Source: Caecitellus pseudoparvulus
Taxonomy: Eukaryota > Protista > Bigyra: Bicosoecida
Length of the DNA stretch: 64,000 bases
NCBI GenBank assembly: GCA_965644315.1
Contig: CBFFRQ010000054.1
Location: forward strand, 124,001 to 188,000
Direction: 5' to 3'
Below, one piece after another: positions 1 through 64,000 of the stretch. Each line of letters begins with the position of its first letter. The stretch's first letter is position 1. A program made the position numbers and the translations under genes. Under the pieces are notes generated by a model, which was not told the DNA's origin, made no database searches, and saw only the letters and a program-made list of their open reading frames with translations.

Positions 1-774
1 CGGGCTGACGTCCTCGAACTGCACGATGGTGGTGAAATTGGGCACGGTCTCGGGGAAGTCAGACTTGATCTTCACCAGCTTGGGCGTCTCCAGGGACGAC
101 GCGAACACCGTCTTCAGCTCGCACTGGCCGATGATGAAGCTGGCTGAGTCGGCGCCCAGCGTGTCGTACAGCGGCACGAGGGCCATGTTGTACTGGTTGC
201 AGGCGTGCTCCACGATGCTCCACTCGTAGCGGTTCTTGGAGTACACACCCACCATGTTCAGCTGCAGGGGGGGCAGGGGCGGACCAAGCGCGCCAGTGTA
301 GCAGGGTGCGTGTGCAATGGCGGGCTGCAGCCAGTGCACTCACGCTCAGGCCGTCGCTTTCCACGGTGGGAGCCAAGTCCAGGTGCTTGATGCCGGAAGC
401 CAGGGAAGTGAACTCCACACGAGCCTCCTCGTAGGTGATCCACTGGAAGTCGTCAGCGGAGCCATCCTCCTTGATGGGCCGCCAGCCCTGCGCAGGCAAG
501 CAGACATGTGTCGCGTTTCACTGTTGCCACCCCGCCGAGTGCAACGCGCTTCAGAGCGCAGCGCGGCACGCACGAAGACGGGAGCAGACTTGGACAGGGA
601 GTGACCGCGGTTGAAGACGTCCGCCAGCGTGTTCACCCCCTCGAACCGTGTCGCAACGAGGGCGCTCTGGTACAGGCTGCTGCGGCGCACCTCGCCGAGG
701 CCCTTCTCCACGTCAGCTGGAGCCACCTCAACAGCAGACACCTGCTGCACGATTTTGCTGCCACCTGCACCCAT
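1..774 (-). CDS. Long-chain acyl-CoA synthetase, 5' part (runs off the left edge); introns 488-573 and 262-343
   Basis: Spliced product reads MGAGGSK...SAPVF|GWRP...QWITYEE...|LNMVGVYSKNRYEWSIVEHACNQYNMALVPLYDTLG, which is the ACSL/LACS N-terminal signature. GTGCGT/GTGAGT donors and CAG acceptors keep the frame. Confidence 0.92.
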
Positions 775-1127
775 GGTGTAGATGCACTAGATTCTCAGGA
801 CTGCGGGCGGCAGCGCACGCGCTCCGTGAAGTGGCGGCGGCAACGCAGGCTGGCTGGTCCGAAGCCATGTGCAGTGCACTTGCTGTACTCACAGAAAGCG
901 GGCTCAGACACAGCGCAGAGCCAGGCAGTGGGGGAGGGTGTGTGGGAAAGTGATGCAACGCTCAAGTAAGGGCGCTTGCCTGCATTCAAGATTGAGTGCG
1001 GTGATTTGGGAGCCCGCCAGTCCTTCTCCACCACCCGCAACGCGAGCCACACAAACCAGTCAAGGGGGGGGGGTCGTCGCCGCCATGCACCCTCCCCCCG
1101 GTCCCAGCCTCGGTAGCTGGTGAAGAG

Positions 1128-2370
1128 TCACAGCACGACCTCCACGTCCACTACACGCTTGGCTTCCTCGGCATCCCCCACCAGCGCCGTGACGCCAGCG
1201 TGTGACGGCAGCAGCACAGCACACCGGTCACCGTGGCTTCGGTACCGCGGGTGTGGGACTGCGGCGGGGATAACGGCGGCCTTGGACGCGGCAGCACCAC
1301 CAGCCCCAGCACGACCTTTGAGGAGACCCCCGATCTCAAGTCGTTCACACACCCCGTGGACGCCGCCCCCCCTCTCCACATCCCACAGCACCAAGTTCCC
1401 CCCCTCATCCCCGCTGACCACCCCCGCGTCGCCTGCCACCACTGCACCACGGATGGGGTACTGCGTCGCCGTGTGTCCCCTGTACACCCCTAGCTGCTGC
1501 CCGGATGACAGGTCCACGAAACGCACGGCGCCAGGGTGGGCCGCCGTGACTGGCACTTCGCCGGGGGGCTTCCCGTCATCTTGCCAGACTGGAGCCTTGT
1601 GTTTGGGCGCTGTGTGGCCCTGTGTCCACACGAAGAGGCTGTCGCCATCACTGCCCACTTGCACATGCGTCACGGGGTCCCCAACTGCAACTTCAACGAC
1701 GGACCCCGCCCGGATGTCGAACAGCCTCACCGTCTCATCCACACTGCCTGCCGCGACACGGTCCCCGCCCCCCGCCACCTCCACGCACGTGACGGCGTCT
1801 CGAAAGGTCTCTTCCATGCAGGGCCGCCAATCGCGTGATCGCATATCCCACGCCCGCAGCGCCTTGTCTTGTGCCGCAGACCAGAGCATTTGCCCAGTGG
1901 GCGCCCAGGCCGCGGCGTGGACGGCGCCAGAGTGGCCCTTGATACTGCGTAATACGCTCCCAGTGCTGACGTCCCACACCGTCACCGCCCGGTTCGTCCC
2001 ACCCCCCGCCACGGCGCCGCTGTCTGGCCGCACCGCAATGCAGTTCACGACGCACTGGCTGTCCACAGGAAAAGCTGTCACGCGGTAGGCGCCAGCACCC
2101 ACCACACGCTTGTAGGCGTTCCACAGCACCACTTGCCGGTCTGATCCAGCCGTCAAGGCGTATTGCCCGCTCGCTGGGGTGAAGGACGGGAGATGGAGCG
2201 AGTGACGGCAGGCCAGTGTGAGCAAGAGCTGCGGCACGCCGAAACGCACCATTGAAAGCAGCACACGAGACGGCGCCCTTGTGGGGCCCCAGCACGTTCA
2301 ACACGCGGTCAGGTACAGTAAAGGCGGAGAGTGGCGCTGCCCCCTGCCCCGCAGCGGCAGCAGCTGCCAT
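1128..2370 (-). CDS. WDR83: WD40-repeat protein, WDR83/MORG1-like; intron 2174-2249
   Basis: HKGAVSCAAFN|ASGQYALTAGSDRQVVLWN, GHSGAVHAAAW, WDMRSRDWRP, DAVTCV, GSVDETVRLFDIRAG and YRGH match the WDR83 repeat pattern. Confidence 0.8.
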
Positions 2371-2630
2371 GACGTTTCACCGTCGTTTCGCCAAACCCTT
2401 CTGTGCCACACTGCAGTGCCCGTGCGCGGGCGATGATCAGACAAACTTTGGGAGCACCCGCACACGTCGTGCAAATTCTGATCCTGCAATTGTTCCAGAG
2501 GGCGCCCTTTCCCAGTCAGGTGGCCAGGCACCGTGTCGCCTGCCTGTGAAATTTACTCGCTGCCTGGACAAACCAGCACCCATCTCGGAAGGTGCAGCAC
2601 CACCCTGCCCCGCCAACCCCGCCACGCGCA

Positions 2631-3926
2631 ATGGCCTCTCGCAAGCGAAGGAGGGCTGGAGGATTGGATGAGGGAGTGGACGTGCCAGCTGAGCAGCGCA
2701 AGCGGTGCGTGGTGACCGGCGCGTGCAGGGGACGAGCCTGCAGCACTTCAAACTCCGCACTGCGCAGTCCGGCCAACGCCCCGCCCGCCCTCGTGACCTT
2801 TGCCGCCAAGGACAAGGCCAGCAATGTGACGCTGTCCAAGGACAGCACGACTGTGTCCTGCACGAAGGTGAGACTTCCTGTGCTCACGCCAAGCGGCCCT
2901 CACAACGCACCACCCAGGCCACCTTCGTGCACAGGGCTTTCGCAGTGTCCGCAGCACACTGGGCGTGTGTGGAGGGTGCTGGTACGCTGAGATGGTTGTC
3001 CCAGACCGTGCCAAGGCTGGCAGTCACCTGCGCCTGGGCTGGGCTGCCGACAAGGCCGACCCGCAGTGTCCCCCCGGTACGGATGGATGGGGGTATGCTT
3101 TCCGGGACATTTCCGGGAGCAAGGTGCACCAAGGCGTACGGCACTGGTTCGGCCGGGCGTATGGTGCAGGGGACGTCATCGGGCTGCTCATCCACTTTCC
3201 GGCGGTGTGTTGGGAGGCCCCCCCTACACCCCCCTCGGCACCCCCCCCCAAGCCGGCGCCGGCATCCCCCCCGACTCCATCCCCCTGGAGTGGGTGCGCC
3301 ACCTGCAGCAGGGTGGGGGCGGCAGCGGCCTGCCAGACGGCACGCCCATCACAGTGAATCCCGCCCCCCTGCCCCCGCTGCCCAGCACCCCCCCTCCTGC
3401 CCCTGCCGGAGGGGGGGTCGGCGGGGACGCTGCTGCCCCCCCCACACCCCCCTCGTGGACCTCCCTGGACCCCCCCGTCCACTCCTACATCCGTTTCTAC
3501 GTTAATGGCGAGGACCAAGGCATCGCCTTTGTGAACCTCACAGGCAGCGTGGGTGGGCCCACCACCCCCGGCGCTGCCGCAGCCGTCGCGGATGTCGCAG
3601 CAGCTGTGTCCTACCACGCTGTGGCGGGCGTCATGGGCAGCGCAGCCGTGAGGTTGAACCCTGGGCCCGATTTCGCCTTCCCGCCGCCGCTGGAGGCCCC
3701 CCTGCGCCCGGCCGGGAGGGGGGGGGGTGACACCGCTCCCGGCCCCGCCTTCCCACAGCCATGGATGCCGCTGAACGTCGCGCACGATGTGTGGTCGCGC
3801 AGGCAGGTCAGCGCCACCGGCACCGGCGCCGCCCCCATCGACATGGCAGTGCACGTGAAAGGCCTGGCGGCGGCGGCGGCTGCGGCGGCGGCGCCATCGC
3901 CAAGCCCGCCTGAGGCGGATGCATGA
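2631..3926 (+). CDS. SPRY-domain protein of the ASH2L/TRAUCO (COMPASS) type; intron 2868-2934 and probable intron 3205-3308
   Basis: GFRSVRSTLGV..GCWYAE, HLRLGWA, GTDGWGYAFRDISGSKVH, YGAGDVIGLLIHF, then SYIRFYVNGEDQGIAF and VRLNPGPDFAFPP in a second frame. A phase-0 GT..CAG intron, or a homopolymer indel, joins the two frames. Confidence 0.78.
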
Positions 3927-4061
3927 GAGGCACTGCAGCGTCAGACTGCCACCAGGGTGAATGCAACCCATCCAGCCAATTGCATTGCAAGGTGTGTGGC
4001 CCACGCCAACCAACACTGCACTGCCCGCCCGAAGCCAACAGACAGCCCCTCGTGCATGCGC

Positions 4062-4472
4062 TTATGCGCGGGGGGGGCCGTCACGTCGGTAGCCGCCCTC
4101 ACGGGGGCCCTTGTCGAAGCCACCGCGGCCACGGCCCATGCCGCCGGGGCGGCCGCCCATGCCTGCACCGCCCAGAGCGGGTGCCTGAGGCTTCAGCAGG
4201 GTGTCGGGGGCGATCTCCGCAGGCAGGTGCAGGTACTTGCGCAGGAAGTCAATGCCCTCGTCGGTGAGGAAGTAGTAGTTCCAGCGCCAGCTGAATGTGT
4301 GGCGGACGTAGCCGCGGGAGGTGAGGCTCTGCATCTCCTTCATCACGTGCAGGTTGGGCACGGCGGTGATCTGGTCGTGGCTGGCCTTGTGCACGTCCTT
4401 CTTGACGGCCAGGGCGCCATCCTTGAACAGGGTGGTGTAGATGGCAATGCGGTGGGCCTTGGGCATCAGCAT
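4062..4472 (-). CDS. RPS10: 40S ribosomal protein S10 (eS10)
   Basis: [71 protein letters not shown]. The true start is the ATG at 4472, not the upstream ORF-track start. Confidence 0.97.
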
Positions 4473-5552
4473 GGTTGACGCGGGTGGTGGTATGGGGGTG
4501 AATCCACAACACGGGGGCAGCTGCGCAGGCAGGAGCAGAGGGTGTGGGCCAGTGAAAAAGGCAGCGCGGAAAGCCTCTGCCGTGGGACGAGCACGTGGGC
4601 GGAAACGATAGACGCAGGAGGGGGGCAACATGCAAGGTGTGAAGACTGGAGGGAAGCAGCGCGGTGCCGGGGAGCTGAGCAGTGCAAAGAGCAGCTCAGG
4701 CGAGGGTGCCCTGCGGAAATCGACCAGCGCCTGCACCACTCCGCTTCGCTGCTCCTTGCACACCGCCCAGGCAACACTGCACAGCAGACACCCCCCTCGC
4801 GCATGGGTATCACACGGAGAAGCTGCCCCATGTGCCTGTCAGCCTCCCGCTTCCTCCTGGTCACCTCTCAAGAGACGCCCACGCTGCCTCTCGCTCCCAG
4901 CAAACAACGAAACCCACGCTGCATGCACGTACCTAAGGACTGCTAGAAAATGGAAGCGGCACAAACACGTGCGACGCTGGATGCATGTAAGGCTGAGAAT
5001 GTCTGGAAAGTGCTGCGGGCGTGGGGAGCTGCTGCGCCTGAAAGAAATCTTCCGCGCTCCATATACACGTTCCGCGAATGATGCATTTTTCAGATGTCTA
5101 GGTCTGTCGACTGAATCAGCGCAGTCCCCCCTCGACAGCAGCCGATCCCTCACAAACCCACCCATTCACAGCAGCGAGGTGATTCTCTGCATCAACTTAT
5201 TTCCCGTCGCCTCCCTAATCATGCACCGCCGGATGCCGTTGGGAAGTGGATGCGAGTAACGTGTGAGGTGTGTGCAATTTCCGCTCGGGCGCCGGCGTTT
5301 GAAGCCTGCCCAGTCCGCCTGCGATGACGATACGATCTGGCATTCCTGCTGCATGGTGCACGGCTCCCTTGCTGCGCTTTTCATGTCTGTGTCTGTGTCC
5401 GTGTGCCCTTCGTTGTGCCTGCACTGCAAGTGGGGCGTGCGCCGCGATCCGTGACGACACACTTGGTAATCGAGAGCAGGGTGGGCTGCGGCTGGCGCAG
5501 TGCCGCCCACACTGCCCCCTGCACACCCGCCGCACCACCTCCGCTCCACCCC

Positions 5553-7323
5553 TCAGGTAGACCAGAAGGGCTCCACTTGCTCGGGGTCAGACAGGTCCAG
5601 GCCCCCAAGGACGCCCTCATCCCCCTGCATACCCCCCCCCTCCTCCTCCTCCCCCTCAACGTGGATGGCGGCGTCGAAGGCGTCAAGTTCCGGGCCCTCC
5701 TGCCCTGCCCCTCGCGGCCGCGCCAGCAGCATGGCGTGGTGGAACCCCAATGCAATGTCCTTCACCGCCACGCCAGCCGCCGCCACGGGCGCCACCACCT
5801 CCGGCACCCCCCGCCACCCCCACCTCCACACTGCGCCGCTGTCCAGCACGGCGTACGTGTGGTGCAGGCCGGCCCGCAGGGAGACGACGGTGGACCCCCC
5901 CTCCAGCCGGCCAGTGGACCCCCCCCCTCCCCACGGCATGTCTGGCATGCGTACGGGATGCACCACCACATCCGTCTCAGGGACGAAGCGGGGGTCTGAC
6001 GTCAGTGCCACGTCATGCACGCCAAGTGTGGAGGCGGAGGTGGGTGTGAGGGCCCCCTGGCTACCCCCCCCCTCCACCCGGCGTGAAGCCCCCTCCAGCA
6101 CCTCGGGGCTACGGGTGTTGTCGAAGAGCAGACCACGCCCCCGCAGACCCAGCATCCACACAGATCCATCCTCCCCCAGAATGGCCGTGTGAGCCTGTCC
6201 GCATGCCGCCGTCACCGCCCGCACCGGCAGGTGCAGCTGCACTGGACTCCACGCATCCCGCTCGAAGCGCTCCTGCCGCCCCGGCACGACGACGGGGGAC
6301 CGGTGCCGCCCCCACACGTACACCGCCCCATCCACCGTCACGCCCACGCCGTGGGAGAACCCCGCGTCCACGTGAGCAAAGGGTGTGTGCGCCAGCAGCC
6401 CCCCCTCGCCGTCCAGCGGGACAGGGGCCTTGTAGGTGTTGTTGTCGCCCAGACCCAGCTGGCCACGCCCCCCCTTGCCCCATGCCCACAGGCGGCCATC
6501 TGCCGTGCGCGCCAGGGTGAACTGGAAGCCACAGGCCACCTGCACGACAGGCTGGTCCAGCCCCACTGCGCGTACAGGCGCATACTCGGATTGACTCGTT
6601 GCGCCTGTGCCGCACTGGCCGTGTGTGTTGGAGCCAAAGCTCCACACGGCACCTTCATCATCCAGCACTGCCGTCAGCGCGCCAGGGGAGCAGGACACGG
6701 ATGTGAACACCGTCTCTGGCGTTGGCGGCGGGATGTGCTGCGGCTCAAAATCCGCACCCAGCACCGAACCCGCCACTGCCTGCCACGAACGCAGCATGAT
6801 GCCCGTCTGCTGGTGGGAGCGAATCCACCTCACGACGTTGCGAAAGTCATGGGGCCGTCCCCACGTGTACAAGTTGCCCTGTGTGTCCACTGCGCCGCCG
6901 TGGCCCCATCCTGCAGACACGCTGACCATGGGCACCCCCTCCAGGCGCCGCACTGGGCTGGCCACAAGGGTGGCCGACCACCCTGCCTTGCCTTGTGCGC
7001 CAAGCCACCCTGCTCCGTACTCGTACACTGCGTGGGAGGGGGGGCGGCAGGCGTGCCGTGGCCTGTGCATAGCTGCTTGCCCAGGCTGCACACGCACACC
7101 CTGCGCCGGAGTGGCCCTGCCCCAGCGCCTCGGGCAAGAGGGCCAGGTCAACGTCGTCGAATGACAATCCGCCATCGGTGTGTCCCAGTGTCCCTGGACC
7201 TCCCTGGCGTGCGACAGTGGAGCAGGCAGCCGCGGTGTGTCGCGCGGAAATTGGAGCCACCTTCGCCCACCGCAGCAACACTTGCTGCAGCCGCGAAGGC
7301 CGCGCAGCGGCGATGGCAGCCAT
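5553..7323 (-). CDS. RCC1-repeat beta-propeller protein, possibly mitochondrial; intron 7028-7097
   Basis: Multiple RCC1 repeats (VSAGWGHG, VWSFGSNTHGQCG, VACGFQFT, WAWGKGGRGQLGLG, AACGQAHT). The Arg/Ala-rich N-terminus MAAIAAARPSRLQQVLLRW resembles a presequence, and the C-terminus is acidic. Confidence 0.85.
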
Positions 7324-7652
7324 GCCTGGAGTGGGTTCTATGAGGTTTCTATCTGGAAGGGTATCGTAAATGCAACTTTGTCGTGTTTTGTGGTCGGAAA
7401 GTGTCGGACAGTGTGTTGCAACGGAAGAGGGCAAGCAGAGAACGGCAGGCATGGCGCATGCCTTGGCATCATGAGCGCCTGGTACCAAATCCACACCCTA
7501 CAACAACCCGTCCCATACATGTTTCTTCACGGAACACCCGCAGCCCCTGCTCGACACCCGCCAAAGCCGCACTTCGGCACGCCAACTGCCGTCTGGCGCA
7601 GCGGTTCAATTACCGCACCTCCCCTGGGGACCGCACGCAACAAGCAGGCACG

Positions 7653-8171
7653 ATGATCACGACGCTGGGGGCACTGACCTTCATGATTGCCTTTATCATG
7701 CTGGCTGCAGGGGGCATGAAGGCCAGCGGCAACCGCGAACAACGTGAGGCGCACCTTGCCCTTCTCCCCCCGCCATCGCCACACCCCCCTCTTCCCCCCG
7801 CAGTCATGCTGTTCGTGGCGGAGTTCGCGTACCCCATCTGGTTCATCAAGGTCACTGCTGGCGTGGAGATCCTGGCAGCAGTCGTGTTGCTGTACCACCT
7901 GCAGGCTGGCTCCCTGCTCCTGGCAGGGCTCGTCGGCGGCGCTGTGTACTCGCACATCGTGCGGCAACAGGCGCCCGCCGCGGCGCTGCTGCCGGGCTGC
8001 ATCGGGGCGCTCTTGTTGTGGCTGAACATCGCCTCGGGCACGCCAGTCTGGGAGCTGGCTGTCATGGCGGTCTCTGCAGCGGGGGGTGTCGGCGTGTGCA
8101 TGAGCTTGGGCGCCCTGCCCGGCGCACGGGCACCCTTGGCGTGGAAGGGCCCCCGCGGCAAAACACACTGA
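7653..8171 (+). CDS. Small polytopic membrane protein, DoxX-like; in-frame intron 7744-7803
   Basis: AAGGMK...F..F.YPIWF..VTAGVEILAAVVLL...GGAVYSHI fits the DoxX_2 pattern, with about five hydrophobic helices. The 60-nt GTGAGG..CAG intron removes a Pro-rich insert. Confidence 0.65.
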   Translation: MITTLGALTFMIAFIMLAAGGMKASGNREQREAHLALLPPPSPHPPLPPAVMLFVAEFAYPIWFIKVTAGVEILAAVVLLYHLQAGSLLLAGLVGGAVYSHIVRQQAPAAALLPGCIGALLLWLNIASGTPVWELAVMAVSAAGGVGVCMSLGALPGARAPLAWKGPRGKTH

Positions 8172-8202
8172 CCACGCCAAATTAATGCATACATTGTAAC
8201 CT

Positions 8203-11200
8203 TCATGCTCTGCCCTGTGGGTGGCTCTCGCGCCAACTGGCCAGGGCGGCTGCCGCTGTCGCCTGAGCCACGGCCCGGTCAAGGCGTTTCGCGATGGCGC
8301 CGCCAGGCTCGTCTCCAGCCGCACGTGCGGCGTTAGAGTACACCCTCGCGGCCAAGTCGTGGCGATTGGCGCCAGAAAATGCATCCCCCAGACACACCAG
8401 GGCTGGTGTGTGGTGCGGGTTGTACGCCAGCGCAGCGTAGGCGGCGGCGGCTGCCCCTGCTGCGTTTCGTTGGCGCAGCCCACACACCGCTCGGCAATGG
8501 TGCACCTCCACCAGCAGCTTGCGGGCCTCCACCGTAGCCGAGGCGACATGGGCATTGCTGGGCCGATCAGGGTGCGTGTGGGGCACAGGCAGCAGCCCTG
8601 CCCAGGCGCCAGATGGTGACGGCGCCAGGCGGTCAGAAACGGCCAAGGAACTGGCGCTGCCGCCAGAGCTCAGCGGGCCCTGCTCCGTCGCCCCGCGCAC
8701 GGAAAAGGCGGCGCTGTGTTCCAAAGCAGCTGCAGCCGCGTTGAACTCGGCCAAGGCACTTGCGGGAGATGTCCCGGCAGTGAGCAGCTGCAGCCCCCCC
8801 TCGTGCAGACAGGCTGCCTGCAGCACGCTCACACGTGCTGCGTCACCAGCGCTCAGCTTGACCAGCTGCCCGCTCACCTCACCCTGCGCCGCTGCATCTT
8901 CCCCATCCCCCTCCAGCACCAGGCCCGTGAACATGCCGCCTTGCGGCGCTCCCTCCCCCGGCAGGTCACTGGAAGCGGCCAGCACATCCCGCGCACAGTC
9001 CGCGGCGGCGCGAAACGCCAGCGCGATCTCACTGGGCACGCCGCCACCCGCCCTTGCAGCCAGCGCCGCCATCTGCATCAACTGCACCTTTTGCAGGGGC
9101 AGGGCACAGGCGGCAGCGCCGGCGCTGAAGCTATCCCGCGCTGCCGCGTGCTTCTTGCGCTGGTGAAATACCTGCCCACTAACGGCGTGCGCCTGCCACA
9201 TCGCAGCTGGTGTCAGGCCGATGGCGCGCTGGGCGTGGTCCAGCGCCGCCGACACGACGTCTGCCATGCTGGGGTAGGGCCCTGTGCGCCTGCCTTGGTA
9301 CAGGGCGAAGCACGCCGCCGCCAGGGCCGTGTGCCCGACGTGGTCCGTGGGCCACGCAGCCACGTACCGCGCCAGGTGCTTGTGCCCCTCCCCTGCCGCA
9401 CCCTGGCCACACAGGCACAGGCCGTACAGCAGTGTGTGCCGCGTGGGTGCGCCGGTCGTGGAGCCGCCCGTCCCTTTCCGCAGCAGTGCCGCAGCGCCCG
9501 CGAAGTCCCCATCACGGTACAGCGCCAGGGCGGAAGTGTACGCGGCCGCCATGGTGCTGTTCCGCCGCAGCGCCGCCTGCACAGCCCCCTGCGCCGTGTC
9601 CACAATGCGGTTCTCCCCGTCCAGCGCCCCCGCCTCCTCGAACTGACGCATGGCCTCCTGCAGCGCCCCCGTGGAAGCGTGTGCGCAGCCGAGGCAGGTG
9701 CGGATGTGCACCTGCAGTGTGCGCACGTGTGCGACAAACGTCGGCGTCAGACCCCCCTGCGCAGTGCCTGCAGACAGGACAGACGTGGGGGCGGCTGTGC
9801 GGGCCTCCTCTGGCTCTTCGGGGCGCAGCGTCACCGAGTCCACCGTACCGTCGCGCCCAGCGCTGGACCCCTCCACATCCTCGCTGGCAGGTCGGGGCGC
9901 CCCCGTGTCCACACGCAGACGCAGCTGCCTGCCAGCGGCACGGTCCGTGACCGACACCGTCTGGATGCCGTCACTCGCCTTGCCTTCACCTTCGCTGGCG
10001 GCAGCTGCGGCCGCCTTGGCAGCGGCACGTCGCTCGCGCCGACGCCGCGTCGCAGCGGACACCTGCTCTGATCGCTTCGAAGATGCAGAGGGGGCTGGCC
10101 CCTCCCTGGCTGACAGCTGTGGAGGCGCAGCGGCTTGTGCGGCGTCCACCAAGTGCGCTGTGGCAGAGTGCAGGGCCCGCACCGCCTTCAGAGCCTTGCG
10201 GTACTCCTCGATGGCGTTGAGCGCGTCGCGCTGCGACTTGTCGCGAGCTGCCGCTCCGCCGCCCCCCTCCGGGTCAGCCCCCACTTCATCTCGCTGCCAC
10301 ATGCTCACGACACCCCCCCCATCACCCCCCACGGCCCCTGCCTGGTGCAGGGCGGTGCTGATGCCGGGCATGGCACGCGGGTTCCACTGCCGCACATGGC
10401 GCAGGTGCAGGAGCAGGGCCAGGGAAAAATGCACATACACAGCGTCCAGCAAGGCGTCCAACTTGGTCACTGCGTGTGCTTCTCCTCTGACAGCACCACT
10501 GCCGCGCGCCGCACCCTCGGGACGGTCCAGAGCGGCAATACTGACACCCGCACGGGCCAGCACGCCTTTGGCTTCCGTAAGCGCCCGCACGACGGTTTCC
10601 ACGCCGCCACCACTGTCAGCACTGGCATGGTACAGGGTGAGGGCGTGTGCGGTGGCCATGCGCCCACTGCCCGTGTGGCTCCGCAGCATATCCGCCGTCA
10701 CCACCACTGCAGCACCGGGCTTGTGGCAGCGCAGCTGGGCCGCAGCAAGGGCCGCTGCCGCACGACACAGCGCCTCGCCGCTGAGCTTGGCACCCGGCGG
10801 AGGGGGTGCGGCAGGGCCTGAGCCCGGCACACTGGCCTTGGCGGCTTCGTGGCTCACAGCTGCGCCCTCGAGAATGCCAGCCAACTGCTTGTCCGCAGCG
10901 GCGGCCTGCCCCACCCCCTCCAGGGCCAAGGCCATGCAGTACCGCAGACGAGCAGCCATGGCGGTCCAGGTCTTGGGCCCCGTAATACGCACACTGGAGG
11001 ACCCCAGCGCCGCCTCGGCATTGGCGTGGGCCGCCTCTCTACCCTTGCTCACAGCGTCCAGGCCGCGCACAAGATGCCGCAGGGCGCGGTCCGGTCGCGC
11101 CAGCAGGTGACTCGCCACGCCGATGCCGTACTCAGCACAGGCGCGGTACAGGTACCGCACGACGCCCAGGCTCCACCAGCAGGGCACGGCCATGGTGGCG

Positions 11201-13434
11201 TCGGGGGATGCGTGGCCTCCGCTGCCCAACAAGGTGCCGCCCGTGTCACCCCCCGCTCGGGCCAGGCCCTTCTCCACCTCGGCACTTGCGACCAGCGCCT
11301 GCACTGCCGCGTAGTACCCGCCGTTGGCAGCCTGCACGCCGCCCCGCTCAAATGTGATGCCGCTCCAAATCACGTACAGCAGCGCGACATGGGCCCATAG
11401 CTGCGGCAGGTGCGGCAGGCGCCGCGTCGTGACGGCATCCAGGCCATCCTGTCCTGCCGCCACGGAATCGCCCCCTGCTGCTGGCGCCCGCCCTGTGCCA
11501 CCCGCACCCCACCTGGCAGCCTTGCCTGCCTCGTGCAGTGCCACGGCGCACTGCTGCACGGCAGGGAGGTAGGCCTCCAGCACCTGCGCCAGGACCCACC
11601 CGTGCCCAGTGCGCTGGCAGGAGGAGGCCCACACGACGAGGGCAGGCAGCACCCCCTGCTCCGTCCAGTCGATGCTGTGGGGGTCACGGACTCGCCCGCC
11701 GCCCGCCCCACCCCCCGTGGCCAGGAAGCCCCCCCCACTGCGAGGGCTGAGGGGGGTCATGGCAGGGGGAGGGGGTGCTCCAGCCTCCTCCATCACTGCG
11801 GCACGCTCCCCTTGGCGGCTGGGCGGCCCATGTCCCGGGGTGCCTGGGCCCATCCCAGCCGCATCCGCAGCCCGCACACGGGCCTTCTCTGCTGCCTTGA
11901 GCTGGGCTGCCGTGCGAGCTGACGCATCAATGCCCAGCTGACCCAGCACCTCCAGCGCAATGGACCCGGCCTCAGCCACTCGCTGGGCATCGCCCCCTGC
12001 CAGCAGGCTCTGCGCCAGGGTCAGGCGCAGGGACATGAGGGGTGTTAAGCGGGCGGGCCCGCCCGAGTGACGTGGTGTGACGTCACTCTGCAGTGCCTCG
12101 CCGCCCTGCTCCACTGCCGTGCGCAGGCAAGCCAGGGCGTCCCCACTGCGGCCCAGTGCCTGCAGCAGACGCCCCAGGTGCACCCACAGCCCCGTGTGCT
12201 GCCCTGGTCCAGCCAGAGACACGGCACGGGACAGGAGGGTGACGGCAGCAGGAAGGCTCCCGGAAATTTCGTCGGCCGTCGCGGCACCCGCCAGCGCGGG
12301 CAGGCACGTGTCGTCCAGCGTGAGAGCCTTACCATACAGCGCTCGCACCGCCACTACGGGCGCCCCCAGCTTCATCTGCGCCGCCGCCAGGGCGGTGTAG
12401 CCTGTCACCAGCAACTTCCGCATGGTGGCCAGGTATTCCTGTGCCGCCGGCGTCATGCCTTCAAACGCCGCCTGCACGGCTGACGCCTTGCGTGCACGGC
12501 TCGCCTTGGCGCCCTTGGAGCTGCCCTGCCCCTTGGAGGCGCGAGGGGAGGCGGTGTTGCGGGGACTGCCGCCGCCAGAGGCACCCTCGCTGCCCTGAAA
12601 CACTGACCCCACCGTGACGGCATGTGTGTGAGTCAACGCCAACAGGTCCAGCACAGCACGCTTGCCAGGCGGCAGGTGCCGTGCAAAGAGCGCCTCAGAA
12701 CCGGCTGTACCGATGGAAATGGCCGCTCTATACTGCTTGCACGCCTCCCCGAACCGCCCCGCAGCGTCACGCAGCAGGCCCAGGTTCAGCAACGCACTCA
12801 CCAACAGCGTGTGCCACTCATTCGGCAGCGACGCAGCCAGCTGTGCGCTCTGGGAAGAGTCATATTGGGCTTCATTCAGTTGCCCGCCCCTGCCAGCAGC
12901 CTGGTGCCCCAGACCGGTGGACTGCCGGCCCTGGCCTCGCCGCAGCGTTTCAACGATGTGGGTCAACGCGCGCTCGGCGTCCGACACGCCTCCCGCACAG
13001 TGCAGCGCCGTGGCGAGGTTGTACCTGAAGAAGAGGTCTGCGCGAGCATCGTCCACGCCTGGCAGCTCCTTGTCGTACTTGTCATTGTACGCGCTGGCGC
13101 TCACGAGGCTGCCTGCCGCTGCACCCTGCACCCGCCGCACGCTCTCCGCGCTCAGCTTGGCCAGGCTCCGCAGCACAGGGATGGAGTGGGACACTGCACC
13201 ACCTGCGGACTGAATGTCGGCCAAGACATTGCCCATCAATGCCACCGCGCACCCCGCATGCACCTTCAATGCCGCGGCAAAGGCTGCGTTTGCCGCGGCA
13301 GGGCGTTTCTCAGCGAGAGCAGTGACACCTTTGGTGCAGTGCTTCCGAAGCGCAGCGACTACATGCCCCCTCCGCCCTTCCATCTCCCCACCATGTTCAG
13401 GTGACTGCGGAGGCGCCGCCTCATGAAGGTCCAT
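8203..13434 (-). CDS. Large (1743 aa) TPR-repeat protein of unknown function
   Basis: Long ORF with TPR-like helices (ALLNLGLLRDAAGRFGEACKQYRAAI; LWVHLGRLLQALGRSGDALACLRTAVE; ALVCLGDAFSGANRHDLAARVYSNAA) separated by low-complexity linkers. Confidence 0.75.
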   Translation of the reverse strand: MDLHEAAPPQSPEHGGEMEGRRGHVVAALRKHCTKGVTALAEKRPAAANAAFAAALKVHAGCAVALMGNVLADIQSAGGAVSHSIPVLRSLAKLSAESVRRVQGAAAGSLVSASAYNDKYDKELPGVDDARADLFFRYNLATALHCAGGVSDAERALTHIVETLRRGQGRQSTGLGHQAAGRGGQLNEAQYDSSQSAQLAASLPNEWHTLLVSALLNLGLLRDAAGRFGEACKQYRAAISIGTAGSEALFARHLPPGKRAVLDLLALTHTHAVTVGSVFQGSEGASGGGSPRNTASPRASKGQGSSKGAKASRARKASAVQAAFEGMTPAAQEYLATMRKLLVTGYTALAAAQMKLGAPVVAVRALYGKALTLDDTCLPALAGAATADEISGSLPAAVTLLSRAVSLAGPGQHTGLWVHLGRLLQALGRSGDALACLRTAVEQGGEALQSDVTPRHSGGPARLTPLMSLRLTLAQSLLAGGDAQRVAEAGSIALEVLGQLGIDASARTAAQLKAAEKARVRAADAAGMGPGTPGHGPPSRQGERAAVMEEAGAPPPPAMTPLSPRSGGGFLATGGGAGGGRVRDPHSIDWTEQGVLPALVVWASSCQRTGHGWVLAQVLEAYLPAVQQCAVALHEAGKAARWGAGGTGRAPAAGGDSVAAGQDGLDAVTTRRLPHLPQLWAHVALLYVIWSGITFERGGVQAANGGYYAAVQALVASAEVEKGLARAGGDTGGTLLGSGGHASPDATMAVPCWWSLGVVRYLYRACAEYGIGVASHLLARPDRALRHLVRGLDAVSKGREAAHANAEAALGSSSVRITGPKTWTAMAARLRYCMALALEGVGQAAAADKQLAGILEGAAVSHEAAKASVPGSGPAAPPPPGAKLSGEALCRAAAALAAAQLRCHKPGAAVVVTADMLRSHTGSGRMATAHALTLYHASADSGGGVETVVRALTEAKGVLARAGVSIAALDRPEGAARGSGAVRGEAHAVTKLDALLDAVYVHFSLALLLHLRHVRQWNPRAMPGISTALHQAGAVGGDGGGVVSMWQRDEVGADPEGGGGAAARDKSQRDALNAIEEYRKALKAVRALHSATAHLVDAAQAAAPPQLSAREGPAPSASSKRSEQVSAATRRRRERRAAAKAAAAAASEGEGKASDGIQTVSVTDRAAGRQLRLRVDTGAPRPASEDVEGSSAGRDGTVDSVTLRPEEPEEARTAAPTSVLSAGTAQGGLTPTFVAHVRTLQVHIRTCLGCAHASTGALQEAMRQFEEAGALDGENRIVDTAQGAVQAALRRNSTMAAAYTSALALYRDGDFAGAAALLRKGTGGSTTGAPTRHTLLYGLCLCGQGAAGEGHKHLARYVAAWPTDHVGHTALAAACFALYQGRRTGPYPSMADVVSAALDHAQRAIGLTPAAMWQAHAVSGQVFHQRKKHAAARDSFSAGAAACALPLQKVQLMQMAALAARAGGGVPSEIALAFRAAADCARDVLAASSDLPGEGAPQGGMFTGLVLEGDGEDAAAQGEVSGQLVKLSAGDAARVSVLQAACLHEGGLQLLTAGTSPASALAEFNAAAAALEHSAAFSVRGATEQGPLSSGGSASSLAVSDRLAPSPSGAWAGLLPVPHTHPDRPSNAHVASATVEARKLLVEVHHCRAVCGLRQRNAAGAAAAAYAALAYNPHHTPALVCLGDAFSGANRHDLAARVYSNAARAAGDEPGGAIAKRLDRAVAQATAAAALASWRESHPQGRA

Positions 13435-13837
13435 GCCCCCTTCGGCTGTGCCTTGGCGAGGTCAGCGCACTTCTCGGTCGCTGGGACTTCCTGGTTTGCT
13501 CCACTCCGTCCCCTTCCTCACAACACCCGCAGCAGGCCGTGCGCCGGTCCGTGCACACCAGGCCGGGACGCAGAAGCTGCGGGTAGGCATCATATTCTCA
13601 GTCCTCCAATGTGATGAGTAAATTTGTCGCAATTGAGAGAAGTTAAGCGGTATATGTAATAAAAGAGTGCTACTGTCGGGCAACTCTGCGCGGGCTCAGC
13701 CGTCCTTCAGTGCAAGATCTGTCAGAACCACACCCTGGACCGCGCGGTCTGACAGCCATGCCACGCCTCATGAACCCAAACCAGCCATGTCCCACTTGAC
13801 AAGGCCAAAATTAGCATTCTTGCGATGCATTGATTTC

Positions 13838-14458
13838 TCAGCCAGTGCGGAGAATGATGTGCACGCCAGAGTCCGTGTCCACGACGCCTGACAGCTCGCC
13901 CACCTTCAGCGCAAAGGTGGCGTCTTCAAAGGGCTTCTGCATCTGGCCCCGCTGGAAGAAGCCGAGGTCTCCCCCCCGCTTCGCGGAGCTGCAGTCGCTC
14001 TCCTGGCCGGCAAGCTCTGCAAAGTCTGCTTCACCATCCACGATGGACTGCCTGAACGCCTTCAGCTTGGTGATGGCGTCTTCCTTGCTGATGGTGATGA
14101 CGTCCTGCCTCCATGACGACGGTCTGCGGCTGTTCTTGTGCTTCACCAACAAGTGGCTGGCCCGCACTTTCTCCTGCGAACGGCGTGTGGCAAGCAGCTG
14201 GCGTTACTCATCGAAACGCCAGCATCGGCTGCCGTGCTCACCTCGGTTGCTGCCTTGGCAGCTTCAGTGGGCACCTCCCACTGGGTCTTGCGAGTCACAG
14301 TGTTAAAGTAGTACACTGCACGGCAGACAGCATCCGAGTGTGCCACTTGATGCGGCGGGCAGTGTGGCGAAGCGTTGCTCCTGGCACTCACGCTTGCCAG
14401 GGTGCGAGGTGGACTCCTTGGCCACCCAGCCATCGGGCAGGGAGGATGTGCTGGCCAT
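13838..14458 (-). CDS. PIN1: Pin1/Ess1 parvulin-type peptidyl-prolyl isomerase with WW domain; introns 14316-14391 and 14174-14241
   Basis: WW domain [16 protein letters not shown]|[16 protein letters not shown]. PPIase [70 protein letters not shown]. Confidence 0.96.
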
Positions 14459-14764
14459 TGTGCAAGGGTGTGAGAGGAAAAGCACTGGATTCCAGATGCT
14501 GCGAGCTTCCGACGCTTTCTAGACCATGAAATCTGTTTGTTATAGGTGTGAGTGTTTTGCCCAGTGCAAAGCAAAGTAGCCGAGAGCGCAGTGCCAAGCA
14601 ACACAACAAAGATACCAAGCCAGCAATGTCCAGGCCAGGAAGGCACTCTTGTGCCAAGCTGGGCAAGTGCATTGCTGGATCCTGGGAGGAACACGCCTGA
14701 ATCCAGGGTGTGGAGTGTCAAGCCGAGGTTTGAATTCCCCCAGGGCGCTCGCGGAAATCGGCGT

Positions 14765-17241
14765 ATGGCAGCAACAAGTCACCGACCCCACCCGCCCCCA
14801 GCGCCTGCGGCGCAAGGAAATCCTTGGAAGGAGGCAGCTGGGCCGATAATAGTCGTGTTTGTCGCACTTGCCACTGCATGGCTGTCACTTGATGCAGGTG
14901 TGTTGGAGGGACTGGTCAGAGGCCGGGAACCAAGGTGAGGCGCTCCGGACGCTGCGCCGTGGGCGTCTCCAAAGGACAGCCACTTCCTCATGACCCATGC
15001 AGAGGTGTTCACATGGACTATGCCCCTCTGCTACGGTTTGCCTTCCCCACCAACGGATCAACCCTTGACCTCGGGCTGGCTGCGCCGCTGCGCCTCATGC
15101 ACGACACCTCAGTGCATTTTTGCAACCGCACCTGCGGGCAGCAAGCCACCCCTGCGCCACCCCTGCTCTTGTGCCACTCAAAGGCACCATCTCAACGAAC
15201 TTGTGAGCACCTGCCTTGCTCCGCCTTCACCACGCTGCAGGTGCCAGCGCCCACCATGGAAGCAGGTGTGCACTCGCTGGAGCTCGACATTCCATCTTGC
15301 TCCGGAGAGCTGCAGCGCGTGAGCGTGACATACAATGTGACGAAAAGCACTGCCCCGGAGCTCTGTAGTTCAGCAAGATTTGTGGATAGTGCCTGTGCTG
15401 CAGAGGAGGCCCAACAGGCATCTGTCGCTCACGGGCTGCCAAGACGAGTTCTTGCTGCAGTGCTCAGCGACCCGAGGGATGCCAACGGCCGACGCTCTGC
15501 ACGGTCCACATGGGCACAACCAGCCCTGCAGCTGACTGTAGTCTTCGTGCTCCCACGCAGTGCCCTTGAGTCACCCCAGGGAGTAGCGCTCCGAGCGGAA
15601 TCAGCTGAGCATGGCGACCTGCTGTTCGTGAACACGCCAACCATGAGAGTCCCCATGCTCAGCGCCTTGCAAGCCCTTGGGCGCGGGGGAGTGCCCAGTC
15701 GCCCTGATTTCGTTCTCATTGTGCCGTCTGACATGTGGGTAGACATGCCGAGGCTGCTGCATCGACTGGCGACGGCACCTCTGCTGCGGTGGGCGGCATG
15801 TGCTTCGGTAAACCCAACGGCTGGGCCGTGTGCCCTGTCAGCAGACCTAGTTCTGAACTGGCCCCCTGGTGTGGTCGACTTCTGGAGTGGCCTGACTGCT
15901 GTTGGGGTGCAGGTGCAGGGTCTGGGCAATGCCACAGCACAGTGTCCGGTGCGCGTGTCGGAGGCAAGTGGGCAAGCGTCCGCCATGCATGGGGCAGACG
16001 ATGGCAGCTTGGAGGATGCCACTGCGGCACACTGCTCCATGGCAGCCAGCGATGATGCCAAGGGTGCGCTTGTGCAGGCTATGGGCGTGTGCAAGCGTGC
16101 TGGGAGTGCGGCGTTCCACGCAGCGCATGCGCCGTGCAGCTCCCCCCACGCGCTGCAACATACGCCCAACTTGAGCAAGCTGCTGGGGTCACACGGCCAG
16201 TGTGTTACGGGTGAGGGGCCAGGGACGTTGTTGACAGTGTTCACGACGCTGGCCATGCCGCCACCGCCACACAGAACCCAGCAGCAGCACCAGAAGGCTG
16301 CCATTCATCGCAACACGATCAGGGCCTTGGTTGCGCTGCGGCCATGGGTGGCTGTGGTGGTGTTCGTGGGGGACGCGCACACGGCAGCTGCACTGGAGGA
16401 GGAAGGCGTTGCGGTGGTTCGAGAGGGGTTCCGACTGTCCCCCATGGGCATCCCGTACTTGAAGGACATGTACGGGTGGGTGGAGGAGCACAGTCGAGCT
16501 CCCATGCACGGGTACATGAACGCGGACATCCTGTTCGGGCCAGGCCTCGTGGATGCAGTGGATGTCGTGTTGCGCAGTGTGATGCAGGGGGGGCTGTCAT
16601 CCAGACTGCTCCTCACTGGCCGGCGCTACAATGTGCACATGCAGGATGCCGCGCAGGGCAAGGAGGCTGTTGGTCACCTGGCCCGCAACGAACCCCTGGG
16701 CGCAGCGGGGGCTTTTCACGCACACCTGTGCAAATCTGCTCGCAGGTTTGTGCCAGGCGCCCTGGACTACTTCTTCATCACCCGTGGCTCCTGGCACTGG
16801 CCATCCATCCCGGACTTCGTGCCTGGCCGACACTCGTTTGACCTGTGGCTCGTTGATCATAGCTTCCGTGATGATCTTGACCGCGTGGACATCAGCGAGG
16901 TCACGTGGCCCCTGCACCAGTCGGAGCAGGCACACGACCCAGTCGGATCTGCAACGTCAACCATGGACTATGATTTTAATCAGCGCGCCATGGCTCCCTT
17001 CATTGGCGGCATCGCGCGTGGTACAGCCGAGCATGTCAATTGGAAGCTGGTTGCCAATGCGGGTGGTGCGATGCAGCTTCGTCCAGGGCCACTGCCCAGT
17101 CGCAGTGGAGGCTCTGGCCCGCCTTGGACGGGCCTGAGATTTCAAGGCCACATCGACCCGATTAGCGGCCAGCGTCTGCTTTGTTCTGACGAGCAGAACC
17201 CAGGCCATCCACATCTCGTCTGCGAGTACGTCCGAGGTTGA
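14765..17241 (+). CDS. Modular type-II membrane glycosyltransferase, paralog 1 (TM anchor, Ig-like module, degenerate GT31-like domain, GT-A 'NADILF' domain); intron 14935-15002
   Basis: Exon 1 encodes the anchor IIVVFVALATAWLSL and splices in phase to the 768-aa ORF. RRSARSTW..VVFVL..ESAEHGDLLFV is Galactosyl_T-like. GYMNADILF..TGRRYNV..DYFFIT..W..IPDFVPGR..DLWL is a GT-A-type domain. Confidence 0.7.
15392..16620 (+). repeat. Dispersed direct repeat, copy A (~1.23 kb), ~96% identical to 44732-45960
   Basis: Ungapped alignment at offset 29,340 with about 49 mismatches by hand count. A second 70-nt island, 16765-16834, matches 46102-46171 at 69/70. Confidence 0.97.
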
Positions 17242-17270
17242 CCCGTAACGTTCCCCAGTTGCCCTGCGTC

Positions 17271-20200
17271 CAGGGTGTCCCAAATGTAAATTTTACAAGG
17301 TGTTTTTACATACACGCCTTTACAAGGCTTCGGGCGGCTCCATTTTTGTAAAAAATTACAAGGAGCTAAATCACCACAAACGCGTTTTTCTCACTTTCTA
17401 ACATCCCTGCCCACCTCTGCTAGCCATAAATGCGTGATATCTACCCTTTGTTTCCCCCTTGCGCTCCGCTCTGGTGCGTGCCGATGCCGTTCGTGAAGCT
17501 CCGCATGACGCGCTGCGGATTTTGCAAGCTGGGTAAAGCTGTAACCTTTACAAGCCTTGAAGCGGCCCACAAGGCACTCTGCGCCGCGCCCTTCTAACAG
17601 GCAGGACAAGATAGCTTATAAAATATGCCTGTGGTGCCAAATATTGTGCAGGGGATGCCGACCGCGGAGACTGTGGGGGACAGTGACTCAGCGTGGGTCA
17701 CAGACACGCCTGGCTTCACTTGCCAAGAATGCCGCCCTGCTATCGTCCAATACTTTGACAAAGCTGGCCCCCCGTCCAAAGCAGAGCTTTGCCGCTAAGT
17801 GGGCAAGCTTCTGCTATAATAAACGCAGTTCCCAGACGCCGGCATTGAGATGTTTCCCTTCTTCGCCCTGGCGTCCAAGCACTAAAAAGCCTCAGGGAGG
17901 AGGCCCAAGCAAGCTGTCCCGGACTGCATCACGTGCACGGGAAAAAGGGTGCGATTGGCTAAGCGTGAGCTGGCCATGTACTGCGGGTACACTGCTGCTG
18001 AGTTCACCACTGCCAACCGCCGCGGGCGGAGCGTGTGGCAAATGACAGAGGCCAAGAAGAGGGAGCTGAGGTCCAGTACCGGGGTGGCATCAGCGGCAAG
18101 CATCGTCCGCAGGGCTGCAGCGGTTGGATCCAACGCAGATCGCGTTGATGACGCTGGCATCGCAAAGTCCCACCTCATCATGATGGGCACAGCTGCAGGG
18201 CTCAGTGTGCGCTCCATCGCTGAGTTCATGGGGGACGATGCAGTGGAGCTCCTGGGCATGACCACCGACAGCACCAGCCGGAGCACCGTTCATCGTGTTG
18301 CATTGCAGAATGGCGAGCGTGTGCGAGGGTGGATCAGGCAGGAGCTGAACAACCCTGACAACCGCGACACATTCATCAGCCTGTCCATGGACTGCTCGTC
18401 GTACAACAATGAGCCAGTGACGTTCATCATGTGCAGCTGCCCTGGAGTCTTCGCTGGGAGGCCCGTCTTGTTGCGCTGCTTCTGCCACCACGACCACAGC
18501 CGCGCCGTGACTCTAGCTGAGATGATTTTGCAGACGCTGTATGAGTACGCAATCGAGCCATCCCGCATATCTGCCATAGTGAGCGACAATGCCAGTGTGA
18601 ACATTGCTGGTACGCGGCGCCTTCGTCACTTTGCCTCGGCAAAGTCAGCCCTTGTTGGTGCTGACGCCGGAGATGTGAGCGAGGCGCGCCTGACGGAGCT
18701 TCTGCAGTATGCCACTCTGAGCTGGAACCTGTACGCTGAGCATGTACTGGAGGAGAGCGCAGAGGACGGAGCTGGTGTGCAGGCTGCCCCAGCTGCCGCA
18801 CCAGCTGGGGGGGATGCTCCTGCTGCTGGTGCCTACACCCCTGCGCCAGGGCCAGCAGACGATGCGCGCGCCACCGCTGCATCGACAAGGCTGCAGGAAA
18901 CGAAGCAGTACATCTCCCGTGCTCCAAGCAGTGACAAGGTGGCCGGCCAGGCCGTGGACTTGGCCGTGTACACGGAGGCCGAGCACAGCGCGCGGCGTAG
19001 CAACCTGCGTAAGTGGCTGCACAAGAAGGGCGTGTCGGGATCTCTACAAAACCTCAGCAAGCTTCTGCACGTGGGCTGCTTCTCACACTCTCTGGCTCTG
19101 ATGGAGAAGGCCGTGTGCTCGCACTTTGGGTACACGTGCGCATCCCTAACCACCCTGCACTCAGTCCTCTGCAGCGCGCACAGCCGCCAGCGCCGGCAGC
19201 GAGCGCGGCAACTTGGAGCGTACGCTTCCCAGCTGAATTTCTGCGAGACCCGGTGGGGTACACGCACTGCTGCACTGGGCAAGGTGCTACAGCTACGACA
19301 GCGGCTATGTGCGTGGCTGGAGGAGGAGCTGCGGCGGGAGCACCCCAACCGGGACACCGCCTTGAAGATGGACCTGCAGCGGACGTTGAAGTGGCTCAAG
19401 AACACCAGCTTTATGGCGGAGGCCAAGGTCATGTTCGGCATGTGCTCCATCATCAACTCCTGCGTGCACGCGGTGCAGGCAGACGCTGTCAGCGACGGCG
19501 CGCTGGCCAGTGTGCTAGAGATCGGCGACAAGCTGGAAAACCTGTGGCTCCTGGAGGACAACGTGAATATGGCCGTCCGTGCAGCTTGGGCATCCTTCTG
19601 TAGGCCTGGAACTGAGTACATGGAGGGCGACGTGCATGCCCAGCACCCGCATGCAGCCAGCCGTGCCCAGCAACGCCGCATGGAGCTGGCCGGCACTGCG
19701 AAGGCTGCTGCTCGGAGCGGCCTGCACAAGTACAAGCACTACATTCAGCGGTGGCGTGGAGTGCTGAGGATCAGGCACATCCTGCAGGCAGACAAGGACA
19801 TTGGCGCTGCCATCCGTGGCAAGTTCCCCCTTTCTGAGCTGGAGCAAGGCGTGGAGGCGCTGCCTGGGCAGCGCACGCGACTGCTTAGCGAGGTGCTGGC
19901 GGGTGTCTTCCCCAACCCCACCTCTGCTGTACCGTACGGCCCCGCTGATGTATCTGCTTTGAACGCCGAGTTCTTCAGCTTCATGCGCTCTGCTGCGGGA
20001 GCGGGGCAGGGGGCGTCTCCGCTGTGGCATCGCCTGGATGTGGTGGCAGCGGCCCGTGAGCACCCAGCCCTGGCCTGGCGCAAGTTGCGACGGGAGTTTC
20101 CCGTGATGGCTCGCATTGGTGAGGCGCTGTGGTGCATCCCGGTTACCAGCACTGACGCGGAGCGCGCCTTGAGTCGTCTGACGCGCATGGAGAGCAACAA

Positions 20201-20636
20201 ACAGATGAGCAACAGCGGGCAGGTCTGGCTGCACGCCAGGATGATGGTGCTCTGCAATCGCGACTTGTGCACGTCCATGAAGGAGCGGTTCCTTAGGAAG
20301 CGCCGCCGTGAAGCTGCTGCCGTCGCGGATGCGATCTCGCGCGCGGCTCGAGCGCGCGCAGAGGTTGCTGGGAGTGGCTCACTGCGGCGTGCATTTGCAG
20401 CTGCGGGCGGCATGGCTCGCCAGCAGCCTGCTGAGGGTGAGCTGGGTAGTGCTGCAGGGGCTCCAGGCAAGCGCCCACGTAGAGAGTAGCCACCATTTGG
20501 GTGCATTTGCTCGCAATGCATGTGAGTGACTGAGACCAATTTGGGGGGTCAAAATTTGTAAATTTTTACACGAAAACCCTTTACAAGGTACCCTAAAATG
20601 GCCTTTACATGTAAAATTTACACTTGGGACACCCTG
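17271..20636. mobile_element. hAT-superfamily DNA transposon, 3,366 bp, apparently autonomous
   Basis: TIRs CAGGGTGTCCCAA(A/G)TGTAAATTTTACA at 17271-17297 and 20610-20636 (26/27 match), with the 5'-CAG terminus typical of hAT. AT-rich subterminal TTTACA(AGG) repeats at both ends and an internal hAT transposase. TSD is imperfect. Confidence 0.93.
17949..20489 (+). CDS. hAT transposase (5' end uncertain; first in-frame ATG at 17976, possible upstream exon)
   Basis: Catalytic D (SLSMDCSS), D (AIVSDNASVN), CxxH (CFSHSL), TRW (ETRWGT), and hATC region with E (W..LRREFPVMARIG..LWCIPVTSTDAERALS). Basic NLS-like C-terminus. Confidence 0.92.
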   Translation: MRLAKRELAMYCGYTAAEFTTANRRGRSVWQMTEAKKRELRSSTGVASAASIVRRAAAVGSNADRVDDAGIAKSHLIMMGTAAGLSVRSIAEFMGDDAVELLGMTTDSTSRSTVHRVALQNGERVRGWIRQELNNPDNRDTFISLSMDCSSYNNEPVTFIMCSCPGVFAGRPVLLRCFCHHDHSRAVTLAEMILQTLYEYAIEPSRISAIVSDNASVNIAGTRRLRHFASAKSALVGADAGDVSEARLTELLQYATLSWNLYAEHVLEESAEDGAGVQAAPAAAPAGGDAPAAGAYTPAPGPADDARATAASTRLQETKQYISRAPSSDKVAGQAVDLAVYTEAEHSARRSNLRKWLHKKGVSGSLQNLSKLLHVGCFSHSLALMEKAVCSHFGYTCASLTTLHSVLCSAHSRQRRQRARQLGAYASQLNFCETRWGTRTAALGKVLQLRQRLCAWLEEELRREHPNRDTALKMDLQRTLKWLKNTSFMAEAKVMFGMCSIINSCVHAVQADAVSDGALASVLEIGDKLENLWLLEDNVNMAVRAAWASFCRPGTEYMEGDVHAQHPHAASRAQQRRMELAGTAKAAARSGLHKYKHYIQRWRGVLRIRHILQADKDIGAAIRGKFPLSELEQGVEALPGQRTRLLSEVLAGVFPNPTSAVPYGPADVSALNAEFFSFMRSAAGAGQGASPLWHRLDVVAAAREHPALAWRKLRREFPVMARIGEALWCIPVTSTDAERALSRLTRMESNKQMSNSGQVWLHARMMVLCNRDLCTSMKERFLRKRRREAAAVADAISRAARARAEVAGSGSLRRAFAAAGGMARQQPAEGELGSAAGAPGKRPRRE

Positions 20637-20836
20637 AGCCTGCGCCGTACTTCCCAAACTCCAACCAGCAAATAATCGTGATTCTGACAGATAAGCGGGG
20701 AAGCACGCCGCTTTTGTTGCCAACTTGTCCAGGCGGGCGCTCTGCGCCAGACACAAGCTGTCCGGTTTTTGAGGCGGAAGTAGTAGCTTTGGCTTCACTC
20801 TCAGGCCTCAGATTTCCTGCGCGCGGATCAGTCCAA

Positions 20837-21916
20837 ATGAAATTCGTGGCTTTACTTGTTCTCAGCACAATCTTTAAGCGCTCCTTTGGTGCAGTGTTCG
20901 CTCAGCGACTCCTGGGGCAGGAGCGTTGGATTCCGCCTGGTTCAGTGTCTGCGCAAGCGCTCGCAACGCAACGCCAATGGTTCAGGCCCGTGCCCCACCT
21001 GGACGATAAAGAGCCGCTGAGTATCGACCCCATTGCTCATATATCAATATCCAGTGCAGTCAAGCCGTTCATTTCCCATGGCATGCCAGGCCGTGTTCGA
21101 GAGCCGAGCGTCTCGGCGGAGGCTGGCGGCCTCGCAGCTCTGCCCGGCACAGGGGCTGTGAGCTTGGACAGCGTGGCACAGCAGCTGTGCCCAGTGGGGA
21201 TCCAGATGGATGCCAACGAAGTTGAGCAGATGGAAGTGTGGATGGCTGAGGGCGCCGCTGCCCACAATCGCACGAAGTTCACATCTCTACACCTGGAGTG
21301 GGGGACGGGCGGGTCAACCATCCACTCTGCGCACCGAGCAGGGCACGTGGCAGGCATCGAGCACCACCCTGAATGGTGCGCCATGGTCACTCGCTGCTTG
21401 CAGCACATGGCGTGGGAGCACGTCACTTTGGCATGCGCCCCACATGACTCGACCCAGGCTGACTTCAACGTCAACGCTCCCACCTTCCGCCTCAACGAGG
21501 GCAGTTTCCGGGCCTTTGCGAACTACGTCAACACCCCATTTATGCTACCATGGCCTCAAGGTAGCGATTTCACTGCGCTCGACAGCATACTGGTGGACGG
21601 GCGAGCCCGCATCGCATGTGCCCTGCGAGCATATGCCTTCATGGACATGGGTACAGTGCTCATGCTCCACGACTCCAACCGCGAGTACTACACAACACGC
21701 CTGGCACCGTACTTTGACTTCGTCAAGGAGAGGGACTGCACCTTGCCGGCCCGGGGCATTTGCAGACTGCGCCCCTTGCCCCACCTCGTCGGGAGAGTGC
21801 TGCCTGAGTCATTCATCGCAGCCGTCGCTGACTTGCGCCAGTTCTCAGTTGGAGAGCCTCCGCTGCCGCTACCACCCCCCCAAGAGATGCCCTTTTTGGT
21901 GGATATTATTGGATAG
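20837..21916 (+). CDS. Secreted/Golgi class I SAM-dependent methyltransferase, putative glycan O-methyltransferase
   Basis: Signal/anchor MKFVALLVLS; motif I HLEWGTGGST; GIEHHPEW; DSILVDGRARIACA; LMLHD. The ORF-track start at 20624 lies inside the TIR and is not credible. Confidence 0.72.
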   Translation: MKFVALLVLSTIFKRSFGAVFAQRLLGQERWIPPGSVSAQALATQRQWFRPVPHLDDKEPLSIDPIAHISISSAVKPFISHGMPGRVREPSVSAEAGGLAALPGTGAVSLDSVAQQLCPVGIQMDANEVEQMEVWMAEGAAAHNRTKFTSLHLEWGTGGSTIHSAHRAGHVAGIEHHPEWCAMVTRCLQHMAWEHVTLACAPHDSTQADFNVNAPTFRLNEGSFRAFANYVNTPFMLPWPQGSDFTALDSILVDGRARIACALRAYAFMDMGTVLMLHDSNREYYTTRLAPYFDFVKERDCTLPARGICRLRPLPHLVGRVLPESFIAAVADLRQFSVGEPPLPLPPPQEMPFLVDIIG

Positions 21917-22188
21917 TGCTAATACTTTGCCCCATTCACGCAATGCAGAGGTGAATGCGCCGTAGTCGAGGGCAATCCACCAAGAAGGCGCCGCTTTGCC
22001 GTGCCTGCGCGCGCCACTTTGCCATGCCAGCCAAAATAGGACACGTACCGCGAAGAATACTTTCGTAATCATCAAGTTGAATCCTAAACTTTACTAGTGG
22101 GGGGTCTCAGGCTCTCGGGGCTTGTACATGGCCGTGGCCTGTGCACGAGTTTCGCGTGAAACGCTGGGCTCCACTTCTCTTGCTCCTA

Positions 22189-24742
22189 ATGGAGGCCAAG
22201 CGCACGACATCACGCATTTTCTGGCCAGTGCCCTGTCCAGGATCTGATCAGTCTGGTTTCTTGATCGGATGGAATGTGCAGGGCTTCACAGCGTGTGTCG
22301 CGGGGGTGCTGCCCTTTGAGTTCGCAGAGTTGCCTGCGCTGGATCACGCGATTGGTGAGGAAGGCGCACCGCCTGCCTGAATGCCTCCGCTGAGAGCATG
22401 CCTGTGTTGCGCAACTCACAGCGCACATGAAGACCAACCCTCGCCTCACTGACATGGTCAAGTACTGCGGCTGCAGCCTCGTCGTGCTGGGCGAGTGGCA
22501 AGCCTCGCCTGGCGCAGAGTCCGCCGCTGCCCAACCACCTCCGGGCGTCGCAGCACGAAGGCAAACAGCGAACTTGTGGCTGCGCATGTCGTCAGCTGGT
22601 CCAGGTCGGGCACCACAGCCCACGCTCCGATCCCTGCATTGCTGTGGAAACCCTTTCCAGACTGCCCCTCACGTGGTGTTTTGCGCGCCGCCTGACCCAA
22701 CCCGCATGCAGTACCTCGTGCCGACGCTGAGGAGCGCCACTGGCACAGCACGCCCCGCCTCTCCCGCAAAAGTGCGACCCAAGTCGCCCCCCACGCCGGA
22801 GCAGCACCCTGGCAAGCCTCGGCGTGTGCCTGTCGCATTCGGAGCCAAGAACCGCACTCGTGACGAAGCCAAGCTGCCGCCACCCAGCACCAACGCGCCC
22901 CCCCAGGATGGAGGAGGGGCGTCGGTGCGACCCCTCCCATCAGCTGGGCTTAGTGAGCTGGAGCACTGCCTAAGGCAAGTGAACTCTTCCGCCCACGTTC
23001 TGGTGTACTTGCTCGCAGCCCTGCGGCAGCCGACCAGGCGCCTGCCCGACATGAGTCCGCCAGTGACTGGCTGCCGCAGTACCGACCCGGCAGAAGTCTT
23101 GCAGGAGGTGCAGGGTGTCGGAACGTGGCAGTTTGCTGTCATGGCTGGCGCAGAGTGCGCGGCGGCGGCCGCGGGCGAGGTGGCAACCCACCCGACCCAC
23201 CAACCACGCCACAACTGCTGCTTGCGTGGGGCGGCTGCTGTGGTGTTGGCGTGGTTGTATGTTTTGCGCTTGCTTGTGGGCGGCGTGCTGGCTGTGGTGA
23301 ATGCCCAGGTCCCAACATGGCTCCCCTGCTGTGCGGGGCGGTCTCTGCGCCACGTCAGCGCCACTTCCGCCCAGCTGGACCGCCTCGGCACGCAGCTCCT
23401 GGTGTGGCCCGGCGTCATCCAGGCGTCCCGCACGATGAACAGCCACTGGCGCCTGGCGCGGCATCGTGTGCAGCACCACGTCGCAGCCTGGGGCAGCGTC
23501 AGCTTGACTGTGCTGGATGTGGCCGTGGGCATCATCACGGGGGTCATGCTGTTCACCGCCGTGTCACAGCCGGCGTCTGGACTGCTTGCTACCGTGCACT
23601 ACGTTGGGCGGCTCCTGCACATGGATGTCTTGCGCAGTAACATTCGTTGGCTGTCCCTCGTGCCGGCAGGCTTGAAGCTGAATGCGCCGCTGGCCAGCCA
23701 GCTGTCACACGTTGTGCTGGAGCTGCTGTCAGCGTGGAACAGCATCACAACATTCCTGACGCCCCTTGAGCCCATGATTGCCGTGGTTGTTGCTTGCTCC
23801 GGCATTGGAGGTTGCTCCCTCATGTTGGCCGTGTGCAGTGACGTTCTTGGCATCATCACTCTGCATGTGCGCCTGCTTTACATGGCATTTGCGACGGCAT
23901 GGAACACCCTGCTGCGCATCGCATACTCTCTCTTCTTGCTCTTTCGTGGAAAGAAGTACAACATATTGCGCCTGCGAGTGGACAGCCTGCAGTCCGACAC
24001 GGCACAGCTGCTCATGGGTGTGCTGCTCTTCAGTGTCGTGGCACTGCTGCCCACTCTGGGCGTCTACTACGCCTTTTTCGTCATTGTGTGGGGGCTGGTG
24101 CTGGCACTGCAGGGTTTCTTGTGGTGCGCGATTGCGCTGTTGACACGTTTCCCGCTGTACGGACTCATCGTGCGAGCGCTGGACCCTGGCTGCATCCCCG
24201 GCGGCATTCGCGTGCGCCTGTGCGGACCAGACGGCCAAGACTGCGACCTGTCCAAGCTTGGGGCAGGGTCAGCAGCCACACCAGCAGGCGGGGTACCGTC
24301 TGACTCACCTGCGACACCCCCCAGCAACCCCCACGCAACGTACATTTGGCTGCACTCCCACGGAGCGCCCCCTTCCGTGCTGCTCGCATCGTACACTGAT
24401 ACACTCAGTGCGGTGGTTGGCAAGCATTACGCCCCTGCACGCGTCTTGCGGGGTGCCCTCACAGGCGGCGGCATCCCGCTTGCGCCCCAAGCCACGTTTG
24501 ACCGCCTGCGAGACAGCACCCCTGCCAGCCGCCACCTGAGCATCCCATCCCCGGCTCACTTCATCCGTGCCCTGCAGGAGCTGTTTGAGTTGGTGCGCAG
24601 CGAGGACGATTGTGGCGGTGTTGTGCCGCTGCAGCTTGCAGGGCGGCGACAGGCATCTGGTGCGGACTGCGACACGCCGGACAGCGAGGGTAGCCCTGCG
24701 CCCACCACTAGTGGGCAGGATACCCACGCCAAGGTGGAGTGA
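22189..24742 (+). CDS. PIGQ: GPI-GlcNAc transferase subunit PIG-Q/Gpi1; intron 22355-22421
   Basis: N-terminal RIFWP..GFLIGWN..CVA exon spliced in phase 1 to the long ORF. Gpi1 core WLSLVPAGLKLNAPLA..SLFLLFRGKKYNILRLRVDS..QLLMGVLLF..LLPT..YY. Confidence 0.93.
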
Positions 24743-24970
24743 GTGGGTGTAACATGCAGCTTCGACTTAATGCACTGCTTTATTTGAACGTGGGATTCCG
24801 CCCGTCCTGCCCGGGGCGAAGCAATCAGGTGCTTGGCCCAAACCATCTCACCGCGACGCATGTTGCTGCAGCGCTGCAGGACTCCCCATCCCAGAAGTAT
24901 TGAGACGATCTTCATGCATTGAACTTGTTGATTCTACCCAGCACCAACGCAAAGGCCCGCATCTGAGACG

Positions 24971-26419
24971 ATGTCAGGCAAAGGTGAGGGGTGGCGTTTG
25001 CGGATTTTGAGCCCGTGCACGCAGCAACGTGTGCCGCCCTCCCTTCCAGGTGGAACGAAGCGGCGGCGCAGCAGTGGCGGCACTAGAGGGGATGCAAAGA
25101 AGAAGTCAGAGCCCGCGACAACCACCATGTCTGAAGCTGACCGCCTCAGCATGAACCAGGTTTGGGTGTGCTGTGGCACCTGCTCCAAGTGGTTTTCACT
25201 GCCTGAGCACCTGACGCAGCGCGACATCCCCGAACGCTGGGTGTGCCACATGGCATGGTGGATCACACCAGCCCCCATCTGCTGCAATGGGACGACGGAT
25301 GCAGATGAGGATGAGGAATGCCTTCCCCGCGACCCGAGCAGGCGCCACAGTCGATCTTGGCGGACGAGCATTGCCGGGCACAGCTCTGGCGCCGCCATCA
25401 CCGAGCAGCTGCACAAGCGCTTCCTCCCATCGTCTCAGTTTGTCCCATCTGTCTCTGGCCTGCTGCGCACGGGCTTGCCGTGGGGCTGGTCCCAGCGACT
25501 GGCAGCCTTGCCGCGTCCCCTGCCGGCTCTGCCTGGCCTCAGCTCCGAGCTCAGGTCGCCTGCCAGCCACGCCAGCAGCGGCAGCTCCGAGGCAAGCACA
25601 CACAACAAGGAACCGTTGTCTCTCACGGCTGGTTTGTGTTCGGCGGCGCTGGCGCGGGACGTGCTGCGTTTCGGCTTTCACTGCGTGGGGGACAGCACTT
25701 CGAGTGTGGACGCTGTCGCGTACCCAGACCCGCTCAGCCCCGACCCCACCCCTGCCACTGAGATCTCATTGGCTGGAGATGCGTCTGGTGCGGTTCGGCT
25801 GGTTCTGCGAGCCATGCTGACCCCCCCGGTGCTGCGTGAGCTGGTGCGTTCAGGGGGCGTCACTGCTGCCCTGGCCTTCCGAATCTTGCTGTGCGATGCC
25901 CGGGCAGCCGTGGCCGACGCCGAGAGGACCAGCACAGCACCCCAGGGACTAGTACAGAGCAAGGTTCAGGAGCTCCCGCGTGAAAGCAAGCTTGGCATCC
26001 CAGCTTGCCTCTGCGCAGCGTTGTGTGATCCGGCTCTAGGAGCCGATGGCCTTCCTGACGCCGCAGCTGCAGTTGAGGAGCGGCTGATGGAAGCGGCCGC
26101 AGCAGGCCTCATCTTCAGTCAAGCGTCACGCACAGGGGGTGTCACGTTTTCATGCGCGTCTCGAGCGTACCAACTGCCGCCCTCAAGCACAAGCAGTGTA
26201 GCCTTGCCACCAAAGCTCCGAGGAAAGGGCTCTAGGCGACCAATGACGTGTACACTGTCGCAAGCTCAGGCCCCAGTGTGCGCTGCAGAGGCGCCTTCCA
26301 CTCCTAAGGTCCTGAAGCTGCCGATTGCCGCCGTCACCACGCCAGTCCCGACAGCAACCCCCCCTGGCAGTGAGCAGGGGGCTGACAGCAGCGAGGACGA
26401 GGGAGAAGTGCTCCTTTGA
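24971..26419 (+). CDS. CW-type zinc-finger protein; probable in-frame intron 24984-25049
   Basis: QVWVCCGTCSKWFSLP..IPERWVCHM.WW....C is a zf-CW motif, preceded by an NLS-like KRRR. The remainder is not recognised. Confidence 0.7.
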   Translation: MSGKGEGWRLRILSPCTQQRVPPSLPGGTKRRRSSGGTRGDAKKKSEPATTTMSEADRLSMNQVWVCCGTCSKWFSLPEHLTQRDIPERWVCHMAWWITPAPICCNGTTDADEDEECLPRDPSRRHSRSWRTSIAGHSSGAAITEQLHKRFLPSSQFVPSVSGLLRTGLPWGWSQRLAALPRPLPALPGLSSELRSPASHASSGSSEASTHNKEPLSLTAGLCSAALARDVLRFGFHCVGDSTSSVDAVAYPDPLSPDPTPATEISLAGDASGAVRLVLRAMLTPPVLRELVRSGGVTAALAFRILLCDARAAVADAERTSTAPQGLVQSKVQELPRESKLGIPACLCAALCDPALGADGLPDAAAAVEERLMEAAAAGLIFSQASRTGGVTFSCASRAYQLPPSSTSSVALPPKLRGKGSRRPMTCTLSQAQAPVCAAEAPSTPKVLKLPIAAVTTPVPTATPPGSEQGADSSEDEGEVLL

Positions 26420-26559
26420 AGTCAAAAATGCCTCAGCTACAGACCTTCCTGCCTAAATCTTGAATCTTGCTAATGCATGCAAGCGTACCACAGTCAACGC
26501 AGATGTCCAGCGCCTTCGACGTGCACCATCCTGCCGCAACGCAGCAACGCACTTCCATC

Positions 26560-29500
26560 ATGTCCGCACCATCTGGCCTCGTAGCTCTTCATGTGTCTGC
26601 TTTCAAAACCATTTCGGGCGAGTGCGTCCTGTGATCGCTCCCAGTGCCTCGTGGGCGCTGCTCACGCGCGCTGCAGCATCCACGCCGTTCCTGCGTCACA
26701 GACTGCAGCTTCGGTTTCCGCAGCAAGGTGGGGCACCCCAGCTCTGTGCCGTGATCGGCCCCAATGGCATCGGGAAGTCTGTTCTTAGAGAAGCCTTTTC
26801 CTTTGTTCTTGGTGCTCCTGCAGCCTTGCTCCGCTGCAAGTGCTTGTCTGAGCTCAGGAGTCGTGGAAGCGCGGCCAGCGTTCCATGCAGCGTTGCTGCC
26901 ACGTTTCACAGCGCCAAGGGGGGTGAGGTGGTTGCCTGTCGCACAGTGCACGGAAGATCGAGCACGTTTCACCTGGGAGGCTCCCCTGTGAGTAAGTCCT
27001 CGTATCTTTCGTGCCTTGCCGAGCTCGGAGCAGACCTGCGCCAGCACTCCAGGCTCGTGGTGCAACAGCACAAGGTAGCAGAGTTGGCAGGCAGCGCTGA
27101 CTTGCTCCCCATGATCGACAAGAGTATCGGGACGTCGGCTCTCAAGGAAGAGAGGGAGCGTCTGGAGGAGGTGGCGGCGTCTGCTGCGGCTGAGGTCTCG
27201 GACATGGAGCAGGTCCAGCTCCCCAGCGCGGCACGTGCGCTTGAAGCTGCTATCCTTGACCAGCAGCTGAAAGAGGGGTTGGACTCTATCGCTCAGTCGG
27301 CTGCTAAGTGCCGCATACTTCCACCTCACAGTGGGCGCATTGAAGATGTAGAGCTTGCTGCGGTCCAAGCCATTCAAACCCAGCAGGATGCGGTGGCCAA
27401 GGCAGAGGTCGCCGCTGCATCAACCAATCTTGCTTCTAGGACCTCCCGATCCAACAGTGAAGCTGCAGCTGCAAAGTGCAGGCAACTGGAAAGCCTGCTT
27501 GAACAGAGGGCTGTGTCATTGCGAGAAGCCCAAGCGGCAAAGCGTGCAGCAGCTAAGCAACTATCCCAGTCCAAAGCAGCGACCGATGCGGCCCAAGTGC
27601 GACTCCAAGCTGCACAGACGGCGCTGCTGCACTTTTCGGCAGCAAAGGAAGTGCAAGGTGACGCTGAACCTGGGCATCGAAAGTCAGCGGCTGAGTCGTT
27701 GCGAGCAGCGGAGCTTGAGCTGCAGTGTCAGCGACTTCAGGAGCGAGTGGCGCTTTACCGTAAAGAGCTGCACATGGCAGAAAAGCGCCTGGGGATCGAG
27801 TCTGCCAAGGAAAAGGACTGTGAGCGAGAGGTTCGGAAGTCTTCCTACCACGTGGAGAGGCTCCAGTCCAGCTTGCCGAGCGAAGGCCTTTCGCAAGCTC
27901 CATCCGAGCGGCAGGGCGCAGGAACAGCCGCCACTTCTCCACAAAACGATTCCTTCTTCCAGGCGGTGGCGAGATGCAAGGAGGCGCACCCAGGCGAAGT
28001 GCTCGGGACGTTGGCTCAGTGTGGCATCGAGGTCCTTGATGAGCGGTACTCATTGGCGCTCGAAGTTGCACTTGGCCGGCTTCTGCACACATCCGTCGTC
28101 GTCAGCACTCGTGAGGTTGCGATGGAGGCACTGAGCATTTTCGAAGAAGTTCAGTGCGGACCCATCACGTGCATCATTCTCGACGAGCTTCCTTCGGCCC
28201 CTCGCCAAAGGCACGCTACTTTGGCCGCGGGGCGTCTGGTGCCGGCCTCACAGCTCGTGCAGGCAGACACTCAGCCTTTGCGTAACCTTGTTCACAACAT
28301 TCTTGGGCGTTGGGATGTCGCTCAAGATGCAAGTGTCGCGCTCGCGCTTCGAAAAACGGGCCGGCATGTCGTGTGCCTGGATGGGACGGTTGCCAAGGCC
28401 TCGGGCGAGCTTCTTGGAGGTGCAAGGCCGCGCACCGTCAAGCGTAGTCATATGAAGGTGTTCAGTCTGCCCGTTGTCGGGGCTGGCGGGGAGCAGGTGT
28501 GCCGCGCTTCAGCAGCCCAAGAATACTCTGCGGCCCACGAGCCGACAGGTGCGACCGGCGACACACTACAGAGTGCTAAAGCTCGTTTGGAAGCCCACCT
28601 CTCCAACTTGGCACAGGCCAAGCGTGCTGTCCTGGAGGCCAGGCGGCGTACAGCCAGCCAAAGGCGTCGCTTACAAGCAGCTGAACAGCAGAAGCACCTT
28701 GCAGACGAGGAGCTCCGTTCTTTCGAACGCGAGGCATTCAGAGTCAGCACCTCGATCCCGGATCACGCCCGCCAAGAGAAGCTTGCTCGTGATGCTGTGC
28801 TAGGGGCAGAGACTGCGGTGTATGACGCGCGCGCCTCCGCTGAGAAATGCCAGGAGCGTGTGGAGCGGACGCAAGCAGCCGTGGACGTTCGCTCCTCGGA
28901 GCTCGCAAGCGTGAAGTCAGCCATGGCGGACGCCCAGGCAGAGGCTCAAATTTGCGAGGAAGTAGCCGACAAAGCACACGCAGAATGTGAACGGCAGCGG
29001 AAGGTACTGCTGACCTTGCGCAGGGACTTGACCCGAATGGAGCGTCAGCTTGAACGCGTCAAAGCTCTCGTAGAGCAGCTGTCCCGAGCAAAGAGCGTTG
29101 CCCAGAAAGCGTTCACTGCAGCCTGGGAGGGCTGCGGCCACACGCAAGTGCTGGTTAGACAGTTGCTCGACGAGGTCCAAACGCTGGGCTCTCAATGCCC
29201 TAAGTTAGGAGCGCTCGAAGACTTTGCCGCTCACCTTCAGAGCAGTGCATGGCTTTGCAAAGCCCCGCTGCACTGCGCCTACACGCCAGCCTGTCAGGCT
29301 GAAACTGAGGGAGATACAAGACACAGCTCCATCGAGGCGGCCCAGCGCACGCTGGAACGGCAGGTGAAAGTTGTTGAGCGCGCGATATCAGCCGCAAGGG
29401 CGTTGAGACTGCACACGTCAGAGGTGGCTAGCAAAGTCACGAGCCTCCTGAAGAGTGCTGCAGTGGCTTGTCTTTGTGAGAGGGTTCCCAAGTGGCTCTC

Positions 29501-30215
29501 CCTCATGAATGTCCGAAGTGACGCGGAAGCTGAGGCGGCTGCCCTCGCAGACACCCGCTTCGCGAAGCTGCAGGATGCCCTCCACGCACTGCAGGACCAG
29601 TGTCAAGCGATGTTTTCACGGCTGAGTCCAAGAGGCCGATGCTCCCTCCTCTTTGGCCTGACACCTTCGCAGCTGTATGAGAAAGGGGTGACGCTGGAGT
29701 GCGCGCCTTCTGGGCGACAGTGGCGGACACAGGCTGAGCTCTCGGGGGGTCAACGAGCACTCTTGGCGTTGGCACTGTTGCTGGCTTTGCAGTCCCTCGC
29801 CCCGGCGCCCTTCTTTATCCTGGATGAAGTGGATGCTGCATTGGACCCACTCAGAGCAAGGCGGGCTGCAGCCGCGTTGCATGCTCTCGCCCGTGGCCCA
29901 AAGCAGGCGCAAACTTGTGCGCCAACCAAACCCTGGTACATCGTCATTTCTCACCGCTCATCCATGCATTGTGCCGCTCCCTTGTTGTTGGGACTATACC
30001 ATTTGCATGGGAGTGTAGCGGCTACCATGCTGAGCGTTCCAGGTGCAGGTCCCGATGCTGGCGTGGAGGGCAGCCTTGCCACAGATGCGCTGGTACTGCG
30101 GGAGAGCTCCGCAGGAAAGGCAAGCAAGGCAACTCAGCACGCGGTGCCAACCAGGGGCGATAGCAGCGACTCAGACGAAGACGTCGTGTTTCCATGCCGG
30201 GCATCCAGCTGTTGA
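26560..30215 (+). CDS. Divergent SMC-family ATPase; intron 26622-26701
   Basis: Spliced N-terminus LVALHVSAFKT..AVIGPNGIGKS (Walker A), Q-loop LVVQQ, coiled coil, hinge (GEVLGTLAQ..YSLALEVALG..VVVS..GPITCIILD), coiled coil, LSGGQ signature, FFILDEVDAALD (Walker B/D-loop), IVISHR. Confidence 0.9.
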
Positions 30216-30219
30216 TGGC

Positions 30220-31737
30220 TCACTCTTTGGCTGCAAGTTTCCTGAAATCTACACTGGCAACAGGCCGCCATTTGCCCTCCGGGTCGCACCAAGCTGGGTC
30301 ATGCACCCTCTCTTCAGTTTGGCCCAGTGTAGCATCTCCATCGTCGTCTAAGTCGTCCAACAAGCCCCCGTCGCCATCAGCACCGGCAGGTGCCGCGCCT
30401 CCGACTTGTGCAGTGCTGCGCAGGCACGGGTTCGACACGCGGCGCACCTGCACAGGCTGGTCCTTGAAGTATCCTGCAGTCACCCAGGCATGCATCTGAG
30501 TGCTTGTGAACGGACCATGGTGCCCGTCTTCACTGCCACCCCCTCCTCCCCACCGGTACAACCACGGGATAGCATCAGCGTCCATGGAAGCCGCTGCAGC
30601 CGAGCCCCCTTCAGTCGCTGAGCTGGCAGCGTACATCTGTGCTGCCTTTTGCAGCTTGCTTTGCAGCTGCTCAGGGGTGTAATTGTAGATGTCTAGCGCG
30701 CCCTCTTTCAGCAGGGAGTCGCAGGCGGTCATGAGAGACTCCAGCGCACTCTTCCACTGGCCCGCTTCGGGGGTGTCCCCTACCGAGGCCAGCTTGCCCA
30801 CCCGCCGCAGCAGCGCCGCGACTGACGCGTCTTCCTCTGTCATGAAACGACCGAGCCAGGCGAGGGCCGTGTACGGATGCATGCTCTCTGCCACCTCGCC
30901 GCCCATAGCGGCCTCGGCACGTGCCGCGGCAGCTTTGGCCGCAGAGGCGTGCTGACTGGCGAGCTCATCCTCGTCGGCTGTGGCTGCCTGCTGGTCCACG
31001 CTGGACAACCACTCATCCTCTTCCTTGGTCACCCGCCACTTGAAGTCGCCAGCTGCGTCGAAGTATCCCTCCTCCCGGTCCGCTTTCAGGTTGAACGGGA
31101 CGATGGGGACGGCTTTGGCAGCTGGCTTGCGCTCCGCGGCGGAGGGGCGGGGCTGTGCTTGTGCGTATTTGGAGGACAGGGACTGCCCTTCCGACACCGG
31201 CAGGGCAGCATCCTGAGTGCCGACGGCGCTGTGGTCGTACCCCCCCGCCTCCTCGCCCTCGGCTTGCACGGTGGCGCCTGCTGCCGCTTCCTCCTCGTCG
31301 CTCTCACCTCCCAAAGCGCCCACTCCACCATCCTCAGAGTCGGAATCGAAGGCACCACCGTGGCCATGTGCTTGTCCATCGCTCACGGCTGAGTCTGAGT
31401 CGTCGTCCGCGTCGCCTGCTTGGGCGGCTCTCGCAGCGTCGCCCGTGAGCACCACTGCCGCAGACCTGGGCCCGTCAATGGCTGCGGCAGTGTCTTGGAA
31501 CTTATGCACAGCTGCCTCGCCATCAGACCCCCCCACTGTATCATGCAAGGACCGCATTGCGCTCCGCTCTGCCTTCATCCTCTTGATGTCCGCAGCAGAG
31601 AGCTGTGAGGCGTGGGCCGCGGAAAGAGCTCCAACTTCCGCAACGGCAGTGCGCTTGGCACTGGGTTCCCGCTTCCCGTCTGGCTCTGCAAATGAGACTC
31701 GACCCCTCTTACGACCCCCAATGCTTGAAGACTCCAT
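30220..31737 (-). CDS. CD2BP2: CD2BP2/U5-52K/Lin1 GYF-domain splicing factor
   Basis: RVSF motif near the N-terminus, acidic tract, PIVPFNLKADREEGYFDAAGDF..DEWL, C-terminal GYF domain (WLYRW..HGPFTSTQMHAWVTAGYF). Confidence 0.88.
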   Translation of the reverse strand: MESSSIGGRKRGRVSFAEPDGKREPSAKRTAVAEVGALSAAHASQLSAADIKRMKAERSAMRSLHDTVGGSDGEAAVHKFQDTAAAIDGPRSAAVVLTGDAARAAQAGDADDDSDSAVSDGQAHGHGGAFDSDSEDGGVGALGGESDEEEAAAGATVQAEGEEAGGYDHSAVGTQDAALPVSEGQSLSSKYAQAQPRPSAAERKPAAKAVPIVPFNLKADREEGYFDAAGDFKWRVTKEEDEWLSSVDQQAATADEDELASQHASAAKAAAARAEAAMGGEVAESMHPYTALAWLGRFMTEEDASVAALLRRVGKLASVGDTPEAGQWKSALESLMTACDSLLKEGALDIYNYTPEQLQSKLQKAAQMYAASSATEGGSAAAASMDADAIPWLYRWGGGGGSEDGHHGPFTSTQMHAWVTAGYFKDQPVQVRRVSNPCLRSTAQVGGAAPAGADGDGGLLDDLDDDGDATLGQTEERVHDPAWCDPEGKWRPVASVDFRKLAAKE

Positions 31738-32347
31738 GGGGACAAAATGTACTTCCTTTCCCGCCCTCTGACCCGCAAGGTGCTGGGTGGAGTGCACTTG
31801 CCTGGTGGCCGGCTCAGTGGGCAGCAGCAACAGTCCCTGGCGGCGGAGCTCCTACACGTGTGCTCACCAGAACGCGGTGAGGTACAGAATGGCTCTATGA
31901 AACCGTCCAGTGTTCGCGCAGCATTGCGACTCATCTGGCGCCTTCTTGGTGGGAGGGAATGTGACTGTCTGTGTGGACGTCCACTTCGCAGCTTGATGTC
32001 AAAACCCAGAGTATGCACGATAAGTCTCAGAAATCTCATGGGATCACTTATCACGGGCTACGCTGCCCCCCCAGGCCATTCGTGTCGGTGTGGGTGCAGT
32101 TTATGCTGCTGCGCCGCAGCAACGCACGCTCAAATTCCGGTTTCCGCAGGTGCCCGCTTGGTCCCTGGCTTTCTCAGCTTCCACGAGACACGAAACCCCA
32201 CCAGGTCAGCTCCGTGTATCGTAAATAGCCATTTAGTCCGAGTCGTCGCGCGCTTTTCTGGTTTCCGCTTGCCTTCCAGTGCGGTGCGGGAGCCAGTCAT
32301 CGACGGAGGAGGCCAGGCAGCAACCGCACTATTGCGCCGCCGCTGCA

Positions 32348-35300
32348 ATGAGGAGACACCTCTTCATCACCGCAGCCTTCATGATTGGGGCGATGGCTAC
32401 TGGTGCAGACAGTGGTCTGCTGTGGTTTGGGGTTCCGCCTCCCCAGCGCTGCCGTGGCCATAGACCCAGCATCACCTCCCCGGCAAATGGGAGTGCATTC
32501 TCTCACGGCTCGACCGTGCAGGTGTGCGTATGCTGGGGAGGCTCGCAAGAGAGAGAAAGCCTCGTGGGCTGGGAGGTGAACAGCGAACCAGTGCAGAGCC
32601 CCTGCACAGCTGTTCAAAGGGCTGGGGTTCACACAGCACATGCGTTCTGGCGCTCGCAGTCCGGGGAAGTGGTCCAGGAGCGAATCGCATTCCTCATCAC
32701 GAACGAAGGGATGCTTGAAGAAGCAGGCCTCCCAAGCAGACGGCGGAGTTTCTTAACCTTCCATAAGGATGCCCAGGCAAGCCTTGTGCGGCAGCTGGAG
32801 CACTTGGCAAAGGCGCTGGTATGCGCGACGGACAGCACCCAGGCTGGCTGCCGCCCTTTCACTTTGGCCCATGTGCAGCCTGGAGGCGTCTTGGACTCCT
32901 CCACCATCCCTTGGAAGCCAGGACTGATTGTGCTCATGCCACCCAAGACTTTCTTGGTGTGTCCCGCCAACGCAACCCTCCTGGCTGTGGGCACCCCAGC
33001 TCAGCCGATCCTGCTCGTGAGTCGCTCCCTCTGGACAACGGCAAGGGAGAGCCTTGGCAACACAACGGGCCCGTCCTCTATCAGCGCTGTGATGGGCGCC
33101 CTTAGATCCGTGTTTTCTGACTATTCCCAGGCGTGGGCAGGCTTGCAACTGCAGGAGGGGTGCAACGCAACCATGCGCCACACGATCTTGGCGCACGCTG
33201 GTGTGGACTCGGACACTCCTGGGGCAGGCTTTCGTAAAGTGGTCTCGTCACACCACCTCTCAATTCTTCCGATGATTGGTGGCAGCGGCGCAACACTCAA
33301 CATGCACCACTCCTCGCTGCTGGGATCCGCTGGGCCTTTGTGCGTGCTGACACGCAGCACACTGAATGTGCACTCCAGCATGCTGGCCGTAGGCCTGCTT
33401 GGCCTGGACCTCCACGAATCCGTATCGCGCATGTCAGGTCTGGTGGTGGGCGGCATGATGGGGTTGAGTTCCCGAGCTGCCTTCTTGGAGCGATGTGCCG
33501 TGGAGCAAGCGGGGGCACCCTGCACGGTTGACTTTCTGCCAGGAGAGCTTCATTCACTGCATGAGGATGCGGATGGATTTTACATTGTCGGGGGCAGCTT
33601 CGAAGCGGATAATCTTCTCGTGTCAGCCGTCTTAGATGACTGTGTGGATGTGGGCACTGGGCCTGGGGGAAGCATAAGCGTGAGAGCCAGCACCCTGGCA
33701 GGGTGTGCTCATGAGGGGCTGGCACTGTCTGTCCTGCCACACAGCTGCGGGCCTCAGGGAGAGTGCACCGACTCCATGAGACGCAGGGTGTTCATGTCGG
33801 GCTCTGAGTTGGTAGATTGCCAGGTTGGCGTCGAGCTGGGGCACTCTGGGCCTCACCTGACGGCGCTCGTGCAGCACAGCACCATTCGGGGCTGTGACGT
33901 GGGTGTGCGAATTGGTGACAATTATCCGTGGCCGGTTCTCGGCAGCTTGCATGTAGATCGGTGCCTTTTCGACGAGAACGACGTCCACGTCCTGGATCGC
34001 AAGGTTGGGCACATTACCGGGGCTCAGCCACGTTCAGAGCTTCCACGCGTGCAGGTGACTCGGAGCGTCTTCACTGTGCCGCCCCACAATGCTGCCTCGC
34101 CTGTGCAAGACCACGGACACCTTTCAATTGAGTCGTTTGGGGACATAGCCTTCACTGGGAGGGGAAACATGGTCCTCTTGGCGGGCGGGACAGGGGGAAC
34201 ACCTCTGGCGCAGACCCTCGCTCGGCTGAACTCACAGCCAAAGCGAGCCCCCTTCCACTTGGAACTCACTCTTTTCAGCACCATGGAAGGCATACACTCC
34301 CGAGGGTTCTTCAGCCAGCACCAGGCTCACAGGCTAGGCGCGATTGACCCAGTTGTGGAGCCACTGTGGAAGCTGGAGCATGCGGAGCCCTGGCAAGAGC
34401 AGGGAGAAGGGTGGGCACCACTCCACTGGCTCACACCAGCCGAAAGCATACTTGCCCCGATGGTGCTGTGGGGCGGTATGGCTGCCCTGGCGCAACAGGT
34501 GCTGTCAGCGCGCGTTGCGGCCTGGCATGGCTTGACCCTTCGCGGAAGTGTGCGGCTGCATCCAAGTGGCGGCGAGCAGGGGCAAGAGTGCAACGTATCG
34601 GAGGCATGGTATCGACGCTTTTACAAGGACACCTACTATCATGTTTTTCAAACGAAACCAGATGGCAGTCGCACTGAGCTCAGCATGGTGGAGGCTAAAG
34701 GATCAGCTGCGCCGCTCCTGCTCCTGGTAGATATCCAAGCGCCCTTGCTCGCCCCGAGCAAGCATGGACTGGTCATCGAACAGATATACGCCGCGAAGCA
34801 TGCGCTGCGAGGATCATCCACTGGATCCTTTCTAGTGCACGCGCCGCAGACATTGGATGAAATTGCAGCTGACAGCAACTTTCTCGCCTTGGCCCAAATA
34901 CTCGACAAAGTCAGGCTGGGTCACGAAACGCACATCACGCTGCATCCAAGTGGATATGCATCGTTTGGAGCGTGTTCACGTCTTCAAGCTGACCGGTGGA
35001 GGCTTGTCACGGTGCAGGCTCGCCAAGGCAATGTCTCAGATGAACGCGCCATGCTCAAACGTGCGCAACAGGAGTCTGGTGTCCACCTCGTCGCAGCATT
35101 CCGGCAGCTACACGCTGAGGAGTGGTTGACTGTAAGTACGGACGAGTTGCACAGGGTTTCTGGGACTGTAGCTTGGGGTCGCCGTGTTGGCCTGCCCCTC
35201 GAGCATCTGCATTCCGTCGCACGTGAGCGAGCTTCTTGGCTCTGCCCCTGCGCGCACGGTCTTGTAGCCTGCGAGCCCACAGCATGGCCAGCAAGTGACT

Positions 35301-36886
35301 CCATTCAAGCACTGGCGGCTGCGTGCGCTCTTGAGTCGGGGGGCCTTCCGATCGTGCTGCCAAGGCGGCATGGGGGGGCACAACCCCCGCTCCAGGCACT
35401 CCTGGCAGTGCCGGACGCTGCAGTCCACTCGAGCGTGCAGAACATCGGGGAACTCGTTCCCACAAGCGATTTTTTCTCAGAGCACGCTTCACGTCGAATG
35501 AGAGCAGCACTTGAGCACCTGCCGACAGGCCGCAGTGGCGTGGAAGTGCAACGAGCTGTCCTGCACGCTGCTTTTGGGCCTCCTTCTGAGCTGGCCTTGG
35601 CGAGCTGGCGGAGGCACATGCAGCTTGACAGCGACCCCACTGGGAGACCACCTGCTCTGATTCTGACAAAAGTGCACCCTGAAGCTGCACCAGCTCTTGG
35701 GTTGGCCACATCTGGCGAAGTGCTAGTCAGCTTGCTGTCCCGTCAGCTGCGTGGGTTCATCCAGAGCCAGCTTCAGGCGGTTCACACCGGGGCCGCCGAG
35801 GCCTTGCATATACCACCCACATCATTACAGAGGGCCGTTGAAGAGTACCATGCGTTTTCCTCCTGTGGCAAGGTCGACAGTGCTTGGGTTAACGCCTGGC
35901 CGAACCCTTCTCATTGCAAGGTCAACACTCACCCGTTTCACTCGGACAGCCTGCAACACCTTGCGTGGCTTGCGGCAATCGTAGGGCGAGGAATGGGGGT
36001 GGCGGTGTATAAGCGTGAGGATGCGATTGGAGTGCAGACGCATGTGCCACTGCACACGCTGCTGAGCACTCCGCTGTCTCCCGGCTCGTCCCCTGCTAGA
36101 GGGAGGGGAAGGCAGGGCACATGTGCTGAGCCCAGCCTGAACCATATTGCACGTAGCTGGGACGCCATTTGCGATTCCTTGGTGCTTCAGATGTTTCGTC
36201 ACAGCAAGGGGGTGCTCGGCGCTGCGCTGCGGGCCGCACCAGGCTCAGCAAACGCTACTCTGCATCAGGCAGCAAGGCGAGCCGAGGCAGCCCACGAAGG
36301 CTCTGACATGGCCAGAGGGAAAGGCATCACCGGAGCGATCACGCAGCTCTTGACTCCCTCAAGTGTACTTTCTCTCTTTTCGGTTCGGCATGGCTTTTCG
36401 CCTGTGGTTGCGGGGAGCTTGGAGTCCAGCCATCCGCGCGCGTTCAGCTACGTCATCGACGGCAACCACCAAGTGACTGCCATGGGCATTGCTGTGCTAG
36501 CACATGCATATGTTACGGACTGGGAACCGCACTTTGGCAGCACGATGAGCCAGCCACCTGCGGCAGCAATAACCACCGCCTTGCACCTCGTGCGATCTAC
36601 GATGCAGGACATGGAGCGCAAAGACCGCGTGCTGTTCTTGCTGGTCAAGGCGGCACTGGATCAAGTGAGCATCAGCATGCCCAGCCAAGATGCGTTTGGG
36701 CGTTGGGGAGCGAGCCCCAGTGCCTCTCCGCCTCCACTGTCAAGGTTGCTGCACTCCACAGTCCCCGTCCTGCTCGCAACGAGCGAGTCCATGACGCATG
36801 GTGCAGAGGGGCTGAAGTCTTCCCCTTTCGCAGAGGTGGAGGACAAAGTTACTGAAATGCTGAGTTGCAAATGGACAGGAGCATAG
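32348..36886 (+). CDS. Large secreted protein with Ig-like module and right-handed (pectin-lyase-like) beta-helix; C-terminal half unknown
   Basis: Signal peptide MRRHLFITAAFMIGAMATG; SITSPANGS Ig-like start; beta-helix motifs DADGFYIVGG, LDDCVDVGTG, CAHEGLALS, CQVGVELG, CDVGVRIGDNY. Confidence 0.7.
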   Translation: MRRHLFITAAFMIGAMATGADSGLLWFGVPPPQRCRGHRPSITSPANGSAFSHGSTVQVCVCWGGSQERESLVGWEVNSEPVQSPCTAVQRAGVHTAHAFWRSQSGEVVQERIAFLITNEGMLEEAGLPSRRRSFLTFHKDAQASLVRQLEHLAKALVCATDSTQAGCRPFTLAHVQPGGVLDSSTIPWKPGLIVLMPPKTFLVCPANATLLAVGTPAQPILLVSRSLWTTARESLGNTTGPSSISAVMGALRSVFSDYSQAWAGLQLQEGCNATMRHTILAHAGVDSDTPGAGFRKVVSSHHLSILPMIGGSGATLNMHHSSLLGSAGPLCVLTRSTLNVHSSMLAVGLLGLDLHESVSRMSGLVVGGMMGLSSRAAFLERCAVEQAGAPCTVDFLPGELHSLHEDADGFYIVGGSFEADNLLVSAVLDDCVDVGTGPGGSISVRASTLAGCAHEGLALSVLPHSCGPQGECTDSMRRRVFMSGSELVDCQVGVELGHSGPHLTALVQHSTIRGCDVGVRIGDNYPWPVLGSLHVDRCLFDENDVHVLDRKVGHITGAQPRSELPRVQVTRSVFTVPPHNAASPVQDHGHLSIESFGDIAFTGRGNMVLLAGGTGGTPLAQTLARLNSQPKRAPFHLELTLFSTMEGIHSRGFFSQHQAHRLGAIDPVVEPLWKLEHAEPWQEQGEGWAPLHWLTPAESILAPMVLWGGMAALAQQVLSARVAAWHGLTLRGSVRLHPSGGEQGQECNVSEAWYRRFYKDTYYHVFQTKPDGSRTELSMVEAKGSAAPLLLLVDIQAPLLAPSKHGLVIEQIYAAKHALRGSSTGSFLVHAPQTLDEIAADSNFLALAQILDKVRLGHETHITLHPSGYASFGACSRLQADRWRLVTVQARQGNVSDERAMLKRAQQESGVHLVAAFRQLHAEEWLTVSTDELHRVSGTVAWGRRVGLPLEHLHSVARERASWLCPCAHGLVACEPTAWPASDSIQALAAACALESGGLPIVLPRRHGGAQPPLQALLAVPDAAVHSSVQNIGELVPTSDFFSEHASRRMRAALEHLPTGRSGVEVQRAVLHAAFGPPSELALASWRRHMQLDSDPTGRPPALILTKVHPEAAPALGLATSGEVLVSLLSRQLRGFIQSQLQAVHTGAAEALHIPPTSLQRAVEEYHAFSSCGKVDSAWVNAWPNPSHCKVNTHPFHSDSLQHLAWLAAIVGRGMGVAVYKREDAIGVQTHVPLHTLLSTPLSPGSSPARGRGRQGTCAEPSLNHIARSWDAICDSLVLQMFRHSKGVLGAALRAAPGSANATLHQAARRAEAAHEGSDMARGKGITGAITQLLTPSSVLSLFSVRHGFSPVVAGSLESSHPRAFSYVIDGNHQVTAMGIAVLAHAYVTDWEPHFGSTMSQPPAAAITTALHLVRSTMQDMERKDRVLFLLVKAALDQVSISMPSQDAFGRWGASPSASPPPLSRLLHSTVPVLLATSESMTHGAEGLKSSPFAEVEDKVTEMLSCKWTGA

Positions 36887-37321
36887 CTACAATACCTCTC
36901 CACATGAGGTTGTGTGTGTGGAGGAGCGTGTGTGAGGCAGGGCGGGCAGGCGTGGGTTGCTCTGCGAAGAATAGAACTGGGTCAGTTGTGCCAAAGTATG
37001 CTAGACCTACTGTTTGGAAGGAAATGCACGTGATCTTTCATCGTCTGTCGCGGCGCGGTTCCTTTTGTCTGCCAGCCACCGCCTGTGTCATCCTTGTCCT
37101 TGCAGCCAGCGGCACAACTGTTGCTGATCGTGCAGCTGCCCAGAGCTATCCAAAACAAAGTGAAACGTACATGGTTGTGCGAGTTAAAAGTGGATGACAG
37201 GATAAGGCCTGTTCCGGACTGCGATTGTGAAGCGCTTCCCCCAGTTCAGTTAGCCCACTGTGTTGTTGTGCTACCAAATTCCGCAACCCCGTGGTTGGGT
37301 CGTGTGAAGCCCCCACCCAGC

Positions 37322-37483
37322 ATACTTACCTGACGTGGGCGACTGCGGGCTCAAGTAGCCGCAGCCCTGGGGGGGAGCAGGGCTTGCACGCTGGCTTGTC
37401 CAGTGCTGCTGTAATCCCTCATGGTAGTACGTCTTTGACGGCTGCCACGCGTAGACTTTTTGGAAGTACGGCCGAATGGCCAC
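37322..37483 (+). ncRNA. U1: U1 spliceosomal snRNA
   Basis: Starts ATACTTACCTG. Helix H ACGTG/CGCGT; SL1 CTGCGG-[GCTCAAGTAG]-CCGCAG; SL2 with TTGCAC loop; SL3 TGGTAGT-CGTC-TTT-GACG-GCTGCCA; Sm site ACTTTTTG; SL4 GGCC..GGCC. Length ~162 nt. Confidence 0.92.
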
Positions 37484-37536
37484 AAACAAACTCAAAAGAA
37501 CGAAATTGTGAATGTCGACATACATTACAAGACAAC

Positions 37537-38605
37537 CTAGACACTCAAGCGCAGCCTGTGCATGAGGCTCTTGACACTTTCGTCAGCAGGCGGAATGGTG
37601 AGGGGCTTTGCTGCGCAGAGAAGCTTGGTCACATCGAGCTCAGTGTTGGAGCGGGGGGCCTTCAGGATACGGCTCTGCTCTTCCTCTGAGAAATTGGTCC
37701 AGGTGAAGGCAGGGTCCACTACCTGTTGGTACTGCTGCAGGATGAAGTTGTGCGTGACGGTGCCAGGGTTGGTGAAGTTGAAGGTGCCAGTGCTGCCCTG
37801 TTGCACCAAGTGCACCGCCACAGGCAGCAGATCATGCAGCACAGAGACGCTGTTCGGAATGTTGACTACTTTCTCGTACTTGGTGAGTTTGGTGAGGAGG
37901 CTCCGGGGGTGCAGGTCGTCGCTGAGCGGCATGCGCAGGCGCAGGGTGAGCGTGTTGGGGAACGCCGGCAGTGCCTCCTCGACCATAGCCTTGGTGTGGG
38001 AGTACCACGACCCTCTGAAGTTGGGGCTGTCTGCCTCCGTGAAGCCTTTGCCTGTCGCTTGTGGGTGCTGTGCATCGTAGGTGTAGATGCAGCCTGTTCC
38101 AAAGTATGTGCAGTGCACGCCTCGCTCGTGCGCGGCTTGCAGGACGTTCAACACGCCTTGCACGTTCACCTTGAGCACCTCTTGCTTGTGGTCCTCACAC
38201 CAGTCAACGTTGGGGCGGCCAGTCTGCGCGGGAGGGGTCTTCAGGTGGCAGCGCCGGGCGTCGGTCCCTCGCGGGGAGTCGGCAGCAACGCACCAGCCCG
38301 GCTGCAATGATGACTCGTTCAAAGGGAGCGCTGGCCAGCTCGCTGGCAATGCAGGGGGAAGGGGGGGCTGTCCTGTACTGGTGTGCGTGCCCGTAAAGGC
38401 TTCCAACTCACGCTTCCACGTCTGCAGCCTTCTCCATGCGTGCCTGCGCGGCAACTGGAGTGCAGCGTCCTCCTTCAGCGCTCAGGTGCATGAGCTTGCG
38501 ACCAATCCAGCCAGTTTTGCCGCCATAGATGAGCCAGAGAGGTTGAGCTACCTTCTCTGACTTGGTACCGAGGCTCTCACACGCTGGGCCCTCCTCAGCA
38601 GCCAT
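37537..38605 (-). CDS. NDP-4-keto-6-deoxyglucose 3,5-epimerase/4-reductase (NRS/ER, UER1; L-rhamnose synthesis); introns 38343-38411 and 38224-38293
   Basis: WLIYGGKTGWIG..ARME..|ELASAPFERVIIAAGL|TGRPNVDWCEDHK..NVQG..GTGCIYTYD..GFTEADSPNFRGSWYSHTK..LRLRMP..KYEKVVNIPNS..APRSNTELD. Confidence 0.94.
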
Positions 38606-38858
38606 TTGAGCGACTGGCGTGCAGGCGCCAATTTCCGCGCCGAGGCGCTGCAGGCTTTGAGCTTGTCGCGAGGATGAGCTGCCTCGGGCAAATCACTTAA
38701 ATCTAGAGCACAGCAAGTCGCACTGACACACAGCAGAAAGTGAAGATCAACTGAGTTTTGATCTGAGTGCAGCAGCAGTGCAAGATGGCGGTGTCCAGGG
38801 CCAACAGTGCAAGTGGTCCGTGCTCCTGGCGTTTCATGCAGGACAAGCCGCGCCTGGT

Positions 38859-41800
38859 ATGAGTAATCTGCCCTCCATGCGACTCGCAGAAACTATTGCA
38901 CACGCAAGGGGGCTTTATACTGCTAATCAGTTCCACCAATGCGTCGCCGTTTGCCAAAAGGTGCTGCAGGGCGTCGCTAGCGTGCCTGGCATGGCTGTGC
39001 ACCAGCGTTTCGTTTTCCCTGCACAGGCCACAGAAACTCTGGGCCAGCACGCCGAGGTCCTGATGCTGCAGGGTGCCGCGCACTACCACATGCAAATGTT
39101 TGCGGAAAGCATTGCCTGCAGCAAGCGTGCTATTGAGCTGAATCCGTCCTTGAGCCGTGAGTGACGCTGGCCCTGCGCTGCCATGCCGCTCACCTGGCAC
39201 GGCACCCGTTTCCCACATACAGCTGCGTATAACAACCTAGGCAACGCTCTGCGGGCCAGAGGACACACTGACTACGCCGTGCATTGCTTCGTGAAGGCTA
39301 TCAGGTTGTGCCCCACGTTCGCAATGGCGTACTTCAATCTTGCCGGGGCGCTCCTGGCGCAAGGCAAGATCATGCACGCCATTGACATGTACCGCACAGT
39401 GCTAGCGCTGCAGCCTGGCATGATGGAGGCCTGGAGCAACTTGGCCCTCTTGCTCATGCACCGGGGGGACAGCGCCGGCGCGAAGGAGTGCTGCCTCCGC
39501 GCAATCAAGCTGCAGCCATCAGCTGCCATTCCCTGGTACAACTTGGCAGCGCTGCTGAAGGGTCTGGGCGACGCCCACACCGCCTTGCAGTACTACCGAG
39601 AGTGCTTGCGCCTGGCACCCGACTATCCTGAGGGGTGGACCACGCTGGGCAGTTTCTTGAAGGAAGCGCACAACATCCCGGAGGCCAAGGTAGCGTACGA
39701 GCGCGCACTGGCGGTGAGGCCCGTGTTCCCTGTGGCCCTGGGGAACCTTGCCAGCTGTCACTTTGACATGGGGGACATGGACACGGCAATAGGGCTGTAC
39801 GCCAAGGCGCTGGAGCAGCAGCAGGTGTTCCCAGACGTCTGGAACAACCTTGGCAACGCGTACCGCGAAAAGGGGGATCTGAAGAGCAGCATTTATTGCT
39901 ACCGCTCTGCGCTGCAGCAAGCGCCACGACACCCCCACGCATACAACAACCTAGGGAACAGCCTGAAGGACATTGGGCACATCCAGGAGGCCATCCATTG
40001 CTACGTCACTGCCTGCAACATAATGCCCAACTTCGCGGCCGCCCACAGCAATCTAGCGTCTGTGCTGAAGGAACAAGGGGAGGTGGGCCTCGCCATTGCC
40101 CACTACAAGCAAGCACTGGCCGCCGACCCGACCTTTGCCGATGCCTGGTCCAACTTGGGCAACACGTACAAGGACCTCGTGCAGCTGGACGACGCCATCG
40201 TTGCGTACAGCACCGCTGTGCGCCTGCGCCCCACGAACGCCGACGCATGGTCCAACCTCGCGTCTGCGTACAAGGACAGTGGGCGCACCCTGCAGGCCAT
40301 CGTCGCGTACGAACAAGCGCTGAAGCTACGACCCGTGTTCCTGGACGCCTTTGCAAACCTCGCACACGCTCGCATGCTCATTTGCGACTGGACCTCCCGC
40401 ATGCAAGATTTCGAGACTGTCAAGGCCCACATGGCAACCCAAATGGAGGCAGTGCTGCCAGGCGGTGCCCAACCCAACGCGTATGCGCCACACGGGCGCC
40501 TGCCTCCTGAGGTCGCGGCAGCGCAGAGGCTGCCCGCCAACCTGCCCCACACCGCAGCCAGCATCCCGGTCCTGCCCTCCGTGCAGCCATTCCACTCGTT
40601 GGTGTACCCACTTTCACTGGCTGAGATGAAGCGCCTGGCGCAGTGCTACGCTCAGCGCGTGGAACGCAACTTGTTGCTGCTGAAGGACAAGCCTGTATTC
40701 ACGCCGCCAACGAAGGGCGCTTGGGAACGCCTCCGCGTCGGCTACGTTTCGTCTGACTTCGGGAACCACCCCCTGTCGCACTTGATGCAGTCCATCTTCG
40801 GCATGCACAATCGTGCGCGGTATGAGGTGTTTGGCTACGCGCTGTCCCCTGACGATGGCTCCCAATGGCGCCGCAAAGTCGCATCCGAAATCGAGCACTT
40901 CAAAGACCTGTCGGCTGTCGTGGCGCCGGGGGACGCGGCCAAGATCATTGCCGCTGACCGCATTCACATCCTCATCAACTTGAACGGGTACACGAAGGGG
41001 GCCCGCAACGAAATCTTTGCCTTGCGCCCTGCGCCCGTGCAGGTGAGCTACATGGGCTTCTGTGGCACGACGGGGGCGCCGCACATGGACTACTTCATTG
41101 TGGACGAGTCTGTCGTGCCGCGGTCCCTGCGGCAGCACTACACAGAGGCGTTGGTGTTCATGCCACACTGCTACTTTGTCAACGATCACAAGCAGTCCGC
41201 GCAGATCGTCCTGAACCCAGCCATGCGTCCCACGCGTGCCCAGTACGGCCTGCCAGAGGACAAGTTCCTGTTCGCCAACTTCAACCAGCTGTACAAGGTC
41301 GAGCCTCGGACGTTTGCCGTGTGGTGCCGCATCTTGCGGGCCCTGCCCAAGGCCGCTCTGTGGCTGCTGCGGTTTCCGCCCGCCGGGGAAGACAACATCC
41401 GCGCCGCTGCCCGTGCCTTTGGCGTGCACGCAGACCAGATCGTCTTCACTGACGTGGCGCCCAAGGAGGAGCACCTCCGCAGGGGGGCCTTGGTGGACCT
41501 GTTCCTGGACACACCTGCCTGCAACGCCCACACAACAGGCTGCGACATTCTGTGGGCTGGGACGCCGCTGCTTACCGTGCCCGGCGAAAAGATGGCCAGC
41601 CGCGTGGCAGCGTCCTTATTGAATTCCATTGGCCTCACCTCCTGCATCGCCGACTCCCTCGTCGCCTATGAACAGCGTGCCATTGAGCTGGCTTCCTCCC
41701 CCAAGCTGCTGGCAGAAGTGCGGGCGCACCTGGAGTCAGCACGCCACACGTGGCCGCTGTTCGACACGGCGAGGTGGGTGCGCAACTGCGAGCAAAGCTA

Positions 41801-42401
41801 CGACAGCATGTGGGCGCGGTGGGAGGCGGGGCAGCCGCCCGCCGACATCACAGTGCAAGACGTGAGCGGCACTGCCCCCATCGCCCCAGTGCAAACCATT
41901 GTGCGGGATCCATACACGCTGCGTGCCGGCGAGGTGGCTGACGCAGCAGGGGACGTCGGTGCAGGCGGCACGGCTGTGCACACTGAATTGCCGCCAGAGG
42001 TCATGGACGCCGAGGGCATTGTCTCCCGGTACATGCAGCGGCACCCCGGCACAAAGAAGCCGACACTGGAGAGTGTCGTGGTGCAGCAGCCCACCGTCCC
42101 GCTTGCCATGGCAGCTGCAGCGGGGGCCATGCCGGCACCCACCCCCCTCGCCACTCGCGTCATGGCTGGGCACTTTGACCCTCGGCAGGTGCAGCTGGCT
42201 CAATATGGCGCAGCTGCCCACGCTGGCTTCATGCCGGCCCAAGCGCACGGCATGCAAACACAGCTGCAGAACATGGTCATGCGCCAGCAGCAGGGCTTCA
42301 CCTTGCCGCCTGGCGTCGCTGCTGCTGGCATGCCAGGCCACCAGCCTGTCGTCGTCGGCAGCCACCATGACATCGCCGCAGCACGGATTCAGGGAAGGTG
42401 A
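38859..42401 (+). CDS. OGT: O-GlcNAc transferase (GT41, OGT/SEC type); introns ~38961-39026 and 39157-39222
   Basis: About 13 TPRs (NNLGNA..), then PSVQPFHS, RLRVGYVSSDFGNHPLSHLM, INLNGYTKGARNEIFALRPAPVQVSYMGF, NFNQLYK, LWLLRFP, CNAHTTGCDILWAG, ASRVAAS. Confidence 0.97.
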
Positions 42402-43705
42402 CCAGGTGACGTGGCAACGGCCGGGTCACATGTTGCGGCCTTGGTGCCTTTCTCGTGGGCGTGCGAGGCGTCGCTCGTGATGACACCGTCTGTCTCCGCC
42501 AAGAGCTGAAGCATGACTTTTGCCCGTTCCTCTGCGATGTTGCTCTGCACGCCCACGAAATGCACGATGTTCCCGCCATCGTCCCGCAGAGCAGCACAGA
42601 AGAGGTCGTTCCAGAAAGGCACGCCAGCCTTGGAGTAGTTCAAAATCACACACCTGCAATCCTGCCCCGCCGCGATCGCCGCGGAGAGGCGCTTCACGGT
42701 GGCGGGGTTTGTGTGCTGCCCCTGCATGAACCGGCAATTGTGACCCAGGATTTCCTGGGGCGTGTACCCGGACAGAGCATAGAAGCCGCTGGACGCGAAC
42801 ACGATGGGGTTGTCCGGCAGTGTCGGGTCTGTGATGATGAAGTGCGTCTGTGCAGACGTCACGGACGACAGCAGAGCTTGGTCGCTTCGGGCCAGCTGCG
42901 ACGACGCTGGAGTGGGGGAGCCGGCGGGCGGCGGCAGGGGGACATGTAAAGGGAATGGATGGAGAGCAGCACTGGGGTCCTCTCCCTTTTCACAGGCCGC
43001 TTTGGCCGCGCAGGCTGCACTGCTCTCGCTGCCGTCCGTGCTCGCAGTTTTGTTCATTTCGCTCTGAGAGCCAGCGCCAGGCAGGCAGCAAGTGCCCACC
43101 GAATCTTGCTGGCCCTCCCTCACCTTTCTCAGACACTCTTCCCACTGCTTCGTCAATCCCAGAGAAGCTATCATGTCCAGTATGATGCTGTTCTCCTTTT
43201 CTGTCCTCTCCACGGTCGCAATGAGGCCATCCAGCTGCAAGAGGCCGAGGCGGAATTTGATGCCAATCATTGCACGGGCGCCAGCGAGCAGCCCCGCCTC
43301 ACCTCAATTTTCCGCCGCTGCCTGGCTTTCCTGGCATTCATTCTGTTCCATTCCTTCCTGCACTCCCACGAAATGCCGCCCGGTGCGTCAGCTGAGCGAG
43401 GCACCGCATGTGCGCGACGGATTCAAGCAACTCATGCCACATACCTACGCTTCGAAGCTGCCTCGGGTCCCTCATCCAAGTGATCTGTACCTGGCGGGCA
43501 AAGCAGACCGAAGGTGCGTGGTTTTAACGTGCTTGAGCCGCGATTCAGAACGCTACGGCTTCGCGCGATGGCGTGAGCCACATCATCAGGCAAGCATGAG
43601 GCGGGCACAACTTCACTTCCCGCTGGCCAGCTCACCTTCCTCCAGGCTTGCCCGAAGCTCAAGCCGCTGCAGCTCCAGATCAGAGGCCCGTTTTGAGCTG
43701 CTCAT
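42389..43705 (-). CDS. Aureochrome-type bZIP-LOV blue-light receptor/transcription factor; introns 43491-43635, 43358-43444, 43235-43302 (possibly one more in the linker)
   Basis: Splicing reconstructs the bZIP SKRRKEWNRMNARKARQRRKIE|LDGLIATVERTEKEN. LOV domain FIITDPTLPDNPIVFASSGFYALSGY..ILGHNCRFMQG..LNYSKAGVPFWNDLF..HFVGVQ retains the photoactive Cys. The most 5' exon is less certain. Confidence 0.9.
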
Positions 43706-44151
43706 GTTGAATTCTAGGGGCACATAGTCGGGGTTACCTCTGCGCCGGCTGCCCAGTTGCGGTGACGAAGCTTTTTGAGTTTTCGTCGCCGATGCGAGCT
43801 GCGTTTCATCTGCGTTTGAGCTGGCGCAGAGCCCTCCTTGGCGCCCTCACTAGAGTAGCGAAATCAAAACGCAACAGGTGGAGACCCGGAACCTGAGACA
43901 CTGTTACGTTGAGGTTTCGAAGTAGCCTTCCATTTATTGCCTAGGTCGTGAGTTACGCCCTGTGGGCTTTGGCGGTATGGAGTAAGCAGACAGCCGTCTT
44001 CCTGCGCATTTTGCAGGCTTGGAGTAGCGCGCCTTGCATGGGAGACTTGGGTTCAATGCAGTGGTGTGCGCCTTTGTTATCTGAAGGCCCTTGGATGAAC
44101 CTTCGCTCCTAAGGCACTCGCCGAGAAGCCACTTGCACAGGGGTGCTGGCA

Positions 44152-46434
44152 ATGGGCCACCATAGAATGGACTCCAGGAGCAGCAGCTTGCCGACCCTTT
44201 CCTCGTACAGGGCTGCTCTGCAGTGCTGCCTGATACACGCCCTCCTTTCTTGTTGCACTGGTTTTCACGAGCCAGCATCGCCAGCATCGCCAGTGTCGCC
44301 AGCATCGCCAGTGTCGTCCGAGCGTGACCCTGGCCTCTCCGCCCGCATTCCACGGGCTCTCAACAAAGCAAGGACTGCGATCTTGATTGAGCCCCGAGAC
44401 CAAAGCACCTGGCGACGGAGCACCCCCATTCTATTGCAAGGCAGGTGTCTTGTCGAACAGGTAGAGGCGGCAGTCGATTCCAACACAATCACGCAACAAG
44501 AGATCTGCATCTTTCCTGAACAAGCCAGTGCAGCACCAGAGGCGACATGCGAGCCCATTTCAGCGCCGCAACTTGAAAGTGGTCGTGTGCGCCTTACTGA
44601 CTTACAGCCTGCTGAGTACGTTGCGCAGCTTCGATGCGGGGCAAGCGCAGAGGAGTGGACCCAGCACACCTTCACTGTCGTGGAAAGCAGCCCACCCAAG
44701 TTCCACAGCCCAGCGATGGAAATGGACGCCTCCTGTGCTGCAGAGGAGGCCCAGCGGGCAGCTGTCGCCGACGGGCTGCCAAGACGAGCTCTTGCTGCAG
44801 TGCTCAGCGACCTAGGGGATGCCAGCGGCCGACGCTCTGCACGGTCCACATGGGCACAACCAGCCCTGCAGCTGACTGCAGTCTTCGTGCTCCCACGCAG
44901 TGCCCTTGAGTCACCCCAGGCAGGAGCGCTCCGAGCGGAGTCAGCTGAGCATGGCGACCTGCTGTTCGTGGACACGCCAGCCACGCGAGTCCCCACGCTC
45001 AGCGCCTTGCAAGCCTTTGGGCGCGGGGGAGTGCCCAGTCGCCCTGATTTCGTTCTCATTGCGCCGTTTGACATGTGGGTAGACATGCCGAGGCTGCTGC
45101 ATCGACTGTCGACGGCACCTCTGCTGCGGTGGGCGGCATGTGCGTCGGCAAACCCAACAGCTGGGCCGTGTGCCCTGTCAGCAGACCTAGTTCTGAACTG
45201 GCCCCCTGGTGTGGTCGACTTCTGGAGTGGCCTGACTGCTGTTGGGGTGCAGGTGCAGGGTCTGGGCAATGCCACAGCACAGTGTCCGGTGCGCGTGTCG
45301 GAGGCAAGTGGGCAAGCGCCCGCCATGCATGGGGCAGACGATGGCGCCTTGGAGGATGCCACTGCGGCACACTGCTCCATGGCAGCCAGCGATGATGCCA
45401 AGGGTGCGCTTGTGCAGGTCATGGGCGTGTGCAAGCGTGCTGGGAGTGCGGCATTCCGCGCAGCACATGCGCCGTGCAGCTCCCCCCACGCGCTGCAGCA
45501 CACGCCCAACTTGAGCGGGCTGCTGGGGTCACACGGCCTGTGTGTTACGGGTGAGGGGCCAGGAACGTTGCTGACAGTGTTCACGACACTGACCATGCCG
45601 CCACCGCCACACAGAACCCAGCAGCAGCATCAGAAGGCTGCCATTCACCGCAACACGATCCGGGCCTTGGTTGCGCTGCGGCCATGGGTGGCTGTGGTGG
45701 TGTTCGTGGGGGACGCGCACACGGCAGCTGCACTGGAGGAGGAAGGCGTCGCGGTGGTTCGAGAGGGGTTCCGGCTGTCCCCCATGGGCATCCCGTACTT
45801 GAAGGACATGTACGGGTGGGTGGAGGAGCACAGTCGAGCTCCCATGCACGGGTACATGAACGCGGACATCCTGTTCGGGCCAGGCCTCGTGGATGCAGCG
45901 GATGTCGTGTTGCGCAGTGTGATGCAGGGGGGGCTGTCATCCAGACTGCTCCTCACTGGCGAAAGGCACAACGTGCGCATGTCCTCCGGTCTGTCACCTT
46001 CCCACAAGCACAGCCTCCCGCTTGGTGCCGGCCTGCGCGCCACCGAGCGCCTCCATGCCTCTCTTGCGCCGCATGCTTGGGCTTGGAACCCATATGGGTA
46101 TGACTACTTCTTCATCACCCGTGGCTCCTGGCACTGGCCATCCATCCCGGACTTTGTGCCTGGCCGACACTTTTACGACCCTTGGCTTGTGACGCACTCT
46201 CACGAGTCCGGCATGGTGCGGGTAGACTCCAGCACGTGCAGCTGGGCCATTCACCAGACAGGCGTTGATGGTCATCGAGCGTGGGAGAGTCCAGATCGGC
46301 CGATGCGAGATTTCAACGTTGACGCGGCGCGTGGATACTCCGGGGGTGGCCTGTCCGACGCTCTGCTAGAGACTTTCACTTGCGCTCTTTGGTGTGAAGG
46401 TGGCGCGGACGCTACATTGAGCGTGCAGTGCTGA
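44152..46434 (+). CDS. Modular glycosyltransferase, paralog 2 (same architecture as 14765-17241)
   Basis: Hydrophobic N-terminal segment, Ig-like module, degenerate GT31-like domain, NADILF GT-A domain. Central 1.23 kb is near-identical to paralog 1. Confidence 0.72.
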   Translation: MGHHRMDSRSSSLPTLSSYRAALQCCLIHALLSCCTGFHEPASPASPVSPASPVSSERDPGLSARIPRALNKARTAILIEPRDQSTWRRSTPILLQGRCLVEQVEAAVDSNTITQQEICIFPEQASAAPEATCEPISAPQLESGRVRLTDLQPAEYVAQLRCGASAEEWTQHTFTVVESSPPKFHSPAMEMDASCAAEEAQRAAVADGLPRRALAAVLSDLGDASGRRSARSTWAQPALQLTAVFVLPRSALESPQAGALRAESAEHGDLLFVDTPATRVPTLSALQAFGRGGVPSRPDFVLIAPFDMWVDMPRLLHRLSTAPLLRWAACASANPTAGPCALSADLVLNWPPGVVDFWSGLTAVGVQVQGLGNATAQCPVRVSEASGQAPAMHGADDGALEDATAAHCSMAASDDAKGALVQVMGVCKRAGSAAFRAAHAPCSSPHALQHTPNLSGLLGSHGLCVTGEGPGTLLTVFTTLTMPPPPHRTQQQHQKAAIHRNTIRALVALRPWVAVVVFVGDAHTAAALEEEGVAVVREGFRLSPMGIPYLKDMYGWVEEHSRAPMHGYMNADILFGPGLVDAADVVLRSVMQGGLSSRLLLTGERHNVRMSSGLSPSHKHSLPLGAGLRATERLHASLAPHAWAWNPYGYDYFFITRGSWHWPSIPDFVPGRHFYDPWLVTHSHESGMVRVDSSTCSWAIHQTGVDGHRAWESPDRPMRDFNVDAARGYSGGGLSDALLETFTCALWCEGGADATLSVQC
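44271..44315 (+). repeat. Coding 9-bp tandem repeat GCCAG(CA/TG)TC x5 (PASPASPVSPASPVS)
   Basis: Directly visible: gccagcatc gccagcatc gccagtgtc gccagcatc gccagtgtc. Confidence 0.9.
44732..45960 (+). repeat. Dispersed direct repeat, copy B, ~96% identical to 15392-16620
   Basis: Line-by-line match to copy A. Confidence 0.97.
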
Positions 46435-46657
46435 TGAAAAATTGAGGTGGCAGTATCTTCACCGCAACCCACCGGAAAGACAAGCAGCTGAGCCTGTGCC
46501 CACGGTAAGGCTGTGTGACCACCAACCGTTGTCATGAGCGAGCGATCCCCCAACAAAAGTCTGTGTTGAAGAAAATGAAAGAAACTGACACCAGGATGCC
46601 AGGTACGCGGGCGGCATTGTAGTACAGCGTCTACTTCACCCACAGCATGCGGTCATC

Positions 46658-49600
46658 ATGGCTGTGCAGCAGGTACGCCGTTTCATCAGAGTTTCGCCGC
46701 GTTTCCCGCTCATGTCGGCCGTTCCCTCCGCAGCCTCAAGAGTTGATATTCTGGTTGAACAGCCTGAAGGGAAGCGAACATGGTGTCTTTGTAGACGGGT
46801 ACGAGGATCTTGTTGACGGGAAGGTCCTCACAGAGGTTGTGGCTGTGCTGCAGGTTCGTGTGGGGCACCGTGTGCGTAACGGCAGCCCTCCCACCCGCCG
46901 ACGCCTGTCGTGTGGTTGCAGAGCAAAATGGGGATTGATCTCGCCCAGAAAGCTCCAACAGACATTTCAGGGTCTCTTCATGTGAGTGACATGCGCTGCT
47001 ACGCCTGCGGGGCAACGAGAGCTTCAATTGGTGTTGCTTGGCTCCTCGCAGTGGTTGCATGCAACGTTTGGCAGTGACGCGCTGCCTCAGCCTTGGAATT
47101 CCTTTGTAGCCCTGGAATTACTTGCAGCTGGTGATACTTCCAACATACCCAGCCTGCTTGGATTTCTGCGCGAGTCCATCGAGGCTGCTGCCCCGCAGTT
47201 GCCCGAAGCCGGCCCGTTGCCCAGCAACCCACACCTCGCTCCTGAGTGGACACCCGGCCGCATCCAAGCACAGCACCAGATCAGGGGGATCGGCCAGTCC
47301 CCCCTCCATCATGGTCCGACAGTTGACAGCGACGGGTGGATTGGCGTTGCTGCTGCGCCGCCTCCCGCAATTGGCCGACGAGCCAGGTCACCCCACCGGA
47401 AGCAAGCCCGGGCGAAGGCGCCTGTCACAGAGACTAGCAGCCACCACCAGGGCCTCTCCAAGGCATCCATACGGAGGAGGGAAGCCCGAGGAGGCGGGGA
47501 TCCCCACCGCAAGCCCGTCTTGACCCGCCGAGCAGCCCACAAGGCACCGTGGGACGCCAGCACACAGCCAGTGCCACCGCCGCATCTGCCTCGCCACACG
47601 CTGTCTGGACATGGTGAAGAGAAGAAAGATCAGGGTGTGCCCCTGCTGATCGACGTGGACAGAGGCCCTGAAGATGTAGGCGGGGGTGGCTCGTTTCGCT
47701 GTGGCAGCATGGTCGACCCAAGGGCCAAGGCCGACCCCGCGCTGGCTGCAGCCCCTACAAGTCTTGACACCACGCAACGCTCTTCCCACACTGAGCAAGC
47801 CGCTTTGACGTCATCCGAGCCCTCTGGGGGCCTTCCACCGCCCTCGCACACTGTTGTGCTCGAGGACGAGGGTGAACAAAACTTGAGGCAGGTTTTGCCA
47901 AAGTTGAGGCGAAGAGAGCACCCTCTGCACCCACTCATCCAAGCCTACTTGGTGGCGTGGTTGAGTTCGCTTGGCATTGACATCCTCCAGCGCTGCCGCC
48001 ACTTGCAACTCCACGCTCGCCGCAGCGGACGTGGCGCGTCGGGGACCAAGGTGCGGCCTTTGCCTGCCACCGCTTGCCAGGCGATCGCGCAGTTGCAGCC
48101 GTACATAAAGCGCCTATTTACGGATGGAGTTGTACTGGCAGAGGTCGTTGCTGCATGCGAGGCCCGCTGTGCTGACCCCATCGCGCTGCAGAAGACAGAC
48201 CCTTCTGCGTGGAAGCCCAGGCTGGTCGCTGGCTCTGCAAGCCCCACTCAGCACTTCGCAGCACCCCTGGAGGGCGCACGCTGCAGCTCACCAAGCGCAA
48301 AGGGCGAACCAGGTACAAATGCTGATGCAGTGCTTTGGTGGCATGGTCTCGAGGACGTTGCGCGCGGAGCAGAGGGGCACAGCGTGTCCCTGACACTCCC
48401 TGACACAGACACGAGCAGGCCGCGCACGTCGAAGGCGGCCTCCCGCAACCTATCCATGTGCCTGGCGGTGCTAAGGCAGCGAATTGGGACGCTGGATGAG
48501 TGCAGGCGACACCTATGGAGCGGACCACTGATACGGACAGGCGAGCTTGGCACAGTTTGGGAGCTGCTGCTTGACATTCACGACGGCTACGCCGCTGTCA
48601 GCTCCGCTGGCCTGGACGATTCCATAGCAACCACAGCATCACACGCAATGGACTTGAGCGGCGCAACAGACCTTTTGGGCCGTGGTGAGCGTGCGCTGTC
48701 TGCAGCTGGATGTGTCTTTAGCTTGCTGCGGGCAGAGGCTGCGGAGCGCGCCATGAACCGCCGTCCGGCTGAGACCCATACTGTCGTCTCCCAAGCTACT
48801 CCACCTCTGCCAGCATCAACTTCAACGAGTCAGCTTTCTTTCCTTGCAGCACGAAAGCCGCCATTGTCTCGTGCAGGGCGCCTGCCGCGGAGCATTCCCG
48901 AGCCCCTCGTGCAGGATCCCATGTCTGCGTGCCCGGCTTTTGTTCAGCAGTTGTGCGTTGAGCTGGAAGGTGACTACCAAGCTGCGGGAAGGGGGTGGTT
49001 GTCCAACCTGTCGACGCTTGCAGGCACCCCGGTGAGGCTGACCAGTGAAAAGGGCCAGACAGGCATTCTGCACAGCCCCATCTCCAACGGCCAGGCCAGC
49101 TTGGACTTGCTTCATGCAGTCATGCGCGCATCACCGAAGCTTCTGAGAGCAATGGAACGACCCGAAGGTTTCCCCGACCCGCTGACCCTTGCACAGGCGA
49201 GGGCATACCACGTGCATGCGTTGCGCAGGCTGCGTCTGTGGGCATCAAAGGGGAAGAAGGCTGGCAAACAGGTGCCAGGCAGAGGCGCCAAGACGTGGCC
49301 CGTATGGAGTGGGCACAGTCTGGACGCTGGGCTTTGGGCCCCTGCTGCCGCTGAAGCTCTGCTCATGGGGCATGTGGAAGTGTTTTGGTGCCTTGCATAC
49401 CACTTGAGCCAGGCGTTCCCCCTTCCAGAGCACGGGGCCACGCTGAAGCCTGCTGCCGCCTCGCCCAGAAAGGCAACACAGATAGCCGTGCAGGCCCAGC
49501 AAGCACACGCAGTGAAGGAGGAAGACTCTGTTGTTCTTCAGTGGCTACGCATGCAGGGAGTTCTGGGGTCGTCCATAGAAGGCCGCGCGGATAGTTTGGA

Positions 49601-50651
49601 CAGCCTGCTCCCTTCCCTGACAGACGGCATTGCTCTGGCCGCCCTCGTGAACAGCGTGTCCGGTTCACTGGGTGTTGGCCACCCTCGTGGCGTCCAACGG
49701 CGAACGGCCCCCGTCAAGCAGCTGCACTCTCCAGCTCTGTCCACCAGACAGCGCCGTGAGAACATGTTGAAGGTGTTTGGTGCTGTGCGGCAGCTCACGC
49801 GGCGCAGCGCTGGCCTCTCACCAGCTGATGCCACCGCGGCGGCACAGGGAAAGAAGGAACCCCTTTCTGCGGTTTTACATGTACTGTACGCCGTTGCACA
49901 CGGAAGTTGTGCGCCCCGCTCACTCCAGCCCAGGACCAGCAGTGCATCAGGCGCACAAGGTGCTCCGCCTCACACCTACACAAGGGAGATGGAAGCAGTG
50001 CCGTCCGCTGCTCGGCCAGGCGTCACTTTCCGCTTGGATGCTGAACAGGGTGCTGCTGGTGACTTGACAAGCTCGCAAAGTGCTGGTGGTGGCATGGTGC
50101 TGCGAGGAAGCCCCCAGCAAGTCCCTTCTGAATCTCCTTCGAAGCCGGCCAGCCACCTGCCCGGCCGCAGGCAGAGGTTGGCTCGGCAAAAGGGGCAGCA
50201 CCGCCAACAGGAATGCCTGCAGCGACTTGCCGCGCCTGCTGTGCCGGAGCCCCCGCCCAGGCAAGTCGTGTCTGACTCCACAGCTGCCAGTCTCCAGGCG
50301 TGGCTGTCACGCCTGGGGGTGAACCTGGAACAACCTTGGGCACTCCAGAGCGAACACGCACCCGAGTTTTCCGATGGACTGGTGCTCGCTCGCGTTGTAG
50401 AAGCCTGTGAGCACGCGAACCTTCGCAGTGGCATTCCGGGGCTTGACATCGCTCCCCGAAGCGGAGCAGCCAAACTCGCGAACATTCGACGAGCGCTGGA
50501 GGTGCTGCAGACCAACCGCGACATGCCCCTGCAGTTTCTCTGGTCAGAAGAAGATATTCGTGCGGGGCACGCTGCAGTCATCGTTCCCCTCCTCTTGCAG
50601 ATGAAGAAGGCCTATCGCCTTGTCGGGCGCCGCGCAGATAGGCCAGCATGA
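46658..50651 (+). CDS. Multi-calponin-homology (CH) domain protein; several 5' introns (first 46673-46733)
   Basis: At least four repeats of 'L..WL..L ... (F/L).DG..L..(V/L)V ... N....L..L': LIFWLNSL/LVDGKVLTEVV; LVAWLSSLG/FTDGVVLAEVV; VLQWLRMQG/LTDGIALAALV; LQAWLSRLG/FSDGLVLARVV. Confidence 0.7.
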
Positions 50652-51176
50652 GTACGTTCCTGGCGTTTTCCAGCGGAGTCACCGTCGGCCCCAGTCTACG
50701 CGGTTGGGAACGAACTGTGCTCCTGTACCTCTCCTCACAAAGAATGCTAAAGATTGCAGAATTCGTTGATGGATCTTGATTGAATATGCCCAGCAAAACT
50801 TCCTTGCGTTCGAGTTCACGACACCTACCAGCCAAGGCTGCCTCAAGTGTGCTCGATCAGACCTGCATTGTATCCAAAGTCTTGGGTTACTGCGGTTAAA
50901 TGCTCCTACCCAGCTGCAGCCTGGCCATGTTTCCTTGCAGAGACGATCCAGAGTGCATTGGTGCTCCGCAGAACATGGGAATGCGCATGATGCATGAAGG
51001 AGTGTTGTGCTTCCTGTCCGATCTGGCAAGCACCTTCTAGCGTGCGAAGGTCGAGATTCTTTGCACCAGACAAACTTGACGCCTCGAAAGATGCCATGGC
51101 AGCTCAGGTATCAACAAAGTCCTACTTCCAACTTGGCCGAAGGCTATCTTGTGGACCGGCACTGAACACTTTCCGG

Positions 51177-52664
51177 TCAATCAGACGCACACTCCTGGTG
51201 CATGGGAAGCGTCATGAACAGCTCAGACAATTCCTTCACTGGTTCCTCAGACAATGAAAGAGTCGCATTCCGCAGTCCCCACATGCCGTACCTGTCCAGG
51301 CACTTTATCTTGTTGGCCGCACCAATTACGTAGTTGGCGTGGACGAGCCGCGGAGCCTGCAAGGGTTGTGAGGGCAAGCACGCCCAGTTCCCTGTGCTCC
51401 ATCGCTTCCCATTGGGGATGGAGCAAAACATTTTCTCCCCTGTGTCTAAGATGCTATGTCTGTAGGGGCGGCGATAGGCTCGATGCTGCCGGGCGTGAGC
51501 AGCAAAGGCCAGCTGGTCATAGGCTCCTTCCCCGTACGCTGCCCCGTCAAGCAAGAAGAACGTTGACCAGCGTGGCCTCGCTATAAAGAGCCCTGTGTTC
51601 CACTCTCTCCAAGGTTCATGGAGTTCGTTGACGTCGGTCATCAGCGCCAGGGCGCAATGCCGGGAGTGCACCCAGTCTTCCACCTCCTCCACGGCCCCTT
51701 TCCCAGAGTAGGCAATGTCCACGTCATGGAAGAAGACTGTAAAGCCCTGCACCAAGAAGGCACGCACGATGATGTGCTTCACCCGCGTCAGCTCGTTGTA
51801 GTTCTGTTGGCCATATTTGGCTTCGGCTGTCGCGTTGAGAGCAGTGAGTACGAACTGAGCTTCGCGCATGTCAAGCCACTCCGGCCGCGCCAAAAGAGTT
51901 GGGACGCCATGAGCTTGGAGAATGGACAAAGCCTCGCGATCAAGCGCAACAATCAGGAATCGCTCCGTCCCAGCCTGTACCAGAGAGCGTGCCAAGTTCA
52001 CTGCCAGCGCCACATGGCCGGCATTGGTGACGGCGAGAAGCACAGTGTTGCCTCTCGGCCTGATTGCGGACTGCACAATACACATTTCGGCAACTGTAAG
52101 GCCGGGGATATCCCGAGGCTGCCAGAGCGTCTGCATGCCATACGGGTTCGGGGGTGGCATTGGCAGTCCCACGGCATCCCAGGCTTCTTTCTGAAAGGTG
52201 TCAGACCAAGAGGTACAGTGCTTCGGGCTAGAGGGAAGGATGCTATTCCAAGAGGAGGAGGCTGCAACTCACAGATCGATGCACTTCAGTGAACTTCGTG
52301 GCATCCTCCTGCTGAGAGTGCGGGACAGTTTGAGACACGGCGTGCGGGAATGTAGATTGATGTGGCAGCTGAGGAGCGAGATGAACAGCGCCGCAAGGCA
52401 AAGTTCTGAAAGCAAGAAGCACAGAATTCTTCGCACCTTATCGTTTGCTAAGCTGGGCAGCCCTGGGGCGGGCTTGTGGAGTGCGGCAACGTCACTAGCG
52501 GAGAACTGACCCCGCTGGGAAATTCCGCACGCAGAGGCTTGGGTTCCACAAGCTACGTGAACAGAGAAGGCAGGGGACTGAAGGCACCCGAGACAAAACA
52601 GAAGTCGCACTGCTCTGACTACGCCTGCTGTAAACCAGCTGTGAGGTGAGGTGCGCACCCTCAT
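51177..52664 (-). CDS. GT77-type nucleotide-diphospho-sugar transferase (PF03407-like); introns 52369-52436 and 52191-52272
   Basis: NTVLLAVTNAGH..AVNL..FLIVALD..K..IVRAFLVQGFTVFFHDVDI (DxD)..NTGLFIARP..DQ..F..LVHANY..K. Two phase-0 introns link to an upstream signal/anchor exon (MRVRTS..VRLLFCLGCL). Confidence 0.85.
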
Positions 52665-53493
52665 GCTCTGCGTTGGGAAACTTGCGTTGGTGCAACCGAA
52701 GCCAACTGACACTGTGACAGACAGCAGTCACGATATAATTTTTGGCAGTCCATTCAAAAGTGCAAGGCTGGGTGGGTCGGCTATGGAGCGAGGGGTCTCG
52801 TCAGAATTGCCTACAATCGCCGCACTGAACGGCGGCTGTTCAGGCCAGTGGCGGGTTTCCCAGCTGGTGAGGCTCGATTGAGGCCCTCGGGGGCAGGAAA
52901 GCAGAGACGGCTTTGTGTTTGACGGCCATCGAAACTAAATGGCTGCGCTCCGTCCGCAGTGGGTAGAAATGGATCGAAGCAAGGTTTGCTTGAATCCATC
53001 AACATGACAGCGGCAGTACCCGCGGTCCACGGCCCCACCTACCATGCCAACACCTGCAAACCGTAGCAAGGGTAGAGAATGACTTGTGGCTGGCTATGGT
53101 TGGAAGGATCAGTGCAAACGTCCGCTGCCTTGTGCTTGGGAGGTGGGAGGCGTGGACTTCAAGGCGGCCGACAGAACTGAGGAGAGAAACTGTCACATTG
53201 TACACAAACCAAGGCATGATGTTCTTCATCATCTTGCATGATTTCTGCCTGAAGTTATTGGGGTGCACGCACTACGTGCCTTGTCAGTCAGGGTCAGAAG
53301 TGGAGTGCGTGTGTATTTGGCGATCGCCTGCACCTCCAAAAGTCTGCAATGTAGCCGCCATGCACGAATAGTGTTATTCCAAAAACCAGGCAAGGTCGTT
53401 CATGTGGCTCACATGGGCCATCTTTCGTGCCAATCTACTCTCCACTTCAACCACTCGCAGGGATGCAAACATGTATCCCTCTGCATCAACGTC

Positions 53494-56400
53494 TCATGCG
53501 GAATCCATGACTTGCGCCCCGTCCCATCCCAGCAAGATGGGCTTAGTCGGGAACTGTCCGAGTTCCGATCGCCAGAAAGGCACCAAGACGGAGTCTGGGC
53601 CTTGGCTCTTGCCGTGATAGTGCTCTCCTGGGTCACGATAATTTGCTGCCCAGCCCAAATTGCCACCAAGCGACCCGTACAGCGTGAACAAATTCTTGTT
53701 CTGAGCGAACTTGGCGAACCACATGGTCCACATACTATCGGTGGTGCCTTGCCGCTTGAAAGCACGCCACCAGTCGGTAAGCACCAGCCCTGGCAGGGAC
53801 GGGTCTTGACCTGCTTCCGCGGCCCTGCGTTGCCACTTCACAAAGTCACGCCAGGTGTTGCGGAACACACCGAAGCCCCAGGAGCCTGGCAGGCGGTAGC
53901 CAACAACAGTTGCACCGAAAGGAATGTTCTCCGCAATATTTCCACCATCACTGGCGCGTAGCTGTGGCCTCTGCAGGGTAAAAGAGCGAATACTCTTGCT
54001 GCTCTCGTACGCGACCGCTGCACCCTGGATCCACCGGGCCCAGTGGCGTGATACCACCATGTCATCCTCCAAGACCATGCCAATAGTGGCAACTGAGTCA
54101 TCCATGAGCTGCCCTCCCTGGTGCTGCAGCGAAGACCCCTCCCAGCAAGTCAGCCACTGCTTGGCCAGGCCCTGGTGCTTGCGCTGAACACCCACTTCAA
54201 ATATGCCATGCGGCCAAACGAATCCTTCCAAGGCTGACAGAATGGTAGAGTTGGCATGCCCCCCAGGCAAGCGGTCCACGCAGATCCGCAGGTGATGGGG
54301 GGGGAGGCCAGAGTAGTTTGCGTTCTTGAGGCTCTGGAGCAGGCGCTGCAACCCTGGAAGACGTTTGTGAGTGAGCACCATGACCTGCACCGAGTGCCCA
54401 GGGAAGGACTCATCAGATACGGTCAATGGCTTGGTTCCATTGATTCTGGAAAGTGTGTCTTGGTGAAGGTGCAAAGGGGCTGAGGTAGGCGTGGCGCTGC
54501 TCGCATGTGAGCGGCGGGAGGCAGTCTCTTGCCTGGATGCCATGGACCACGGCAGGGTGTCGGGCGCTTTGAGCAGCTGGCATGCTCGAGTGGCACCTCC
54601 TGCCTCCAGCCGCCACTCTGCAAGCCGCATGGAGCCCATGAAAACGAAACCCACCCTTGTCTTCACCTGGCGCTCGTTGAAGTCATCGTGTGGTAGGTCA
54701 GCTCTTCTGCCGTTGAAGTGCCCGTCTGACCCACTGAGGTGCAGGGGCCAGACACAACGACTGATCTCGACGCGGGGCACAAGGTCGCGGTACGAGTGGT
54801 CGGACAGCCATGTATCGTACATGGACCGGCCTGGCGCGAAGTCAGGTATGGCAGACCAGTTCCAGGTGCCTCGTGTGATGAAGAAGAAGTCCAAGGCGCC
54901 CGGGATGAAGGGCTTTGCCGCTGCACGCATGCTGTGGTGGATGCGACTGACACCCAAGGCACTGGCACCCTCAGGCACTGACCAAGCATGCCCATCCTCG
55001 AACGGTAGCGGCATTTGCACGTTGAACCGACGCCCAGTCACCAACACTCGCCGGCCCAACGTTCCGTTGGCGACACCCCGCAACACGACATCCACTGCAT
55101 CGACGAGGTCAGGCCCGAAAAGTATGTCGGCATTCATGAAGCCGTACATCGGTGACTGGCTGTGCTGCCGCACCCACGCGTACATGTCGCGCAAGAGCGG
55201 CACACCGAAGGGTGCAGTGCGGAAACCCTCCATCACAGCTGCAGCGCCCAGGTCCGTCACCTCCCGCGCAATGTCGGGGTCACGTGTGAACACCACCAAT
55301 GCGACATGTGGGCGCAGTGTAGCTAGTGCCCGAATGACACTGGACTGGATGGTGGCTTTCTGCTCTGCCTGGGGCGTTGCCTGCCCGCGCCGTGGAACGA
55401 GCGTCGTGAACACAGTGAGTAGTGTGGCGGAGCCCTCTCCAGTGACACAGTTGGAGTGTACAGGCAACAGGTCCTGTAGTTGGGCATGGTCTTGCAGTTT
55501 GTGTGGACGCTGGCAGGGAGCGTGGCCAGCGCGCACGTGTTTGGGCTTCGGGGCTGACACAGGGTTGCCTGTGCCTCGCTGCTGTGAGCCCAGCTGGTAC
55601 ACGAGAGGTACCTCACCACCGCAGGATGCGACGCGGGACCAGGTTGCCCACTGAGTGGTGTGCTGGGCACTGTCATGTGCGGCGTGCCAGGCCCACCATG
55701 TGATCATGCAGGCGGGGGGCACGATGTGGGGGGGCACCAGTGCCGCGACAGGCACCCCCAGTGCATCCAGGAAACTTCCAAATGGTAGGTGTCGCGGTAG
55801 TGCCCCTATGACATCATTCGTTACAATGCAAAGCGAATGGTATGCATGGTGATCACCGTGGCATGCTGCCCAGCGAGTGCTGGGGGCGCGCGCAGCCTCT
55901 GCAGCCGCACCTGGTATGTAGATGGAGGTGGTGCTTGGCACGATGAGTGCATGGAATGGTGGCAGGGGGAGCACCGTGAGACCAACGTTCCTGCCCAGGT
56001 GGTGCATGTGCCCGCTTGGCGAGGGGGTGGAGAGACTATGTGCTGTGCGCGTAGAATTGCCCGTGGTGAGCTGCGTGGCTTGATCTTGTGTGCGTGTCTG
56101 GTGTGTCGGGGGGTGCGAGAGATGGCGCGGATCATCGGGTGTCAGTCGATGCACTGCTCTGTGCATCTGCACGTGCAGAGTAGGGGACGTGGGGGTTGTG
56201 AGGACGGTGGGCTGGACAGTGAAGGTGGTGGTGCTGAGGGTCTGGTTCGTGTCAGGTCTCTCGACGCGCACAGTGACACTTCCTGGTTGCAGCTCCGAGA
56301 TCCCTCCACTGAATGAACCGCGGATCGGGAAACAATTCGACGCATCCTCCTCCACACCTAGGGTAGTGCAGACCAGTAAAGACTCTGGAAGTGCCGAGCT

Positions 56401-56724
56401 TGCGCAGCGGCGGTGCATGGTGGCATTCCTGCGCTCCCACATGACTTCAATGCCGGCGATGTCAAAGGACTCATAGACTGCACGGGGTCTAGGCAGCACA
56501 ATGCTGACCTCAGGCAAACAGATTGGCTGTGGCGTTGCAGTTTGTGAGGTAAGTCTTCCGTGGATACGCGCCAGGCTGACATGGACAGCTGTGCACAGCA
56601 CACACCAGCTGGCAAGCAATACCGCCACAGCAGAGTGCGTGAAACCCTTGTGCCAGGACCCTGGCGGCTTCAAGCCGCGCATTTCTCTGCTTGCTTTGGT
56701 CCTCCTTGAGGTGCTGCTCGTCAT
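53494..56724 (-). CDS. Modular glycosyltransferase, paralog 3, with an extra C-terminal GT-A domain
   Basis: Anchor AVAVLLASWCVLC, Ig-like module, eroded GT31-like region, GFMNADILFGP domain homologous to paralogs 1 and 2, then VMVLTHKRLPGLQRLLQSL..ANY..W.HG..GLAKQW..W..VLEDDMVVS. Confidence 0.75.
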   Translation of the reverse strand: MTSSTSRRTKASREMRGLKPPGSWHKGFTHSAVAVLLASWCVLCTAVHVSLARIHGRLTSQTATPQPICLPEVSIVLPRPRAVYESFDIAGIEVMWERRNATMHRRCASSALPESLLVCTTLGVEEDASNCFPIRGSFSGGISELQPGSVTVRVERPDTNQTLSTTTFTVQPTVLTTPTSPTLHVQMHRAVHRLTPDDPRHLSHPPTHQTRTQDQATQLTTGNSTRTAHSLSTPSPSGHMHHLGRNVGLTVLPLPPFHALIVPSTTSIYIPGAAAEAARAPSTRWAACHGDHHAYHSLCIVTNDVIGALPRHLPFGSFLDALGVPVAALVPPHIVPPACMITWWAWHAAHDSAQHTTQWATWSRVASCGGEVPLVYQLGSQQRGTGNPVSAPKPKHVRAGHAPCQRPHKLQDHAQLQDLLPVHSNCVTGEGSATLLTVFTTLVPRRGQATPQAEQKATIQSSVIRALATLRPHVALVVFTRDPDIAREVTDLGAAAVMEGFRTAPFGVPLLRDMYAWVRQHSQSPMYGFMNADILFGPDLVDAVDVVLRGVANGTLGRRVLVTGRRFNVQMPLPFEDGHAWSVPEGASALGVSRIHHSMRAAAKPFIPGALDFFFITRGTWNWSAIPDFAPGRSMYDTWLSDHSYRDLVPRVEISRCVWPLHLSGSDGHFNGRRADLPHDDFNERQVKTRVGFVFMGSMRLAEWRLEAGGATRACQLLKAPDTLPWSMASRQETASRRSHASSATPTSAPLHLHQDTLSRINGTKPLTVSDESFPGHSVQVMVLTHKRLPGLQRLLQSLKNANYSGLPPHHLRICVDRLPGGHANSTILSALEGFVWPHGIFEVGVQRKHQGLAKQWLTCWEGSSLQHQGGQLMDDSVATIGMVLEDDMVVSRHWARWIQGAAVAYESSKSIRSFTLQRPQLRASDGGNIAENIPFGATVVGYRLPGSWGFGVFRNTWRDFVKWQRRAAEAGQDPSLPGLVLTDWWRAFKRQGTTDSMWTMWFAKFAQNKNLFTLYGSLGGNLGWAANYRDPGEHYHGKSQGPDSVLVPFWRSELGQFPTKPILLGWDGAQVMDSA

Positions 56725-57305
56725 GCCATTTGGTGGCTAAATTGGTGCACCCGCTGAGGCTTTGCGCAGGAGAACTTCACCATGCAACGCAAGTCAGCCT
56801 GCGCTGCCTCCGGCGCGCTTTGAGACAGCTGGCCGCTATGTGGCAGGGGAAGGAGCATAACTTGCCCAGTTCGCACTCCGTGGGTGATTTAGAAAAGCGC
56901 TGATTTGAGGAAAGCCGCAAAATGCGCAACCTCTGACAAGTGCGTGGTGCAGCACTGGCTTCTTGATCCGAACCCCTCCTTCGCGAAGGTCAACCCACGC
57001 TGCAGCAGCACTCGCTACTTTACAGCCTGGCTGCAACGCCGGTGCATTGGTCTGTGCCTCATGAAAAGCAGCACCGCTATTTATGCAGTGTTCCTTTCGC
57101 TGCCCTTTTGCTTGTGTTTGGATCTGTGTCATCAAGGGTTGCGCTGGCAGCAAAAGGTTCGAGGCTGGCGCAGCAACAGAGGAACAAGTATCCAACTCAA
57201 GGCGTGGACACAGGCCCATAAACATACCTCATAATCAAGCAGAGTGGTGCATTTTGCTGACGGTAAGTGTGGGACACAGCTCGTGCGTGCTCCCTTGGGG
57301 AAGCA

Positions 57306-60300
57306 TCAAACATCTGTGTTGCAGAGCAAGGCGACGCCGCGCAGGACCCAGTGTTCCGGGCGCTGCAGTCCACTCGGGAGGGTGGCAACGAAAACAAGTC
57401 GTTCTGCCGTGCGAGTCTTGTACACGTAGCACGGACAGGCAAACTGCCCGCCAGATACGCCGCTCCGCCCTGCTCCGCCCTCTTTCCTGGCAGTGCCTGG
57501 AGGACATGCGGTGAGTTTGAGGACGGGCAGCGGGGACCACAGTGTGCCGTGGGGGGCTTCGGTGAGACTGCCTCCCCGCACACTCCAACAAGCGCCTTGC
57601 AGGGTGAGTCCGTGGACCAGGACACCTTCGCCAGGGACCATGCGGAAGGAGATGTGCTCTGGGTCCAGCACGCCTTGCACAGCGGTGACGAGCTCCAGCT
57701 TGTCCAGCGCCCAGTTCTCGCCGGTGCTTGCTGCCGCACGCTGGCTGGGCCGGCCGGCGCCTTTCCCAAACAAGGGCGACGCCCCGCCTTGTGTTCTGCA
57801 CACCTCCTGTTTCATGGCTGTGATGAAGGCGCGCGGGTTCAGCAGGCCGGTCAGCCAGAAACTCGTCGGACGCCCCCTGGCCAGGTACGCTGAGAGCTCG
57901 TGGGCCCGCTTGGTGAGGCCGTCACACCAGGTGGAGAGGGACGTCGCACGCCAGGAAATCTCATCCCCTGACGGTGCTGTGATCCACCACGCAGGCACGG
58001 CACCACGCTCCAGCTGCACGCCGGTGGCGGCCAGTGTGTCGGACATGGGGAACTCGCCCCGCACGGCAAGCTGCACTTGGTGGAGTTGCTGGGACACGGT
58101 GTCGATGACGATGTTCAGCTGTTGAACCTCTTGGAACATGACGAGGTTCAGGGGCACTGACAGGCCTCCTTGCAGGCTGAGTGCCGCCATGGCAGCGTCA
58201 ACATCGAAGCGTGGCGGCATGTCAGCCAGGACTGCGGCCGCACGGCTGGCGACGGCAGTGCCGTACCCGCCGCCACTGGAAGGGTCACTTTCGCCACTTC
58301 CCCCAGGCCCAGTGGGTGTGAGCGTCACAACTTGCTGGAGCAGGTCTTCCGCCTGGCCCACACGGTGCGTTCGGTCTGCGTTGGGGTGCAGTCCGTACAC
58401 CTCGGGTGTGCCCCATGCGGGCATGTGCAGCAGTGCATCTCGGTAAGTGTCGATTTCCGTGCCGACGGGGATGGTGAAGGTGTAGCCCTCTGGCAGGGGT
58501 GTCAGGGGCTCCGCAGGCAGGAACGTGAAGCCTGAGCTGAAGGTGCCGGGGCTCATCCAGCGACCGGACAGTGCCGAGAAGGTGCGAGCATCCCACTGGT
58601 CAGTGATGCGGCCCCCATACTGCACCTCGCCCAGCATGTGGCGCAGGGTGGGGAAGTCCACAGGCCCACCTGGGTGCCGTGCCACGCCGCCACGGCCACC
58701 GGCGCCCCGCCCCACCATGTGTCGTTCAAGGAACATGAGCATGGCTTGCAGGTCGCCTTCTGTGAAGTCGTAGGAAATGGACCACGCCAGCGGGCCGTAC
58801 TTGCGCCGCTCCATGCACGCGACGTGGAGGAAGCAGAGGCTGTACACGAGGCGTCGCCAGGCATCTGAGTCCACCGCTTCCAGCGTGCGCTGGTCGATGG
58901 TGGAGTGGAAGAGGCGCATGAGGCCGCTGCGCAGGCCACTGGGCGGCTCCACCGTCACCTTGCGTGCGCGCTGCAGGAGAGCGGTGGGGAAGTCTGGGTG
59001 TGGCAGCGCTGACAGCAGGAGGCGGAAGCCCTCGCCACTGTCGCCAGAGCCGCCCCCCGTGCCAGCTGCGAGTTTGTGCGCGTTGGCCACGATTTGCGGC
59101 AACTTGGAGAGGTACGCCACGGCCAAGTGGCAGTTCTGCAGGCACACCCAGTGGCCACCCGCCACGGCTTCGTTGATGGCGGCGGTGGCAGCAGGGCCCG
59201 TGCCTTCGCCCATGCCGACAGAGGTCAGGGTGAGTTTGCGCCGTTTGGCGATTTGCAGCAGGCTGGCGAAGGGGTCGTGCCCTGGCGCCACGATGAGCAG
59301 CAGCGGCACGTGGCTGGGCGTGGACTGCAGGAGGTCGGGTAAGTTGCCTTCCACGGCCATTTCCTCCAGGATGTCTGGGCCGAGCAGGGGAATGGTGAGG
59401 CTGGGCCGCAAGAGGGTCTCGTCGTCCCGCACCTCAGGAACACCCACAAAGGCGGCGATGTCAGCCACACGCCCCACGATGCTGCCGGCTGTGAAGGCAG
59501 CCTCCGCGCCACTCCCCAGCGTGCGCCGGCCTCCCCCGCCCAGGCCAGGCGGGGCTTGGCCCTTGGGCAGGTACTGCATGGGCGTGAAGAACTGCAGGCG
59601 GTTGAAGACTTGGTAGACGCAGGGCACGGTGCGGTCCACACGCAGGCAGCGCACGGCAAAGAGCCTCCACACCTCCCCCACGCTGCCCTCTGTGGTGATG
59701 AAGGCCTCTGCCGTGCCCATGTGCAGTGCCTCGGGGGCCGGGCTCTGCATCCACTCCTCCCACACCCCGGAGTGTCGCACGAGCATCTCCGGGAGAGAGG
59801 CCAGGGCGGGGATGGCCGCCGCCACGCCAAGCAGGTTGGCCCACTCCGTGTCAGAGAGGAAGTCAGTGGGGTTGGGGCGCGGCGTCAGTGTCGCCGCTCC
59901 ACGTCCCCCGGCCGTCACGTTCAGCCACTTGCGCAGGTCGGGTGCGAGGGAGCTGGCGGAGTTTGCTGCTGCTGCCAGCCCGGACGTGGGTGTCACAAGG
60001 AGGGCATACAGACTGCTGGGCGCTCGCAGCGCAGTGGTGAGGGCCCGGAACAAGAATGACAGCCGGTACGCCACCTTGTGTTCCACAAACAGGCCGCTGG
60101 AGACGTACGTCAGCACATCGTGGGTCAGGCGCTGCACGAGGTTCCCCACCCGCACTTCTGGGAAGGTGGCGGGGGTGGCGGTGCGCAGGGCGGTGCCGAA
60201 CAGCTCCAAGAACTGGTCCAGGGACGTCTGGTACATGTGCTGCACGGCTGCCATGTCGCGGGTGGCCACGAACAGCACGGCGCCCCGCGTTGCGACGGGG

Positions 60301-63300
60301 CGGTACACTTCCCGCTGGCGCTCGATGCGGGTGCGTGTGGCGGTGGCGGTGGCCAGCTTCACTGCGACATCGGATGACTTGCTCTTGATGTCTGCCAGCA
60401 CCCCCATGAGCTCGTCGTCCTCCAGCAAGTTCGCGTGTTCCGACTCTGCCAGCCGCGCCAGCAGCGCGTCGTCCAGCTGCGACATGGCCTTTGTGTTGTC
60501 TGTGAGGGAGGTGAGGACGCCTTGCAGCTGCTCCTCGAGCTCTGCCTCCTCCGCGCGAATGACACGCCCCAGCAACTGCTCCTCCAGGCCTCCCTGCGTG
60601 ACGGTAAAGTCCACCAACGTGCAGGATGCTTGCAAGTCGGGGCTGAAGGCAGGGTTGCCGCTGACTGTGGCCAGGAACAGGGCAAAGTCTGGGTGCACCT
60701 CCACAGGCACCTCGGAGCCGCCCAGCTTCACCTCCACGCGGGAGCCACGCGTGACGAAGGCGCGGTTCAGCAGCGGCTGCAGGAGGCCTGGCGCCTCGGA
60801 GCCAATGTCCTTCAGCAGCACCGTCCAGCCCTCACGCAGGGCCATTTCCATGCACTCACGCAGGCGGGGCGTGCGGGGAGTGTGCACCTTGACACCCTCG
60901 GCGCCGAGCGGCACGAAGTACTTGCTCGTGCCCGCCCCCTCCACAGCCGCTGCGACGAGGGAGGATGCCTCCCGCTCCCGCAGCTCGGCGACGTGAGCAG
61001 CGATGCGCCGTGACGTGGCCTCGCGCTGTGCCGCTGTCGTGCGGCGCACCCACTCCACGGCCTGGCCTTGCGGGTCAATGAGCAGCGGGTACCGCTTGCC
61101 GTGATGGGGCCCCGTCATGACCAGCAAGGCGTTCTGCATGGACAGGTCGTCGGAAGGCAGGCCCTTGAGCTTCCAGTCCCCCATGGTGCCCAGGTCGGAC
61201 AGCACGCTGCCCAGCATGTCAGTCAGGCGTGGCAAGGTGGCCCCGCCCACCGTCGCGTCGCCTGAGCCTGACACCAGCGTCACGGGCAGGAAGCGCGTGA
61301 CGGACCCCGGCACCACTGTCGCCTGCAGGAACCGCGTGCGGTGCTCGGCATCCAGCGGCCCTGCGTACGTCAGGAAGGCGGCAATGAGGGTGCAGTCGCC
61401 TGGCAGGCGCCCCATGCGGGCCCGGAACGCGCGTTGGTCTTGCTGCCACCGCGCCCGTTCCCCGGCGAGGGAGGCCAGCAGGCTCTGCGCGCGCTCCATG
61501 GTTTTGCGGGTGGCCAGGGCGTCCTCTTCGATTTCGTGCTTCTCTTCCATCTGCACGTCGTAGCTGGCCTTCAAATCCGCCACCCTCGCTTCGCACACGG
61601 CCAGGCGATCTGTTGCCCGCTGCAGCTCAGCTTCCGCGTTGTGCAGCTGCACCGTGGCGACCTGCAGCGCCTCCAGCTTGGGTCGCACGATTTTGGCGGC
61701 GCCGTGGTACATGACCATCGCACGCACCCACAACAAGAGGCCCTCTGCAGCCACTGACGCGTTGCGAGCCACGTCTGGGGAGAACTCCGGCAGTTCCACG
61801 TAGGGCGTCAGCAGCTCGATGGTTTCGTCGTTGATGAGGTCGCGCTGGTCTGCAGAGAAGGACATGAGGCGTTTGATGAAGTTGACGTCGTTCAGCAGCA
61901 GCTTCTTGGCGTGGGGGAAGGAGTCCCTGAGGAAGTCCACCTGGCGCTTGGCAGAGCGGGTGGCTCCCAGCGCGTACGTTGTCGGTGCCACCCGCACAGC
62001 AGGTAGGTTCATGAGCAGCAGCACGCCGTCAAAGACGATGCGGATGATGGGCTGCGGTGACTGCATGGCCTTCAGCTCCACCAGGGCAGAGGAGGTGATC
62101 TTGTTCACCGCCTCCTCCGCTGCATCCAAGAAAGGCTTGGCGGCGGCCAGGTCCGCCTCCGCAACGTCACGCTCCTCCGCGATGCCTGCCGCGCGCTCCT
62201 CGCACTGCGCCTTGATGGAGGTGACGACTTCGTTCTCCCGCTCGGCGTCGGCCGCCTCCACCTGCAGCTCCTGCAGCACACCAGCACACTCCCGCTGCTT
62301 GGCAGCCACCACGGTCATCTTGCCCTCCAACTGCACCTGCATCACCTCAACGTCCTCGGCCCCCTTGGCCAGCTTGGCCAGGCCGCCCCGAACTCTGGCC
62401 TCTTGTTCCTGAATGTCAGCCATGCCCCGCTTGAACAGGGACCCGAATGCTGTGAGCAGCGCCAGGTAGGACTTCGGGGTGAACGTGACGAAACGCCCAG
62501 TGGCGTTCGAGTACGCCCTGGCCATGGCCACAGCGTCTGCGTGCACTTGTGCCAGGTGCTGCAGCAAGGCGGCCCCAGCAGCAGCTGCGAGGGGTGTCAG
62601 TTGGCCGTCTTGCACCCCCTGCCCCATGAGCGTTCCCCCCGCCCCGCTGCCAACTGACAGGTCCCGCTCGTCAAACGCCTGCGCAGCGACGTCTGGCCAG
62701 CCACCTGGAGGCGGACGTGCACCGGCGGCAGGTGTGCGTGACAGTTGCAGGGGTGGCGCCAGTGCCGGCAGGGCGGACACGCTGGCATGTGCCACTTCCA
62801 CCAGTGCCTCCGTGGGCCACGGCATGTGGAAGTCCACGACACAGCGGGAAAGGAGGGCGGGGAACGTCATGGACAGGGATGCAAAGGTGTCCAGCGGCCC
62901 TGTGGGCCCATCTCCCGCAGCCCCCGCCACCATGGGTGCGATGCCGTACACGACATGCAGGTTCCGCTTCACGCGGCTGGCAAAGAGGGAAGTCAGGGCC
63001 TGTGTCGAGTCGGCTGCTTGGGCCTCTGGTCCACCCGTGGCGCTGAGTTCTGTCAGGACCATGGTGAGCTCTTCCTTGTTGAAGAGGCCTGGCAGCATGC
63101 CTGCGCACATGATGGTGTGCACGTCCCCCATCCACGCCGCGTCGCCAAACGCCGCCTCTGTCAGGAACAGCACCACGCCACGCCCGCTGCCGCCTCCCGC
63201 CTGCCGGCACACCTTGCGCAAATCGTCCAGCCACTGTCCCCGGGTGTATGCCCGGGACGCAACGGGCTTGCGGAACTCCATGCCCAGCATGTAGGCTGCG

Positions 63301-64000
63301 AGGCGGGTCATGGAGCAGCGACCACTGCCGCCGACGCCCACGAGCACAGCGTGGCCGCCTGGCTGGCTGAGAACACGTGCGATGCGCAGCAGGTGTTCTG
63401 TTCCGTACTGGAACAGAACAATGCCTTTCAGGGGCGAGCCGGGTGTGTCCCGCAAGATAGCTCCCAGGGCTGCCTCTGCCACCCGCCGCACTACCAGCAC
63501 ACCCCCAGTGGTGGGTGGTGCTGGGTTTGCCAGGGGGGCAGACGGCTGCAGGGGCGCCGCGGAGGAACGGCGCCGGGCAGAGGCTGCCTTGGAGAAGTCC
63601 CCACTCGCGTCCAGGTCCACGCTCTGCCCCAGGATGTCCCCCCGCGCGCCGGGGCTGGCCAGCGGCCCGCGCCCAGCAGCCGCACTCCACTCGGCCAGGA
63701 GCTCAGCCTCCTCCTCCCCAGCTCGCAGCCACGCCAGGGCAGTGTCCAGAGCCGCAGGCTCTGCCTCTTCGTCTCGCAACGCCAGGGGCACTGGCTGGTA
63801 CCACGTTCGGCGAGGTGAGATGGGCAGGCCGTCCTCGTGCACGTCCAGTGTGTGCAGGAGGGGCGAGAAGGAGGTGAGGGCCGATGCAGGCAAAGCGGAG
63901 GCGGGATCAGGGCCCGCCGCTGCCTCGCCGTCCAGCCCACATGCCATGAGCCCCGGGCGCAGGCGCCGCAGGAGCAGGGGCAGGAGGCTGTCTGGTGCTC
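57306..64000 (-). CDS. Axonemal dynein heavy chain, C-terminal part (AAA4, stalk/MTBD, AAA5, AAA6, C-domain); 5' end is outside the window; probably outer-arm gamma (DNAH5/8)-like
   Basis: GHAVLVGVGGSGR, TPKSYL, GGLAKL, WVRAM..Y, LAGERARW, GLPSDDLSMQN, RYPLLIDPQGQA, DFTVT..GLEEQLL, YRPVATRG, GHWVCLQNCHL, ERRKYGPL, QYGGRITD, YGLHPNAD, HWVLRGVALLC. The frame is open to the window edge. Confidence 0.96.
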   Translation of the reverse strand, partial: APDSLLPLLLRRLRPGLMACGLDGEAAAGPDPASALPASALTSFSPLLHTLDVHEDGLPISPRRTWYQPVPLALRDEEAEPAALDTALAWLRAGEEEAELLAEWSAAAGRGPLASPGARGDILGQSVDLDASGDFSKAASARRRSSAAPLQPSAPLANPAPPTTGGVLVVRRVAEAALGAILRDTPGSPLKGIVLFQYGTEHLLRIARVLSQPGGHAVLVGVGGSGRCSMTRLAAYMLGMEFRKPVASRAYTRGQWLDDLRKVCRQAGGGSGRGVVLFLTEAAFGDAAWMGDVHTIMCAGMLPGLFNKEELTMVLTELSATGGPEAQAADSTQALTSLFASRVKRNLHVVYGIAPMVAGAAGDGPTGPLDTFASLSMTFPALLSRCVVDFHMPWPTEALVEVAHASVSALPALAPPLQLSRTPAAGARPPPGGWPDVAAQAFDERDLSVGSGAGGTLMGQGVQDGQLTPLAAAAGAALLQHLAQVHADAVAMARAYSNATGRFVTFTPKSYLALLTAFGSLFKRGMADIQEQEARVRGGLAKLAKGAEDVEVMQVQLEGKMTVVAAKQRECAGVLQELQVEAADAERENEVVTSIKAQCEERAAGIAEERDVAEADLAAAKPFLDAAEEAVNKITSSALVELKAMQSPQPIIRIVFDGVLLLMNLPAVRVAPTTYALGATRSAKRQVDFLRDSFPHAKKLLLNDVNFIKRLMSFSADQRDLINDETIELLTPYVELPEFSPDVARNASVAAEGLLLWVRAMVMYHGAAKIVRPKLEALQVATVQLHNAEAELQRATDRLAVCEARVADLKASYDVQMEEKHEIEEDALATRKTMERAQSLLASLAGERARWQQDQRAFRARMGRLPGDCTLIAAFLTYAGPLDAEHRTRFLQATVVPGSVTRFLPVTLVSGSGDATVGGATLPRLTDMLGSVLSDLGTMGDWKLKGLPSDDLSMQNALLVMTGPHHGKRYPLLIDPQGQAVEWVRRTTAAQREATSRRIAAHVAELREREASSLVAAAVEGAGTSKYFVPLGAEGVKVHTPRTPRLRECMEMALREGWTVLLKDIGSEAPGLLQPLLNRAFVTRGSRVEVKLGGSEVPVEVHPDFALFLATVSGNPAFSPDLQASCTLVDFTVTQGGLEEQLLGRVIRAEEAELEEQLQGVLTSLTDNTKAMSQLDDALLARLAESEHANLLEDDELMGVLADIKSKSSDVAVKLATATATRTRIERQREVYRPVATRGAVLFVATRDMAAVQHMYQTSLDQFLELFGTALRTATPATFPEVRVGNLVQRLTHDVLTYVSSGLFVEHKVAYRLSFLFRALTTALRAPSSLYALLVTPTSGLAAAANSASSLAPDLRKWLNVTAGGRGAATLTPRPNPTDFLSDTEWANLLGVAAAIPALASLPEMLVRHSGVWEEWMQSPAPEALHMGTAEAFITTEGSVGEVWRLFAVRCLRVDRTVPCVYQVFNRLQFFTPMQYLPKGQAPPGLGGGGRRTLGSGAEAAFTAGSIVGRVADIAAFVGVPEVRDDETLLRPSLTIPLLGPDILEEMAVEGNLPDLLQSTPSHVPLLLIVAPGHDPFASLLQIAKRRKLTLTSVGMGEGTGPAATAAINEAVAGGHWVCLQNCHLAVAYLSKLPQIVANAHKLAAGTGGGSGDSGEGFRLLLSALPHPDFPTALLQRARKVTVEPPSGLRSGLMRLFHSTIDQRTLEAVDSDAWRRLVYSLCFLHVACMERRKYGPLAWSISYDFTEGDLQAMLMFLERHMVGRGAGGRGGVARHPGGPVDFPTLRHMLGEVQYGGRITDQWDARTFSALSGRWMSPGTFSSGFTFLPAEPLTPLPEGYTFTIPVGTEIDTYRDALLHMPAWGTPEVYGLHPNADRTHRVGQAEDLLQQVVTLTPTGPGGSGESDPSSGGGYGTAVASRAAAVLADMPPRFDVDAAMAALSLQGGLSVPLNLVMFQEVQQLNIVIDTVSQQLHQVQLAVRGEFPMSDTLAATGVQLERGAVPAWWITAPSGDEISWRATSLSTWCDGLTKRAHELSAYLARGRPTSFWLTGLLNPRAFITAMKQEVCRTQGGASPLFGKGAGRPSQRAAASTGENWALDKLELVTAVQGVLDPEHISFRMVPGEGVLVHGLTLQGACWSVRGGSLTEAPHGTLWSPLPVLKLTACPPGTARKEGGAGRSGVSGGQFACPCYVYKTRTAERLVFVATLPSGLQRPEHWVLRGVALLCNTDV

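Follow-up and report, generated by a model that had tools for sequence, protein, structure and literature searches.

Analysis of the window (the whole stretch of 64,000 nucleotides) revealed two genes, paralogs 1 and 2, that are near-identical over a 1.2-kb scaffold and a 70-nt island and divergent to saturation in the segments on either side of the island. Judged from their sequences, they lie 29 kb apart and probably go back to an old direct duplication of a GT-A glycosyltransferase gene whose product has Golgi type II topology. The mosaic was probably generated by repeated ectopic gene conversion between the two copies, with selection keeping the divergence peaks. The features of both genes, and of a third family member, are as follows.

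14765-14934, + strand: paralog 1 exon 1 (predicted); Met, short cytosolic tail, hydrophobic anchor
14935-15002, + strand: paralog 1 intron (predicted), 68 nt, GT-AG
15003-17241, + strand: paralog 1 exon 2; Cys-containing N-terminal module, degenerate GT31-like domain, linker, GT-A domain
15392-16620, + strand: converted scaffold, copy 1; degenerate GT31-like domain, linker, nucleotide-binding half of GT-A
16621-16764, + strand: unconverted segment 1 of paralog 1; model residues 166-213, putative HV2 loop and helix, G-loop position
16765-16834, + strand: converted 70-nt island, copy 1; residues 214-236, core strand and loop as far as the catalytic-base helix
16835-17241, + strand: unconverted segment 2 of paralog 1; D239, H264 (putative C-His), putative HV3, C-terminal tail
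44152-46434, + strand: paralog 2, single open reading frame; hydrophobic stretch at the N-terminus, GT-A domain
44732-45960, + strand: converted scaffold, copy 2
45961-46101, + strand: unconverted segment 1 of paralog 2
46102-46171, + strand: converted island, copy 2
46172-46434, + strand: unconverted segment 2 of paralog 2, without the C-terminal tail typical of the family
53494-56724, - strand: paralog 3, a distant family member whose nearest relative is a copy on contig C100; not a donor

Mosaic identity between paralogs 1 and 2

The two scaffolds aligned without gaps at a constant offset of 29,340, with 49 mismatches in 1,229 nt (96.0% identity). The islands were identical at 69 of 70 positions, the sole difference (16818) being synonymous. 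Divergence at synonymous sites (pS) was 0.062 in the scaffold (20/323 sites) and 0.07 in the island (1/15), and was saturated in segment 1 (0.78) and segment 2 (0.76-0.77), with abrupt transitions from identity to divergence at the breakpoints. These analyses confirmed the ungapped tract of about 96% identity, the abrupt breaks and the 69/70 island described in the first-pass annotation (pS 0.06-0.08 vs 0.76-0.78). Its description of the N-terminal modules as unrelated also held, as their alignment was no better than that of shuffled controls.

Protein constraint does not account for the island. Elsewhere in the family, pairs whose island peptides are alike had an island pS of 0.39-0.77, and one synonymous difference in 15 sites has a binomial P of about 1e-4 at a pS of 0.55. 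The earlier argument that selection alone cannot explain this identity was thus upheld, and the synonymous-site identity supports the proposal that patchwise gene conversion homogenises the scaffold. Within the scaffold, pN about equalled pS (0.05) in the GT31-like domain, and was 0.007 against a pS of 0.077 in the nucleotide-binding half of GT-A. The divergence peaks (18-43% amino-acid identity, pS about 0.77) cover half of the catalytic domain within one exon, and segment 1 differs by a 3-nt indel. In the variable segments pN/pS was below 1 or saturated, with no direct sign of positive selection. Paralogs 1 and 2 grouped at 100% in the scaffold tree with tips near zero; their branches in the variable-segment tree measured 1.3 and 1.75 substitutions per site, several times those of other members.

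The differences between the copies were skewed, with 32 sites carrying A/T in paralog 1 and G/C in paralog 2 and 13 the opposite. They were also clumped: one run of 159 nt was identical (P = 0.007) and 10 differences fell within the initial 94 nt (P about 0.01), both tests being post hoc. In a simple scan of the 30 nt around the junctions, no 6-mer was common to all four types.

Predicted exon 1 of paralog 1 (170 nt, phase 2) is in frame with exon 2 by frame arithmetic only, and the predicted N-terminus resembles that of a Golgi enzyme of type II. The metagenome L034 and sequencing runs X1 and X5 carried a strongly diverged allele of the intron stretch. GPI1, an SMC and OGT lie between paralogs 1 and 2; a true deletion joining the two genes would lose all three.

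Position of the unconverted segments in the GT-A domain

Structural modelling of the GT-A domains gave a pLDDT of 88.5 and a pTM of 0.90, with a pLDDT of 94.4 for the domain of paralog 2. The top Foldseek + VIA matches were GT-A enzymes and nucleotidyltransferases sharing the fold (Z up to 13.2), and the best match was chondroitin polymerase 2z86 (Z 13.2, rmsd 3.4, 211 residues). The common GT-A core comprises the DxD motif, G-loop, xED, C-His and HV1-3, and acceptor specificity is carried by HV2 and HV3 (PMC7185993). Paralogs 1 and 2 resemble these enzymes in their GT2-like fold and in the expected order of N-x-D, a later Asp and a His, but differ from canonical members in having N-x-D in place of D-x-D (N-A-D at 16519-16527 in paralog 1). 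Across 145 aligned sequences N132-x-D134 and D239 were invariant and H264 was 99% conserved; paralog 2 retains 5/5 invariant residues. Judged by the sequence in which strands and invariant residues follow one another, rather than by superposition, D239 (codon 16840-16842), which begins helix 238-248, is probably the xED catalytic base and H264 (codon 16915-16917) the C-His. By the same motif order, the unconverted parts are probably the acceptor side of the enzyme: HV2/G-loop, catalytic-base helix, C-His and HV3. The first-pass annotation had placed the variable segments beside the catalytic motifs as likely acceptor-specificity loops; the GT-A fold was borne out by the model, and motif order points to the acceptor-side placement.

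Pfam searches gave no match for paralogs 1-3 or for the family alignment, profile searches were blank, and a PDB sequence search gave no match for the 145 aligned members. The middle domain is at best a degenerate GT31 relic: copy 2 matched PF01762 below the cut-off (E 0.049, 13.8 bits, cut-off 23), and the acidic DDD motif is replaced by P-S-D or P-F-D. The family comprises at least 3,154 clusters, and viral and bacterial proteins are among its Atlas neighbours. Family-wide conservation was 0.55 for residues 237-266, which lack indels, 0.58 for the island and 0.39 for the scaffold; the segment 1 core (0.16) and HV3 (0.34) were indel-prone. In a sister subfamily (C100, L037, L038), amino-acid changes cluster next to the G-loop, at 8/14 compared with 11/125 for the scaffold (P = 5e-5), and the 3' half has the older four-fold sites (P = 0.002-0.02).

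Strain variation and the origin of the mosaic

Strain variation was analyzed in Logan contigs, in which single-base bubbles are popped and an absent contig proves nothing. The assembler pops bubbles up to a size limit, and all bubbles between paralogs 1 and 2 are short enough. A single 1,229-nt contig of run X10 was rejected as proof of 100% identity on account of this popping and of a depth below that of both loci summed. Runs X5, X10 and X11 contained both architectures and all four breakpoints, and contigs of independent runs crossed every junction of both loci, with no one contig covering a whole gene. A single X11 contig (contig 20) carries the scaffold, paralog 2 segment 1, the island and paralog 2 segment 2; X1 has the paralog 1 letters over 15237-15451 with zero differences from this genome. 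Paralog 1's own segments were present in X5 and X10, and those of paralog 2 in X11 and L034. Paralog 1-unique DNA in X5, X10 and X11 was mostly 4-14% different from this genome; in segment 1, strains differed at 2-3/204 nt for paralog 1 and 0/141 for paralog 2. In one sample, paralog 2-unique DNA had 0/141 and 4/263 differences.

From the differences in this genome, paralog 1-specific contigs are expected to stop at 15515 and resume at 16788. They were observed to stop at 15420/1 (X5, X10) and to resume at 16805 (X1, X5, X10), which indicates that the copies agree in those strains at 15414, 15416, 15421 and 16818. Thus 4/4 testable differences were not fixed across strains, as read from unphased contigs. 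L034 carried eight consecutive paralog 1-type sites (P = 3e-4), a run that assembly mosaicism may have produced.

In the explanation we prefer, ectopic gene conversion has copied the 1.2-kb scaffold and the island between the paralogs, as the synonymous identity shows, probably in more than one event. Selection would mostly purge conversions that overwrite the acceptor side, since the two enzymes would differ in job, and the protected segments would diverge to saturation and thereby also resist recombination. The likely outcome, read from sequence, is two enzymes with a shared donor-nucleotide and metal site and a different acceptor or linkage; programmed machinery or a donor library would not be involved. 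Selection is favoured because the relaxed GT31-like domain was converted while the conserved, indel-free residues 237-266 were not; purely homology-limited erosion predicts the reverse.

Run X1 may hold a natural recombinant, namely paralog 1 carrying segment 1 of paralog 2. An unbroken 453-nt contig of X1 comprises the scaffold, paralog 2 segment 1 and the island, with paralog 1 segment 2 branching off, and no X1 contig covers paralog 1 segment 1. If real, it would be an ordinary conversion polymorphism and would go some way towards the new combinations that the first-pass annotation suggested looking for across strains; the X1 hint involves paralogs 1 and 2 only. We consider it unlikely that conversion sometimes spans segment 1, that recombinant alleles (paralog 1 with the HV2/G-loop of paralog 2) occur in populations, and that, with the deeper 3' divergence of the sister subfamily also counted, the family is a small selection-maintained pool of acceptor sites by which surface glycans would vary from strain to strain, for instance under pressure from viruses.

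A single recent, discontinuous conversion, by which one of the old paralogs (probably paralog 2) took on the scaffold and island of the other, is also unlikely; the skipped segments would then be an accident of patchy repair, with selection filtering once at most. It predicts the common pS of scaffold and island (0.06-0.08) and agrees with the sharp edges, the low strain diversity of paralog 2-unique DNA in one sample, and the 32 vs 13 skew, which fits private mutation on paralog 1. The four non-fixed sites could likewise be fresh mutations on the paralog 1 of this genome that followed one recent event. However, several events are favoured by the non-fixed state of all four testable differences, by the clumped differences and by the run of paralog 1-type sites in L034, and a single event requires strand invasion between genes otherwise only about 60% identical, as judged from the scaffolds of paralogs 1 and 3 (pS 0.64, pN 0.29).

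Neutral erosion, with conversion ending wherever homology had been lost to indels or random divergence and coinciding with the active site by chance, is improbable. Edge erosion of converted blocks is documented (PMC2588116), and it suits the poorly conserved, indel-prone segment 1 core and HV3 and the 3-nt indel of segment 1. It does not suit the indel-free, well-conserved residues 166-171 and 237-266, which are unconverted, or the relaxed GT31-like domain, which is converted.

An exchange system shuffling active-site cassettes among members to vary surface glycans is very improbable. The first-pass annotation had proposed that paralog 1 is closer to paralog 3 than to paralog 2 in the divergent segments and that cassettes are exchanged with paralog 3. 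The first proposal was not confirmed: amino-acid identity in segment 1 was 0.28 for paralogs 1 and 3, 0.30 for paralogs 2 and 3 and 0.26 for paralogs 1 and 2, and after the C-His identity to paralog 3 was 0.22 (paralog 1) vs 0.24 (paralog 2). Only the 30 codons past the island favoured paralogs 1 and 3 (0.57 vs 0.40 for paralogs 2 and 3); there paralog 1 was equally close (0.57) to the C100 and C13 members, so the likeness reflects retained family consensus. The motifs quoted for the proposal were hand-picked, as paralog 2 retains other consensus motifs lost in paralog 1, the H.S.P.G loop and G270 of the TGxDG motif. The pS of paralog 3 to paralogs 1 and 2 was 0.64-0.80 outside the short island and 0.73-0.80 in the variable segments, where pS of paralogs 1 and 2 to all other members was 0.53-0.93. 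Variable-segment trees placed paralogs 1 and 2 on long branches without resolution, and the suggested search for incongruent trees yielded no distinction: an AU test rejected 0/3 topologies, including the one joining paralogs 1 and 2. A swap from paralog 3 was rejected on these pS values and unsupported trees. Six members were found genome-wide, each with an open GT-A frame; no donor fragments or silent or partial copies of the variable segments were found in the genome, and the segments matched nowhere else (all counts being lower bounds). A donor library or extra copies were therefore also rejected. The X1 contig pattern would fit such exchange, as would a metagenome scaffold (P0007/L034) joining the paralog 1 5' end to the paralog 2 3' end. 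Against it stand the missing donors, breakpoint motif and synonymous trace with paralog 3, and the own segments kept as in this genome in X5 and X10 (paralog 1) and in X11 and L034 (paralog 2). The P0007/L034 join was not accepted as a natural chimera; most likely the assembler passed from one gene to the other by way of the repeat, and a real deletion would lose GPI1, SMC and OGT.

A collapsed or chimeric assembly, to which a 1.2-kb near-repeat is prone and of which L034 is probably an instance, has a negligible probability here and was rejected, given the 49 differing sites, the purifying selection in the catalytic part, and independent-run contigs that carry both architectures with the same breakpoints.

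Comparison with known systems

The process itself is already known: it is probably gene conversion restrained by selection, rather than a novel system for swapping cassettes. Peaks of divergence under conversion between loci are described by the Teshima-Innan model for human red/green opsins, RHD/RHCE and Drosophila CG18281/CG17637 (PMC3924837, PMC2588116). Paralogs 1 and 2 are likewise nearby homogenised duplicates with sharp divergence islands at presumed functional sites, and share with the Drosophila pair two peaks either side of a converted stretch. Unlike in those cases, the peaks are saturated and cover half a catalytic domain, and the converted gap is only 70 nt. The linked enzyme paralogs GOT1p1/GOT1p2 of Tigriopus californicus have exonic divergence islands amid conversion, and some populations have lost an island and carry chimeric alleles (PMC3728101), which is what run X1 may show. 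Those islands differ by no more than some tens of residues and lack fixed indels; the paralog 1/2 pair is far older. Helicobacter pylori futA/futB was dropped as a precedent, since conversion between them is not documented in the source paper.

In trypanosome VSG, Neisseria pilE/pilS and Borrelia vlsE, one expressed site receives copies of variable parts from a large set of silent donors. Paralogs 1 and 2 share with these systems a constant framework, variable blocks and gene conversion, but here the constant part is copied, both genes are intact and there is no donor library. No such conversion mosaic was found for stramenopile glycosyltransferases in the limited literature covered.

The edges of the converted tracts outline, nearly to the codon, the probable specificity parts of a widespread GT-A family without a Pfam model, and the pair thereby offers a swap experiment ready for use. 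If the X1 recombinant is real, it would be a conversion polymorphism tied to glycan variation in a marine flagellate; a true pool of recombinants would provide a natural domain-swap map of specificity for an uncharacterised GT-A family.

A JGI metagenome scan revealed distant relatives only (38-43%) and no paralog 1/2 orthologs. Length-limited word searches gave no further paralog 1/2 alleles, and both orthologs were not found together in any related species. For OGT, the best named matches were stramenopile proteins at about 57-60%, and a relative at 79% (P0166) points to a sister species. Close copies were also present in marine metagenomes and in an assembly labelled Symbiodinium sp. KB8, presumably as a passenger.

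Structure of the mosaic and its glycosyltransferase family

Self-BLAST revealed one long repeat in the window. The features compared were as follows.

14935-15002, + strand: predicted 68-nt intron of paralog 1 (P1)
15003-17241, + strand: P1, exon 2
15392-16620, + strand: P1 scaffold, the converted 1,229-nt tract (44732-45960 in P2)
16621-16764, + strand: P1 segment 1, unconverted
16765-16834, + strand: P1 island, the converted 70-nt tract
16835-17241, + strand: P1 segment 2, unconverted
44152-46434, + strand: paralog 2 (P2)
53494-56724, - strand: distant paralog (P3)

The two scaffolds differed at 49 of 1,229 bases, with no gaps and a constant offset of 29,340, and the islands at 1 of 70 bases, a synonymous change at 16818. 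The synonymous difference per site (pS) between P1 and P2 was low in the scaffold (0.062) and the island (0.07) and high in segment 1 (0.78) and segment 2 (0.76-0.77). These values confirmed the ~96% ungapped identity, its subsequent loss and the near-identical island (69/70) described in the first-pass annotation. In other pairs of family members whose island peptides are alike, island pS was 0.39-0.77; the island identity is therefore not due to protein constraint, and the claim that it exceeds what selection alone would produce was upheld. P1/P2 differences were clumped within this genome. Those in the scaffold were also skewed, 32 being A/T in P1 and G/C in P2 and 13 the reverse, a skew that might stem from mutations private to P1 or from conversion biased towards GC.

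The genome encodes six family members, each with an open GT-A frame. A profile search identified at least 3,154 relatives among 50%-identity clusters; the family had no Pfam match and no PDB sequence match, and its Atlas neighbours were unnamed or GT2-like, many of them viral or bacterial. AlphaFold models of the P1 and P2 catalytic domains were confident (pLDDT 88.5 and 94.4), and the P1 model resembled GT-A enzymes (2z86; Z 13.2, rmsd 3.4, 211 residues). Five residues (N132, D134, G165, R167 and D239; P1 model numbering) were invariant in the family, and four more (D214, G234, R235 and H264) were almost so. Acceptor specificity in the GT-A common core resides in HV2 and HV3; its active-site elements include the G-loop, the xED Asp and the C-His (PMC7185993). 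Mapped by the order of strands and conserved residues, the scaffold would form the half that binds the nucleotide and contains the N-x-D motif, segment 1 (166-213) would span HV2 and the G-loop position, and the island (214-236) the next core strand and loop; segment 2 would start at the D239-bearing helix and take in the C-His and HV3. The catalytic part of the scaffold was under purifying selection (nonsynonymous difference per site, pN, 0.007; pS 0.077), and the scaffold also encodes a degenerate GT31-like domain that was almost unconstrained (pN 0.052, pS 0.050). Splicing of the P1 intron, modelled from the reading frame only, is predicted to add a hydrophobic anchor encoded by an exon further upstream. 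P3 has an extra C-terminal domain of ~300 aa (53494-54420) with a D-D motif, which is glycosyltransferase-like by eye and had no Pfam match.

Gene conversion, probable selection and the origin of the variable segments

The patchwise gene conversion proposed for the scaffold was well supported, with low pS in scaffold and island versus 0.76-0.78 in the two variable segments. If homology-limited erosion had created the segments, poorly constrained DNA should have left conversion first. The relaxed GT31-like domain is still converted, and residues 166-171 and 237-266 are unconverted though indel-free; family-wide conservation was 0.60 and 0.55 for these two stretches, 0.58 for the island and 0.39 for the scaffold. 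This pattern favours selection over erosion, and is indirect evidence that selection may keep the segments divergent. The sister subfamily comprises the member on contig C100 and two sequences of other samples that are either alleles or close paralogs. Its amino-acid changes clustered beside the G-loop (8/14 versus 11/125) as well as in HV3 (17/50). At four-fold sites, divergence of the 3' half exceeded that of the 5' half (P 0.002-0.02). The pN/pS ratio never exceeded 1.

The pair most likely represents a known pattern, divergence peaks under interlocus conversion. P1/P2 works like the opsins and RHD/RHCE (PMC3924837), a Drosophila transporter pair with two divergence peaks (PMC2588116) and copepod GOT1, which has chimeric alleles in some populations (PMC3728101). 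It is an exceptionally clear-cut new case, from a GT-A family without a name. The pair did not pass the tests of a donor-cassette system. Beyond the six members, searches of the genome detected no fragments or donors of variable segments.

P1 and P2 were sisters in the scaffold tree (100% support, tips 0.00-0.02) and had the longest branches in the variable-segment tree (1.30 and 1.75 substitutions per site; other tips 0.07-0.36). The two trees differed in branch lengths. The variable-segment topology was unresolved, the AU test being compatible with P1+P2 as well as with a grouping of P1 and the P3 group. The variable segments are ancient and evolve fast, and were not imported recently. The claim that P1 is closer to P3 than to P2 in these segments was not borne out: segment 1 identities were 0.28 (P1-P3), 0.30 (P2-P3) and 0.26 (P1-P2), the P1-P3 advantage in the 30 codons that follow the island (0.57) extended to the members on C100 and C13, and P3 comparisons were saturated at synonymous sites. 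Consensus residues lost in P1 were kept by P2, and the reverse.

The P3/C100 subfamily (L015:1812-2753, L037, L038) is older in its 3' half, on the acceptor side, and varies next to the G-loop. Its L037 copy adjoins a multicopy repeat, with flanks that do not match the C100 locus.

Probable recurrence and assembly in other strains

Contigs of four public runs (X1, X5, X10 and X11) were compared with P1; none spans a whole gene. These strains mostly differed from the window by 4-14% in P1-unique DNA, but by only 2-3 of 204 nt across segment 1. The 144-nt replaced stretch at 16620-16765 was present in all four. X5 and X10 contigs crossed every P1 junction (N-terminus/scaffold, scaffold-segment 1-island, island/segment 2), and a single X11 contig ran from the scaffold through P2 segment 1 and the island into P2 segment 2. 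X11 also showed a loose end at 15392 matching the P2 N-terminus. Because independent runs cross the P1 junctions and one contig holds the P2 architecture, misassembly of the mosaic is very unlikely. P1-specific contigs ended at 15420/1 (X5, X10) and restarted at 16805 (X1, X5, X10), where the window's difference pattern would predict 15515 and 16788. Both copies in those strains therefore agree at four sites that differ here, an agreement not due to bubble removal, since the sites are entry and exit points. A single 1,229-nt X10 contig was rejected as proof of full P1/P2 identity, since single-base bubbles are lost when contigs are built.

No X1 contig lay on P1 segment 1 (16621-16764), though P1-unique DNA was present on both sides. 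An unbroken 453-nt X1 contig comprised 242 nt of scaffold, the 141-nt P2 segment 1 and the island; P1 segment 2 begins from its end, and the sole route in through the contig graph is P2 segment 1. X1 may hold a natural P1 allele converted across segment 1; contig cleaning or filtering could also have left the gap, and depth was equivocal. The mosaic is real, with good support for gene conversion that is probably recurrent and shaped by selection.

The metagenome scaffold L034 (L034:1-4361) joins the 5' end of P1 to the 3' end of P2 and the downstream gene (protein P0007) through a blocky scaffold; this join is probably a chimera, an assembly path through the repeat. P1 exon 1 and intron (14751-15030) showed deep allelic polymorphism, roughly 15% by eye versus L034, adjoining ~270 identical bases.

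Genomic neighbourhood of the pair

The host genome is 30.6 Mb with few introns, and marine sequencing runs contain DNA near-identical to the window. Eukaryotic genes in the window include dynein, GPI1, SMC and OGT, the last with stramenopiles as closest named matches (~57-60%). These matches and the marine runs point to a marine stramenopile as the probable source. GC content was ~60% over 14000-58000 versus 65-70% on either side, and glycan-related genes in this interval were three family members, GPI1, OGT and a PF03407 transferase (51177-52172). A hAT transposon (PF05699; 17271-20636) with terminal inverted repeats is inserted 30 nt past the P1 stop, and has a shorter relative (90-94%) on contig C189. 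No clean 8-bp target duplication was found at the insertion; the site was empty in X5, X10 and X11, and X1 appears to carry both states. An assembly labelled Symbiodinium sp. KB8 (GCA_905221625.1) holds close relatives of this organism's genes (L038; proteins P0001 and P0152), one in the same 90% cluster, which suggests that a flagellate was present there as a passenger.
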